Source of the DNA: a virus
Taxonomy: Duplodnaviria > Caudoviricetes
Virus record (IMG/VR): IMGVR_UViG_3300005404_000001
Coordinates: 1-47,303 of that record
Direction: 5' to 3' (one strand)
DNA: 47,303 nucleotides
The notes under the pieces are model-generated. The model did no database searches. It worked only from the letters and a program-made list of their open reading frames with translations, and had not been told where the DNA came from. Position 1 is the first letter of the stretch; every line of letters starts with the position of its first letter. Shown here piece after piece: positions 1 to 47,303 of the stretch. Position numbers and translations under genes: made by a program.

Positions 1-110
1 ACACGGTGAGGAAATAAGACACATACTTGGTCAAAAAGATGGAATAACTTCTATGATTAATTCTTTTGTGACCGAAGGTTTTGATGGGTTAGGACGATTG
101 CCTACCGATA
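1..110. repeat. 110-bp direct overlap with the window end (47194-47303); circular assembly, unit genome 47,193 bp
   Basis: Bases 1-110 are identical to 47194-47303 and the reading frame runs through the join. Confidence 0.97.
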
Positions 111-1912
111 TATTAAGTAGAAATCCAATGATGAGGGCTTTATTTGCTTTAGAAGTAGATAGAAGGTCTAAGTTATTAATCAAACAAGGTAAAAAAGATT
201 TTACTGCTAGTGAAATACAGACATTAGGAAGACAAGCTAAACAAGGTGCTATTGAGGAAACCCAGAAATTTATGTATAACATAGCTGAACAACCTAGACT
301 TGGTACTACATGGTTAAGATTTATAATGCCTTTCTTTGCGGCTCAAGTAGAGGTTGTAAGTGTATGGGCCGGATTAGCAAGAAGGGATCCAAGTATTATA
401 CCTAAAGCTAATATGTTATGGAAATCACCTAATCGTGCAGTTAATACAGAAGGTGGTATGGTAGAAGGTGCAGGGGGTAATTATAGTTTAATTACTACTG
501 ATGATGAAGGTAATGAATATATAACCTTAATGTTATCAGAACAATATACACAGGATAAAGAATGGTTTAATACTCATTGGGGTATGTATATTGCAGACGC
601 CACTTTTAGGTTTAACAAAGCCAGTTTTAACATGATGTTAAATAATCCAGTAGGTAATGGTGGACCGATTATAAATATATTGGCCAATGAATATTACATA
701 AGAAATCCTGAAAAAGAGAAAACTGCTATTGCAGAATACCTTTTATCATGGGGTGCTAAAGGTGGTACAAGTTTTCCTCAGAGAGTATTAGCTGGTCAAT
801 CACCTACTGTAAGAAGTATTGTTGAAGGATTTGATTTTTGGGGTGATTATAACGGACAAAAACAAAAAATGTTAATTGATGTGGCTACTTATTTTGACAC
901 CAGAGTAAGACTTGGTGAAATAGATTTGGTGACACCAGAGGAAATTTTTCATGCAACAGATACATTATGGTGGTTGTTTGCTAGTTTTAGATATTACTCA
1001 CCAGCCTCACCAATCATAGATACACCACTAAAACCTTATAGGGACGCTTATCAAGAATTAGTTGAAGAGTATGGGCCAGAGGAAGGTACAGAGAAATTTA
1101 TACAAAATTATGGTGATGAATATTTTGCAGTCACCAGAGGTAGAACAGTTAGTAAAACTGGATTGCCACCAACTATAGAAACAGAAAAAGCCACACAGAA
1201 ATTTAAAGATATTATTTTAGAGTTTCCAGAGTATGGTAGAATAATCGTAGGTGATGTGGCTGATGTAGGAGAGTTTTCATCTACCACTTTTGCGGCTCAA
1301 ATATCAAGTACCGTTGATGACCAATTTGGCCAGACTGTAATCGATAGGTTTGGTGCAGAAAGAGAATATAAGGATTTAACTGCTGATGATTTCTTAGAGG
1401 ATGGTAGATTAAAAGATATTGACGCCGATATTGGATACCAGAAATATGGTAAATTAATGGATTATGTGGATAGTGTAATGATGGAGATGGGTCTACCTAA
1501 CTTAATGGTAAAAGACGCATATAAATTAAGAGAGTATCGCACCGAGGAATTAGACAAGATATTGGAAGAACACCCAGGATTCGCAGAGGATTTTTATAAA
1601 AATAGAGATTTATCACCAGATAGATGGGATAATAAAATAGCTGATATGGAGAAAATAGTATTAGCAGTAATGGATCCTGCAATAACTAATGATTGGTTAT
1701 CAAGACCAGACATGGTAGGTTTAGCAGTTTATATAGATAACAGAAACCAAATGAAAGAAGTTTTACAAGGCAGTAAATATAAATCTCTGGACGCTAAAGC
1801 CAATACTAAACTTGCTTATGAATGGGCCTCAATAGTTGCAGATATTATTGCAGAGTATCCAGAATTTGCTAGTATATATTATAGGTACCTTGAAGGAGAC
1901 CCGGTTAATTAA
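1..1912 (+). CDS. C-terminal part of the ~2,073-aa internal virion/ejection protein that starts at 42884
   Basis: Track ORF 53..1912 is in frame with the open frame from 42884 across the join (...VIHGEEIRHILGQKDGITSMINSF...). Confidence 0.85.
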   Translation, partial: HGEEIRHILGQKDGITSMINSFVTEGFDGLGRLPTDILSRNPMMRALFALEVDRRSKLLIKQGKKDFTASEIQTLGRQAKQGAIEETQKFMYNIAEQPRLGTTWLRFIMPFFAAQVEVVSVWAGLARRDPSIIPKANMLWKSPNRAVNTEGGMVEGAGGNYSLITTDDEGNEYITLMLSEQYTQDKEWFNTHWGMYIADATFRFNKASFNMMLNNPVGNGGPIINILANEYYIRNPEKEKTAIAEYLLSWGAKGGTSFPQRVLAGQSPTVRSIVEGFDFWGDYNGQKQKMLIDVATYFDTRVRLGEIDLVTPEEIFHATDTLWWLFASFRYYSPASPIIDTPLKPYRDAYQELVEEYGPEEGTEKFIQNYGDEYFAVTRGRTVSKTGLPPTIETEKATQKFKDIILEFPEYGRIIVGDVADVGEFSSTTFAAQISSTVDDQFGQTVIDRFGAEREYKDLTADDFLEDGRLKDIDADIGYQKYGKLMDYVDSVMMEMGLPNLMVKDAYKLREYRTEELDKILEEHPGFAEDFYKNRDLSPDRWDNKIADMEKIVLAVMDPAITNDWLSRPDMVGLAVYIDNRNQMKEVLQGSKYKSLDAKANTKLAYEWASIVADIIAEYPEFASIYYRYLEGDPVN

Positions 1913-4200
1913 TGAATAGTGTAAAACTTTACATAGAACTGATACAAAAAGCCCTAAATGGTTCAATCACAACACAAGAGGCAGAGGCATTAAAAGCATT
2001 AGATACACTCATAGAAACTGAGGATAAATTAGATGAAGGTGTATTAGATTTAGACCAATACTCATGGGCATTTGGCCCAACAGTCACCGAGGTTTTAAAT
2101 AATGCAGAGCCTAATAATTCATCAATGGCTGAAGTGTTAGGTAATTTTAGACCATCGACAGATAAATTTATGAATAGAAGTTCAACTAATCCATTTCAAG
2201 TTATTAATGGTGTGCATGAAAAAGCCAAAGTAATGGACGCTATGACTTTAGATAATCCTATAGAAAAAGCAATGGAAATGCACGAGGCTTTGGGGTTTGT
2301 TCCAGCTAATTTCCAAACTGAGGCAGAAAATTCTTTAGCTCCTTTAATGCAGTTTTTAGATACCACAGACCAAATAGAAAATTCTTTATATAATCTACCT
2401 ACAAATAAGCCATATAATTTTACTGAAAGTGAATGGGCTACATTAAAAGGTTATGATGATTTTGAAGGAGTTGTAGAAAATGAGGTTGTTGAAGTATTAG
2501 CTAAATGGGTAGCCTCTATAGGTGTACCTATAGCTGGGGGATTTGTAGGTGGAGTACCAGGAGCATTAGGTGGGGCAGCCGTAGCACCAGAAATGCCTAT
2601 TGAGGACACAATAGCTTTATTACCTGAACCAATACAAGCAGGATTTTGGGATAGTTTACCAGCATGGGCAGTACCATTATTTAAAAAATCAAACCCTTCA
2701 AGTAATATTGATGAGGCATTAGAGGCCGCTAAAGGAAAAGGTGGAGCAGTAGATTTAGAGAAATGGACACAAGCCAAAAACGCAGGGTCCATAGAGGAGT
2801 TTAATGACATCATGGATCCCAAAAATAAAACTGCGGTTCAAAGATTTACTGGATGGATAAGTAGTTGGAAAAATCCTATAGCAAAGAAATGGGTTAAAAG
2901 GATTGTTTTACCTTTCGCCTTCTTTGCGGCAGCAGGTACAATGTCAAGACTAGGAAGTGGAGATGTACCTGACCCAGTTTTTGAACCAGGTGCTTTGGAT
3001 GGTGAAAGTGCATATATACCAATAGATGAGAATCCCGCAATGGAAGATACTCAACAACCTGATACTACTACCATAGAAGGTGTTGCTGAGAGTAGTACCT
3101 TAGATACAACTCCATTTGACCCGGAAGATGATACACCAACCATAGAAAGTTTTATGAACGAGTATGGGCCTAATCCATGGAAATCAGGTTATTATGTTGT
3201 GCCTGACCAACAAGAGTTAGCAGATGGTATGTTTGAAGGATTAGACTACGCTGGTAATTTTTATAAATCACCAGAAATGCCTGAAGGCGCTATGGGTGGG
3301 GGTTGGAATCCACAAGATTATTTTCCTATGTTAAAACCAGGAACTACGATACCAAATAAATTATTTACTCAATATGGTGACAAGACTTGGCTACAACTTA
3401 TAGCAGAGGCAAGTAATAAATATAATGTACCTGCAGAAATAATTTATGGTATTATGTTTCAAGAAACTGGGGGCACTATGGATAACTTCCAGATAGTTAA
3501 TGATACAAATGGTTATGATTCCGTAGGATTTGGTGGTATTAATATGGCACCAGATAACTTCGGAGAAGGTGGGGAAGATGATTTTATTTGGGGTTCTATT
3601 TCACCAGACCAAGCTACAGACCCAGCATTTGCCATTAACTTTATTGCCTTTGAAATAGATAGGTATAGAGATTACTATGATGGTAATATGGCAGCCTCAA
3701 TAATTAAATATAGAGGTGGTATAAAGCAAGGTCAAACCTATGCAGATACTGGTCAATTCTTTAGTGATTTAGACCAAGATTATTTAACAAAAGTATATGG
3801 TTGGGCTACACAATCAGGTATTGGTGAGATTTATACTCCGTTAGTTCAAGAGGCATTAGGTAAAGATGTAAAAAGAGAATGGGATCCTTATGTAGCAAAA
3901 GAGGACGATGTTATGAAAGGATTTGTGGATAATGTCTTTGAGAACCAATATGGTAGAAAAGCCGTTCAAGCTGACTATGATTATTGGTTGCCACAGATAT
4001 TAGAAATGGACCATGAAACTTATGTTGCAAAACAAACCGCTTTAGATGATAGCCAGAAGTATGAAGGTCAAACTGTTCTTGGTAAATTAAATGAAGGTGT
4101 AGAAGGAACTGGAGAGGCTGAGTATTATAAAGAAAAGAAAGATTACCAAACTGTGCAAGATTGGTTTAGTAGCAATATGCTAAGAGGATTTGATGTTTAA
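1912..4200 (+). CDS. internal virion protein with lytic transglycosylase (SLT-like) domain
   Basis: IAEASNKYNVPAEIIYGIMFQETGG...GFGGIN...DPAFAINF...IIKYRGG resembles the SLT/lysozyme-like motifs; TAATG-coupled within the virion operon. Confidence 0.7.
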   Translation: MNSVKLYIELIQKALNGSITTQEAEALKALDTLIETEDKLDEGVLDLDQYSWAFGPTVTEVLNNAEPNNSSMAEVLGNFRPSTDKFMNRSSTNPFQVINGVHEKAKVMDAMTLDNPIEKAMEMHEALGFVPANFQTEAENSLAPLMQFLDTTDQIENSLYNLPTNKPYNFTESEWATLKGYDDFEGVVENEVVEVLAKWVASIGVPIAGGFVGGVPGALGGAAVAPEMPIEDTIALLPEPIQAGFWDSLPAWAVPLFKKSNPSSNIDEALEAAKGKGGAVDLEKWTQAKNAGSIEEFNDIMDPKNKTAVQRFTGWISSWKNPIAKKWVKRIVLPFAFFAAAGTMSRLGSGDVPDPVFEPGALDGESAYIPIDENPAMEDTQQPDTTTIEGVAESSTLDTTPFDPEDDTPTIESFMNEYGPNPWKSGYYVVPDQQELADGMFEGLDYAGNFYKSPEMPEGAMGGGWNPQDYFPMLKPGTTIPNKLFTQYGDKTWLQLIAEASNKYNVPAEIIYGIMFQETGGTMDNFQIVNDTNGYDSVGFGGINMAPDNFGEGGEDDFIWGSISPDQATDPAFAINFIAFEIDRYRDYYDGNMAASIIKYRGGIKQGQTYADTGQFFSDLDQDYLTKVYGWATQSGIGEIYTPLVQEALGKDVKREWDPYVAKEDDVMKGFVDNVFENQYGRKAVQADYDYWLPQILEMDHETYVAKQTALDDSQKYEGQTVLGKLNEGVEGTGEAEYYKEKKDYQTVQDWFSSNMLRGFDV

Positions 4201-5546
4201 TGGCTGAGGATACACCAACATTTAAGTGGTTTAGATATGATACTGGTTCTTATGGTACTACTTCTGAAAGTAGTCCACCAGAAGGTGCTAAATTTTTAGA
4301 GGATATAGATGAATTTAAAGATGAGGACGCAGATAAATTTACCTTAGAAAATCTACCCACTGTAGATGATGTATTGGCTATGATAAAATCTGATGATGAG
4401 GGACAAGACCCACCTAATCCTGGTGGGGGTCCAGAAAATACTGCACTTCTACAATTACCTCAAACTACAAAGATTGTAAAAGTAGGCGATGAAATACGAG
4501 CCGTATTAGAATTTAGCGATGGTCTAGGTGCGGCATGGTATGACCTTACAGATGTTCAATTTAATAATTTAGGTTCACCGGCCGCTGAGGAATCATACGC
4601 TAACGCCAGTCAGTTTCAAGCTAAGTATGGTGACTTCTACTTTGGTAATGTAAATGAAATAGAAATCAATGGAGATGTGGCTTGGCAACAAATGACCAAA
4701 TCTATCTTTGCTGAGTTTGGAGCTTTTGTACCATTAGACACACCTGAATTAAAAAGATTAGTTTTACAAGGATATTTAGAAGGCTGGGATTCTAAACAAG
4801 TAGAGGCGGCCTATAAAAATACTTCTTATTATAATAACATGTCAAATGCCGCCAGAGATTGGGCAGGCATGTCAGATACAGAAAAAGAATTAGCCGTAGA
4901 AAGACAAGCCTATGGTTTATTATCTCATTATGTTTTTGAAAATGGTGAATATCCTGCTGATGGATTAAAACATTTTACAGACCAAGCCAAACAAATAGCA
5001 AGTGGTCAAACAACTGCTGAGGCTATTCAATATAGTATGACTACTGAGGCTCAAGGTGTTGTAGGCTCACCTGCAGAACAAAGAGTAAGTGACCAACTCT
5101 CAGCTAAAAATGCCGCTATCGGTCAAGACAATGCCAACTATTCAAGAATATTAAATAGCCACAATGTTTATTATGGTAATCATGTAGCAGTAGATGAAGG
5201 CCACTATCGTGAATTAGCAAGGCAATTATCTACAAATGAGATAGATTGGAATAGCGTAATGAATACAATACAAACTGGTTCAGGTGCTACACATATAGGT
5301 AAAGACCCAACATTAACATGGAACCAATATTCATCTGGTGCTAAAGCAATATTAAAAGAAGGTTTAGAATTAAACTCAGTAGAAAATAATGACCCATTAT
5401 TACTTAAAGTTTTAGGTGGTGAATTACAGGGTAAAGATATAGACCTTGCAATAAGAGCCGATGATAGATTTTTAAAAACAAAAAAAGCGGAAAATGAATT
5501 TACGGATAGTGTTAATTCTATCGGAAGTATGCTAGGATTTGAATAA
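4200..5546 (+). CDS. virion structural/ejection protein, function unknown
   Basis: 448-aa ORF coupled to both neighbours within the virion operon. Confidence 0.6.
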   Translation: MAEDTPTFKWFRYDTGSYGTTSESSPPEGAKFLEDIDEFKDEDADKFTLENLPTVDDVLAMIKSDDEGQDPPNPGGGPENTALLQLPQTTKIVKVGDEIRAVLEFSDGLGAAWYDLTDVQFNNLGSPAAEESYANASQFQAKYGDFYFGNVNEIEINGDVAWQQMTKSIFAEFGAFVPLDTPELKRLVLQGYLEGWDSKQVEAAYKNTSYYNNMSNAARDWAGMSDTEKELAVERQAYGLLSHYVFENGEYPADGLKHFTDQAKQIASGQTTAEAIQYSMTTEAQGVVGSPAEQRVSDQLSAKNAAIGQDNANYSRILNSHNVYYGNHVAVDEGHYRELARQLSTNEIDWNSVMNTIQTGSGATHIGKDPTLTWNQYSSGAKAILKEGLELNSVENNDPLLLKVLGGELQGKDIDLAIRADDRFLKTKKAENEFTDSVNSIGSMLGFE

Positions 5547-6430
5547 TGGCTATTACTGATACGGATTTTATACAGAGAACTATACAGAATAATCCTTGGC
5601 TACAGTATTTTTCTACCGATTTTATTAACAATGTGGTAGACCTTGTTGTATTTCAAGGTATATCGGATCCCGGTGTTTTAATAGATGAGATAAGACAAAC
5701 CGATGATTATAAACAAAGGTTTGCTGGTTTAGTTCAAAGACAAGCGGCTGGTCTACCGCCTATGAAAGAAAGTGAATACCTAGAATATGAAAGGTCTGTA
5801 TTTACTATTTTAAATAGTTATGGTATAACAGATGTATTTGCAAGTGGTGGTATAACAGGCTCAGAGTTTAGAGATAATGTTGCTACTCTTGTGGCTGGTA
5901 ATGTCGATGTAGTAGATTTTGCCCGTAGAATAGATAGAGGTTATGCACAAGTAAGAGAGAGTTATGACCAAGTTAAAACCACATTTGAAAATTTTTATGG
6001 TGTATCACCAACAGAATCCGATTTACTTACATACTTTTTAGACCCATCTAAAGGGGTAGAAGTATTAGAAAATCAGATAGCCACTGCACAAATAGGTGGA
6101 GCGGCTATGAAATATGGATTAAATATAACTAGGTCAAGAGCCGACTTTTTAAGACAATATGGTGTGACCGAGGAACTAGCTAAAGATGGATTTTCAGAAG
6201 TAGCTAGAGAGAAGGAATCCTTGACAAAACTAGCAAGGATCCATAGTATTAGTCCATTGAGTGATGAACAAATACAAGATTATGTATTCCATGAGGATAC
6301 AAATGTTGCGGGTCAAAGAAAGAAAATATTTGACACCGCCCTATCAGAATTTCAAGCTGGTACCACCGGACGATTTAGCCGAACAGGCGGTCTATCCGGC
6401 TTAGGTGAAACTCGTAGAGGTGGATACTAG
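5546..6430 (+). CDS. virion-associated hypothetical protein
   Basis: 294-aa coupled ORF preceding scaffold and capsid genes. Confidence 0.6.
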   Translation: MAITDTDFIQRTIQNNPWLQYFSTDFINNVVDLVVFQGISDPGVLIDEIRQTDDYKQRFAGLVQRQAAGLPPMKESEYLEYERSVFTILNSYGITDVFASGGITGSEFRDNVATLVAGNVDVVDFARRIDRGYAQVRESYDQVKTTFENFYGVSPTESDLLTYFLDPSKGVEVLENQIATAQIGGAAMKYGLNITRSRADFLRQYGVTEELAKDGFSEVAREKESLTKLARIHSISPLSDEQIQDYVFHEDTNVAGQRKKIFDTALSEFQAGTTGRFSRTGGLSGLGETRRGGY

Positions 6431-6513
6431 ATGAATAACGGAACCCTGACCGTATCAGGCGAACTAAATAACCTTATTGGTTCTCCGACCAATAAGCGTA
6501 TAAAGGAGAAACT

Positions 6514-7125
6514 ATGAGTAAATTCGAGGAATTAATCGGACAAGCAAAAGAAGGAAACATTGAGGCATTAGACCAGTTAGAGGCTGAGTTTAGTGGTTCT
6601 GCATTAAGAGAAAAAGCTGAAAAGGCCAGTGAGCTACAAGCACAAGTAGACCAACTTGCTCCTTTCGCCAAAGAGGCAAAAATAAAATCTCTTAAAGATA
6701 GTCTACCAGAGGCATACCAAAGTGTGGATTTAAATGCTGATGACCTGATTGATGTTGCCCCTACGGATATTACACTAGAAACTCTTATTATCAAGGCACA
6801 AGGAAAGCAAAAAGCTGAACTTGAGTTTCAAACTAAGGCTGCTCATGCGGCTGGCTTTGATAATGTTGAGGCGTATAAAGAGGCATTGGAAAGTATCAGG
6901 CCCGAGCCTTCAGGGGTGCAACCCTCTGAGGCCGTTAGCGATATGGAGAAAATCGCAACTGCGGCTACCGGTACTTCTAGTGGTATACCAGACAATAGTG
7001 TAGATACTTCCAAATTGGCAGCCGATACCTACAAGCAATCAAAGAAATCAGGTAAAGCAGATGACTACGCAATAGGCGAGGCATTAGAGGCTTTATTTGA
7101 TAATCAGATTAACCAGGAGAACTAA
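6514..7125 (+). CDS. capsid scaffolding protein (putative)
   Basis: Acidic, Ala/Glu/Lys-rich helical composition; AAGGAG RBS; lies upstream of the major capsid gene. Confidence 0.65.
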   Translation: MSKFEELIGQAKEGNIEALDQLEAEFSGSALREKAEKASELQAQVDQLAPFAKEAKIKSLKDSLPEAYQSVDLNADDLIDVAPTDITLETLIIKAQGKQKAELEFQTKAAHAAGFDNVEAYKEALESIRPEPSGVQPSEAVSDMEKIATAATGTSSGIPDNSVDTSKLAADTYKQSKKSGKADDYAIGEALEALFDNQINQEN

Positions 7126-7126
7126 T

Positions 7127-7414
7127 TTGAGAATTTGTCAGGCATGTGGGATAAAGCAAGACCATAATAGGAATTTCTGTACCGATTGCAACTCTGTGGT
7201 TGATACACTAGAAATGAACATAGCCCCTTCGGCTATGCCATCGACAAAAAATAATAAACCGCCGCGTAGACCAACAAATGCGTGGGAAAAGGGTACAAGA
7301 AAAGATGAGCGAGGAGTTGCTTATCTTGACAAACAAGGTAAACCCTTAAAAAATGGCGAAGGTTTTAATCAACATGATTATAAACCCAAGCCGATAAGTA
7401 TAAGTGCTAATTAA
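7127..7414 (+). CDS. small zinc-ribbon protein
   Basis: CQAC...CTDC; likely TTG start at 7127 after AGGAG (track start 7097 overlaps the scaffold gene). Confidence 0.6.
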   Translation: MRICQACGIKQDHNRNFCTDCNSVVDTLEMNIAPSAMPSTKNNKPPRRPTNAWEKGTRKDERGVAYLDKQGKPLKNGEGFNQHDYKPKPISISAN

Positions 7415-7427
7415 TAGGAGAATATAA

Positions 7428-8540
7428 ATGGCTACACAATCAGGTACAAGGCGTACCTATGATTCCACTATCGGGGTTAAACTCGATATGGAAGACGCAA
7501 TCCATTTGATTTCACCTTTTGATGTGCCTTTCTTAGGTACTTACGGTGCAGAAGGCGGTTCAGCTTTATCATCGGAAGATACATCATCTAAAAAAGTAGA
7601 ATGGATAGAGGACGAACTCGTTCCGGCATCCGATGCAATTAATATGGGTAGCAACATAAATAACTCAGCCACAACTTTAACAGTTGATAATGGTGGTTAT
7701 TTTAAGGCTAATGACCTTATTAGAGTAGATGATGAACTTTTAACAGTATCAGCGGTATCAGGCAACAACTTAACAGTTGCTAGAGGTTATGGGGACAGTA
7801 CTGCTGCCGCCCATAATGATGATGCTGTTGTGTATATATTAGGAACACTACCAGTTGAAGGTGCGGATCCAGTATCCGGGGTAAACTTTCAAAGAGTTTC
7901 CAAATATAACATGACACAAATATACCAAGATGAGTTAGAGGTCACTCGTTCCGAGGAAAAAGCCGCTAAATACGGTGTAAGTTCTGAGATTGCATACCAA
8001 GGTGGTAAGAGGCTTAAAGAAGCCGCAATCAAAATGGAACAAAACCTTATTCTGGGATCCAGAAATGAGGACACTTCAAACAAGAAAAGGTCCATGGGTG
8101 GACTTGACTACTTCATTACAAGTAATGTGGATAGCTCAACTAACACACTAACCATGGCAAAAATCAACGACCAAATGCAGAACTCATTTGACGCCGGCGG
8201 TAATGTTTCATTACTTGTCGTAGGTGGCGCTCAAAAGAGAAAAATCAACGCATTTGATTCCGATGATATTCGTTTCTCACAGGACGAAAACATCAGAGGT
8301 GCAGTCGTAGATTACTTGGATACCGATTTCGGTAGAGTGTATGTAATGTTAAACAGATGGGTACCAAGCGATATGTTGTTTGGACTAGAACCACAATACA
8401 TCAACCTAGTATGGTTTGATAGATGGTTCATGGAGGCACTAGCAAAAACTGGTGACCGCCAACAATTTCAACTCATTGGGGAATCCTCAATGAAAGTTAA
8501 AAATGAAAAAGCCCATTTCAAATTTAACGCATTAACATAA
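7428..8540 (+). CDS. major capsid protein (SU10/DUF5309-like) with an inserted beta domain
   Basis: ISPFDVPF, KVEWIEDEL, NMTQIY, KRLKE..MEQNLI, RSMGGL, TDFG, LAKTGD motifs; AGGAG RBS. Confidence 0.88.
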   Translation: MATQSGTRRTYDSTIGVKLDMEDAIHLISPFDVPFLGTYGAEGGSALSSEDTSSKKVEWIEDELVPASDAINMGSNINNSATTLTVDNGGYFKANDLIRVDDELLTVSAVSGNNLTVARGYGDSTAAAHNDDAVVYILGTLPVEGADPVSGVNFQRVSKYNMTQIYQDELEVTRSEEKAAKYGVSSEIAYQGGKRLKEAAIKMEQNLILGSRNEDTSNKKRSMGGLDYFITSNVDSSTNTLTMAKINDQMQNSFDAGGNVSLLVVGGAQKRKINAFDSDDIRFSQDENIRGAVVDYLDTDFGRVYVMLNRWVPSDMLFGLEPQYINLVWFDRWFMEALAKTGDRQQFQLIGESSMKVKNEKAHFKFNALT

Positions 8541-8551
8541 TGGGAACCGTT

Positions 8552-8584
8552 AGAGGGACTATCTCAACTTATGAGGGTCCCTCT
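8552..8584 (+). terminator. hairpin after the capsid gene (terminator or mRNA stabiliser)
   Basis: AGAGGGAC...GTCCCTCT stem with inner CTCA/TGAG; no U-tract. Confidence 0.45.
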
Positions 8585-8613
8585 GACCCCAAACCAGAAC
8601 AAGAGGAAGAATA

Positions 8614-8826
8614 ATGGAGGCAAAAGTTAATTTAAGTCAAATACTACAAGGGGGTTTAGCTGCCTTGGTAGGTTGGTTATTTAAAACAGTTAATGACCTT
8701 CAACAAGAAGTAGCAACTTTAAAGGCACAGGTTCAAGCATATCAAGATAGTATTTCAGGGTTTAATCAAAACTTAACAATTATTGAGGAAGTAATCCGTG
8801 AAATATTATTTAAAGTAGGAGGATAA
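8614..8826 (+). CDS. small membrane-anchored coiled-coil protein
   Basis: Hydrophobic N-terminus (GGLAALVGWLF) then heptad-like segment; GAGG RBS. Confidence 0.6.
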   Translation: MEAKVNLSQILQGGLAALVGWLFKTVNDLQQEVATLKAQVQAYQDSISGFNQNLTIIEEVIREILFKVGG

Positions 8827-9707
8827 TGGCAGCCGCAAGTACCATAATAGATAGAATAACTAAAGCCTTTAATAGGCATGACAACGCAGATATATTAGCT
8901 ACGGACATGAACGCAAGTACCACAAGTTTGGTATATACTGGAATTCTACCAGCATGGGGACCAGGCTCAGTTGCAGAAGTTGACCAAGAATTAATGTTGG
9001 TTCAAACTGTGGATACCACTTTAAAAACTGCTACTGTTATAAGAGGTTGGTTAAATTCTACTGCCGCTACTCATAGTGCAAATACACCTATCTATGTAAA
9101 TCCTAGAGTTTCAAGGGCTGATGTTTTAGATTTATTTAACGATTGCCTTACTTCAATATATCCAACTATATATAAAACTTCTACAACCACTGCTACATAT
9201 AGCAATAATACCATTGGATATAATATGCCGTCAGATACATCTAAAATATTAACCGTTCAATATCAAGTAAATACCAATGCAAGTCAATGGGAACATATAG
9301 GTGATTTTGAATTAATGCACCACATGGACACAAGTGATTTCTCTGGGGGTAAAGCAGTTATGATAAGAAAATCTTTACCATCCTCAGCAACTATTCGTAT
9401 TACATACTCCTCACCTTTTACTAGATTTACTGCGGAAAATAATGATATGACCTCAGCAGTAGGCTTACAAGATTACATGACAGACCTTTTATTTTATTTT
9501 TCAATGAACCGATTAGCAGTTCAGGAAGAGTTAGAGAACACGCAGAAAAAGAACGCACAAAGTCATCAAAGGGCTCAGGAATCACCTCCATTCTTATCAG
9601 TAAGAACAGGCGAGTGGTACCAGGCTCGTTTTGAGGAATTGTTGCAAGATTGTAAAAACCGACTACACTTGGATAATAAACCATTTATAATGAGTAGATA
9701 TGGCTAG
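8826..9707 (+). CDS. head-tail adaptor / tail tubular protein (putative)
   Basis: Position after capsid gene; carries the same RG..T.A.H beta domain as the capsid insertion. Confidence 0.55.
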   Translation: MAAASTIIDRITKAFNRHDNADILATDMNASTTSLVYTGILPAWGPGSVAEVDQELMLVQTVDTTLKTATVIRGWLNSTAATHSANTPIYVNPRVSRADVLDLFNDCLTSIYPTIYKTSTTTATYSNNTIGYNMPSDTSKILTVQYQVNTNASQWEHIGDFELMHHMDTSDFSGGKAVMIRKSLPSSATIRITYSSPFTRFTAENNDMTSAVGLQDYMTDLLFYFSMNRLAVQEELENTQKKNAQSHQRAQESPPFLSVRTGEWYQARFEELLQDCKNRLHLDNKPFIMSRYG

Positions 9708-11283
9708 AAAATATTTCAGTAATACCGCAGTAGCAACAACCTTATCGACATCTATTTCGGATGCCGATACTTCCTTGACAGTTAATAGTTCTACTGGTTA
9801 TCCCGCAGTACCATTTACAATAGCAATTAATCCAGGTACTTCATCTGAGGAAATAATTAAAGTAGCGGCTAAATCTGGTACAACCTTTAGCTCACTTTCA
9901 AGAGGTTATGATAATACAACTGCAAGGGCTCACACTTCTGGAGCAAGTATTAAACATGTGGCTGCGGCTGAGGATTTTGACGCATTATATACTCACAGTC
10001 ATGCCACTTCAGATGGCCATACAAATATTCCTATAGCCAATGTGACCGGCACAGTACCAACAACAAAAGGTGGTACAGGTCTTAGTTCTTTGGGATCCGC
10101 TAAACAAGTATTAAAAGTTAATGACGCCGGTAATGCCTTAGAGTATGGTAATGCAGAGGCAATATTAAACATAGATGGTATGACAGATGGGTCTGGAATT
10201 ACGATTGCAGATACCGATGATTTTGCTATATCAGATGGAGGCGTAGAGAAAAAAGTTAATGCCTCACAAATAAAAGCCTATACTCAACATACCGATGAGG
10301 AAATAGAAGATGTTGTAGGTGGTATGTTAGATGGTGATGAAAATTTTATAACGGTTGAATACGATGATACTGATGGAAATATAGATTTTACAGTAGCCAC
10401 AAAAGATGAGGATAATATGTCATCTAACTCGGCTACACATTTACCTACTCAACAATCAGTAAAGGCTTATGTAGATACTCACGCGGCCCTTAATACACAT
10501 TTAACTTTAGTTGATGAGGATAATATGTCATCTAACTCCGCAACTTCAGTACCTTCTCAACAATCTGTCAAAGCCTATGTGGATGGCCAAACTCATTTAA
10601 CTTTAATTGATGAGGATAACTTTTCTAGCGATAGTGCTACACAACCTCCTTCCCAGCAATCTGTTAAGGCTTATGTTGATACTCACGCCGCTTTAGGAAC
10701 ACATTTAACTTTAATTGATGAGGACGACATGGCTACTAACTCAGCTACTAGACCCCCATCCCAACAATCAGTAAAGGCTTATGTGGATGGTCAAACTTTA
10801 TCTTTAATCGATGAGGACGATATGTCCACCAATAGTGCTACTCGTCCACCTTCTCAACAATCAGTAAAAGCCTATGTAGATGGCGCCAGTGTTAGCTCTG
10901 AACAAGTAGAGGACATTGTAGGTGCCATGTTTAGTAGCAATACTGAAACAGGTATTACTGCCACTTATGCTGATAATGCCTCGGGATCCGGTAAGATTAA
11001 CTTAGCAGTTTCTGCCTCATCGGACGCAATAACCGAAGGGGATTCAGATTTTACTATTACAGATACAGGCACAGGTACTGGTATTCATTATGAAATAGAT
11101 AATACCGATATGGCTGACTGGAATAGAGGTGGTATTGCATTAACAACTGCCGGTGGAACTTTTAGACACCATCAAACACAAGCGGCCACTTATACGATTG
11201 GCTCTAGTGAAGGAGCAGTTATGGCTGGACCAATAGAAATAACAGGAGTAATAACTAATCAAGGAACATTGGTGGTATTATGA
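9700..11283 (+). CDS. tail fibre protein with internal tandem repeats
   Basis: Ser/Thr/Asp-rich; KGGTG fibre motif; five DEDxM...QQSVKAYVD repeats. Confidence 0.8.
   Translation: MARKYFSNTAVATTLSTSISDADTSLTVNSSTGYPAVPFTIAINPGTSSEEIIKVAAKSGTTFSSLSRGYDNTTARAHTSGASIKHVAAAEDFDALYTHSHATSDGHTNIPIANVTGTVPTTKGGTGLSSLGSAKQVLKVNDAGNALEYGNAEAILNIDGMTDGSGITIADTDDFAISDGGVEKKVNASQIKAYTQHTDEEIEDVVGGMLDGDENFITVEYDDTDGNIDFTVATKDEDNMSSNSATHLPTQQSVKAYVDTHAALNTHLTLVDEDNMSSNSATSVPSQQSVKAYVDGQTHLTLIDEDNFSSDSATQPPSQQSVKAYVDTHAALGTHLTLIDEDDMATNSATRPPSQQSVKAYVDGQTLSLIDEDDMSTNSATRPPSQQSVKAYVDGASVSSEQVEDIVGAMFSSNTETGITATYADNASGSGKINLAVSASSDAITEGDSDFTITDTGTGTGIHYEIDNTDMADWNRGGIALTTAGGTFRHHQTQAATYTIGSSEGAVMAGPIEITGVITNQGTLVVL
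10402..10881 (+). repeat. five coding tandem repeats (DEDxMSxNSATxPPSQQSVKAYVD)
   Basis: Visible in DNA (caatcwgtnaargcytatgtrgat) and in protein, with alternating long and short linkers. Confidence 0.92.
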
Positions 11284-11822
11284 GTTCAATAATTAAGGTA
11301 GATACAATACAAGAAAAAACTTCTGCTAATGGTGTGTCAATAGATGGTCTTAAAATAAAAGATGTGACCTCGGGTTCTATTATGAGTAAGCCAATACTTC
11401 AAATTGTAACAGGAACCACAACAACTGATACAGGTGCAATAGCTACAACATCTTTTTCAAACGGCAACACAGGACTTACTGCTGATATAACTCCTAGTTC
11501 AACATCAAGTAAAATAATGGTTTTTGTATTTCAAACTTTAAATGCAGAGAGAAGTGGTGGTGGAGATATGGAAGGTTATGTAAATATAATGAGAGATAGC
11601 ACTCAACTTGGTCAATGGTGGTATAAAGCATCTACGGGATTAGTACAACCACAAATTCAAACATTGGCTCACATAGATAGCCCTAGTTCAACTTCTTCAA
11701 TAACATATAAAACACAAATTAGAGGCAGCACAACTGAAAATTCAGGTAGAGTAAGAGCAAATCAGCAAGTTACAGGAACTGAAAGCCCATCAAGTATTCA
11801 CTTAATAGAGATAGCAGGATAG
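11280..11822 (+). CDS. short tail-fibre/receptor-binding subunit 1
   Basis: ILQIVTG...ITPSSTSSKIMV...DSPSSTSSITYKTQ...LIEIAG; paralogous to 12106..12654. Confidence 0.65.
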   Translation: MSSIIKVDTIQEKTSANGVSIDGLKIKDVTSGSIMSKPILQIVTGTTTTDTGAIATTSFSNGNTGLTADITPSSTSSKIMVFVFQTLNAERSGGGDMEGYVNIMRDSTQLGQWWYKASTGLVQPQIQTLAHIDSPSSTSSITYKTQIRGSTTENSGRVRANQQVTGTESPSSIHLIEIAG

Positions 11823-11823
11823 T

Positions 11824-12105
11824 ATGGATTCAGTAGATATAAAAACATCAGCAATATCACAACTTGGTGGTACACAGTTTCAAGTCAAACCTGATTTATC
11901 TGTAGTATATTTTGATGGTAATGCAACAGAGCCAAGTGATAGTGATATTACAAATAAGATTGCAGAAATAGAAGTGAAAGAGGCTAGAAAAATTGCTTAT
12001 CCTTCTATACCAGACCAACTAGATGAAATTTATCATAATGGAATAGACGCTTGGAAAGTTATAATAAAGAAAGTAAAAGATGACAACCCTAAGCCAGGAG
12101 AATAA
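11824..12105 (+). CDS. tail-fibre chaperone-like protein 1
   Basis: RKIAYPSIPDQLDEIYH...VKDDNPKP, shared with 12654 and 13583. Confidence 0.6.
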   Translation: MDSVDIKTSAISQLGGTQFQVKPDLSVVYFDGNATEPSDSDITNKIAEIEVKEARKIAYPSIPDQLDEIYHNGIDAWKVIIKKVKDDNPKPGE

Positions 12106-12654
12106 ATGCCAGGAGTAATTAAAATATCAGATGGATCCAATACAGTGGGATTAACTGTGCCTAGCTCTTTAGGTTCAGACAAGACAATTACTATTCCTAA
12201 TGCAACAGGCACATTAAATTTACAAAGTGGTTCTGTATTACAAACAGTATTAGGAACTCACTCTACAAATGAACAAATTACAAACACCAGTTTTGAGGAC
12301 ACAAACTTAGACGCCACTATTACGCCTAGTTCTACATCAAGTAAGATATTGGTTTTAGTAAATCACTCTACATTATCTTGGGCTCCAGGTGCTATACCTT
12401 GGGGTTATATTCAATTACTTAGAGGTTCTACAGTTCTTACTAACAGGTCTTTAGGTATGAAAGCATATTTACACGGAGATGGTAATAACTATGTGGCTGC
12501 ACCATTTCAGATGACATTTCTTGATGCACCAAGTAGCACCTCTGCACTTACTTATAAAACACAAGCCAAGTTTGCAGGTTCAGGTTCTGGTCAAATAGAA
12601 GTAGGTTATCAAAACTTAATGCAACATATTATTTTAATGGAGATAGGTGGATAA
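12106..12654 (+). CDS. short tail-fibre/receptor-binding subunit 2
   Basis: VLQTVLG...ITPSSTSSKILV...DAPSSTSALTYKTQ...LMEIGG. Confidence 0.65.
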   Translation: MPGVIKISDGSNTVGLTVPSSLGSDKTITIPNATGTLNLQSGSVLQTVLGTHSTNEQITNTSFEDTNLDATITPSSTSSKILVLVNHSTLSWAPGAIPWGYIQLLRGSTVLTNRSLGMKAYLHGDGNNYVAAPFQMTFLDAPSSTSALTYKTQAKFAGSGSGQIEVGYQNLMQHIILMEIGG

Positions 12655-12962
12655 TGTATCTTAATGGAGAAGTAAGAGAAATAGACGCAGTCCAAAGTTT
12701 AGTTCCAGGAGCTAAATTTGTTATGAGTGATAATGTTATAACTAAATGGAGTAGCGAAGAAACCCAACCTACTGAAAAACAAATAGCTGATGAAAAAGCT
12801 AGGCTACAAGCAGAGTATGATACTAAGGATTGGGAAAGAAATAGACAATCAGAATACCCTGGTATATTAGATTGCATACACGCATTACTAGATGGTGGCG
12901 ATACTCTTACAGATTTACAAGCGGCAAGAAAAGTAGTAAAAGACAAGTACCCTAAAGGATAG
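12654..12962 (+). CDS. tail-fibre chaperone-like protein 2
   Basis: RQSEYPGILDCIHAL...VKDKYPKG. Confidence 0.6.
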   Translation: MYLNGEVREIDAVQSLVPGAKFVMSDNVITKWSSEETQPTEKQIADEKARLQAEYDTKDWERNRQSEYPGILDCIHALLDGGDTLTDLQAARKVVKDKYPKG

Positions 12963-12965
12963 ATT

Positions 12966-13583
12966 ATGAGTGAATTACAGGTAAATACAATAAATGAAAA
13001 TTCATCTGGAAGTGGCGTGACCATTGATGGTGCTTTAATCAAAGACAATTTTTTAGTAGCCACTGCAGGTGGAGGATTAGTAAAGTTAGGGGAATATACA
13101 TTTAGTGATGACGCCGATAAAGATTTTGATGTTTGTGATGGTACTAAATATTATGGATATAAAATTATTTTAAAAGATTTCCACCCTGCAACTGATGACG
13201 CCTCTGCAAGATTAGGTTTTAGAAATGATGGTTCTGATGTTCTTACTTCTCTGTATACCCATAGAGCCGCATATACAATGGCGACAAATAGCTCTGGATC
13301 CTTAGCAGGCTCTGCCTCTAATCCAACAGGATATTTTGATATAACATTTAGTACTGGAACTGATAGTGGAGAATATGGACACGCTATTGCAGAGTTGTTT
13401 CCACACGACACAGAAAAAACTTGGGTTTCAAGAAGTATTAGAGAACAAGGTAATGGAACTAAATATATATCTAACAAAATTGGTTTTGCTAAAGACAACA
13501 CAACTATAGATGGTATAAGAATTTATGCAAGTTCAGGCAATATAGCCTCAGGAAATATTGCAATATGGGGGTATGTAAAATAA
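12966..13583 (+). CDS. short tail-fibre/receptor-binding subunit 3
   Basis: N-terminus (VNTINE..SGSGVTIDG) matches that of 11280; different beta-rich C-terminal domain. Confidence 0.6.
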   Translation: MSELQVNTINENSSGSGVTIDGALIKDNFLVATAGGGLVKLGEYTFSDDADKDFDVCDGTKYYGYKIILKDFHPATDDASARLGFRNDGSDVLTSLYTHRAAYTMATNSSGSLAGSASNPTGYFDITFSTGTDSGEYGHAIAELFPHDTEKTWVSRSIREQGNGTKYISNKIGFAKDNTTIDGIRIYASSGNIASGNIAIWGYVK

Positions 13584-13888
13584 TGGCTAGAAGTTTAGAC
13601 ACAATAAAAGCCCAATTAAAAACTGACAATCCTACTTTAAAAAGTGATGGTAGAGTTTTTGATGAGGAAGAATACAATGAAACCATAAATGCTTGGGCAG
13701 ATGAAATTAGAGCAAATGAAATAGACCAAGAAACTAATGGTTATAAATATGTTAGAAAAGAAACCTATCCTGAAATTGCAGAACAATTAGATTTGTTATA
13801 CCACGATATGACTGCTGGAAAAGGAGATAAAACAGGCGAATGGTATAAAGCAGTTAAAGCCGTAAAAGACGCCAATCCTAAACCGTAA
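13583..13888 (+). CDS. tail-fibre chaperone-like protein 3
   Basis: RKETYPEIAEQLDLLYH...VKDANPKP; TAATG-coupled start at 13583. Confidence 0.6.
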   Translation: MARSLDTIKAQLKTDNPTLKSDGRVFDEEEYNETINAWADEIRANEIDQETNGYKYVRKETYPEIAEQLDLLYHDMTAGKGDKTGEWYKAVKAVKDANPKP

Positions 13889-13889
13889 T

Positions 13890-14042
13890 ATGCAAACGCT
13901 TTTGTACCTACTTTTAATCGTTTTAATCTTGGAAAACTATGGTACTCTATGGAGTTATTTAAGAGGTACATCTGACAAACAACCATATTATTATAAAGAG
14001 AAAGACACTTGGAATTGGCAAGACACTTGGGATATGGAATAA
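13890..14042 (+). CDS. 50-aa membrane peptide, absent from the ORF track
   Basis: MQTLLYLLLIVLILENYG...DTWDME*; fills the gap exactly and its TAA overlaps the next ATG. Confidence 0.6.
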   Translation: MQTLLYLLLIVLILENYGTLWSYLRGTSDKQPYYYKEKDTWNWQDTWDME

Positions 14043-14203
14043 TGACATCTAACGGTTATACTAACAAGGAATTATTAAACATGGTAATTGAGAGATTGGA
14101 TAAACTAGAGGAAAAACTAGATAGTAAATTGGACAAATCAGAATTTTATAAAGTATTGGGATTAGTGGCTACAGTGGTTTTAATAGTAGCCGCATTTATG
14201 TAG
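14042..14203 (+). CDS. small coiled-coil plus C-terminal transmembrane protein
   Basis: MTSNGYTNKELL...VLGLVATVVLIVAAFM; coupled start at 14042. Confidence 0.65.
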   Translation: MTSNGYTNKELLNMVIERLDKLEEKLDSKLDKSEFYKVLGLVATVVLIVAAFM

Positions 14204-14211
14204 GAGGACTC

Positions 14212-14247
14212 ATGGACTGTTGTGGTGGCGGCTGTTGCGGAGGCTAA
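14212..14247 (+). CDS. 11-aa micro-ORF MDCCGGGCCGG
   Basis: AGGAGG at 14202-14207, ATG 14212, TAA 14245-14247. Confidence 0.45.
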   Translation: MDCCGGGCCGG

Positions 14248-15965
14248 ATAAATTAATAAGAATACTTGCGGTCATGGTGCTACTTGCACCATTTCCTGTA
14301 TTTGCAGAGGAAGTACCTGGTGAGGTCACAATAAATGAGGATTTTAGTGATGACACATATCAAGATGGCCTAACAGTTAGTGGCGGTGCTATTTATTGTG
14401 GGGAACAAGACCAATACGGAACTATAGGTTGTTCATTAGGAATTAATAGTAGTACCACTTTTGAATTTTCGGAAGATGTATATGAAGTAGGATTTTTAGT
14501 GGGTGCAGTAAATCAAGCATACTCCGTTAAATATTATTATGCCGATGGAACAGATGAAACTATAGAAAAATCAGGTCAAAGTAATACAGACTTTTCCACT
14601 ATGTATGATACCTTTTATAAATCATTTACGGATTACAATAATGATGAGGCTAACACAGATAAATTTATTACCAAGTTTGAAGTTAATGTATCCGACCCTA
14701 CTGTATTCGATACATTATACTGGCAATATGTAGATGAAAGCACTATTCCTACTACAACTACAACAACCACTAGCACCACATTACCTAAAGCGGAAGAAGT
14801 TGTGGAAGATGGTATTACTACTTATTTAGCTTGGGACGAGAATGGTTGCGAACATCCTAACAATCCTTTATCATATAAACAATACTTGGAGGCAGTAGAA
14901 AGTGGAAATTGGTTTGGCTATCAACCCGGTGATTGCTCTGATATACCTGATGTTGTTGTTGATATTATCGAGGAAGAAATAGAGGAAGAAATAGAGGAGA
15001 TTGAGGAAGGGCCTACTGAGGAAGAATTACTTGAACTTGAAAGAATTGCTGAGGAAGAAAGAATTGCTGAGGAAAAAAGGATCCAAGCAGAAATAGACGC
15101 AGAATTAGAGGCTTTGGAAGAGGCTGAAATATTAGCAGAGTTAGAGGATTTAGATATACCAGAGGAAGAGGTACAAGAGCTGGTGGATTTTATACAAGAG
15201 TTTGAGGATATCGTTGAAGTTATAGAAATACCAGAGGAAATTATAGAGATACCAGATGAGATTATTATAATAGAGGAAATTATAGAGGAGGTGATAGATG
15301 AAGAAGTTGATGAGGAAGTTTTGGTTGAGCCAATACAGAAAGATGTTGAGGAGAAACCAACAGAGGAACTTGAGGAAATTATTGAGATAGAAATTATAGA
15401 GGAAGATTTAACAGAGGAAGAAGTTGCTGAAGTAATTGAGGAGTATGTAGAGGAACTTGAAACAGAGGAAGTCATAGAAATTATTGAGGAAGTTGTAGAA
15501 ACTGGTATAGATAATTTAGACCAAGTAAGTGAGGAAGTTCAGGAAGTAATTCAAGCAGTAGTGGAAGAGGCTATAGAGGATATAGAGGAATTAACAGAGG
15601 AACAAGTTGAAGTTGTGGCTGAAGTCTTATCGGTAGAAACTGATGATGTGGAAATTATCGCAGAACAAATCGAGAAGGACGAAGTAATAGCTGAGGCAGT
15701 AGAGGAATATGTAGAGAGAGCCATAGAAAATAAAGATGTAGAGGATTACACTTTTTCTGATGTGGTAGTAGAGGTACAATATGAGGCCTTCTTAGAGAAC
15801 CCAATAGAAACATTTATTGATTTAGATTTGGAAGGAATAAGTATAGATAACATAGGAGATGACATGACAAGTGACCAAAAGGAAAAAGCACAGGAAGTTG
15901 TAGTTCCTGTAATTTTGACTAGAATAGCTAGTATGTCCGCATTTATGTTTAGGAAATCAATATGA
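14220..15965 (+). CDS. secreted/membrane protein with a very long Glu-rich region (start possibly TTG 14235)
   Basis: Signal-peptide-like N-terminus (RRLNKLIRILAVMVLLAPFPVFA), beta domain, poly-Thr linker, ~300 aa of E/I/V low complexity, hydrophobic C-terminus. Confidence 0.8.
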   Translation: MWWRLLRRLNKLIRILAVMVLLAPFPVFAEEVPGEVTINEDFSDDTYQDGLTVSGGAIYCGEQDQYGTIGCSLGINSSTTFEFSEDVYEVGFLVGAVNQAYSVKYYYADGTDETIEKSGQSNTDFSTMYDTFYKSFTDYNNDEANTDKFITKFEVNVSDPTVFDTLYWQYVDESTIPTTTTTTTSTTLPKAEEVVEDGITTYLAWDENGCEHPNNPLSYKQYLEAVESGNWFGYQPGDCSDIPDVVVDIIEEEIEEEIEEIEEGPTEEELLELERIAEEERIAEEKRIQAEIDAELEALEEAEILAELEDLDIPEEEVQELVDFIQEFEDIVEVIEIPEEIIEIPDEIIIIEEIIEEVIDEEVDEEVLVEPIQKDVEEKPTEELEEIIEIEIIEEDLTEEEVAEVIEEYVEELETEEVIEIIEEVVETGIDNLDQVSEEVQEVIQAVVEEAIEDIEELTEEQVEVVAEVLSVETDDVEIIAEQIEKDEVIAEAVEEYVERAIENKDVEDYTFSDVVVEVQYEAFLENPIETFIDLDLEGISIDNIGDDMTSDQKEKAQEVVVPVILTRIASMSAFMFRKSI

Positions 15966-16144
15966 TAAAAAAGATATGGAACTGGTTAATCACCATTATT
16001 AAAGAGACCCTAAACTTAAGCTGGACTTTAGTCGGTCTTGTTATTGCGACACTTACCTTGACCGGTAGTGCCCAGCAAATAACAGGATTAGCGACTATAA
16101 TAACATTAGCCGTATGGTTATTGACTATTGGTTTTAGAAAATAA
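15962..16144 (+). CDS. two-TM small membrane protein (holin-like)
   Basis: Two hydrophobic helices, basic C-terminus, ATGA-type overlap with the upstream gene. Confidence 0.65.
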   Translation: MIKKIWNWLITIIKETLNLSWTLVGLVIATLTLTGSAQQITGLATIITLAVWLLTIGFRK

Positions 16145-16269
16145 TGTGCATGGTAGATGTAAAGGAAGATGGTTCTTTTACACAGATATGTAATTGTAAA
16201 TACGGTAGTGACCATTGCTTGGGTGAGGTACATAAAGCCACCCATGATAACGACTATGTGGAGGAATAA
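16144..16269 (+). CDS. 41-aa Cys-containing peptide, absent from the track
   Basis: MCMVDVKEDGSFTQICNCKYGSDHCLGEV...*; TAATG overlaps at both ends. Confidence 0.55.
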   Translation: MCMVDVKEDGSFTQICNCKYGSDHCLGEVHKATHDNDYVEE

Positions 16270-16790
16270 TGACAGAGTTTGAAGTATTAAGGTTTAGTTC
16301 TCAAAAGGATAGCACAAACGGTATTCTATTTAAGAAAAATAAAAATGGCACCAAACAATTTTTGTGTTATACATTAGAGGACGAAAAAAGAGATACCAAA
16401 GTAATGCACGAAACTAGGATCCCCGCTGGTAAATATAGGTTAGAGCTTAGAACAGTGGGGGGTTTTCATAGTAGGTATGTAAAGAAATATGGAGCATTTC
16501 ATAAGGGTATGATTTGGGTAAAAGAGGTGCCTGGGTTTGAATACATATTATGGCATACAGGCAATACAGATGAGCATACTTCAGGTTGTTTAATTGTGGG
16601 TCAAAGCCAAGAAAGTAATTTAATAAAACCCGATGGGTTTATAGGCTCTAGCGTTTCGGCATATAAACATATCTATCCGATTGTGGTAGAGGCTATTGAA
16701 AATGGGGGTGCAAGTGTGGAATATATAGATTATGATACTACACCACCTAAACCAAAACCTAGAATTAACACAAGACATTGGGGTTTATAA
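16269..16790 (+). CDS. DUF5675-like protein; candidate cell-wall enzyme/endolysin
   Basis: CYTLED...RIPAGKY...VPGFEYILWHTGNTDEHTSGCLIVG, a His...Cys arrangement like L,D-transpeptidase folds. Confidence 0.7.
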   Translation: MTEFEVLRFSSQKDSTNGILFKKNKNGTKQFLCYTLEDEKRDTKVMHETRIPAGKYRLELRTVGGFHSRYVKKYGAFHKGMIWVKEVPGFEYILWHTGNTDEHTSGCLIVGQSQESNLIKPDGFIGSSVSAYKHIYPIVVEAIENGGASVEYIDYDTTPPKPKPRINTRHWGL

Positions 16791-18737
16791 TTGGCTAAAT
16801 CAGAATTAAACTTAGATTTTCCTTATGACTTATCGTTTGAGGAATTTTCTAAAGCAGTAGGTATTGGCGGTCTATGGTCTGTGGGTATAGATGGTACTGG
16901 TTATCTCTTATCTACATTAGAGGACGAGGCACCATTTGATTATAGAGCTTACACCGTTCAATCTATACCAGTTCAAAAACAAAGATTAGATACCTCTGCT
17001 GAACCAGGCGAACAAACATTTGAACAATGGTGGACTAGAGCCCAACACTCATGGGTAGGCGGTGCTGGTCAAAACATATTTGACGCCGAGGGTTCTAATA
17101 GGTTTTCTTTTAAACAAAGTAAAGGTATAGATATATGGACAGAAGGCCAATTGAAATTATTAAAAGATACGGCCAGTGTGGATAATAGCACCGGCGATGA
17201 TTTGAATTGGTTTATTGCAGGCGGATATATATTCTATTCAAAAGATGGTTCATTATATAGAGGCACAACTGTAGATGGTACTTATACTGCTAATGATTTA
17301 GGCGGGCCTGGTAGTGGTCAAGATATAACTTCAATTACTACTGATGGCCAATATGTTTATGTCTGTTGGACAGGAACAAATAATATCAGAAAAGCCGACA
17401 TTGATAGTGGTAGTTGGAGTAGTGAAGGTTCATTAGCTAATGACCTAGACCCTTCATTAATATCTTTTGTGAAAGGTAGATTAATGGCCGCTAAAGATAA
17501 TAAATTATATGAAGTGGATTTATCTACTACTACCGCACCCGACCCACATTTTACACACAGAACAACAGACTGGGAATGGACTTCAATAACTGAGAGTGGT
17601 CCAGCCATCTATGCCTCTGGTTATGCTGGTGAAACTTCTGAGATTTACGCCACTAGATTAACTACTCAAGACTTAGCTTATGCTGATACAAGCACCCTGG
17701 GAGCGCCGATAAGCGTGTTTAAAGCGCCTGAGGGAGAGATTGTGCATACTATTAGGGGATACTTGGGTAGAGCCTTAGTTATAGGTACAAATAAAGGAAT
17801 AAGGTTAGCAGTTATAACTGATGAAACTGGATCCTTAGAAGTAAGTTCTTTGTTGGTATCTGATGACCACAACTTAAACTATGCAGTTAAAGCCATTGAG
17901 TTAGATGGTGATTACGCATACTTTGGTTGGACTAAATATGATGGTACTTCATCTGGTATAGGTAAAATAAATTTGGCTGATACTACTTTTTCCTCTCATC
18001 TTATGTATGATATTCAAGGTGATGTCACCAGTATTGCACAGTTTGGTGGTAGGTTATTATTCTCTGTAAATAATGTAGGAGGCGGTGGTCATAGTAGAGT
18101 TATAAAGGAACATGCTACTGATTACATAGGTACTGGTACATTAGAAACAGGCGAAATAAGATACGGTACATTTGAAGTTAAAACCATAAGATACTTTGAC
18201 GCCATGCTTAAAGGTACAGGCTTATTAGATGTGGATATAAAAAGAGATAATACTGAGGCTTATGAAAACATTGTCGCCGATTGGGAGGCAGATACAGAGG
18301 TAACCGATAGAGTATATGGTATTATTGAACAAACCTTAGAAAAAGATATATCCAGATTTGAATTAAAACTTACCTTAAAGACCTTAGGCTCTGCTACTAA
18401 TACCCCTATTTTATTAGAGTGGAGAACTAGAGGTGAGCCTAAAGTAAAAGGAAGGTATAGATATTTTGTGCCTATAATGTTATATGATACAATGATAGCA
18501 AACAGTGGCCAGACATTTGGCTACGGTGGCTATAGCCAGGAGAAGTTAAATGAACTTGTGGAAATCTATAGAAGTGGTAAGATTATACAGTTTCAAGACC
18601 CTGGTAGCCACTTACCTAACGGTACGCCATCGGTGACTGTGAGAATAGAGGACTTACAGTTTAAATCGTGGGCACCGCCGTCAGGCTACGATGGACCAGG
18701 AGGTATAGCATTAGTAGTGATGAGAGAGCAGACCTAA
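16791..18737 (+). CDS. tail nozzle / beta-propeller tail protein (putative)
   Basis: 648 aa, beta-strand-rich repeats; SWVGGAGQ...SKGIDIWTEGQLKLL motif; TTG start. Confidence 0.6.
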   Translation: MAKSELNLDFPYDLSFEEFSKAVGIGGLWSVGIDGTGYLLSTLEDEAPFDYRAYTVQSIPVQKQRLDTSAEPGEQTFEQWWTRAQHSWVGGAGQNIFDAEGSNRFSFKQSKGIDIWTEGQLKLLKDTASVDNSTGDDLNWFIAGGYIFYSKDGSLYRGTTVDGTYTANDLGGPGSGQDITSITTDGQYVYVCWTGTNNIRKADIDSGSWSSEGSLANDLDPSLISFVKGRLMAAKDNKLYEVDLSTTTAPDPHFTHRTTDWEWTSITESGPAIYASGYAGETSEIYATRLTTQDLAYADTSTLGAPISVFKAPEGEIVHTIRGYLGRALVIGTNKGIRLAVITDETGSLEVSSLLVSDDHNLNYAVKAIELDGDYAYFGWTKYDGTSSGIGKINLADTTFSSHLMYDIQGDVTSIAQFGGRLLFSVNNVGGGGHSRVIKEHATDYIGTGTLETGEIRYGTFEVKTIRYFDAMLKGTGLLDVDIKRDNTEAYENIVADWEADTEVTDRVYGIIEQTLEKDISRFELKLTLKTLGSATNTPILLEWRTRGEPKVKGRYRYFVPIMLYDTMIANSGQTFGYGGYSQEKLNELVEIYRSGKIIQFQDPGSHLPNGTPSVTVRIEDLQFKSWAPPSGYDGPGGIALVVMREQT

Positions 18738-19798
18738 GCACTAATCCGAGTGCAAATCCAGATATAAATAATCATATTGAAAGCCTAGGTTTAGACCCGG
18801 CTGACTATGATATATTGGATCCAGTTGAAGTAAGAAGTTGGGATACCAATATGGGTAACCATGTTGAACGCCTACATTATTATAAACTTCGGTTGATGAA
18901 AAAGACGCCAATGGACCCAGATGTATTTGATGATTTGGTCAAGCTAATAAAAAATGATAAACCCAAACCTAAACTACCTAAAGGTAATGAAACTTTTGTG
19001 GTAGCCCTAGCTGATTGGCAGTTAGGTAAATCGGATGGTGGGGGTACAAAAGAAGTAATTAAAAAGGTTAATCAAATGATAGTTGATGTCCAGCAACAAG
19101 TTAAAGACCTAAGAAAAACTGGCCACAAGATAGATGAATTATATATTGTGGGGTTAGGGGATTTAGTTGAAGGTTGCGATGGTCACTATGATATGCAAAC
19201 CTTTAGTGTTGATTTGGATATGAGAAGTCAAGTAAGGTTAGCATGGCAATTACTAATTAAGATAGTAAAGGCTTGGGCACCTTTGTTTAACAAGGTAACC
19301 ATAGCTTGTGTGCCAGGTAATCATGGGGAGGTAAGAAAAAATGGTAGAGCATTTACAACCTTCGGTGATAACTGGGATATCCATGTATTTGAAATACTAG
19401 AGGCGGTCATAGCCGAGAACAAACAAGCCTACAAACATGTAAGGTTTGATATACCCGATGATGAACTGGTAGTGGTGACTGATATAAGAGGAAAGAAATG
19501 TGTCTTTGCTCATGGCCATCAATTCCGAAGTGGAGGTACTAACTCTTTTGCTAAACAACAGAAGTGGTTGGCTTTACAATCATTAGCTAAATTAAAAGCG
19601 GATGGTTGTGATATATTATTGTCGGGCCATTACCACCACTTATCAATAGTACAAGAATACAATACCCTATTCCTTCAAGCACCTTCAATAGATGGTGGTA
19701 GTAGATGGGCCGAGAATACACATGCTTTGATTTCGGATCCCGGAACCTTGACATTTGTGGTAGGGAACAATACAATATCTAATATGGAGGTTATATAA
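18668..19798 (+). CDS. calcineurin-like metallophosphoesterase (start uncertain)
   Basis: ADWQLG, GLGDLVE, PGNHG, AHGH, GHYHH metal-binding motifs. Confidence 0.85.
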   Translation: MGTAVRLRWTRRYSISSDERADLSTNPSANPDINNHIESLGLDPADYDILDPVEVRSWDTNMGNHVERLHYYKLRLMKKTPMDPDVFDDLVKLIKNDKPKPKLPKGNETFVVALADWQLGKSDGGGTKEVIKKVNQMIVDVQQQVKDLRKTGHKIDELYIVGLGDLVEGCDGHYDMQTFSVDLDMRSQVRLAWQLLIKIVKAWAPLFNKVTIACVPGNHGEVRKNGRAFTTFGDNWDIHVFEILEAVIAENKQAYKHVRFDIPDDELVVVTDIRGKKCVFAHGHQFRSGGTNSFAKQQKWLALQSLAKLKADGCDILLSGHYHHLSIVQEYNTLFLQAPSIDGGSRWAENTHALISDPGTLTFVVGNNTISNMEVI

Positions 19799-19800
19799 AT

Positions 19801-19986
19801 ATGGACTATAAAGACCTAGCAGAAAAAACAATCTGGACATTTGTCGAGGCTTTTATTTCTGCTCTTACAGTCGCACCTTTAGTTGGAGTGGACGCTGACG
19901 CAGTTCAGTTGGCCGCTTTATCTGGTGGTGCTGCCGCTTTAGTGGTAATTAAAGAGTTTGCTAAAACCAAAATAGCTACTCCTTAA
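19801..19986 (+). CDS. holin (r1t-like)
   Basis: DLAEKTIWTFVEAF plus two hydrophobic segments; GGAGG RBS. Confidence 0.65.
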   Translation: MDYKDLAEKTIWTFVEAFISALTVAPLVGVDADAVQLAALSGGAAALVVIKEFAKTKIATP

Positions 19987-20039
19987 TGAAATATAAAGCA
20001 AAGAAAAAGAAAAAAAGTAAGAAAAAGAAAAGGTACTAA
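19986..20039 (+). CDS. 17-aa Lys-rich micro-ORF MKYKAKKKKKSKKKKRY
   Basis: TAATG-coupled to the holin; fills the gap between the convergent arms. Confidence 0.35.
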   Translation: MKYKAKKKKKSKKKKRY

Positions 20040-20329
20040 AGTCCGTGGTGTTCTAGTATTTCTATAGCCTCATCTGGTGTATAGATAACTGCTGAAATAC
20101 CACCGGCATTAGATACCTTCTCTAAAAAATATTTCTGTCGTGGGCTTAGTTTGTGGTTACCGTCAATTCGTTTGACTTCAAATGCCACAAACCGTCCATG
20201 AATACAACCAATAATATCTGATATACCTGCACCTTGTTGTGCAGAACCATGAACTTTAATCCACACACCACCTCTATCTCTTAACTCTTTTAGGATGGCT
20301 CTATGAACTACGCTTTCTCTTGCACCCAT
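20036..20329 (-). CDS. VRR-NUC domain nuclease / Holliday junction resolvase
   Basis: RES..., GISDII, AFEVKR, LSPRQ motifs. Confidence 0.85.
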   Translation of the reverse strand: MGARESVVHRAILKELRDRGGVWIKVHGSAQQGAGISDIIGCIHGRFVAFEVKRIDGNHKLSPRQKYFLEKVSNAGGISAVIYTPDEAIEILEHHGL

Positions 20330-20802
20330 TTAGGTATCTCCCTCTTAGTATATTTGAGTAGGTGTTTCTTATGAACATTATAGTAGGCTCGGTATGATAA
20401 CAAAGCACTACGGTTATTCTTAACATCATCAGGCATAGCTAAAACTGGTTTAGTCATTGGCTGGGGTAGTATATTTTTAGGTAAATGTCTTAATGCCTCA
20501 AGTAATCTTGTTTCGGTTTTATGTATCTTTTCATAACGGTAAGTGTATTCGGCACACAAAGCACGCCATAGTTTAAAGGTGTAATCATAGTTGCCACTTG
20601 TTTGTCTTATCCATTTACCACATGGGTGATTAATATAACAAGCCTTATATAAAATATCATTTTCGTATGGTGCTATATCATCAAGGATCCGATGAGCGGT
20701 ACTCATTAGCTGGGCGTATTCTAAAATCATCTTAACCACATGCTTATCATTATGAGCCATAGCACATTTAACAGGGTCTTTATCTAGGTAAAAAATATTC
20801 AT
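20308..20802 (-). CDS. pyrimidine dimer DNA glycosylase family (DenV-like)
   Basis: MNIFYLD...DKHVVKMILEYAQL...NHPC..W...EYTYRY.K.H...YRAYY. Confidence 0.8.
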   Translation of the reverse strand: MNIFYLDKDPVKCAMAHNDKHVVKMILEYAQLMSTAHRILDDIAPYENDILYKACYINHPCGKWIRQTSGNYDYTFKLWRALCAEYTYRYEKIHKTETRLLEALRHLPKNILPQPMTKPVLAMPDDVKNNRSALLSYRAYYNVHKKHLLKYTKREIPKWVQEKA

Positions 20803-20813
20803 TAACTCTCCTT

Positions 20814-20856
20814 AAAAAAATAGAGTGGTATGTCTTGGCGCCTGACATACCACTCT
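20814..20856 (-). terminator. intrinsic terminator downstream of the SSB gene
   Basis: 13-bp perfect stem AGAGTGGTATGTC/GACATACCACTCT with T7 tract on the - strand. Confidence 0.75.
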
Positions 20857-20888
20857 TTATTGCTACGAGAGAGGAGGTAGCAATCTAA

Positions 20889-21365
20889 TTATAACTCAAT
20901 ACTGTTGGTTGTGTCAACCGCAGTTTCGGTTTTAACCTCAGATGATTGAAGTAAATTACGGCTAAAGACATCATTTATTTCTGACCTCTTTTGCCCATTG
21001 TATTCACCATCAACGATGGCTACTGCACATTGTCTTCCTTCTAATCTATCTAAAGGTATATCCATAGCACCTGAGCCTGCTACTTCTACTCCACATGCCT
21101 CTAAAGTATTTCTAAAATTCCATAGAGATTGTGGAAGTAAGACAGTATTATACCAAAATCTTGCGCCGGTATAATCTCCGCCTTCTAATTCAAAAGTCCA
21201 AACAACCATCGGGTTACCTGCTTTAGAAGTTTCAGCTTTTGCCTCTACTACTTTAGCTGGGTAATTACCTTCAGGTATAACGGGCTTTCTGGTTTTACTT
21301 TCAACTCCTGTGAAGTCAACCTTAATTTGACTTTCACTTTGGATATTGACTTTACCTTCACTCAT
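20889..21365 (-). CDS. single-stranded DNA-binding protein (DUF669-like)
   Basis: IPEGNY...SKAGNPM...GEYNG motif; adjacent to the Sak4-like ATPase. Confidence 0.75.
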   Translation of the reverse strand: MSEGKVNIQSESQIKVDFTGVESKTRKPVIPEGNYPAKVVEAKAETSKAGNPMVVWTFELEGGDYTGARFWYNTVLLPQSLWNFRNTLEACGVEVAGSGAMDIPLDRLEGRQCAVAIVDGEYNGQKRSEINDVFSRNLLQSSEVKTETAVDTTNSIEL

Positions 21366-22166
21366 TTATTTACCTCCCAGTTTTTTGAGTAATTTAGGAA
21401 CGGTCACATCTTTTGCCCAGTTAGGCAATACTTGTTCGTCCCCAGTGGTTAATCTCTCACCTACTAATGACTTCGCACTTCTAAATTCCATACCATATTC
21501 TAATGGTGGGTCTTGAGTAAGTGGTGCGTTAGCTGGTAAGTCACCTTCTCTTACAAAGGTTCTAGCAATTATGTCTGGCATTTCACATAGCGTAGACCTA
21601 ATTGCTGGTGATACATCTGGAACGATGTCGGGACCAGCGGCGTTGCTATCCTCTTTTAAGTATCGTTCTTGTGCCAAATATATCAAGTGCATACCTTGAG
21701 TTCTACATACCGCAGATAACTCTTCCATAAACTCGTTCATGGATTGAGATAATCTACCCCAACTTTGCATAGTTGGATTGTTTGGCATGCGTTCTGTATC
21801 TCGGCTTTCCTCATCTTTTAGAATATACCTCATACATGTTCTTGCCAAAGCGGTGACTGTATCTACCACAACAGTTTTTCTATCATGGTCTGCATACTTA
21901 AGGTAATACAAAAAGTCATAGGCACTAGACCATTGAACTTTTGTAGGTTTGCCTTTCTTATCAACTGGAAACAGTTGAAGGTCAGGCACATCTCGAACTG
22001 TCATGACACCAGGCTCAGCCATAAATAAGATTGGTTTTGGACCAGAACAAGCAAATCTAGTCTTGCCTGTTTTCTGTCTGCCATAGACCGTCATGTGTAA
22101 TGTCTGGTCTATCTTATCTACGGGAGATACTTGCGACATGATTTCGGCTAATCTAGCCTCGTCCAT
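21366..22166 (-). CDS. AAA_24 / Sak4-like ssDNA-annealing ATPase
   Basis: Walker A YGRQKTGKT, Walker B VVVDT. Confidence 0.8.
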   Translation of the reverse strand: MDEARLAEIMSQVSPVDKIDQTLHMTVYGRQKTGKTRFACSGPKPILFMAEPGVMTVRDVPDLQLFPVDKKGKPTKVQWSSAYDFLYYLKYADHDRKTVVVDTVTALARTCMRYILKDEESRDTERMPNNPTMQSWGRLSQSMNEFMEELSAVCRTQGMHLIYLAQERYLKEDSNAAGPDIVPDVSPAIRSTLCEMPDIIARTFVREGDLPANAPLTQDPPLEYGMEFRSAKSLVGERLTTGDEQVLPNWAKDVTVPKLLKKLGGK

Positions 22167-23121
22167 TTCTTACCTCCTTGGGTTTATACTTCTGTTTTCT
22201 TATTTGGTTAGCTTGTGGGGATCCTAACAATTCAGCATTACATAAATCCTGAAACGAACAATCCCAATCACATGCTTTACCTAGAACACGATAATAAGCC
22301 AATTCATCTCGGCTATCCATGAAGTTAATAACTTCTGCGGTAGCCAACAATTCTTGTATCATTGTGTCCGTAAGTAATTTTGGTTTAGCGATAGTTATCC
22401 TCTTATAAAAGTTGGAACTATTCTGCAAACTCTCTAACCAATGGGTTAGTTCATCTGTCATTTCCAAATCATTTTCCTCGATAAATTCTTTCAAGGTTAA
22501 ATAATCGGTCTCTATCTTTACCTTAGACATACGACCTGACTTGGTCATACGCGGTTTAGTAGGTGGTTTGGTACGGATATAGTTAAAGATAAACTGGTCA
22601 ACATTTATACCAAGTTTCTTTAACGCCCACAAATATAATGTGGATTGTATATCTGTATTACGCCACTCTGTATCTGGTAAAGTCTTGTTAGACTTATGGT
22701 CCCAGACACTTACCATACCGTTTCGTTTGTCTTGGACAATCATGTCTGGCTTAAACTTAAACTTAAGCTGGTCATTTATATCCACTTCAAACTCTTCCTC
22801 TACAGAAATTATCTCAAGGTTCTTATCTTCCTCTTCCCATTGATACATATAGCCGTTCATAAGTCTAGCCGATATACCTGGCAAATCTCCGTAGTGTTCT
22901 TTTTCCTCTGTCATTAACCCATTAAATTTGTGTGTTAGGTCGGCATAAGTTTCCAACCAATCATCACCTTTGTAATGAGTTTCTAAAAGAGAGTGGATCC
23001 AATTACCCAACGCTAATGGTAATGACTTACGCTTAGCCTCAAGTTGTTGGATATATTTATACTCATACTGTTTAGGACATCGCCTAAAAGTCTTGAGTTT
23101 GGATTGCGATATTGTAATCAC
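22153..23121 (-). CDS. PD-(D/E)XK exonuclease (Cas4/RecB-like)
   Basis: ISQSKL..RCP, GNWIH, KPD...DHKS, Q...Y, C-terminal CDWDCSFQDLC. Confidence 0.85.
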   Translation of the reverse strand: MITISQSKLKTFRRCPKQYEYKYIQQLEAKRKSLPLALGNWIHSLLETHYKGDDWLETYADLTHKFNGLMTEEKEHYGDLPGISARLMNGYMYQWEEEDKNLEIISVEEEFEVDINDQLKFKFKPDMIVQDKRNGMVSVWDHKSNKTLPDTEWRNTDIQSTLYLWALKKLGINVDQFIFNYIRTKPPTKPRMTKSGRMSKVKIETDYLTLKEFIEENDLEMTDELTHWLESLQNSSNFYKRITIAKPKLLTDTMIQELLATAEVINFMDSRDELAYYRVLGKACDWDCSFQDLCNAELLGSPQANQIRKQKYKPKEVRNGRG

Positions 23122-23140
23122 TACTCTCCTCCTCTAATGA

Positions 23141-23149
23141 ATTATAACA
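23141..23149 (-). promoter_or_regulatory. extended -10 promoter (TGnTATAAT) for the recombination genes
   Basis: - strand TGTTATAAT ~20 nt upstream of the GTG start, followed by GAGGAG. Confidence 0.5.
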
Positions 23150-23160
23150 TAACTGGTTAG

Positions 23161-25011
23161 TTATTCAAGAACTAAATCCTCTGCACCTTCAGACCACCAT
23201 TGACCAACTTTAAAATCCACAGTCAAAGGTACTGATAATTTAAATGGTTGATAGTAAGATAGGTCAGGGTTTTCCATTACTTGTTTAATCTCATTTAACC
23301 TAGTAAGTAAATCCTCATCATTTTTAATTAAGAATAAAATGGAATCATGAACTGTACCAATAAGTTCAACACCTTTATTATCCTTGTATTTTTTATCTAA
23401 TTCTTTTAAGGACATTAACATAAAGTCGCTGGCTAATGATTGGACTGGTGAGTTGATTGCTTGGCGTTCTGCTTGTGCCCTAAAGTATTCATTACTGGAA
23501 TCTATATCGGGCAAATGTCTTACTCTACCAAGCGGGTTCATTACCCAGCCTTTTCTACGAACCATTTGTCTTTGTTGTTCATGCCAATCAACTAATGTAG
23601 GATAAGTCTGAAAGAATTTCCTACGAGTATCTTGTGCCTCATCAAGAGTTATCTTTAGACCAAAATTATCTCTGGCATACATTTGAAACTTCTCGGCACC
23701 CATACCATAAACAAAACCAAAGTTAACCGCTTTAGCTTTCTTTCTCTCTTCCGCCTCAGGTTCTACTTTACCTGTCATCGCTTGAGCAGTTAAGGTATGT
23801 ATATCTTGACCTTCATTGTATGCTTTAACTAAAGCCTCATCTCTTGAATAGTGAGCTACCAACCTTAACTCTACTTGTGAATAATCAACCTCAACTACTT
23901 TGTATCCCTCAATACCGCCAATAAGACCTCTAATAAAAGTATCTCTTGGTACTTGTTGTAGGTTGGGGTCAGCACAAGAGAGCCGGCCGGTAACCGTATG
24001 AAATGGTTTATAACTTGGGTGTAGCCTATAATTTTTATCTAATCGTTGGGCCCAGTTATTAAAATATCTTGACCTATAGCCTGCCCATTTACGATACTCT
24101 AAAATATTATTAACCACTCCGCTCTCATCAATATCTCTTAGGCGCAGTAATACGGATTCAGCAGTTGAGGGATTACCAGTTTTAGTAGCCTCAAGTATAG
24201 GCAAACCTAAATCTTTATATAATACCTTACCAAGTTGTTGCACACTTCTAGGATTAAACTCACCAACCATATTAAATAAATCATTTTCTTTTTGGTCAAT
24301 AATAAATTCAGTTTCCTCTAAGCGTTCATCAAATTTATCCATGTCTATAGGCATACCAGTTATTTCCATATCAGCTAAGGCTTTATAAGCTGGCATAAGA
24401 ACATCATAAAACATGGTGTTTGATATATGCCTTGCTAACCCTAGATTACCACCAATTATCTGGCGTTGTTGTTCCCAGATTTGATAGGTGTATATAACAT
24501 CTAAGGCACCATACTCTACAAGCTGATTGAAAGGTGTAATGTAGGGATCCTTATATTCTTTTAATAAGTATTTCCATGGTTCTACACCAAGATATTTTAT
24601 GGCCAGAGTTTCTAAATCTTTCTTTAGGTTCTCATCGATAATATACTCGGCACCCATAGTATCATAACTTGGAAACCAATCTAGATTGTATGCCGTCTTT
24701 AATGCCTTGTAATCAAACTTACCGTTTTGCATTATCCAGTATTTAACATACGGGCCTAATGCCGCATAACACATCTGCCAAACACCTTCTTGTAATTGTC
24801 TTTCGTATTCGGCATGATTAATAGGTATCACATAAGCAGTTTCACCATCAAAGGTAACCTGAACGGTCACAATCTTAAACGATGGATTAGTAAAATCGCC
24901 TAGGTTTTTCTTATCATCAGTTGTGGTTTCGACATCGAGTGCGGCACACTCTTTCATGTTGGCTTTCATTTCCATCACTTGTGCAGTGGTGGTTACTACT
25001 ACCGTTTTCAT
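23161..25011 (-). CDS. polA: family A DNA polymerase with 3'-5' exonuclease
   Basis: LDVET, NGKFD, TGRLS..PNLQQ, DYSQVELR, RKKAKAVNFGFVYG, VHDS. Confidence 0.95.
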   Translation of the reverse strand: MKTVVVTTTAQVMEMKANMKECAALDVETTTDDKKNLGDFTNPSFKIVTVQVTFDGETAYVIPINHAEYERQLQEGVWQMCYAALGPYVKYWIMQNGKFDYKALKTAYNLDWFPSYDTMGAEYIIDENLKKDLETLAIKYLGVEPWKYLLKEYKDPYITPFNQLVEYGALDVIYTYQIWEQQRQIIGGNLGLARHISNTMFYDVLMPAYKALADMEITGMPIDMDKFDERLEETEFIIDQKENDLFNMVGEFNPRSVQQLGKVLYKDLGLPILEATKTGNPSTAESVLLRLRDIDESGVVNNILEYRKWAGYRSRYFNNWAQRLDKNYRLHPSYKPFHTVTGRLSCADPNLQQVPRDTFIRGLIGGIEGYKVVEVDYSQVELRLVAHYSRDEALVKAYNEGQDIHTLTAQAMTGKVEPEAEERKKAKAVNFGFVYGMGAEKFQMYARDNFGLKITLDEAQDTRRKFFQTYPTLVDWHEQQRQMVRRKGWVMNPLGRVRHLPDIDSSNEYFRAQAERQAINSPVQSLASDFMLMSLKELDKKYKDNKGVELIGTVHDSILFLIKNDEDLLTRLNEIKQVMENPDLSYYQPFKLSVPLTVDFKVGQWWSEGAEDLVLE

Positions 25012-25012
25012 T

Positions 25013-25726
25013 TTAGAATATTCCTTTCATGTCCTTCGCAAAGCCATGTAATGAAAATATTGTATGGCTAAATGAACCTAACTCTACCGGTTCTTTAACA
25101 GAATTTTTTAATGCCTGTATAATAGCGTCACCATAAGCAATAGCTAGGATAACATCTTTAGCCCAGTGCTTATAAAAATCACAAGACCTCATAACATAGT
25201 GCATGTGGAGTTTGTAATTCCTCATCATGAAGTGATAACCAAGAGAACAAGGTACACGATTACCTTTATCTCTGTTTATATAGTCCTCATGATTCCACCA
25301 AATCGGTACCCATAATTGTCTGCTTTCTGGGTTCTTAATAAGGTGTCTAGTAATTGCCTCAACATTACCTTCTAATCTCTCAGGGTATGCGTAAGCAAAT
25401 TTACCATCCTCATGTAAAAATTGTGACCAGTATTCCTCATCATTTTTATAAGCATTACCAGGATTAGCACCTGTTGTTAGCCTCTCTTGCAATTCCTCTT
25501 TAAGATAATTGCCATCAAGATTTTTCAATCCCCATTGCCAAGTATCGTTCATAATGGTTTTGCTACTTATACTATAGGAATAGTTTATCAATTCATGGGT
25601 GAGATAATCTGGATCCTTAGATACATCTTTATCTTGCACCGAATTGGATTGGTAAACTACTGCTAGTTCTTTTAGGTCTCGGCTAATCTCGTTCTTAGCC
25701 TCCTCTAAAGTGTGGTAGTATCTCAT
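25013..25726 (-). CDS. thymidylate-synthase-fold enzyme, dCMP hydroxymethylase-like
   Basis: VPCS catalytic Cys; RSCDFYKHWAKD places Asp where ThyA has Asn177 (RSCDVFLGLPFN). Confidence 0.8.
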   Translation of the reverse strand: MRYYHTLEEAKNEISRDLKELAVVYQSNSVQDKDVSKDPDYLTHELINYSYSISSKTIMNDTWQWGLKNLDGNYLKEELQERLTTGANPGNAYKNDEEYWSQFLHEDGKFAYAYPERLEGNVEAITRHLIKNPESRQLWVPIWWNHEDYINRDKGNRVPCSLGYHFMMRNYKLHMHYVMRSCDFYKHWAKDVILAIAYGDAIIQALKNSVKEPVELGSFSHTIFSLHGFAKDMKGIF

Positions 25727-25845
25727 CTATCCTCCTCGTTTTTTACTTTAATTATTCTGGCCTCAGTATAGACTAGGATATCGGTTAGTTGTTCTAAACT
25801 ATCGACCTTGTCTATCTCCTTTAGCCACTCGTATGTTGTTCTCAT
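25723..25845 (-). CDS. 40-aa hypothetical between the two TS-fold genes, absent from the track
   Basis: GAGG RBS; MRTTYEWLKEIDKVDSLEQLTDILVYTEARII...; ATGA overlap with 25726. Confidence 0.55.
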   Translation of the reverse strand: MRTTYEWLKEIDKVDSLEQLTDILVYTEARIIKVKNEEDR

Positions 25846-25913
25846 GGATTAACCTCTTTCTACAGTCCTCACAAATGGGACTGGCATTAATACCTTTATA
25901 ACTTAAACACCTA

Positions 25914-26762
25914 CTACATATCATAATCTACTCCTAAGCCTTCTAACTTAGAGAAGTCAAGGTCATTGATTACATTAGGCGGTCGTAGAATACCGTTGTT
26001 TGAGTTGTACCAAATCTGTCTTACTCTACGAAGTGGCCCATATAATTCATCATCGATAGGCTTACCTTGTTTCTCATATCTTAAAACCATCTCATGCCAC
26101 TTCTGTATGCGAAGGGCAGTTGGTGTTTCTAATCTTAGCACATAATCCAAAAGATTTCTATGTGCATATAACCAAGGTAAAGTTTTAAAAGCATGGACTT
26201 GACTTACATCAATTTTCCATATCAAACCTATGTCTGATAACCGTTCTCTACCAGCTATATACTTGGCTAAGACAGTAGCTAAACCAATGTCAAGACCAGA
26301 TATATAACCCATGTAGGTGACACGGCTATGAAACACGAGGGTAGGTTTAATGTGTGAATCCACTTGTCCTCTATAACTAGCGGATAACAGACAGTTACCC
26401 CATTTGTGTTTCTTAGCCGACCTTTTGTTTGACTTAAATTGCATTTCGGTGACTACACCGTCTTTGCCTCTCTTATTATATATCTCACGAGAGGCTTTGA
26501 CAAATCTTGTCACCAGTTCAGGGTCTAGGTAAGAGCGAACTAAGTTAGTCCATCGTGCTTGGGTAAACCACAAATCTCTACCTATATCAAACTCGTTAGC
26601 CAGACTATCACAAATTAACTGGACATCATATAAGTTAGTGCCAATGGACATATCATGTTCGACTGTTGGTCTAGCGATATGTGCCATAGTAGCAACTTCC
26701 ATTAATTGACTTGCGTCCGTTAAATAGATGGTCTTGCTATCATCATTTAAGCCTAATTGCAT
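25914..26762 (-). CDS. second, divergent thymidylate-synthase-fold protein (putative)
   Basis: WGNCLLS...PTLVFHSRVTYMGYISGLD parallels the TS Cys...RSxD...G...D layout; cassette context. Confidence 0.5.
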   Translation of the reverse strand: MQLGLNDDSKTIYLTDASQLMEVATMAHIARPTVEHDMSIGTNLYDVQLICDSLANEFDIGRDLWFTQARWTNLVRSYLDPELVTRFVKASREIYNKRGKDGVVTEMQFKSNKRSAKKHKWGNCLLSASYRGQVDSHIKPTLVFHSRVTYMGYISGLDIGLATVLAKYIAGRERLSDIGLIWKIDVSQVHAFKTLPWLYAHRNLLDYVLRLETPTALRIQKWHEMVLRYEKQGKPIDDELYGPLRRVRQIWYNSNNGILRPPNVINDLDFSKLEGLGVDYDM

Positions 26763-26763
26763 T

Positions 26764-27213
26764 TTAGTACCCGCTATTCTGCCTGAATTTATTTACTTCC
26801 GCTTTTCGGAAATAGTAATTGGCAAATTCTTTGGCGTCAAAGCCACTTACTATTAATAATTCCAAAAAGAAATGAAAGGTATCTGCTAACTCTTCCTTAT
26901 AGTGGGTCTCATCAGTAGCCACTTCATCTTGTTTCCATGGCTTATTCTTAAGACAATTAGTTGCCTCAGATAATTCCTCTACTACTCGGTATGCACACTC
27001 CTTTAATCTGGACTGAACATTTCTTAAATCTAGTTCGCCAAATTGGTCTGGCTCTACTACATTAGCACCGTTCTTTTTCTCTATGGATTCATATTTCTCC
27101 ATCAATTCAGTTTGCCTATTAAACATAGCCATGAGAACATTACCGGATCCCTCGCTATAGTGTTTAATAACTCCTTCTAAATCAATTTCCGAAAAGTCAT
27201 TTACATTAACCAT
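26764..27213 (-). CDS. all-alpha NTP pyrophosphatase (MazG / dimeric dUTPase-dCTPase)
   Basis: VEELSEA...KPWK...EELADTFHFF. Confidence 0.85.
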   Translation of the reverse strand: MVNVNDFSEIDLEGVIKHYSEGSGNVLMAMFNRQTELMEKYESIEKKNGANVVEPDQFGELDLRNVQSRLKECAYRVVEELSEATNCLKNKPWKQDEVATDETHYKEELADTFHFFLELLIVSGFDAKEFANYYFRKAEVNKFRQNSGY

Positions 27214-27856
27214 CGATTAATTTATCTCCTTTGTAAAGCAAATCATCTGGCCAAGTAAATGGCATAGTGATTGGCTCTACGCTATAATACCTTTTACGGT
27301 ATCGGTTTAAGTGTTGTTTAACATAGCCTTCTACAAACTCGGCACTACTGCCGTTGTAATCGTATGGTGCTACATTAAATTGGTTATGGGTGTCATCTTG
27401 TGTATTAAAGGACACATCTAATAACCTATACATTAAGGCATAAGACATAACCAGCATATCATTTTTTAAAGAAGTGTCGCTACCATCAGGTGTAAGTTCT
27501 ACACCCTCGTTAATAGCACCGTTCTGCATACAAAATAGGATTTGTGTAAAATCCATGTGTTGCTTAAGTGATTGCCACTCTCTAAGAAAGTCGCGGTTTC
27601 TTATCTTGCCCTGTCTATATATACTAGCGTAGATAGGCTCAGATATTTCTGGCGTTCTATCTAGGATATACAATCTACCATCTTGTTCTTCATCGTAGTA
27701 ATGGTCTACTGCCCAAGATGACCAGTTATCGTCCCAATCTGTGGAGACACTGGCAGGGGATTTAATGATATAACAACTCTCTGGACCAAGCCATGTTTGT
27801 ATGGCGTTAGCAAGAGTTGATTTGCCCGAGTTATCCGGGCCTTCGAGTATTATCAT
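27206..27856 (-). CDS. deoxynucleoside monophosphate kinase (thymidylate-kinase-like)
   Basis: IILEGPDNSGKST P-loop; ILDR..ISE.IY. Confidence 0.85.
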   Translation of the reverse strand: MIILEGPDNSGKSTLANAIQTWLGPESCYIIKSPASVSTDWDDNWSSWAVDHYYDEEQDGRLYILDRTPEISEPIYASIYRQGKIRNRDFLREWQSLKQHMDFTQILFCMQNGAINEGVELTPDGSDTSLKNDMLVMSYALMYRLLDVSFNTQDDTHNQFNVAPYDYNGSSAEFVEGYVKQHLNRYRKRYYSVEPITMPFTWPDDLLYKGDKLIDG

Positions 27857-27897
27857 TTATACTATCCTCCTCTTATTTATTCTCTTATTTAATTGTA

Positions 27898-29358
27898 TCA
27901 TTTCTGGTCTCTTACAACAACTAACAAAGCCGGATTGTCTTTTACCAACTTCTCTAAATCCTGCTTTTCCTTTAGTGCTTGTAAGACCATATAGTCTATG
28001 GATTCACTCATACACATGTGGTAAAATATGATAGGTTTAGTTTGACCTGCTCTATCTATTCGCCCTCTAGCCTGAAAATAATTTATCCAACTATAATCTA
28101 CGGAATAGAATATAGCCTTAGAACAAACTTTCTGTAAGCCATCAAGAGCCTCACCACTTGCGATTTGAATAATGAAAGGTTTATCACCTCCCTTCATTAT
28201 CCATTTATCTATGAGCCGGCCGCGTTGCTTGGCACTTACTCCGCCTCGTATCACATAAGGCGTATCAAATACCTTCTGCAACTCAGCCAACTCACTCTTA
28301 AACCTAGCAAAAATAATTACGGGCTCACCGGCCTCATTTAAATTATCGACCAGGTCTACTGTGTGGAGTAATTTGTTTTCATTAAATACCACAGATTTAC
28401 CCTCCTCATCATGAACTACATAGCCTGTCATTTCTTGCAGGCGAAGTAGTTTGGTAAGCACTATAGGAGCGAATATCATGTGGCGTTTATGAACAACCAT
28501 TCCATCCAAACTAAATCTTTCGTAGCTGGCAAACACTTTGGGATCCCAGCGAACATCTACATTTATATCGGTAACGGGGGGCAAGTCTAAACAATCTTCC
28601 TTTCGGGCACTCGACACAAAGGGGCTGTATCTTTTTTCTAGGTCATCGACCATTCTGTACCCTAAGAGTTCATATCCAGATTTGCCACCCCAGATACCGT
28701 ATTTATATCTAAAATCTGTCCAACTTATATTACCCCATATTTGAGGGTCAATACATTTTAGTTGGCTATATAAATCTAATAAGTTTTTACCTACTGGTGT
28801 ACCAGTTAATAACAAGGTAAATTTAGCAGAGGCACAAATCTTGTGGGTCTGCTTACTTCTCTTGGCGGTTGCTGATTTTATCTTTTGGCTTTCATCTAGT
28901 ATCACCATGTCAGGTTTCCATTTCATTAAGGCGTCAAATATAGGTGCCTTCTTATTTCTGGTTATGATACTTTCGTAATTAAATACCGCCACTTGTAATG
29001 GCATTTCAAGCCAGCTATCTCTCTCACTATCTTGCCACTCTTTAAAACCTTCTACTTTATCAAACACGCTACCGGTTTCTGGCCGTATAAACGAGCTGAA
29101 AGGTACCGGGGAGTGTTTGTTTAATTCTTTAGGCCATACTGTAAGAGCATTTATCGGACAAAGGACTAATACTTTCTTTACTTTACCAGACTTTTGTAAA
29201 GCCGCCGCACTATCTACGGCTATCTTGGTTTTACCAGTACCTGGATCCATGAATAAAGCATGACCTTTATCCGAATTAAATACTCTTTTTAAAGCCTCAG
29301 CCTGATGTTGATATGGTGGCGTTTTGAACTGATATTCCAAACTTCTCAAACTCCTCAT
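27898..29358 (-). CDS. SNF2-family helicase
   Basis: PYQHQ, MDPGTGKT, ILDESQ, LTGTP, QARGRIDRAGQ. Confidence 0.92.
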   Translation of the reverse strand: MRSLRSLEYQFKTPPYQHQAEALKRVFNSDKGHALFMDPGTGKTKIAVDSAAALQKSGKVKKVLVLCPINALTVWPKELNKHSPVPFSSFIRPETGSVFDKVEGFKEWQDSERDSWLEMPLQVAVFNYESIITRNKKAPIFDALMKWKPDMVILDESQKIKSATAKRSKQTHKICASAKFTLLLTGTPVGKNLLDLYSQLKCIDPQIWGNISWTDFRYKYGIWGGKSGYELLGYRMVDDLEKRYSPFVSSARKEDCLDLPPVTDINVDVRWDPKVFASYERFSLDGMVVHKRHMIFAPIVLTKLLRLQEMTGYVVHDEEGKSVVFNENKLLHTVDLVDNLNEAGEPVIIFARFKSELAELQKVFDTPYVIRGGVSAKQRGRLIDKWIMKGGDKPFIIQIASGEALDGLQKVCSKAIFYSVDYSWINYFQARGRIDRAGQTKPIIFYHMCMSESIDYMVLQALKEKQDLEKLVKDNPALLVVVRDQK

Positions 29359-29773
29359 TTAAATATTTAAAGGTTTGTGATTTTTCACCACAATTTTTTA
29401 ACAACATATCATGCCACATTTCGTAGCAGGCTTGGTTTATTTTCATCTCTATATGGGCTATGCGACCACTTTTTGGTCCTTTCTCATAGTAATCATTTAG
29501 GTCTGTAATAAGCCACTCACACAAATCAAATAATGGGCCAGGTGTATAAGAAAACCAAGGTAATAAACTCTTGGTAAAACCCCATAACATTTTAGAGTTC
29601 TCCCAATGGTAGTTCATGTCCTCAGCTTTCTGAAACTGGTCCATAATTGTCCAGAATATTAGTCTGGTTTCTGTGCTATCCCACTCAAAAGCGGTATGTA
29701 AAACAGGACCGCTACTACTTAGCCTCAGTTGATAAGGCGGTTTGGTCTTGTCTTTTTGGTTCTGATACGGCAT
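29297..29773 (-). CDS. hypothetical protein
   Basis: 158-aa ORF within the replication operon. Confidence 0.6.
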   Translation of the reverse strand: MPYQNQKDKTKPPYQLRLSSSGPVLHTAFEWDSTETRLIFWTIMDQFQKAEDMNYHWENSKMLWGFTKSLLPWFSYTPGPLFDLCEWLITDLNDYYEKGPKSGRIAHIEMKINQACYEMWHDMLLKNCGEKSQTFKYLNEEFEKFGISVQNATISTSG

Positions 29774-30224
29774 AATGCCCCTTTCTGTCTAAGGTTAGAA
29801 TTAGTTTTGCCACTATCTCTAACGATTTAACCAATAAGTATTCTGGGTGAGGGCGATACGCACTTCGCCACTCGTATGGTAAACCATCTTTCATTTCTTG
29901 GGTACCGAATACTCTTTGGTATGCTTGTCTTCCAATATATAGATGGACAATTTTATCGCCCAACCATGTAGTTTTAGATACTCTATAACCAAACTCACCT
30001 GTTGGACCAAAAAAGTCATTTGTCTTTTCTTGGTATAGGTACTCGGTTATATCATCTTGACCTAGAACTGTGGATACACCAACTCTTGTGGCATCCACGA
30101 TACATACACCAAATAAACTGTAGTCAAATACTGGATCCAACTGCTTGATTATTGATACTGCCTCATCTAGGCTTATGAACCTAAATCTTAGGTCCTTTCT
30201 ATATATATTATTACCTTCCTGCAT
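29715..30224 (-). CDS. hypothetical protein
   Basis: 169-aa ORF; GAGGT RBS. Confidence 0.6.
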   Translation of the reverse strand: MQEGNNIYRKDLRFRFISLDEAVSIIKQLDPVFDYSLFGVCIVDATRVGVSTVLGQDDITEYLYQEKTNDFFGPTGEFGYRVSKTTWLGDKIVHLYIGRQAYQRVFGTQEMKDGLPYEWRSAYRPHPEYLLVKSLEIVAKLILTLDRKGHYAVSEPKRQDQTALSTEAK

Positions 30225-30351
30225 TATTTACCTCTACTTTCTTTAGATGGTATGAACACAGGGCTTGTTCATATATTTCAAATGGTTCAAAATAGAAGTG
30301 GGTTTCGCAACCACAACTTGCATACTCTGAACCTTTTTTTCTATCAGCCAT
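30211..30351 (-). CDS. 46-aa possible Zn-binding peptide, absent from the track
   Basis: MADRKKGSEYASCGCETH...LCSYHL...; AAGGGG upstream; fills the gap. Confidence 0.5.
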   Translation of the reverse strand: MADRKKGSEYASCGCETHFYFEPFEIYEQALCSYHLKKVEVNNAGR

Positions 30352-30361
30352 TTTTCCCCTT

Positions 30362-32254
30362 TCATGTAGCTAATCTAAACACCTTGCTTTTACCTTCTTG
30401 GTCCATGGTGACTGCACCATCGGCAAGTAATTTGGTAAGCAAGGCTCTTGTTTTCTTTTCTCCCATGCCACTGACTGCCTGTATCTCAGACATGGACATT
30501 GGTTTCTTACTGAGTAAGGTAAAGATGTTAGCCTCTGTTCCAACTACACCTTCACCTTCCCAGTTATAATCTATCTCACCTATATCACCCATCTTGAGTT
30601 TAAAGGCTTGTGGTGGAGGCGCTAGCCTCTCTCTGAACTCACGCTCCACTACAACAGTTGATGAGCCATCTGTATTTGGATTTGCCTCCAGATACAAAGC
30701 ACTCTCTAACCAACCGTAGATAGTTGTAGAACCAAGCAGTTTAACACCGCCTTGTTTTCTACCCTTCTTATCACTAGAGCCTTTGCCCCAGTGATGAACC
30801 ACTATTATCGCCACATCATAGCGGTTACGAAGTTGTAATAGCCAAGATAAGATAGGTCGTATTTCATTGGCTGAGTTTTCATCAACGGATCCCATCATTA
30901 AATATAATGGGTCAAACACTACCAGTCTTATCCCTTCTGTGGCTATTATCGTTTCAATCGCCTCTCTACATGACTGGTCGGTCATGTCAAAGGCGAAATC
31001 ATTATAAAAGAACATAGGTACTTTTGCCGGGAATGTCACCGACAAAGTACCATCATCTATATTACTTGCTCCATTTAATAAACCTTTATTGTATGCCATT
31101 TTGACTACTCGGTCTTTGAGAAGGGCTGGAGAGTTTTCAACTTGCACAATGAGAGTTGGTCCTACTCCCTTCTCATTGACCTCAAACATATTCATAAATG
31201 GTCGACCGGTGGCGACAGATAAAGCCATGTCTGTGGTGACGAGAGATTTGTAGGACTTAGGTAATCCGGCAATAATACCATGACTACCCATTGTCCACCA
31301 ATCCTCTATTAGCCATTGCGGTTCTTGAATGGTCGAGCCAAGCAAATCTCCGTAGGTGACTAAGGTAGGTTTTATCTTACGCCAACTGGTCTCAACAACA
31401 CTATCACCTTCGTGGTTTGAAGGTGCTACATTTATAGTGGTTGCTGCCTTGACAATTTCTTGCCAAAGTCTTTCATCACTATCCGTTTTATCCTTGTGCT
31501 TATTCCACACACTTTGACGGACAATGAAAAACACATTTTCCTTACTTAGCCCTGCCTCTAATAACATACACTCTAATTCCCATAGCCTTGCTGACCTATC
31601 ACCCCATGCCTCTTTGGCGCTGAGTAATCTACGACCTCTTGGTTCTAGTATGTCCCAGGCTATTTCATATAATTTTTCATAATCCCCATCTTGTTGAGGT
31701 ATCTCGGTTGATTGGTCTACTACATTACCATCACTATCTGTATAACCTACATATTCCCAAACATCTTTTAGGCTATAGTCAGGGCCGTCGTCCCACAATA
31801 GTTTTACTTCTTGAGGTGGGTCGTATTTATAATTCATGGATCCTGGTACTCTTAATACTTTGGTTCGTGACCAACCGCCTTTGTCTGCACCTATCTTATA
31901 TGTTAATAAACGATTGGTTTGTTCTAAGGTGTCAGCACTTGCACCGGAGTCCAGTCTCCATAGACATTGGTATCTTTTGTGGCTACTCTCCCAAGCGATT
32001 GTGGGCCTCATATCCAGGTCGTAAGGAGACACATTGTCTAAGTCGGCCCACAACCACATATTAGGGAGTGCATTTTCTTTACGCCTTGCTCCGTCAAAAG
32101 TTAATACCGAGAAATATAAATCAAATTCACCTTTTGGTTTTTGTGTGTAAAATTCATCTGCGGTAAGTTCTCTCCATGCACCATTTTGCATGATAGGTAA
32201 GTAAGAAGTACCTGATCCTGTATCTCTTACTTGGTCTAAAAATTTACTATCCAT
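30362..32254 (-). CDS. primase (RepB/prim-pol-like) fused to AAA_25 RecA-like helicase
   Basis: WADLD, WESS..RYQCLW, ADKGGW...LRVPG; AGLPKSYKS Walker A, VVFDP, VHH. Confidence 0.9.
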   Translation of the reverse strand: MDSKFLDQVRDTGSGTSYLPIMQNGAWRELTADEFYTQKPKGEFDLYFSVLTFDGARRKENALPNMWLWADLDNVSPYDLDMRPTIAWESSHKRYQCLWRLDSGASADTLEQTNRLLTYKIGADKGGWSRTKVLRVPGSMNYKYDPPQEVKLLWDDGPDYSLKDVWEYVGYTDSDGNVVDQSTEIPQQDGDYEKLYEIAWDILEPRGRRLLSAKEAWGDRSARLWELECMLLEAGLSKENVFFIVRQSVWNKHKDKTDSDERLWQEIVKAATTINVAPSNHEGDSVVETSWRKIKPTLVTYGDLLGSTIQEPQWLIEDWWTMGSHGIIAGLPKSYKSLVTTDMALSVATGRPFMNMFEVNEKGVGPTLIVQVENSPALLKDRVVKMAYNKGLLNGASNIDDGTLSVTFPAKVPMFFYNDFAFDMTDQSCREAIETIIATEGIRLVVFDPLYLMMGSVDENSANEIRPILSWLLQLRNRYDVAIIVVHHWGKGSSDKKGRKQGGVKLLGSTTIYGWLESALYLEANPNTDGSSTVVVEREFRERLAPPPQAFKLKMGDIGEIDYNWEGEGVVGTEANIFTLLSKKPMSMSEIQAVSGMGEKKTRALLTKLLADGAVTMDQEGKSKVFRLAT

Positions 32255-32363
32255 TCCTACTCTCCTCTTTTAGCAGAAAGCCTAGCTCTCATAATGCTAG
32301 GCTCTACTGCGCCATCTAATTTCTTAGATAAAATATTATCTCATGAAGGCTTAGTCCTTACAA

Positions 32364-32714
32364 CTATATAATGCCATCATTTTCATCACCGAACAAGTCC
32401 TCAAATAATTCACCGAAGGTATATGGCTCCAGGCTATCTTGTGGTTCTAAATTATGTATAATCCAATCTACCATGGCACCATCGGCTTTTAATATTGGGA
32501 AACTCTGATGAGTTAATTGGTCCGTTAAAATAATCTCAAAACCACTCTCATTTGTAAAGGAAAGTGAAACTCCATATCTCCAGTTTTCAACTGAGATTTC
32601 CATTTCCTCGGTACCTTGTCTTGACACCGTTTTATCAGACCTATCGGTTTTGATTGTTGCTTTTAATCCGGCCATGTCATCATTGTAGTCGGATCCCTTA
32701 AAATTAAAATTCAT
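32364..32714 (-). CDS. hypothetical early protein
   Basis: 116-aa ORF on the coding strand of the arm. Confidence 0.55.
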   Translation of the reverse strand: MNFNFKGSDYNDDMAGLKATIKTDRSDKTVSRQGTEEMEISVENWRYGVSLSFTNESGFEIILTDQLTHQSFPILKADGAMVDWIIHNLEPQDSLEPYTFGELFEDLFGDENDGII

Positions 32715-32769
32715 TGTGCCACAAAAACAAATGGCCTACTTGCAATTAAGTAGACCATCTGCTATACCT

Positions 32770-32981
32770 TTACTCACTTGGGCCAAACATCTTGTCCCAA
32801 CAATCACCATGCGTACCTGTGACCAAGAGTTCTCGCCAATTACTATCTTTATCTGGCCATACATCTTGGATTGATTTGCCGTTTTGCCATTCATTATATT
32901 TGTCCTCATCAACTTGGACATGGCTGACCGCACCACATGATATACAGGGATTGGTTACGACAAAAGTATTACTCGCCATCG
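32770..32981 (-). CDS. small Zn-binding protein (likely start MASNTF)
   Basis: PCISCG...RELLVTGTHGDCWDKMF. Confidence 0.6.
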
Positions 32982-33178
32982 TGTTGCTCTGATTCCTTTT
33001 GAAATCCATAAAAGAAACCTTGCATATAGGTCTCTTTATTTTCATCTAACCATGTGGCTACTGCGGCAGGTACAAGTTCTTTTACACCTTTCATATCTGC
33101 CATATTTACTAAGCCACTATCTCTTACTACGGTTAGACTATCCAAAATGTCATCAGGTACTACTACCTTATTCGACAC
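32969..33178 (-). CDS. small hypothetical protein (DUF5049-like)
   Basis: L..VRDSGLVNM motif. Confidence 0.55.
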   Translation of the reverse strand: MSNKVVVPDDILDSLTVVRDSGLVNMADMKGVKELVPAAVATWLDENKETYMQGFFYGFQKESEQHDGE

Positions 33179-33431
33179 GGATATCCCCTTTCTTATTTAG
33201 GCTAATTGAACCATAGAAATTTCTTTTTGTGTAGGGATCCGGCCCTACAAATAATATCTTTCCATGGGTCTCTAGCATTTCTTTGGTTAAAATGCCATCT
33301 GGTTCATTACCAAATGCACTCGTTGCCTCAACGGATACCGCTGAGCCTTGCATAACCATTTCTTTTATTTGTTTCTTGGAAGTAGGTCGCACCATAGCGC
33401 CTGTTCCATTATCAACGAATATGCCTTGCAT
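33168..33431 (-). CDS. hypothetical early protein (likely start MQGIFV)
   Basis: GAGGAG before MQG; RPTSKK...EATS.FGNE...VGPDPY.KRNFY. Confidence 0.6.
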   Translation of the reverse strand: MQGIFVDNGTGAMVRPTSKKQIKEMVMQGSAVSVEATSAFGNEPDGILTKEMLETHGKILFVGPDPYTKRNFYGSISLNKKGDIRVE

Positions 33432-33442
33432 ATTGCTCCTCT

Positions 33443-33634
33443 CTACCAGTTTTTTCCAATCATGACACGCCATTTATGGAAATTATCTTTGGCATTTTCA
33501 TGCCTTATACACATTTGCCACCAGGTCTCGAAGTCGCACCACCCACAAGTCTTTCTATACTTCAGATGGTGCCGACACTTCGTACCTGGGACCTTGAAAA
33601 AGTCTGCGGCAGTCTTTCTCTTGGCCCTAGGCAT
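33443..33634 (-). CDS. small Cys/His basic protein
   Basis: CRHH...CGWC; AGGAAGAG upstream, TAATG coupling. Confidence 0.5.
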   Translation of the reverse strand: MPRAKRKTAADFFKVPGTKCRHHLKYRKTCGWCDFETWWQMCIRHENAKDNFHKWRVMIGKNW

Positions 33635-34131
33635 TACTCTTCCTCTTTACGAGCGTTATACTCCTCTGTGGCTTTAGCTTTCATACTATTGCCTTCTTCC
33701 ACAGTAATACCAGCTATTTCACATAGCCTCTCGTAAATAGTTGCGGTAGCATTTCGTGCCCATGTACCGCGTCCCGATATCCAACTATGTTGGGCTAAGT
33801 CAGCGCCAATGACGCCTCCAAACCAACTTAATATAGCCTTGTTATCTATACCTTCTAGGTATTCAACAGGTTTACCTTCAACAAATATTGTGGATTTATA
33901 ATCTCCACCACTATAATGTTTTTGGTTCATGTGTTGGATATGTTTTTTACCGATACCAGCGGCTTTGCCCCATGTTATATAGTCCTTCATGTTATATATA
34001 TCATGACCAGAACCAAATATGAAACTGTCCTCGTATGATTGGTTGAGCAGGGCTAATGCCTGCTCTTTGCCAATCTCTGGTATCTCTACCTCTTTATTCA
34101 CTTGCCTCAAGAACTGCAGGTCGGTTATCAA
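33634..34131 (-). CDS. hypothetical early protein (start probably GTG ~34101)
   Basis: ORF on the coding strand, coupled to neighbours. Confidence 0.55.
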   Translation of the reverse strand: MITDLQFLRQVNKEVEIPEIGKEQALALLNQSYEDSFIFGSGHDIYNMKDYITWGKAAGIGKKHIQHMNQKHYSGGDYKSTIFVEGKPVEYLEGIDNKAILSWFGGVIGADLAQHSWISGRGTWARNATATIYERLCEIAGITVEEGNSMKAKATEEYNARKEEE

Positions 34132-34336
34132 ATTTATTTATGATTGTACCTTCCTCTAAGTTCATGAGCATGAAAAGGCTTTCACTTTTGCCGGCTTGCA
34201 TAGCCTCAACAAAAGATAGCCATTCGGATTCAGCGTTCTCCAATGAAAAATATTCATGTTCCACATCGGTTCTAACAGAACCGTCATAGTAATGACCTAT
34301 TTTCACAATGGCGAACTTAATCTTTCCTTCTCCCAT
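34094..34336 (-). CDS. hypothetical early protein
   Basis: 80 aa; AGGAG RBS. Confidence 0.6.
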   Translation of the reverse strand: MGEGKIKFAIVKIGHYYDGSVRTDVEHEYFSLENAESEWLSFVEAMQAGKSESLFMLMNLEEGTIINKFDNRPAVLEASE

Positions 34337-34381
34337 TGCTTTTCTCCTATAATTACGGGATCAGAAGGCGTATATCAGGCA

Positions 34382-34690
34382 TTAAAAATATATCACCAGG
34401 CGTGTCGGCATTTCTGCCTCTTTCGCCAGGCGATACTCGGCGATTAACCGTTTTATCTGCCTTTTTGCTTTCTGTTCCTCTCTCGTATTCGCCTTGTATA
34501 AATACAAAGCAGGCCTTAATCTCTGCTCTAAAACCTCAGGTTCTATCGCAAAGACGCCTTCATCAGTTTTGGTCTTGGCGTCAAATGCCTCGCTAAATAA
34601 AAACTCGGCAACAGTCGCCTGACCGTGGTTAAACTCAGTAAAACCGGCTTTTCTACGCCCATTTACCTGAAGTATAACCTCAATGCTCAT
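34382..34690 (-). CDS. hypothetical early protein
   Basis: 102-aa ORF on the coding strand. Confidence 0.5.
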   Translation of the reverse strand: MSIEVILQVNGRRKAGFTEFNHGQATVAEFLFSEAFDAKTKTDEGVFAIEPEVLEQRLRPALYLYKANTREEQKAKRQIKRLIAEYRLAKEAEMPTRLVIYF

Positions 34691-34751
34691 CGTTCGGGAT
34701 CCCCGACCAAAAGCAAATCTCCAAAATCACTAATTCTCGTTTTCGGTAGGG

Positions 34752-34783
34752 AAAAGTATATCCCTATAGGGATATATACTTTT
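34752..34783. repeat. 20-bp perfect palindrome (34757-34776) extended to 32 bp with a 2-nt bulge
   Basis: AAAAG-TATATCCCTATAGGGATATA-TACTTTT. Confidence 0.85.
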
Positions 34784-34825
34784 GACCTGCCGATAACTCG
34801 TTGAAAAATTAGTGGCTTACAAAAC

Positions 34826-34854
34826 TTGACAAGGGATCCCAATTGGTGTAGGGT
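34826..34854 (+). promoter_or_regulatory. housekeeping-sigma-type promoter antisense to the early operon
   Basis: TTGACA-N17-TAGGGT with GGATCC in the spacer. Confidence 0.4.
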
Positions 34855-34965
34855 AGTCCCATGCTTAAATTTTATATCCAAATCGTTCTCCATAATTTTA
34901 ATCTCTCTTGGTATAATTTTACTAGCAATGGCACTTGGTTTCAACTGCCAAAGCCACTAAAATCA

Positions 34966-35295
34966 TTAGCTAAATGGTTCAAACATTTCCTCGGCCTCGC
35001 TATCAGTCAGCTTGGTCAAGAAATACGGTTGAATTTTAGTAGGATTAAAGAAAATATGGCCGTCAGTCGTTCTAACAACCGTAATGGTTTTACGATTGAT
35101 TTTATCGACCTTGCCAAGTCTTTCGGATTCTCTAAATTGGATTTTGACCCAATCACCAACGCTAAAAGTTTCTTTAGCCGCTTGGGCAACAAGTTCCGCT
35201 CTATCATGAACGGCTTTGTTGACCTCAACCAAATCATTTATGTCGTTGGCATTGTCAATCCAACCAAGAACTTCGTCCTTAGTTAGTTCCTGCAT
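34966..35295 (-). CDS. hypothetical early protein with SH3-like beta domain
   Basis: FSVGDWV...GKVDKINRKTITV; GGAGGTGA RBS. Confidence 0.65.
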   Translation of the reverse strand: MQELTKDEVLGWIDNANDINDLVEVNKAVHDRAELVAQAAKETFSVGDWVKIQFRESERLGKVDKINRKTITVVRTTDGHIFFNPTKIQPYFLTKLTDSEAEEMFEPFS

Positions 35296-35306
35296 ATCAC
35301 CTCCTC

Positions 35307-35684
35307 TTATGCTTTATATCTGGAATTTATATCCACTAAATATTGGTTAATATACTCTGTGCCTGTGCAACATTGGCAAAAGACCAGATTATCAATCGGT
35401 CCATGTTCACCTTCGTTAATGTTATCCACGCACTCACCACAAACTGCGGTGCTATAGCCTATACATTGAATTGATATAGGCACTCCATCCTCATCTCTCG
35501 TTTCCATCATGGTATTACAGAAATCACATAGGAATATTTCACCTGGGTCAGGCATAGCGATAACATTCCAACCTTTGGCTCTTAATTTATCATTAGAACC
35601 ATCGGTTTCGCTTATCATCATCGCGGCCCGACTGTTAAATCTGTGCATTAATGGATCCGATATAACTAAATTGGATTCTTGCAC
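35307..35684 (-). CDS. Zn-finger early protein
   Basis: CDFC...CGEC...CQCC; GGAG RBS, GTG start. Confidence 0.6.
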   Translation of the reverse strand: MQESNLVISDPLMHRFNSRAAMMISETDGSNDKLRAKGWNVIAMPDPGEIFLCDFCNTMMETRDEDGVPISIQCIGYSTAVCGECVDNINEGEHGPIDNLVFCQCCTGTEYINQYLVDINSRYKA

Positions 35685-35697
35685 TCCGTCTCCTCTC

Positions 35698-36000
35698 TTA
35701 TATTTTGTATTCTTCCATTTCGGATGGCGTATAGAACATGGAGACAGTTAATGAACCACCCCAGTCTAACTCATCAAGGTTATTTCTTTTCAAACTAACC
35801 TCTGCCATCTTTAAAATGGCTATTAAATTGGTTAATTCCCTCACATCTTGAATATGAAGGCGATTAACACCATCACCAAAGCCTAATGCAAGAGTACCAA
35901 CTTGGTATCTGTCAATATTAACCTTAATTCGGCTATAATTCTTGACAAAACCAGCTGGTGTCTGATTAGGTTTGGTGTAAATTAGCTCATTACTGGCCAT
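35698..36000 (-). CDS. hypothetical early protein
   Basis: 100-aa ORF on the coding strand. Confidence 0.6.
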   Translation of the reverse strand: MASNELIYTKPNQTPAGFVKNYSRIKVNIDRYQVGTLALGFGDGVNRLHIQDVRELTNLIAILKMAEVSLKRNNLDELDWGGSLTVSMFYTPSEMEEYKI

Positions 36001-36006
36001 TTATAC

Positions 36007-36150
36007 TCACTTTCCTGAAATCTTGTGGCTGACGGATGCCAGTGTCGCTTGGCACCCATCACATAGCCTTACATACATGCCAAATCGATATGGATTGCGT
36101 ATCACTATGCCACATCGGTTGCAAATGTATGGATTATCTACCCTCGCCAC
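36007..36150 (-). CDS. 47-aa CxxC..CxxC Zn-ribbon protein, absent from the track
   Basis: MARVDNPYICNRCG...LCDGCQ...; AAGGA RBS, GTG start. Confidence 0.55.
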   Translation of the reverse strand: MARVDNPYICNRCGIVIRNPYRFGMYVRLCDGCQATLASVSHKISGK

Positions 36151-36338
36151 AAGTTTTCCTTCTTATATTGTTTATTGTAGGCTCTAATAGCGGCAAAACC
36201 TGTCTTATCGGTGTACCGCAGCCTCTGTTTATGCTCATCTTTCGGTGCCTTTCGGCTTTTCATCATTTTTCGTGCCTGTGCTGGTCTTACTGGTGATTTA
36301 CGGTATAAATCACAGGTAAAACACTTACAACCCGCCAT
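36138..36338 (-). CDS. small basic CxCxxC protein (likely start MAGCKC)
   Basis: C-terminal portion of track ORF 36138..36383. Confidence 0.5.
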   Translation of the reverse strand: MAGCKCFTCDLYRKSPVRPAQARKMMKSRKAPKDEHKQRLRYTDKTGFAAIRAYNKQYKKENLWRG

Positions 36339-36501
36339 CGAAATTCGCTTTCGGCTTGACTGGCTTGGTACGAACTGTGCCATAGGTACATCTTTGACAA
36401 TGCACCATTACCATTGTTTTTGATTTGGCATTTGAGAAAATACCTAAGGTAAATAAGTCACCCTCATTACATTGTGGGCACTTATTCTTGGAATCAGGCA
36501 T
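36325..36501 (-). CDS. 58-aa Zn-ribbon protein, absent from the track
   Basis: MPDSKNKCPQCNEG...VHCQRCTYG...; first gene after the promoter at 36532. Confidence 0.6.
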   Translation of the reverse strand: MPDSKNKCPQCNEGDLFTLGIFSNAKSKTMVMVHCQRCTYGTVRTKPVKPKANFDGGL

Positions 36502-36531
36502 GCTAACCTACTTTCTCTCTCTTATACTACC

Positions 36532-36540
36532 ATTATAACA
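36532..36540 (-). promoter_or_regulatory. extended -10 promoter for the early Zn-finger operon
   Basis: - strand TGTTATAAT about 30 nt upstream of the 36501 start. Confidence 0.5.
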
Positions 36541-36682
36541 GAGTGGCTAACCGTATTCTACCTATAATGAAAATAGTGGGTAGGCACTTTGTATGCCTGG
36601 CCGCATGAGTTAGTTGCACCTACCATGGGCCCACCTCAAAAAATAAGCTGATAGTTGGAACCATCATAGAATACGCAGGAAA

Positions 36683-36723
36683 GAGGCACTATTTTAACAG
36701 GGCTGTCAGGGAATTAGTGCCTC
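36683..36723 (-). terminator. hairpin downstream of HTH gene A
   Basis: GAGGCACTA...TAGTGCCTC 9-bp stem with a short T run. Confidence 0.45.
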
Positions 36724-36735
36724 AATCCTTAATTG

Positions 36736-36999
36736 CTACTTCTTGGCTTTGGTCTCAGCGTTCTTTTTCACGGTTCTGGTATAATGCTCTGTGGCTGCTT
36801 TCACAACCTCATCTGGCAAGTACCAGCGTGAATTTTTGGCGTCTAAAGGTCTTGTATAGTTCTGGCGTAACCAGGCTCTCAAGCTCTTAGGACTAACGCT
36901 GAGGTTCTCTGCAAGTTCTGTAGGTGTAATGCCTGTTGGCTCAGCTTTAGCGGCTTGCTTTGGCTGTGCTTTAGGCTCTTTTACTGCCTTATCACTCAC
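36736..36999 (-). CDS. HTH DNA-binding protein A
   Basis: ITPTELAENLSVSPKSLRAWLR; GAGGTGA RBS; basic tails. Confidence 0.8.
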   Translation of the reverse strand: MSDKAVKEPKAQPKQAAKAEPTGITPTELAENLSVSPKSLRAWLRQNYTRPLDAKNSRWYLPDEVVKAATEHYTRTVKKNAETKAKK

Positions 37000-37032
37000 G
37001 GTGTCACCTCGCTTTCTAATAGTTTACCTACT

Positions 37033-37062
37033 ATTATAAACAGAACGGCAGCCACTTCGCAA
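37033..37062 (-). promoter_or_regulatory. promoter for HTH gene A
   Basis: TTGCGA-N18-TATAAT on the - strand. Confidence 0.55.
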
Positions 37063-37187
37063 CTGTTTTAGCCACTATTTGCCCTGGCATACTCCTGGAT
37101 AGCAGTACCTCTCATTTGTAGGCAAACTTGTCAAATTGGCTAATAAAAAAGCGGTATTTTCACTTGACAAGGTCATCTCATTTTGCT

Positions 37188-37295
37188 AGCCGGAACCTCA
37201 AGGGATTGACTGGGACTTCGGCTTACCGCAAGGCGGGAACCGCAAGGACCCGGGCCGGCTCACCGCAAGTTCGGTGCCAGAAGGGTCCTCCCCCA
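37188..37295 (+). ncRNA. candidate structured RNA or ssDNA element
   Basis: GC island with three ACCGCAAG, CC-GCAA-GG loops, a CTTCGG motif and stems AGCCGG/CCGGCT, CGGG/CCCG, CACCG/CGGTG. Confidence 0.35.
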
Positions 37296-37298
37296 CAC

Positions 37299-37340
37299 AA
37301 AAAGAAAAGGCGAACCCTGAACTTCCTAGAGGATCCGCCC
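37299..37340 (-). terminator. intrinsic terminator downstream of HTH gene B
   Basis: - strand GGCGGAUCC/GGGUUCGCC stem (two G-U pairs) followed by UUUUCUUUUU. Confidence 0.7.
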
Positions 37341-37368
37341 GTTAATTAAATTGACTGATTGTCTTTCT

Positions 37369-37406
37369 GGTGAGTGTGTATCTCGACACATTGACACACA
37401 CTCACC
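37369..37406. repeat. 11-bp inverted repeat
   Basis: GGTGAGTGTGT-N16-ACACACTCACC. Confidence 0.8.
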
Positions 37407-37461
37407 TATAGTTTATAGACATAGTGGAGCTTTCACACGGTCTCTCAACTCGATAGCTTAA

Positions 37462-37635
37462 TTATCGAGTGAAGTGCTTACGGGCACGATTAGCAGTCTT
37501 GCTATCGATAGCCCAGGCAGTTGATTTTGCCTCAAGCTCACGACTAGCGTTCTTGCGTAACCATGCTCGTAAAGTCTTAGGAGAAACATGTAGTTCCTCA
37601 GCTAAGATTTTAGGAGTTAATGAATTACTCATCAT
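37462..37635 (-). CDS. HTH DNA-binding protein B (57 aa, paralogue of A), absent from the track
   Basis: MMSNSLTPKILAEELHVSPKTLRAWLRKNASRELEAKSTAWAID...KHFTR; same AGCGAGGTGA RBS as gene A. Confidence 0.85.
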   Translation of the reverse strand: MMSNSLTPKILAEELHVSPKTLRAWLRKNASRELEAKSTAWAIDSKTANRARKHFTR

Positions 37636-37911
37636 ATCACCTCGCTCTCTGCTGAAATTACAGCGTAGTTAATGAGTTTAGAGATTTTAAACTTTAGCTC
37701 TCTCTCAAAACTCTCTTACTTAATATTATCATTTCGATAGATATAGTAAATTGAAAAATAGGGAATTTTCTTAATTGATAATTACACTCTTAAAAATAAT
37801 TTTATTTTTTATGATAAATTTAGTGCTTGAACTCTATTTTTGACTAAGCATTTAAATTTCTTTTATGTAGCGGCAACTGTACCAGCCTCGGGGAATATCC
37901 TGGATTTTGAG

Positions 37912-37958
37912 TTGTAAAAAAAGTGAGTGCCTACTATGCTATTGCTAGTATAGTAGGC
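37912..37958 (+). promoter_or_regulatory. promoter of the packaging/virion arm overlapped by a hairpin
   Basis: TTGTAA-N17-TATGCT; 13-bp inverted repeat 37929-37958 covers the -10. Confidence 0.45.
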
Positions 37959-38027
37959 TTGTAGATGATAATGACTGCGAGGTGATTATTCTGAAACTAC
38001 AATCTCACTACAATAAATATAACATAT

Positions 38028-40220
38028 ATGGCTAAGAAAGTAAAGAATAAATACCCACAACATGAGAGTGGTAAGCATATAGATAATGAACCTGAGGTAA
38101 AAGAGTTCTTTTATCAGAAGGTCCGACAAGGTATGAACCCATACCAAGCTGGTGAATTAATGGGTATAGGCCGTTCATTAACCAAAAGATTAATGGACAA
38201 CATGAAAGCCACGACACCGAATAAAAATGCCACTACTGATGAAGTGGCTGAGATGATGAGTAGTGGTGAGATTACCACTGATAGCGAATATCCGGATCCC
38301 AAAAAATATGAAAATTTAAATGACGCCGCACAAAGAGCCTACAATGATTTCGCCTATTTTAGACAAAGGTATTTCAATAGACGCCACATTTCCTGGCAAG
38401 TAGAGATGTGTGATATTTTGATGAAGTGGATAAAAGAAGGTCAGGACTCAAAAGAGGCCGATGTTCCTGAAGTAATTAAAGGTATGATTAATACACCACC
38501 AGGTGGAGGTAAGACCACAACAATTACTCACGACTTTGTGATATGGCTGATATGTAGAAATCGTAATGTTCGTATCGGACTTGGTTCAAGAACTACAGGT
38601 CAGAGTGAAAAGTATGTAAGGCGAGCAAGAACCACACTAGAGAAAAATGTTTTGTTAAATATGGAGTTTGGTAGATTTAAACCAGCAGAACCAGAACTAT
38701 GGCGTAAGGACGCATTTGTTGTAGATGGTGTAGAAGGTCACCAAGCCAGTTTGCATTATAAATTAGCAATGGCTGGATTTGACCCCGACAGTCCGGAAGT
38801 AATAAAAAGATTAGAGGATCCAACAGATGATATACACGATATATTAAAACAGTTGGAAAGTGTATTCGTAACCGGTGAAAAAGAGCCAACTTGTTCTGCT
38901 TTATCTCAGGACATGGGTTTTCTAGGTGGCCGTTTTGAAGTTAACCTATGGGACGACTTGTGCGATAGGTCTAATTCGAGAACGGCCGAACAAAGAGAAA
39001 GTTTAACAGAATGGTGGCACGCTGAGGCAGAATCCCGTTGTGAGCCAGGTGGAATTGTAGCATTGATTGGTACAAGATTTGGTAAGTATGATTTATACCG
39101 ACATTGTAAAGAATTGGTGTATTCAACAGATGATGACTTAGATGAAATGATTATGCAAAATGTTTCAGCCAATATGACACCAGAACAAATACAAGCGGCC
39201 AAAGATGAGGCATTAAAAATGATGGCTAAAAAATATGGTGATGATTATGAGGTCACAGAAAGAAAAAGCCAACCTATCTATAGATACGCCAGGTTTCCTG
39301 CTCATGATGATGACAAATGTAAAAATCCAAACTCATTAAAAAACGAGGACCATGTTCATTGTGTTCTTGACCCACAGAGATTTACATTTAGACATATCCA
39401 AAAAGTTCAAGCCTCGGACCCTCGTAAGTTTGCTTTGACATACCAACAGTTAGATGATGAAACAGTATCCTCACTTGTGCAAGAAGTGTGGCTTACAGGT
39501 GGTATGGACAAAGATGGTTTATTACTTCCAGGTTGTTTTGATTATAACCGAAAATTAAATGAGATACCAGATTTAACAAAAGAGGATTGTTATTCAATAG
39601 TCACCGTTGACCCCTCCGCAAATAATTGGTGGTCAATTCAGTGGTGGATTTATAACGAAAGAGAGGATAAAGATTATTTGATTGACCTACTTCGTATTCG
39701 ATTATCCGCTGGTAATTTCTTAGAGTGGAATAAACAGACTGCAACTTATAGTGGTATTATGGAAGATTGGCAAAAAAGAAGTTTAGAAATGGGATGGCCA
39801 ATATCATTGTGGGTAGTAGAACAAAACGGCGCACAGAGATACTTGCTCCAATATAGGTTCATAAAAGAATGGATGGCTAGACACAAAACTTTGATTAAGG
39901 GTCATGAAACTTCAAGAAATAAATCGGATCCTGAGTTTGGTGTTGAAACACTTAGTCCCCGATATAAGCAGGGTTTAGTTAATCTTCCTTACTCAGATTT
40001 AGATTTAAAAACAAGAGTTGTGGTAAATGAATTTAAAACAGAATTGATGGAGTATCCAGATGGATTGACCACAGATATGGTTATGGGACATTGGTTCTTG
40101 CATTTCAATAGATATTCGCTACCATCATCTTTAAAAGTTGGTAAGAATATATTAAAAGTTTTAGAACACCCATACGGAGACACTATGCCAGATAATTTAA
40201 GGACAGGTCGTGGCGAGTAA
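38028..40220 (+). CDS. terL: terminase large subunit with N-terminal HTH-like extension
   Basis: INTPPGGGKTT Walker A, LWDD Walker B, IGTRF, YQQ, VTVDPS, VVEQNGAQ, TTDMVMG. Confidence 0.9.
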   Translation: MAKKVKNKYPQHESGKHIDNEPEVKEFFYQKVRQGMNPYQAGELMGIGRSLTKRLMDNMKATTPNKNATTDEVAEMMSSGEITTDSEYPDPKKYENLNDAAQRAYNDFAYFRQRYFNRRHISWQVEMCDILMKWIKEGQDSKEADVPEVIKGMINTPPGGGKTTTITHDFVIWLICRNRNVRIGLGSRTTGQSEKYVRRARTTLEKNVLLNMEFGRFKPAEPELWRKDAFVVDGVEGHQASLHYKLAMAGFDPDSPEVIKRLEDPTDDIHDILKQLESVFVTGEKEPTCSALSQDMGFLGGRFEVNLWDDLCDRSNSRTAEQRESLTEWWHAEAESRCEPGGIVALIGTRFGKYDLYRHCKELVYSTDDDLDEMIMQNVSANMTPEQIQAAKDEALKMMAKKYGDDYEVTERKSQPIYRYARFPAHDDDKCKNPNSLKNEDHVHCVLDPQRFTFRHIQKVQASDPRKFALTYQQLDDETVSSLVQEVWLTGGMDKDGLLLPGCFDYNRKLNEIPDLTKEDCYSIVTVDPSANNWWSIQWWIYNEREDKDYLIDLLRIRLSAGNFLEWNKQTATYSGIMEDWQKRSLEMGWPISLWVVEQNGAQRYLLQYRFIKEWMARHKTLIKGHETSRNKSDPEFGVETLSPRYKQGLVNLPYSDLDLKTRVVVNEFKTELMEYPDGLTTDMVMGHWFLHFNRYSLPSSLKVGKNILKVLEHPYGDTMPDNLRTGRGE

Positions 40221-40506
40221 GCATAAAACTACTACAGTCACCACTTCTGCAACTGCGTTAGTTGGTACTGAGTTTCCAAATTTTATTATTCAGAATAAAT
40301 CTGGTAGTACCATTTTTATAGGTGGCTCAGATGTCACCACTTCTGGAGCAACTGCAGGTTATCAAATAGCCACAAATGAAAACTTTGAAGTTAGTTATGA
40401 GGATTCAAAATCCCTTACTGGCAAGACAACCGATAGATTATATGGTATAGTAAGTAGTAGCACGGCCGCTATAACTGTGCTTGTAAAAGGAAGAGTGTTA
40501 AGTTGA
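40210..40506 (+). CDS. small beta-rich virion protein
   Basis: IQNKSGSTIFIGGSDVTT..G; between terL and portal. Confidence 0.6.
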   Translation: MASKHKTTTVTTSATALVGTEFPNFIIQNKSGSTIFIGGSDVTTSGATAGYQIATNENFEVSYEDSKSLTGKTTDRLYGIVSSSTAAITVLVKGRVLS

Positions 40507-42209
40507 AAAAGACCGTTGATGAAATATTAGAAATGAAACAACATGGTGAAACCTATTGGGGTCAATCACAAAAAAGATTTGATAACCTCATAGATGTTTA
40601 CCACGGCAATTATCAAAAAGTTTATCCAGAGGCATTTAGGCGAGGCGAACAACCTGTCGTAGCAAACTGGATAAAATTAGCTTGGGATAGATATTCTCGT
40701 ATGATTGGTAAAATTCCAACTCATCATGTCACCCCTGCCAACTTATCTCGTAAGCAACAAAGAAATGCGGACGAAGTAGAAAAAGTTTTAGCTCACTATG
40801 ACCAAGTATCAAACATGGCTCAAGTCATGTATTCTTATGCTTGGTTCTTAGTAGGTCTCGGTGCAAGTTGTATCGGAGTTATGCCTGACCCAGTTTCTAA
40901 AGGTCCAAGATATGTAGTCAAAGACCCAAGAACAGTATTACCATTTCCAGGTGCAGGCTCTGGCTCATACACTTCAACTGCTTATTCAACTATGGCTACT
41001 CCAATTGTTCAAGCACAAAGTATGGAGGCAGTCATCATAAACGAAAGTGTAAACCTATCAATGGTACGAGGTATGTTTCCAGACAAATTAGATATGATTA
41101 AAGATATTGCTGGAGACGGGGATCCTCTATCATCACCATTTAAATTAATAACTTATTTTGATAAAGAACATTGGACAGTAGTTTTTGAGGATAGAAAATT
41201 GTATGAAGTAGAACACGACTTAGGATTTGTGCCTATGAGGTATACAACGATGACTGTACCAGACCAATTAGGTGGTCAATCTATGTTTGAGCAGAATATT
41301 GGTTTGGTGTTATCGTTCATGAAAGTTTTAAACCAAAAATTGACATATAACGAAAACCTAGTATGGCCATGGTTAGTCATGAGAGGTCTTGCAAATGTCG
41401 ACCAATCTAATCGTGTAATAGAAATTATGGATAGAGATGGTGCGGCTGAGTTTTTATCTCCACCTGCAGAATTACAGGCAGAAAGAGATATAGAAATGTT
41501 AGACCAATTAATTCGTGTCATGAACCATGATACAGAACCAATGAGAGGTGAAAGCCCTTCATCAGTTGCAACAGGTAGAGGATTACAAGAATTAAATAGA
41601 GATGTGTCCTCAACTGTGCAAGAGTATTGGCAAAAAATGAAACCAGACTTAGAGTATCTAAAATCAAGTGCCTTAATACTTGATGAGAAACTATATGGTG
41701 GATTGACTAAGCCAATGACTGGTAGAACAAAAGGTGAAACTTTTGAAAGCACATACACACCAAATAAAACAATCAATGGCCAACATAGTGTATCTATAGA
41801 TTTCGGTGTAGGCGTAGGTGGAGCAGAAGGCTTTGTTGAACTTATGCAGTTAGCCGCTCAAGGTTTAGTTGATGAACAAACAGTTATGGAAAATATGCCT
41901 TGGATAAAATCAGTATCAGATACCCGTAGAAAAATTATGGTTGATAGATTAGAAACAATTATTTTTGAAATGACTGGTTCAGGACAACCAACTCCTGTGA
42001 CCAATCATCTTATACAATGGCGACAAGCGATAGAAGGTGGCGTAGACCCTTGGGAATGGCTATCTGAAAATCCAATACCATCGCCAGAACCAGAAATACC
42101 TGCTGAGGGTATGATGGCGCCAGGACCAGAGATGGCAGGACCACCACCAGAAGGTGGGCCTATTTCTGCACCATCACCTCAACAGATATTACAACAACTA
42201 GGAGGATAA
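40503..42209 (+). CDS. portal protein
   Basis: 568 aa after terL; VANWI, MRGE..SSVATGRG, Pro/Gly-rich tail. Confidence 0.8.
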   Translation: MKKTVDEILEMKQHGETYWGQSQKRFDNLIDVYHGNYQKVYPEAFRRGEQPVVANWIKLAWDRYSRMIGKIPTHHVTPANLSRKQQRNADEVEKVLAHYDQVSNMAQVMYSYAWFLVGLGASCIGVMPDPVSKGPRYVVKDPRTVLPFPGAGSGSYTSTAYSTMATPIVQAQSMEAVIINESVNLSMVRGMFPDKLDMIKDIAGDGDPLSSPFKLITYFDKEHWTVVFEDRKLYEVEHDLGFVPMRYTTMTVPDQLGGQSMFEQNIGLVLSFMKVLNQKLTYNENLVWPWLVMRGLANVDQSNRVIEIMDRDGAAEFLSPPAELQAERDIEMLDQLIRVMNHDTEPMRGESPSSVATGRGLQELNRDVSSTVQEYWQKMKPDLEYLKSSALILDEKLYGGLTKPMTGRTKGETFESTYTPNKTINGQHSVSIDFGVGVGGAEGFVELMQLAAQGLVDEQTVMENMPWIKSVSDTRRKIMVDRLETIIFEMTGSGQPTPVTNHLIQWRQAIEGGVDPWEWLSENPIPSPEPEIPAEGMMAPGPEMAGPPPEGGPISAPSPQQILQQLGG

Positions 42210-42211
42210 AT

Positions 42212-42388
42212 ATGCCATACGGAAAAGGGAGCTACAGTCCTAAAAATGGTGGAAAAAAGGGATTACCTGGTAATGCAGGTACAATTCGTATTATGCCACA
42301 AAATGAAGGAACTAGCCAAGTTGCAGTGGGTAAAAAATCGGTTAAGAATAATAAACATGGCCGAAATGTTAGTATCGGTAAAAGCTAA
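42212..42388 (+). CDS. 58-aa basic Gly/Lys-rich protein, absent from the track
   Basis: MPYGKGSYSPKNGGKKG...; GGAGG upstream; stop abuts the ATG at 42389. Confidence 0.6.
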   Translation: MPYGKGSYSPKNGGKKGLPGNAGTIRIMPQNEGTSQVAVGKKSVKNNKHGRNVSIGKS

Positions 42389-42883
42389 ATGGCTGTCGAA
42401 AATAGAGGCGGTGCGAGAGTACCGGATGGGGTCGCTAGGCCTACCGGCATATTTGGTACTGGTGCTAACCAACGGACTGATATGTCTGAACTACCTGGTA
42501 CTCCGGGTACTCCTTTACCACCAAGCCTCAACGAACCCGATATACAATCAACAAAAAACGCCTTAAAGAATTTACCTTTAACGAATAATAATATTACACC
42601 AGGTGATACAGATTTATTTGGGCCAAGTTCTACTGCGGATCCAATACAAGCTGGACTAAGCACTGGACCAGGCATGGGGCCAGAGGGTGTAATTACTGGA
42701 CCAGAGAATACAAGTAATTCACAAGCCTTTAGTGAAAGTTTAAAATACTATCCTCTTATGATGAGATTAGGCCAAACAGAAGGTCTAAGTTCTCAAACAA
42801 AAGCATTTTTAAGGCGTATGAGGTCTAATGCTCCATTACAACCTTATGAAATGCCAGAGATACCAACAGAGGGTTTAACATAA
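42389..42883 (+). CDS. Pro/Gly-rich virion assembly protein
   Basis: RGGAR...RTD...PIQAGLSTGPGMGPE; post-portal position. Confidence 0.65.
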   Translation: MAVENRGGARVPDGVARPTGIFGTGANQRTDMSELPGTPGTPLPPSLNEPDIQSTKNALKNLPLTNNNITPGDTDLFGPSSTADPIQAGLSTGPGMGPEGVITGPENTSNSQAFSESLKYYPLMMRLGQTEGLSSQTKAFLRRMRSNAPLQPYEMPEIPTEGLT

Positions 42884-45800
42884 TTGGGTTTTTGGAAAGA
42901 TAAACTTGATGAATTTTTAACAGGTGTTGTTAATTTAGGTTCTGCACCAGTTGGGCTAGTCACCGATATGTGGGGCGCTAGTCGAAAAGAGGATGGCATA
43001 TCTGGTAAAGATATACAAACTGCTTTAGGCACAAGAGGTTATCAAGGTATTGCTGGTTTAAGTGATATAGCTGGTGCTACTGGTATAAAATATTTATATA
43101 ATCAAGTACCTTATTTAGCTGAAACCACAAGAACTATTTTTGATGAGGCTGAACTTTTGTGGAATCACGAATATCAAAAAGAACAAGACCGTAATCCTGA
43201 AATTTTTAACATGGCAAATAGAGCCTTTGGTACAGATATACAACCAGGCGATACTTCTATGTCAAAAGGTTTAGGTACTGCAGGTGGTGTAGTAGGTGAC
43301 GCCATTGGTGATGTAAGAGATGGTCAAGTTCCTTCATTACCTGATTTCTCTGGTAAATACCAACAAGCTGATTACAAATCACCAGGTCAAATGTTTGTGG
43401 ATAATTCACTTAATATGCAAGATTTAGAAATTGAAAAACAAGAGGAATTAAAACAATCTACTGGTTATGTGCTTTCAACAGGTATATTAGATGGTGTAGG
43501 TAGATGGATATTTGACCCCTTAGTTGTGGGAGGTAAAGGTGCTAAGAAAGTAGGTGAAAACCGTGGTGCATTTATGGGTGTTGATAGACTTTATGGTAAA
43601 GCTAAAAAGAAAATAGAGAGAAAAATTGGTAGACAGATAATAGGTTTAGATGAAGTAAAAGATAGTGTAAGAGCCTATGATGGAGAATTAGGACCAGCAT
43701 TAAAACCAGGCGAAAACGCATATATTATTATGGACGCTGATGAGGCTAAACAAGCAGGATTATGGGATAATGCCTCAAATTTAAATTTAAGAAATTCAGA
43801 AGGAGCCGTTGAAAGTGTATCACCAATTATGCCAAGAACAAAGGCATTATTAGAAACTGCAAAAAGAGATTTACCTAATGACAGTCCAATCTTTAATTGG
43901 GACGAGGGTGGTGACATTTACCATTATCAAAACATAAGTAAAGATATAGATGTGGGAACCAGTAAAGCTAGAGAACTATTTGATTTCTTTTTAGAACAAG
44001 AAGGCCAAGGTTATAAAGGTGTAAGTAAATTAAGATGGGTATTGGATCCCGACAATAGTAAATTACCTAATGCCACTGACCTTAAAAATATGTATAAAAT
44101 TATTGATGAGAGGTGGAGAATATATGAACAAACTCAATCCGCTGGTAGTTGGTCAGGTGCAAGAGAATTAACAGGCGAAACTAGAAAATTAGCTGAGGAG
44201 TTAGGAGTAGGCACAAGAGGAATAAGAGGAATAAGAGGTCAAGACCAATACATGGGTAATTTTTATGACTTAAGTCCAATAAGAGCAAAAGAAATTGTGA
44301 CCGAGATATTTTTAAGAAAAATTGATGAGGCTTATCCAAGTGCAACAAGTTTTACTTCAAGGCTTGCCTCACAAACAGGTAAGAAAATTACACAAGGTGA
44401 ACAAGGTAAAGTTATTTTCTTTAACAAAGATGAGGCTTTAGGTGCCGCTAAAGCGGACGCAGAATGGCGACAAGCAAATACTACAGTTGAGGCTAGTTTA
44501 GGTAAATTTAGTATGGACAATAAAACTGTGGTAGTAGAGTTAGACCCGCAGGGTCTACCTGTTATTATACCCCGCTGGGACGCCGATGGACGATGGGCAA
44601 TCACAGATGTTTCCAGATTAGATAAATCCTCTATTGTTAAAAAAGATGTGTATGGTTTAAATGATATACCAGAAGGTGCAACTGCACCAATGGCATTTTG
44701 GACAAGTAATGGTAATAAAGCTAGTAGATTATTCGAGGATTTAGAAGGTGCTAGAGAGGCCAATAGAAAAATATTAAATGCTTATGAGGCTGATGATGGA
44801 CCAAATGTAGAGTTATCAGAGAATATGATGGCTAATATTGTAATGCAAGATGAGTATGGTAAAACTGGTTTATTAGACCAGCTTATAAATCATCCTAGAG
44901 TTAAGACTGCCGTAGAAATAATGGAAGGAACTAAAACTGGGGGATTTACAAGAAGGTCTAAAAAGCCTATGGAGGCTGATGAGATATATAAATACTTCTT
45001 TCAAGATGTGACCGGTGGAGACAAGATAGCCAGTATGTTATCAAAGGCTCAAGGTACTGAGGCTAAGATGGAAGTATTAATGGCAGTCATGGGAATAAGG
45101 ATGCCGAGGTCTGCAAAAGGTATACCTGGTGAAGTAATGTTTGAATTAAATGATATAAAATTCCAACAAGACTTACTTAAATCAAATATTATAAATGCCA
45201 GAAAAGCCAAAAATGCACTAGGTGAAACTACACCGGACGCACATGTTCAACAATTTTATAAAGGTTATAAGAAACTTAAATCAAAAGATGAGATTGAGGA
45301 AATTGATCCCGCAACCTTAAAAGAAGTTGAGGAAATAGACGCTTATTTAGAAAGTAAGTTTCCTAATAGAAATATGACTAGACCAATAGAGGAGTATTGG
45401 GCATTGAACTCAGATGAGGCACAAAAGGCTTTACTTGATTTAGATATACAAGAAAAACTATTAACCAAGAAAAGAAAATTAATGGACGCAGACTTACAAA
45501 AAGCCGTTGATGTTGCTACTGCTGAGGAGTTATCTGGTATGCTACAACATGTGCCTTACACAAGTGCAGGTCGTAGATTAAAATATGCAATCCGTAATAG
45601 TAATGTTTATGAAAATGCACCAATTGGAACTGGTTGGATAGTAAAACCAATTAAAACTGCCGTAGAGTTTGCACCAAGAGCCTGGTTAAATTTATCAGAG
45701 AGTAAAGGTCATCTACAAATAGAAAGATGGATACAAGAGGCAAGAGCAAGATTTGGTTATGATGTAATAACACCAGCAGAGATGTCTAAATGGACTAATA

Positions 45801-47303
45801 GATTTTTAAATCAAACAAGAGATGTGGATAAATTAGAAACTGTATTAGCCATGACTGAGGATATTATTCAGAGAATAGGTAAATCAAAAGGTTTAGATGA
45901 GGACGCTATGACTGCCGTTATATCAGAGATGAGAAAAGGAACTCTTACAACTAGAGGTATGTTGCAAGGTCGTAGATATGGGCCAGCAAGAGATAGTGAT
46001 TTGGCAGAGATAATGCAGAAACCACAAGATTTTATAGATAAAACCAAGAGTAAAGCGGGTTCTTATGCAGACACCATACAATACTTTGATACAGAAACTG
46101 GAATTTTTGTAGAAAGAACTTTACCTGTATTATCCACTCAATTAGCTAACTGGGTACCACTTACAAACTTAAGGTCATTACAAAGAGAAATAGCTTTACA
46201 TGGTAAATGGATTAACAAATATGGACCACAAGGTGCATTACAAGTTATAGAGGCTATGGGTGAAGGATTTTATAGTATCTGGAAACCAAGTGTTTTGTTA
46301 AGAGGTGCATGGCCTATTCGTGTGGTATCTGATGAACAGTTAAGAATTTTAGCTAGAGGTATAGGATTAACTAATCACATTATGGCTATATCTAAAACAC
46401 CTATGTCTAGGCACATATTTTGGAATACTCAAATAGGTACTACTAAAGGATTACAAAGAGTAGGAGCTATAGCAGGTTCTATAGTTAATGCACCAATAAG
46501 AGGTGGTACACAAGGATTAGTTTTATTAGCAAAAGTGGCTGATAAATTTATAGAGATTAATCCTAGTAAAAGACATTTATCAAAAATTATGGACCAATTG
46601 GGTTCTGATGTAGAGCCTTTAGTTTCTGCAAGAGCGGGATTTTCTACTCCAACTGATAATGTGTTAGCTCAATATGGATCCTTTTTAACAAAGTCTGAAC
46701 AAACATTATTATCTAAATTTAATAGAAACCTTAAATCTGGTGAATATAAATCCATACCTAAAGGTGCTGAGGGTTATTCTACTCAATGGATAAGAGCATT
46801 AAATTACCAACTTAATGGAGACGCATTTGGCCATAAGATAGTTAAAGCTGGTTTAGATAGTTTTGATGAAGTGGCTAAATTAGATTATTTTACTCTCGAT
46901 GATTTTGTGACCATTTATCAAAGAAACGCACATAAAGCCGCTAAAGCATTTTTCAATACAGAACAAGGTAAGGCTTATTCAGCTAGATTACCATGGCGAA
47001 GTGCTGACATAGCCGGTGCAAATTGGGCTACAGATTGGGCTGATGATATTATGGAGATAATATTACAATACACAATGATAACCACAAAAGGTGCTGATAG
47101 TCAAACTTATAACCTCTTTAAAAAACTTTATGGTGGTAAGTTATCTGGTAATGATTTAGCTAAATTTCCTGAACAATATTGGCCAGCAGTTATACACGGT
47201 GAGGAAATAAGACACATACTTGGTCAAAAAGATGGAATAACTTCTATGATTAATTCTTTTGTGACCGAAGGTTTTGATGGGTTAGGACGATTGCCTACCG
47301 ATA
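42884..47303 (+). CDS. N-terminal part of a ~2,073-aa internal virion/DNA-ejection protein (continues at 1..1912)
   Basis: TTG start directly after the previous TAA (MGFWKDKLDEF...); frame spot-checked as open and no closed + ORF appears in the track here. Confidence 0.85.
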   Translation, partial: MGFWKDKLDEFLTGVVNLGSAPVGLVTDMWGASRKEDGISGKDIQTALGTRGYQGIAGLSDIAGATGIKYLYNQVPYLAETTRTIFDEAELLWNHEYQKEQDRNPEIFNMANRAFGTDIQPGDTSMSKGLGTAGGVVGDAIGDVRDGQVPSLPDFSGKYQQADYKSPGQMFVDNSLNMQDLEIEKQEELKQSTGYVLSTGILDGVGRWIFDPLVVGGKGAKKVGENRGAFMGVDRLYGKAKKKIERKIGRQIIGLDEVKDSVRAYDGELGPALKPGENAYIIMDADEAKQAGLWDNASNLNLRNSEGAVESVSPIMPRTKALLETAKRDLPNDSPIFNWDEGGDIYHYQNISKDIDVGTSKARELFDFFLEQEGQGYKGVSKLRWVLDPDNSKLPNATDLKNMYKIIDERWRIYEQTQSAGSWSGARELTGETRKLAEELGVGTRGIRGIRGQDQYMGNFYDLSPIRAKEIVTEIFLRKIDEAYPSATSFTSRLASQTGKKITQGEQGKVIFFNKDEALGAAKADAEWRQANTTVEASLGKFSMDNKTVVVELDPQGLPVIIPRWDADGRWAITDVSRLDKSSIVKKDVYGLNDIPEGATAPMAFWTSNGNKASRLFEDLEGAREANRKILNAYEADDGPNVELSENMMANIVMQDEYGKTGLLDQLINHPRVKTAVEIMEGTKTGGFTRRSKKPMEADEIYKYFFQDVTGGDKIASMLSKAQGTEAKMEVLMAVMGIRMPRSAKGIPGEVMFELNDIKFQQDLLKSNIINARKAKNALGETTPDAHVQQFYKGYKKLKSKDEIEEIDPATLKEVEEIDAYLESKFPNRNMTRPIEEYWALNSDEAQKALLDLDIQEKLLTKKRKLMDADLQKAVDVATAEELSGMLQHVPYTSAGRRLKYAIRNSNVYENAPIGTGWIVKPIKTAVEFAPRAWLNLSESKGHLQIERWIQEARARFGYDVITPAEMSKWTNRFLNQTRDVDKLETVLAMTEDIIQRIGKSKGLDEDAMTAVISEMRKGTLTTRGMLQGRRYGPARDSDLAEIMQKPQDFIDKTKSKAGSYADTIQYFDTETGIFVERTLPVLSTQLANWVPLTNLRSLQREIALHGKWINKYGPQGALQVIEAMGEGFYSIWKPSVLLRGAWPIRVVSDEQLRILARGIGLTNHIMAISKTPMSRHIFWNTQIGTTKGLQRVGAIAGSIVNAPIRGGTQGLVLLAKVADKFIEINPSKRHLSKIMDQLGSDVEPLVSARAGFSTPTDNVLAQYGSFLTKSEQTLLSKFNRNLKSGEYKSIPKGAEGYSTQWIRALNYQLNGDAFGHKIVKAGLDSFDEVAKLDYFTLDDFVTIYQRNAHKAAKAFFNTEQGKAYSARLPWRSADIAGANWATDWADDIMEIILQYTMITTKGADSQTYNLFKKLYGGKLSGNDLAKFPEQYWPAVIHGEEIRHILGQKDGITSMINSFVTEGFDGLGRLPTD

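Follow-up and report, generated by a model that had tools for sequence, protein, structure and literature searches.

The common view of phage genomes is that they lose the words recognised by host defences. In the Dam/MutH system of E. coli, the spacing limit of the GATC signal is in the kilobase range, and HIP1 of cyanobacteria is an over-represented octamer palindrome with a GATC core that is linked to methylation. Phage phiX174 avoids GATC (PMC5014478). Cytosine modification based on thymidylate synthase (TS) homologues is represented by T4 gp42, Xp12, HY126 AfhB and RB69 gp48 (PMC13326640; 10.1101/2024.12.05.627091). In the phage genome described here, one recognised word is instead kept, spaced and renewed; we found no description of such a pattern in the literature within reach, which excluded subscription journals and bioRxiv supplements.

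The stretch of DNA analysed (the window) is 47,303 nt long, comes from a phage of marine origin and has a GC content of 38.1%. Its 110-bp terminal repeat identifies it as a complete, circular, circularly permuted genome (Table 1). An initial annotation made by eye had listed 41 GGATCC sites and three other GATCs (at 32214, 34359 and 45305), and an exact count returned the same coordinates, giving 41 GGATCC and 44 GATC in all. Base composition predicts 5.9 and 152-164, respectively, close to the 5-6 and ~150 first estimated from an eyeballed GC of ~37%. The recomputed mean gap and coefficient of variation (CV) likewise agree with the earlier ~1.15 kb and ~0.4, and the GATC at 45305 does split the largest gap; two gaps are shorter than 500 bp as claimed, but out of 40 gaps rather than 41. 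Uniform random placement reached a CV of 0.42 in 0 of 200,000 trials, and among 1,261 words ranked for regularity GATC came first and GGATCC second. All reading frames are used (x-Asp-Pro 22, Gly-Ser 13, Arg/Trp-Ile 5), while the sites said to lie between genes came down to one outside the gene set. No longer consensus was seen by eye past the hexamer.

Table 1. Coordinates of sites and genes in the window.
Feature	Position	Strand	Remarks
Lattice of 41 GGATCC	385..46681		mean gap 1157 bp, CV 0.42
One-sided GATCC, within CTGATCCT	32214..32218	+	exact count
One-sided GGATC, within GGGATCAG	34358..34362	+	exact count
One-sided GATCC	45305..45309	+	divides longest GGATCC gap: 1260 + 1372 bp
Terminal repeat, 110 bp, copy of positions 1-110	47194..47303	+	
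SU10-type major capsid protein	7428..8540	+	basis for defining relatives
DNA polymerase A	23161..25011	-	best cultured matches mostly actinophages, ~35% identity
TS1, thymidylate-synthase homologue	25013..25726	-	dCMP-specifying Asp, intact RSCD motif
TS2, divergent second thymidylate-synthase-fold protein	25914..26762	-	invariant Cys
MazG/dUTPase-like pyrophosphatase, predicted dCTPase	26764..27213	-	family match
Nucleotide monophosphate kinase-like protein	27206..27856	-	family match
Two orphan genes (29297, 29715)	29297..30224	-	in window, G010, L115; absent from G008, G009
RepB-type primase fused to AAA_25 helicase	30362..32254	-	

Codon-preserving shuffles (n=300) yielded 10.5±2.4 in-gene GGATCC, with a maximum of 18, against 40 observed, and 141 in-gene GATC against 42. 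Two of the checks that the initial annotation had proposed, codon shuffling and gap dispersion, left the pattern standing, and its view that selection acts on the DNA is borne out.

Strand counts in genes, set against expectations from 100 codon shuffles, revealed a general context rule that had escaped the initial annotation: GATC, GANTC, GTAC, GTNAC, GCWGC, GCGC and TCTTC are purged unless a C follows an edge C. Without a G/C flank, observed/expected counts were 0/152 for GATC, 0/138 for GANTC, 8/129 for GTAC, 4/119 for GTNAC, 0/61 for GCWGC and 0/30 for GCGC. With one flank they were 27/37 for GANTC, 87/69 for GTAC, 53/46 for GTNAC, 11/16 for GCWGC and 12/15 for GCGC; one-sided GATC was specially lost (2/56). 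TCTTC followed by C stood at 36/25 versus 6/108 in other contexts, and any base is permitted after the CC. None of 390 5-mers containing CC or GG fell below 0.25 of expectation, compared with 30 of the 632 others. As in restriction-site avoidance, recognition words were depleted beyond codon and amino-acid expectation. Exceptions were GAAGC, GAGTC and GCTGT, which had no rescue, and CATCC/CATTC, which were rescued by a 5' C, unlike the CC rule for other words. GGATCC is GATC shielded on both strands. A distributed cis-signal, as first proposed, is still the best reading, although not with the hexamer itself as the signal, because its flanks follow the CC/GG rule that holds at at least six other words. 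The rule points to a CC-restricted DNA modification, and we consider it probable that a chemical change at CC is its cause. Counting against this, no deamination signature was seen at CC, C-to-T change there (0.039) being no higher than in other non-CG contexts (0.039-0.055; CG 0.087).

When the other avoided words were forbidden in the codon null, expected GGATCC rose to 20.6±3.5, with a maximum of 28 in 108 samples, and for this reason the true excess is about 2-fold rather than 7-fold, about half of the apparent excess being compensation for avoidance. Survivors of avoidance should be randomly placed and no more numerous than neutrality predicts, but the 40 observed lie 5.6 SD above this null, and their spacing had a CV of 0.46 versus 1.14. 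Other shielded words are randomly spaced (CV 0.88-1.40). The earlier argument that avoidance cannot explain the pattern therefore stands for the spacing and only in part for the enrichment. We attribute the enrichment of GAGGA, GACGC and GGACG to compensation for the avoidance of GAAGA, GATGC and GGATG; GACGC is randomly spaced.

These data bear on an explanation without any benefit, in which GGATCC is tolerated because it is shielded, its count is raised by escape from forbidden neighbours, and an enzyme needing two sites in cis, as the type IIE enzyme Sau3AI does, repels close pairs. Compensation does double the null from 10.5 to 20.6 and also enriches GGTSAC 2.4-fold, and a long-range repulsion model (beta ~2) reproduced the CV and the longest gap, with a gap-shape fit equal to that of the coverage model. 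However, pure cost would put counts below the null rather than far above it, and short-range repulsion gave a CV of 0.41 in 0 of 60 runs at each of six settings. Relatives retain gaps of 17-70 bp yet lack long ones, and count variance rises roughly in proportion to the size of the counting window (0.66, 1.72, 3.77), which does not look to us like a rigid long-range gas. We regard this explanation as improbable.

Counts in relatives omit L056 (identical with the window) and L112/L125 (100% identical), and G008/G009, G010/L115 and G002/L060/L061 are not independent pieces. All 10 close pieces follow the CC rule, each lineage with its own set of words. Only unshielded GATC is at zero in all close relatives; across 12 pieces totalling 210 kb, some of them redundant, it accounts for 0 of 293 GATC, with 464 expected. 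Of the 10 close pieces, 8 have even spacing (P<0.05), G001 and L115 not reaching significance. At 78% identity, 10 of 21 sites were kept and 7 were new, so that density is held while positions turn over; local replacement of lost sites was significant in just 1 of 9 comparisons. Among the distant relatives G003-G007, the rule is partial in G004 and G007 and otherwise hardly present. Separately, contigs of four runs, compared with window positions 16500-36400, showed only 40 of 1,348 differences; assembled contigs of this kind cannot reveal ends or marks.

Relatives also use one-sided GGATC of either orientation, so the hexamer is not the unit that the initial annotation took it to be. An oriented pentamer read per strand, whether by a primase at Okazaki spacing, as a Chi-like sequence or by a packaging or ejection motor, would be consistent with a density, computed from counts, of ~1.7 strand-sites of GGATC per kb whether the state is one-sided or GGATCC-only, with a sense strand that is regular in several segments, and with the phage encoding its own primase-helicase. 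Yet gaps between plus-oriented one-sided sites are filled by minus-oriented ones and vice versa (P<0.02 each way in G008, G009 and L060), which also disfavours the ejection loading site suggested earlier; regularity is inconsistent between sense and antisense, gaps on a single strand reach 3.3-4.4 kb, and distant relatives with a homologous primase have randomly spaced GGATC. The orientation dependence and one-strand regularity of Chi or primase sites were thus not found, and we judge an oriented role very unlikely. The orientation/shift test disfavoured the primase-helicase as a reader of the sites, and a per-strand economy model, favoured initially, was weakened by the shift test.

A phage-coded process would be another way to keep the sites, either a self-marking nuclease directed against bare GATC of host or competitor DNA or a place where the modifying enzyme loads. 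The absence of unshielded GATC from every close relative is what a cutter travelling with the phage would produce, and two orphan genes, which would be candidates, accompany the GGATCC-only state in those genomes of that kind whose sequence spans the region (window, G010 and L115). This correlation amounts to about two lineages versus one, and G008 and G009, which lack the orphans, are nevertheless evenly spaced. The orphans have three close homologues, two matches among 1.84 billion representatives, no family match, a blank Atlas search and a structure model (pLDDT 38.5) unusable for a fold search; no protein reading GATC sites or benefiting from them was found. The same pattern also occurs in an unrelated Bacillus phage, Bc431v3 (41 of 44 GATC within GGATC(A/G), CV 0.61, P<2e-4), a convergence that points outside the phage. 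We think a phage-coded process improbable too. GATC is absent from stretches of B4, BPS13 and PBC2, and is hence dispensable for some Bacillus cereus phages.

The host is likely actinobacterial. A capsid scan of a genome contig collection gave no match, and a search of 65 genomes of the candidate order, Actinomarinales, gave three partial, weak hits. Dam-type methylases are patchy in these incomplete genomes (11/65, 9 strong); C5 methylases occur in 13/65, a Sau3AI-like pair in 1/65 and dndC, from the Dnd system that marks self DNA by phosphorothioate at GATC, in 1/65, whereas the DpnII family and MutS were each found in 0/65. The methylases and the Sau3AI-like pair favour the host-defence reading preferred below. 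The Sau3AI-like pair and MutS also bear on a reading in which a MutH- or Sau3AI-like nuclease nicks the new strand at GATC every kilobase. Shielded GATC would be modified briefly on the old strand only after replication, and the nicks would allow the strands to be told apart or recombination to begin; a palindromic GGATCC would serve both daughters, while a one-sided site would leave one daughter bare. The special loss of one-sided GATC, the independence from orientation and the one Sau3AI-like pair fit this, and the distance scale resembles that of E. coli repair. GATC sites cut the phiX174 mutation rate eightfold (PMC5014478). Against it stand the lack of MutS in the candidate genomes, which also disfavours host MutHLS repair as a form of the repair signal first suggested, a phage without a MutH-like gene in family searches, and the weak selection that acts on mutation rate. 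We consider such nick or repair entry unlikely, if the least so of the alternatives.

Mimicry of a HIP1-like host lattice, or cross-protection through a host methylase of BamHI or AlwI type, would find a precedent in an AlwI-type m6A methylome (GGATCD, GATCC) in one marine genome bin (PMC8919816). But five Actinomarina genomes, as candidate hosts, hold 39-72 GGATCC in 1.0-1.1 Mb, which is close to the reversed-pattern control and a density 13-22 times below that of the phage, and the flank rule shared by six other words would be left unexplained. This is the alternative to which we attach least weight.

Family searches of the phage found no methyltransferase (PHROGs/Pfam with 59 ORFs, NCBIfam with 30, PADLOC with 23), in line with the initial annotation, although orphan ORFs remain and a nucleotide-modification cluster is present. 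They also gave no glycosyltransferase; a tRNA/tmRNA search found none, and an Rfam search of 35900-38100 gave no match below E 0.11. TS1 is predicted to be a 5-methyl- or 5-hydroxymethyl-dCMP synthase under residue rules taken from PMC13326640. Its Asp at the N177 position aligns with the AfhB Asp and is conserved in 9 of 9 homologues covering the position, and it lacks the D169N signature that PMC13326640 gives for 5-hydroxy-dCMP synthase (RSCD in TS1, RSQN in AfhB). TS2, modelled at pLDDT 91 with AfhB, MilA and TS as top Foldseek matches, is a candidate for a context-specific modification step. A dCTPase-like gene and a dNMP kinase, assigned by family match alone, are linked to the pair (26764-27856), and we give this cluster (25013-27856) slightly better than an even chance of making the CC modification. 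Its gene order is shared with mycobacteriophage Muddy, and homologues of the candidate enzymes occur among cultured actinophages in Muddy and 68 Gordonia phage records; no clear CC rule was found in Muddy or Lauer, which carry TS1 and TS2, or in CPD4, which carries TS1. A pathway acting on the nucleotide pool does not on its own confer context specificity, and full substitution would protect C sites everywhere, but C-containing words are purged outside CC.

The context rule, excess over the avoidance-aware null, even spacing, orientation independence and turnover of position were all observed. The explanation we prefer, tentatively and at somewhat below even confidence, is that the lattice is the GATC left under two opposing pressures, conditional purging and retention of shielded copies. 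The phage would delete GATC and other words of restriction type unless a flanking base completes a CC/GG pair, its own cytosine modification likely shielding those copies. Shielded GATC would then be kept 2-fold in excess and evenly, each copy likely working over a short range, as a self-mark or decoy, against a host defence that reads GATC; a cost per site and a benefit set by distance to the nearest site would leave few sites, evenly spread. That shielded GATC carries a benefit saturating with proximity seems to us quite probable, and protection from host defence, not repair or a phage process, takes about half of the remainder. It is rather likely that a GATC- or GGATC-cutting enzyme that still attacks half-shielded sites drove the lineage from GGATC to GGATCC. 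We know of no host-defence system with such logic. More speculatively, and doubtful as a whole, a widespread bacterial defence may treat a marked GATC as a sign of self over a short range and destroy DNA lying farther than 1-2 kb from any such mark; viruses that can protect GATC against ordinary restriction would converge on even lattices to pass it, this clade by a new CC-confined cytosine modification made by a TS-fold pair, one of which would act on DNA.

Evenly spaced shielded GATC likely reflects a short-range benefit unexplained by any described system, and the unrelated cultured phage with the same pattern opens that benefit to bench testing. From sequence alone, the flank rule predicts a base modification restricted to one dinucleotide and points to candidate enzymes; a search for the flanks that rescue avoided words can expose hidden DNA modifications in uncultured viruses.

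Where virulent phages avoid restriction sites, up to the total loss of GATC in the stretches of B4, BPS13 and PBC2, synonymous change likewise purges many palindromic and type IIS words, but here the purging is dinucleotide-conditional and one word is retained in excess, evenly. The dCMP-type TS homologue, pyrophosphatase and kinase beside a polymerase recall TS-based modification systems; those replace cytosine throughout, whereas here the sequence implies shielding at CC only, with a second TS-fold protein and no glycosyltransferase found. The Dam/MutH signal shares the GATC core, use in either orientation and the kilobase range, but this phage keeps GATC, unlike phiX174, its candidate hosts lack MutS and its flanks are fixed by shielding. 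Bc431v3 and BCP8-2 are unrelated myoviruses with an asymmetric shielding word and no GGATCC in the stretches read, yet in them too GATC is nearly confined to the shielded word and evenly spaced. HIP1 is chromosomal, whereas this lattice is in a phage in which other GATC is absent and whose candidate hosts have no lattice; both are over-represented GATC-core palindromes, evenly spread in every reading frame and tied to methylation.

The initial annotation had described 41 evenly spaced GGATCC sites, and a recount recovered exactly these among 44 GATC in total, with a mean GGATCC gap of 1157 bp and a CV of 0.42. The claimed enrichment was borne out by 300 shuffles in which the encoded proteins and codon usage were held constant: genes contained 40 GGATCC versus 10.5±2.4 in the shuffles (maximum 18), and 42 GATC versus 141. 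None of 200,000 uniform placements matched the observed regularity. The regularity ranking of 1,261 words (4-7 letters long, 25-150 copies each) was led by GATC (z −4.1) followed by GGATCC (−3.9), with the next word at −2.75. Short gaps were scarce (4 versus 14), and so were long ones (0 versus 5.8). One region was denser, with 11 GATC sites in 6.4 kb and about 0.8 per kb elsewhere, and higher GC may account for part of this.

The lattice is real and clade-wide. In close relatives (capsid 84-96% identical) every GATC had a G before or a C after it; some retained only GGATCC, others one-sided GGATC as well. Across 12 pieces with some redundancy among them (210 kb in total), none of 293 GATC lacked both flanks, with 464 expected. 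Even GATC spacing (P<0.05) was found in 8 of 10 close pieces, the exceptions being G001 and L115; G002 and G008 retained gaps of 17-70 bp yet had no long gaps. Site density was kept while positions turned over: at 78% identity 10 of 21 sites were kept, no better than the background of 0.43. Site 10984 was lost in one relative with a new site 6 bp away, but only 1 of 9 comparisons gave a significant signal of local replacement of lost sites.

The flank requirement extended to other words. In strand counts for the window (observed/expected from codon shuffles), copies with no G/C flank were depleted for GANTC (0/138), GTAC (8/129), GTNAC (4/119), GCWGC (0/61) and GCGC (0/30), and copies with one flank were near neutral (27/37, 87/69, 53/46, 11/16 and 12/15, respectively). 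TCTTC followed by C stood at 36/25, versus 6/108 otherwise. Strong depletion affected none of 390 5-mers containing CC or GG versus 30 of the 632 that contain neither. The position 3' of CC was unconstrained. All 10 close pieces followed the rule, with a set of avoided words that differed piece by piece. The simplest cause would be chemical marking of CC/GG, so that enzymes with overlapping sites are blocked; C and its partner G are indistinguishable by sequence as the marked base, and the gene cluster favours C. Several observations count against this layer. GAAGC, GAGTC and GCTGT were not rescued, CATCC/CATTC were rescued by a 5' C instead, a clear flank rule was absent from Muddy, Lauer and CPD4, distant relatives with both TS genes followed it only partially, and a CC-only mark is not accounted for by a nucleotide-pool pathway on its own. 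In the whole Lauer genome GGATCC was the sole strongly depleted 4-6-mer (1 site versus about 16 expected), the opposite of its enrichment in the window.

The cluster contains two thymidylate-synthase homologues, TS1 and TS2. Because TS1 carries the Asp that specifies dCMP and retains RSCD, its predicted product, by the residue rules in PMC13326640, should be 5-methyl- or 5-hydroxymethyl-dCMP, not 5-hydroxy-dCMP. The confidently predicted fold of TS2 places it in the same family. Cultured actinophages share the block, with TS2 annotated as hypothetical. In the distant relatives G003-G007 a deaminase-like gene adjoins TS1, and the longer polA (about 810-830 aa) includes an additional, putatively uracil-DNA-glycosylase-like region at its N terminus; the window's clade has neither. 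The initial annotation recognised no phage methyltransferase, and none matched in four libraries (PHROGs and Pfam for 59 ORFs, NCBIfam for 30 ORFs and PADLOC for 23 ORFs).

Features of the window and the corresponding block in two cultured actinophages
Feature	Genome	Coordinates	Strand
Pyrimidine-dimer glycosylase-like gene	Window	20308-20802	
TS1	Window	25013-25726	-
TS2	Window	25914-26762	-
TS1-TS2-pyrophosphatase-kinase block	Window	25013-27856	
TS1-TS2-pyrophosphatase-kinase block	Mycobacteriophage Muddy (L156)	35270-37942	
TS1-TS2-pyrophosphatase-kinase block	Gordonia phage Lauer (L157)	36667-40195	
Raised GATC density	Window	29243-35653	
GC-rich intergenic, divergent non-coding region	Window	37185-37300	
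Gene crossing the contig ends (very large, about 2,070 aa)	Window	42884-47302 and 1-1912	

GATC departs from the flank rule twice: one-sided copies were purged too (2/56 in strand counts), and two-sided copies were enriched 3.9-fold. In a synonymous-swap chain forbidding 39 avoided patterns (108 samples), GGATCC numbered 20.6±3.5 (maximum 28) versus 40 observed, with a spacing CV of 1.14 (minimum 0.64) versus 0.46. Compensation for avoided words therefore accounts for roughly half of the sites but for no part of their even spacing, and the other shielded words were randomly spaced. The sites may carry no benefit, but the excess over this null argues for one. Short-range repulsion failed to fit the gaps; their shape was fitted equally by long-range repulsion and by a model of coverage from the nearest site, so it is the site excess, not the spacing shape, that argues for benefit. 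An oriented signal is unlikely: in relatives that have one-sided sites, the plus and minus copies occupied one another's gaps (P<0.02 both ways in 3 of 7 pieces and one way in a further 2), and regularity was inconsistent on the sense and antisense strands alike. The unit is thus the GATC duplex.

The contig is circular and complete, with a 110-bp repeat. The phage is likely a podovirus, since it encodes an SU10-type capsid, terminase and large putative internal proteins and no tape-measure gene was recognisable in the window; the product spanning the contig ends is likely an internal virion protein. The pyrimidine-dimer glycosylase-like gene is present in G002 and L115 and absent or replaced in G008. 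The GC-rich intergenic region holds three ACCGCAAG copies, folded no better than shuffles and had no Rfam match. The replication block (polA, TS1, TS2, pyrophosphatase, kinase, SNF2 helicase) has the same order in Muddy, apart from one extra gene after polA. Because of this block, of TS2 matches to 87 phage records, nearly all actinophages, and of WhiB-like genes in two distant relatives, the host is likely actinobacterial. Runs containing the phage come from several marine or seawater studies and from one labelled freshwater. Both its habitat and its low GC suit Ca. Actinomarina to the role; no direct link was found, as a capsid search of genome contigs had no match and 65 Actinomarinales genomes gave 3 weak partial hits.

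A per-site cost paid to GATC-cutting enzymes, together with a benefit that declines with distance to the nearest site, would yield the observed pattern. If an enzyme also attacked half-shielded sites, one-sided copies would become costlier and GGATCC would remain; Sau3AI nicks half-modified sites. Among five Bacillus cereus phages (25-kb stretches; 50 kb for PBC2), Bc431v3 had 41 of 44 GATC within GGATC(A/G) (CV 0.61, P<2e-4) and BCP8-2 had 40 of 46 within GGATC/GATCC (CV 0.78, P=0.049); GATC was absent from the B4, BPS13 and PBC2 stretches. Phages drop GATC wholly or, if it is shieldable, keep and space it. Since the pattern turns up in unrelated phages and is dispensable, the benefit most likely lies in host defence, as self-mark or decoy. 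In the 65 candidate-order genomes, which are incomplete and from an unproven host, candidates were patchy: Dam-type methylases in 11, C5 methylases in 13, and a Sau3AI-like pair and dndC in 1 each. In the Actinomarinales genomes L200 and L202 a Dam-type methylase adjoins a GHKL ATPase gene, with a DarT/NADAR pair also alongside in L200, possibly a defence island and candidate GATC-reading system. L207, also from Actinomarinales, encodes a 735-aa fusion of m6A (D12) and C5 methylase domains. The sites may instead be repair entry points, but MutS was found in none of these 65 incomplete genomes, or may be used by a phage-coded process. Mimicry of a host lattice is unlikely, as no GGATCC lattice was seen in five Actinomarina genomes, which represent this unproven host.

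A literature search of limited reach did not find the present pattern described. Known biology accounts for only half of the lattice: the window is best read as a form of restriction avoidance in which modification probably shields the surviving sites, and its evenly kept GATC lattice may prove categorically new.
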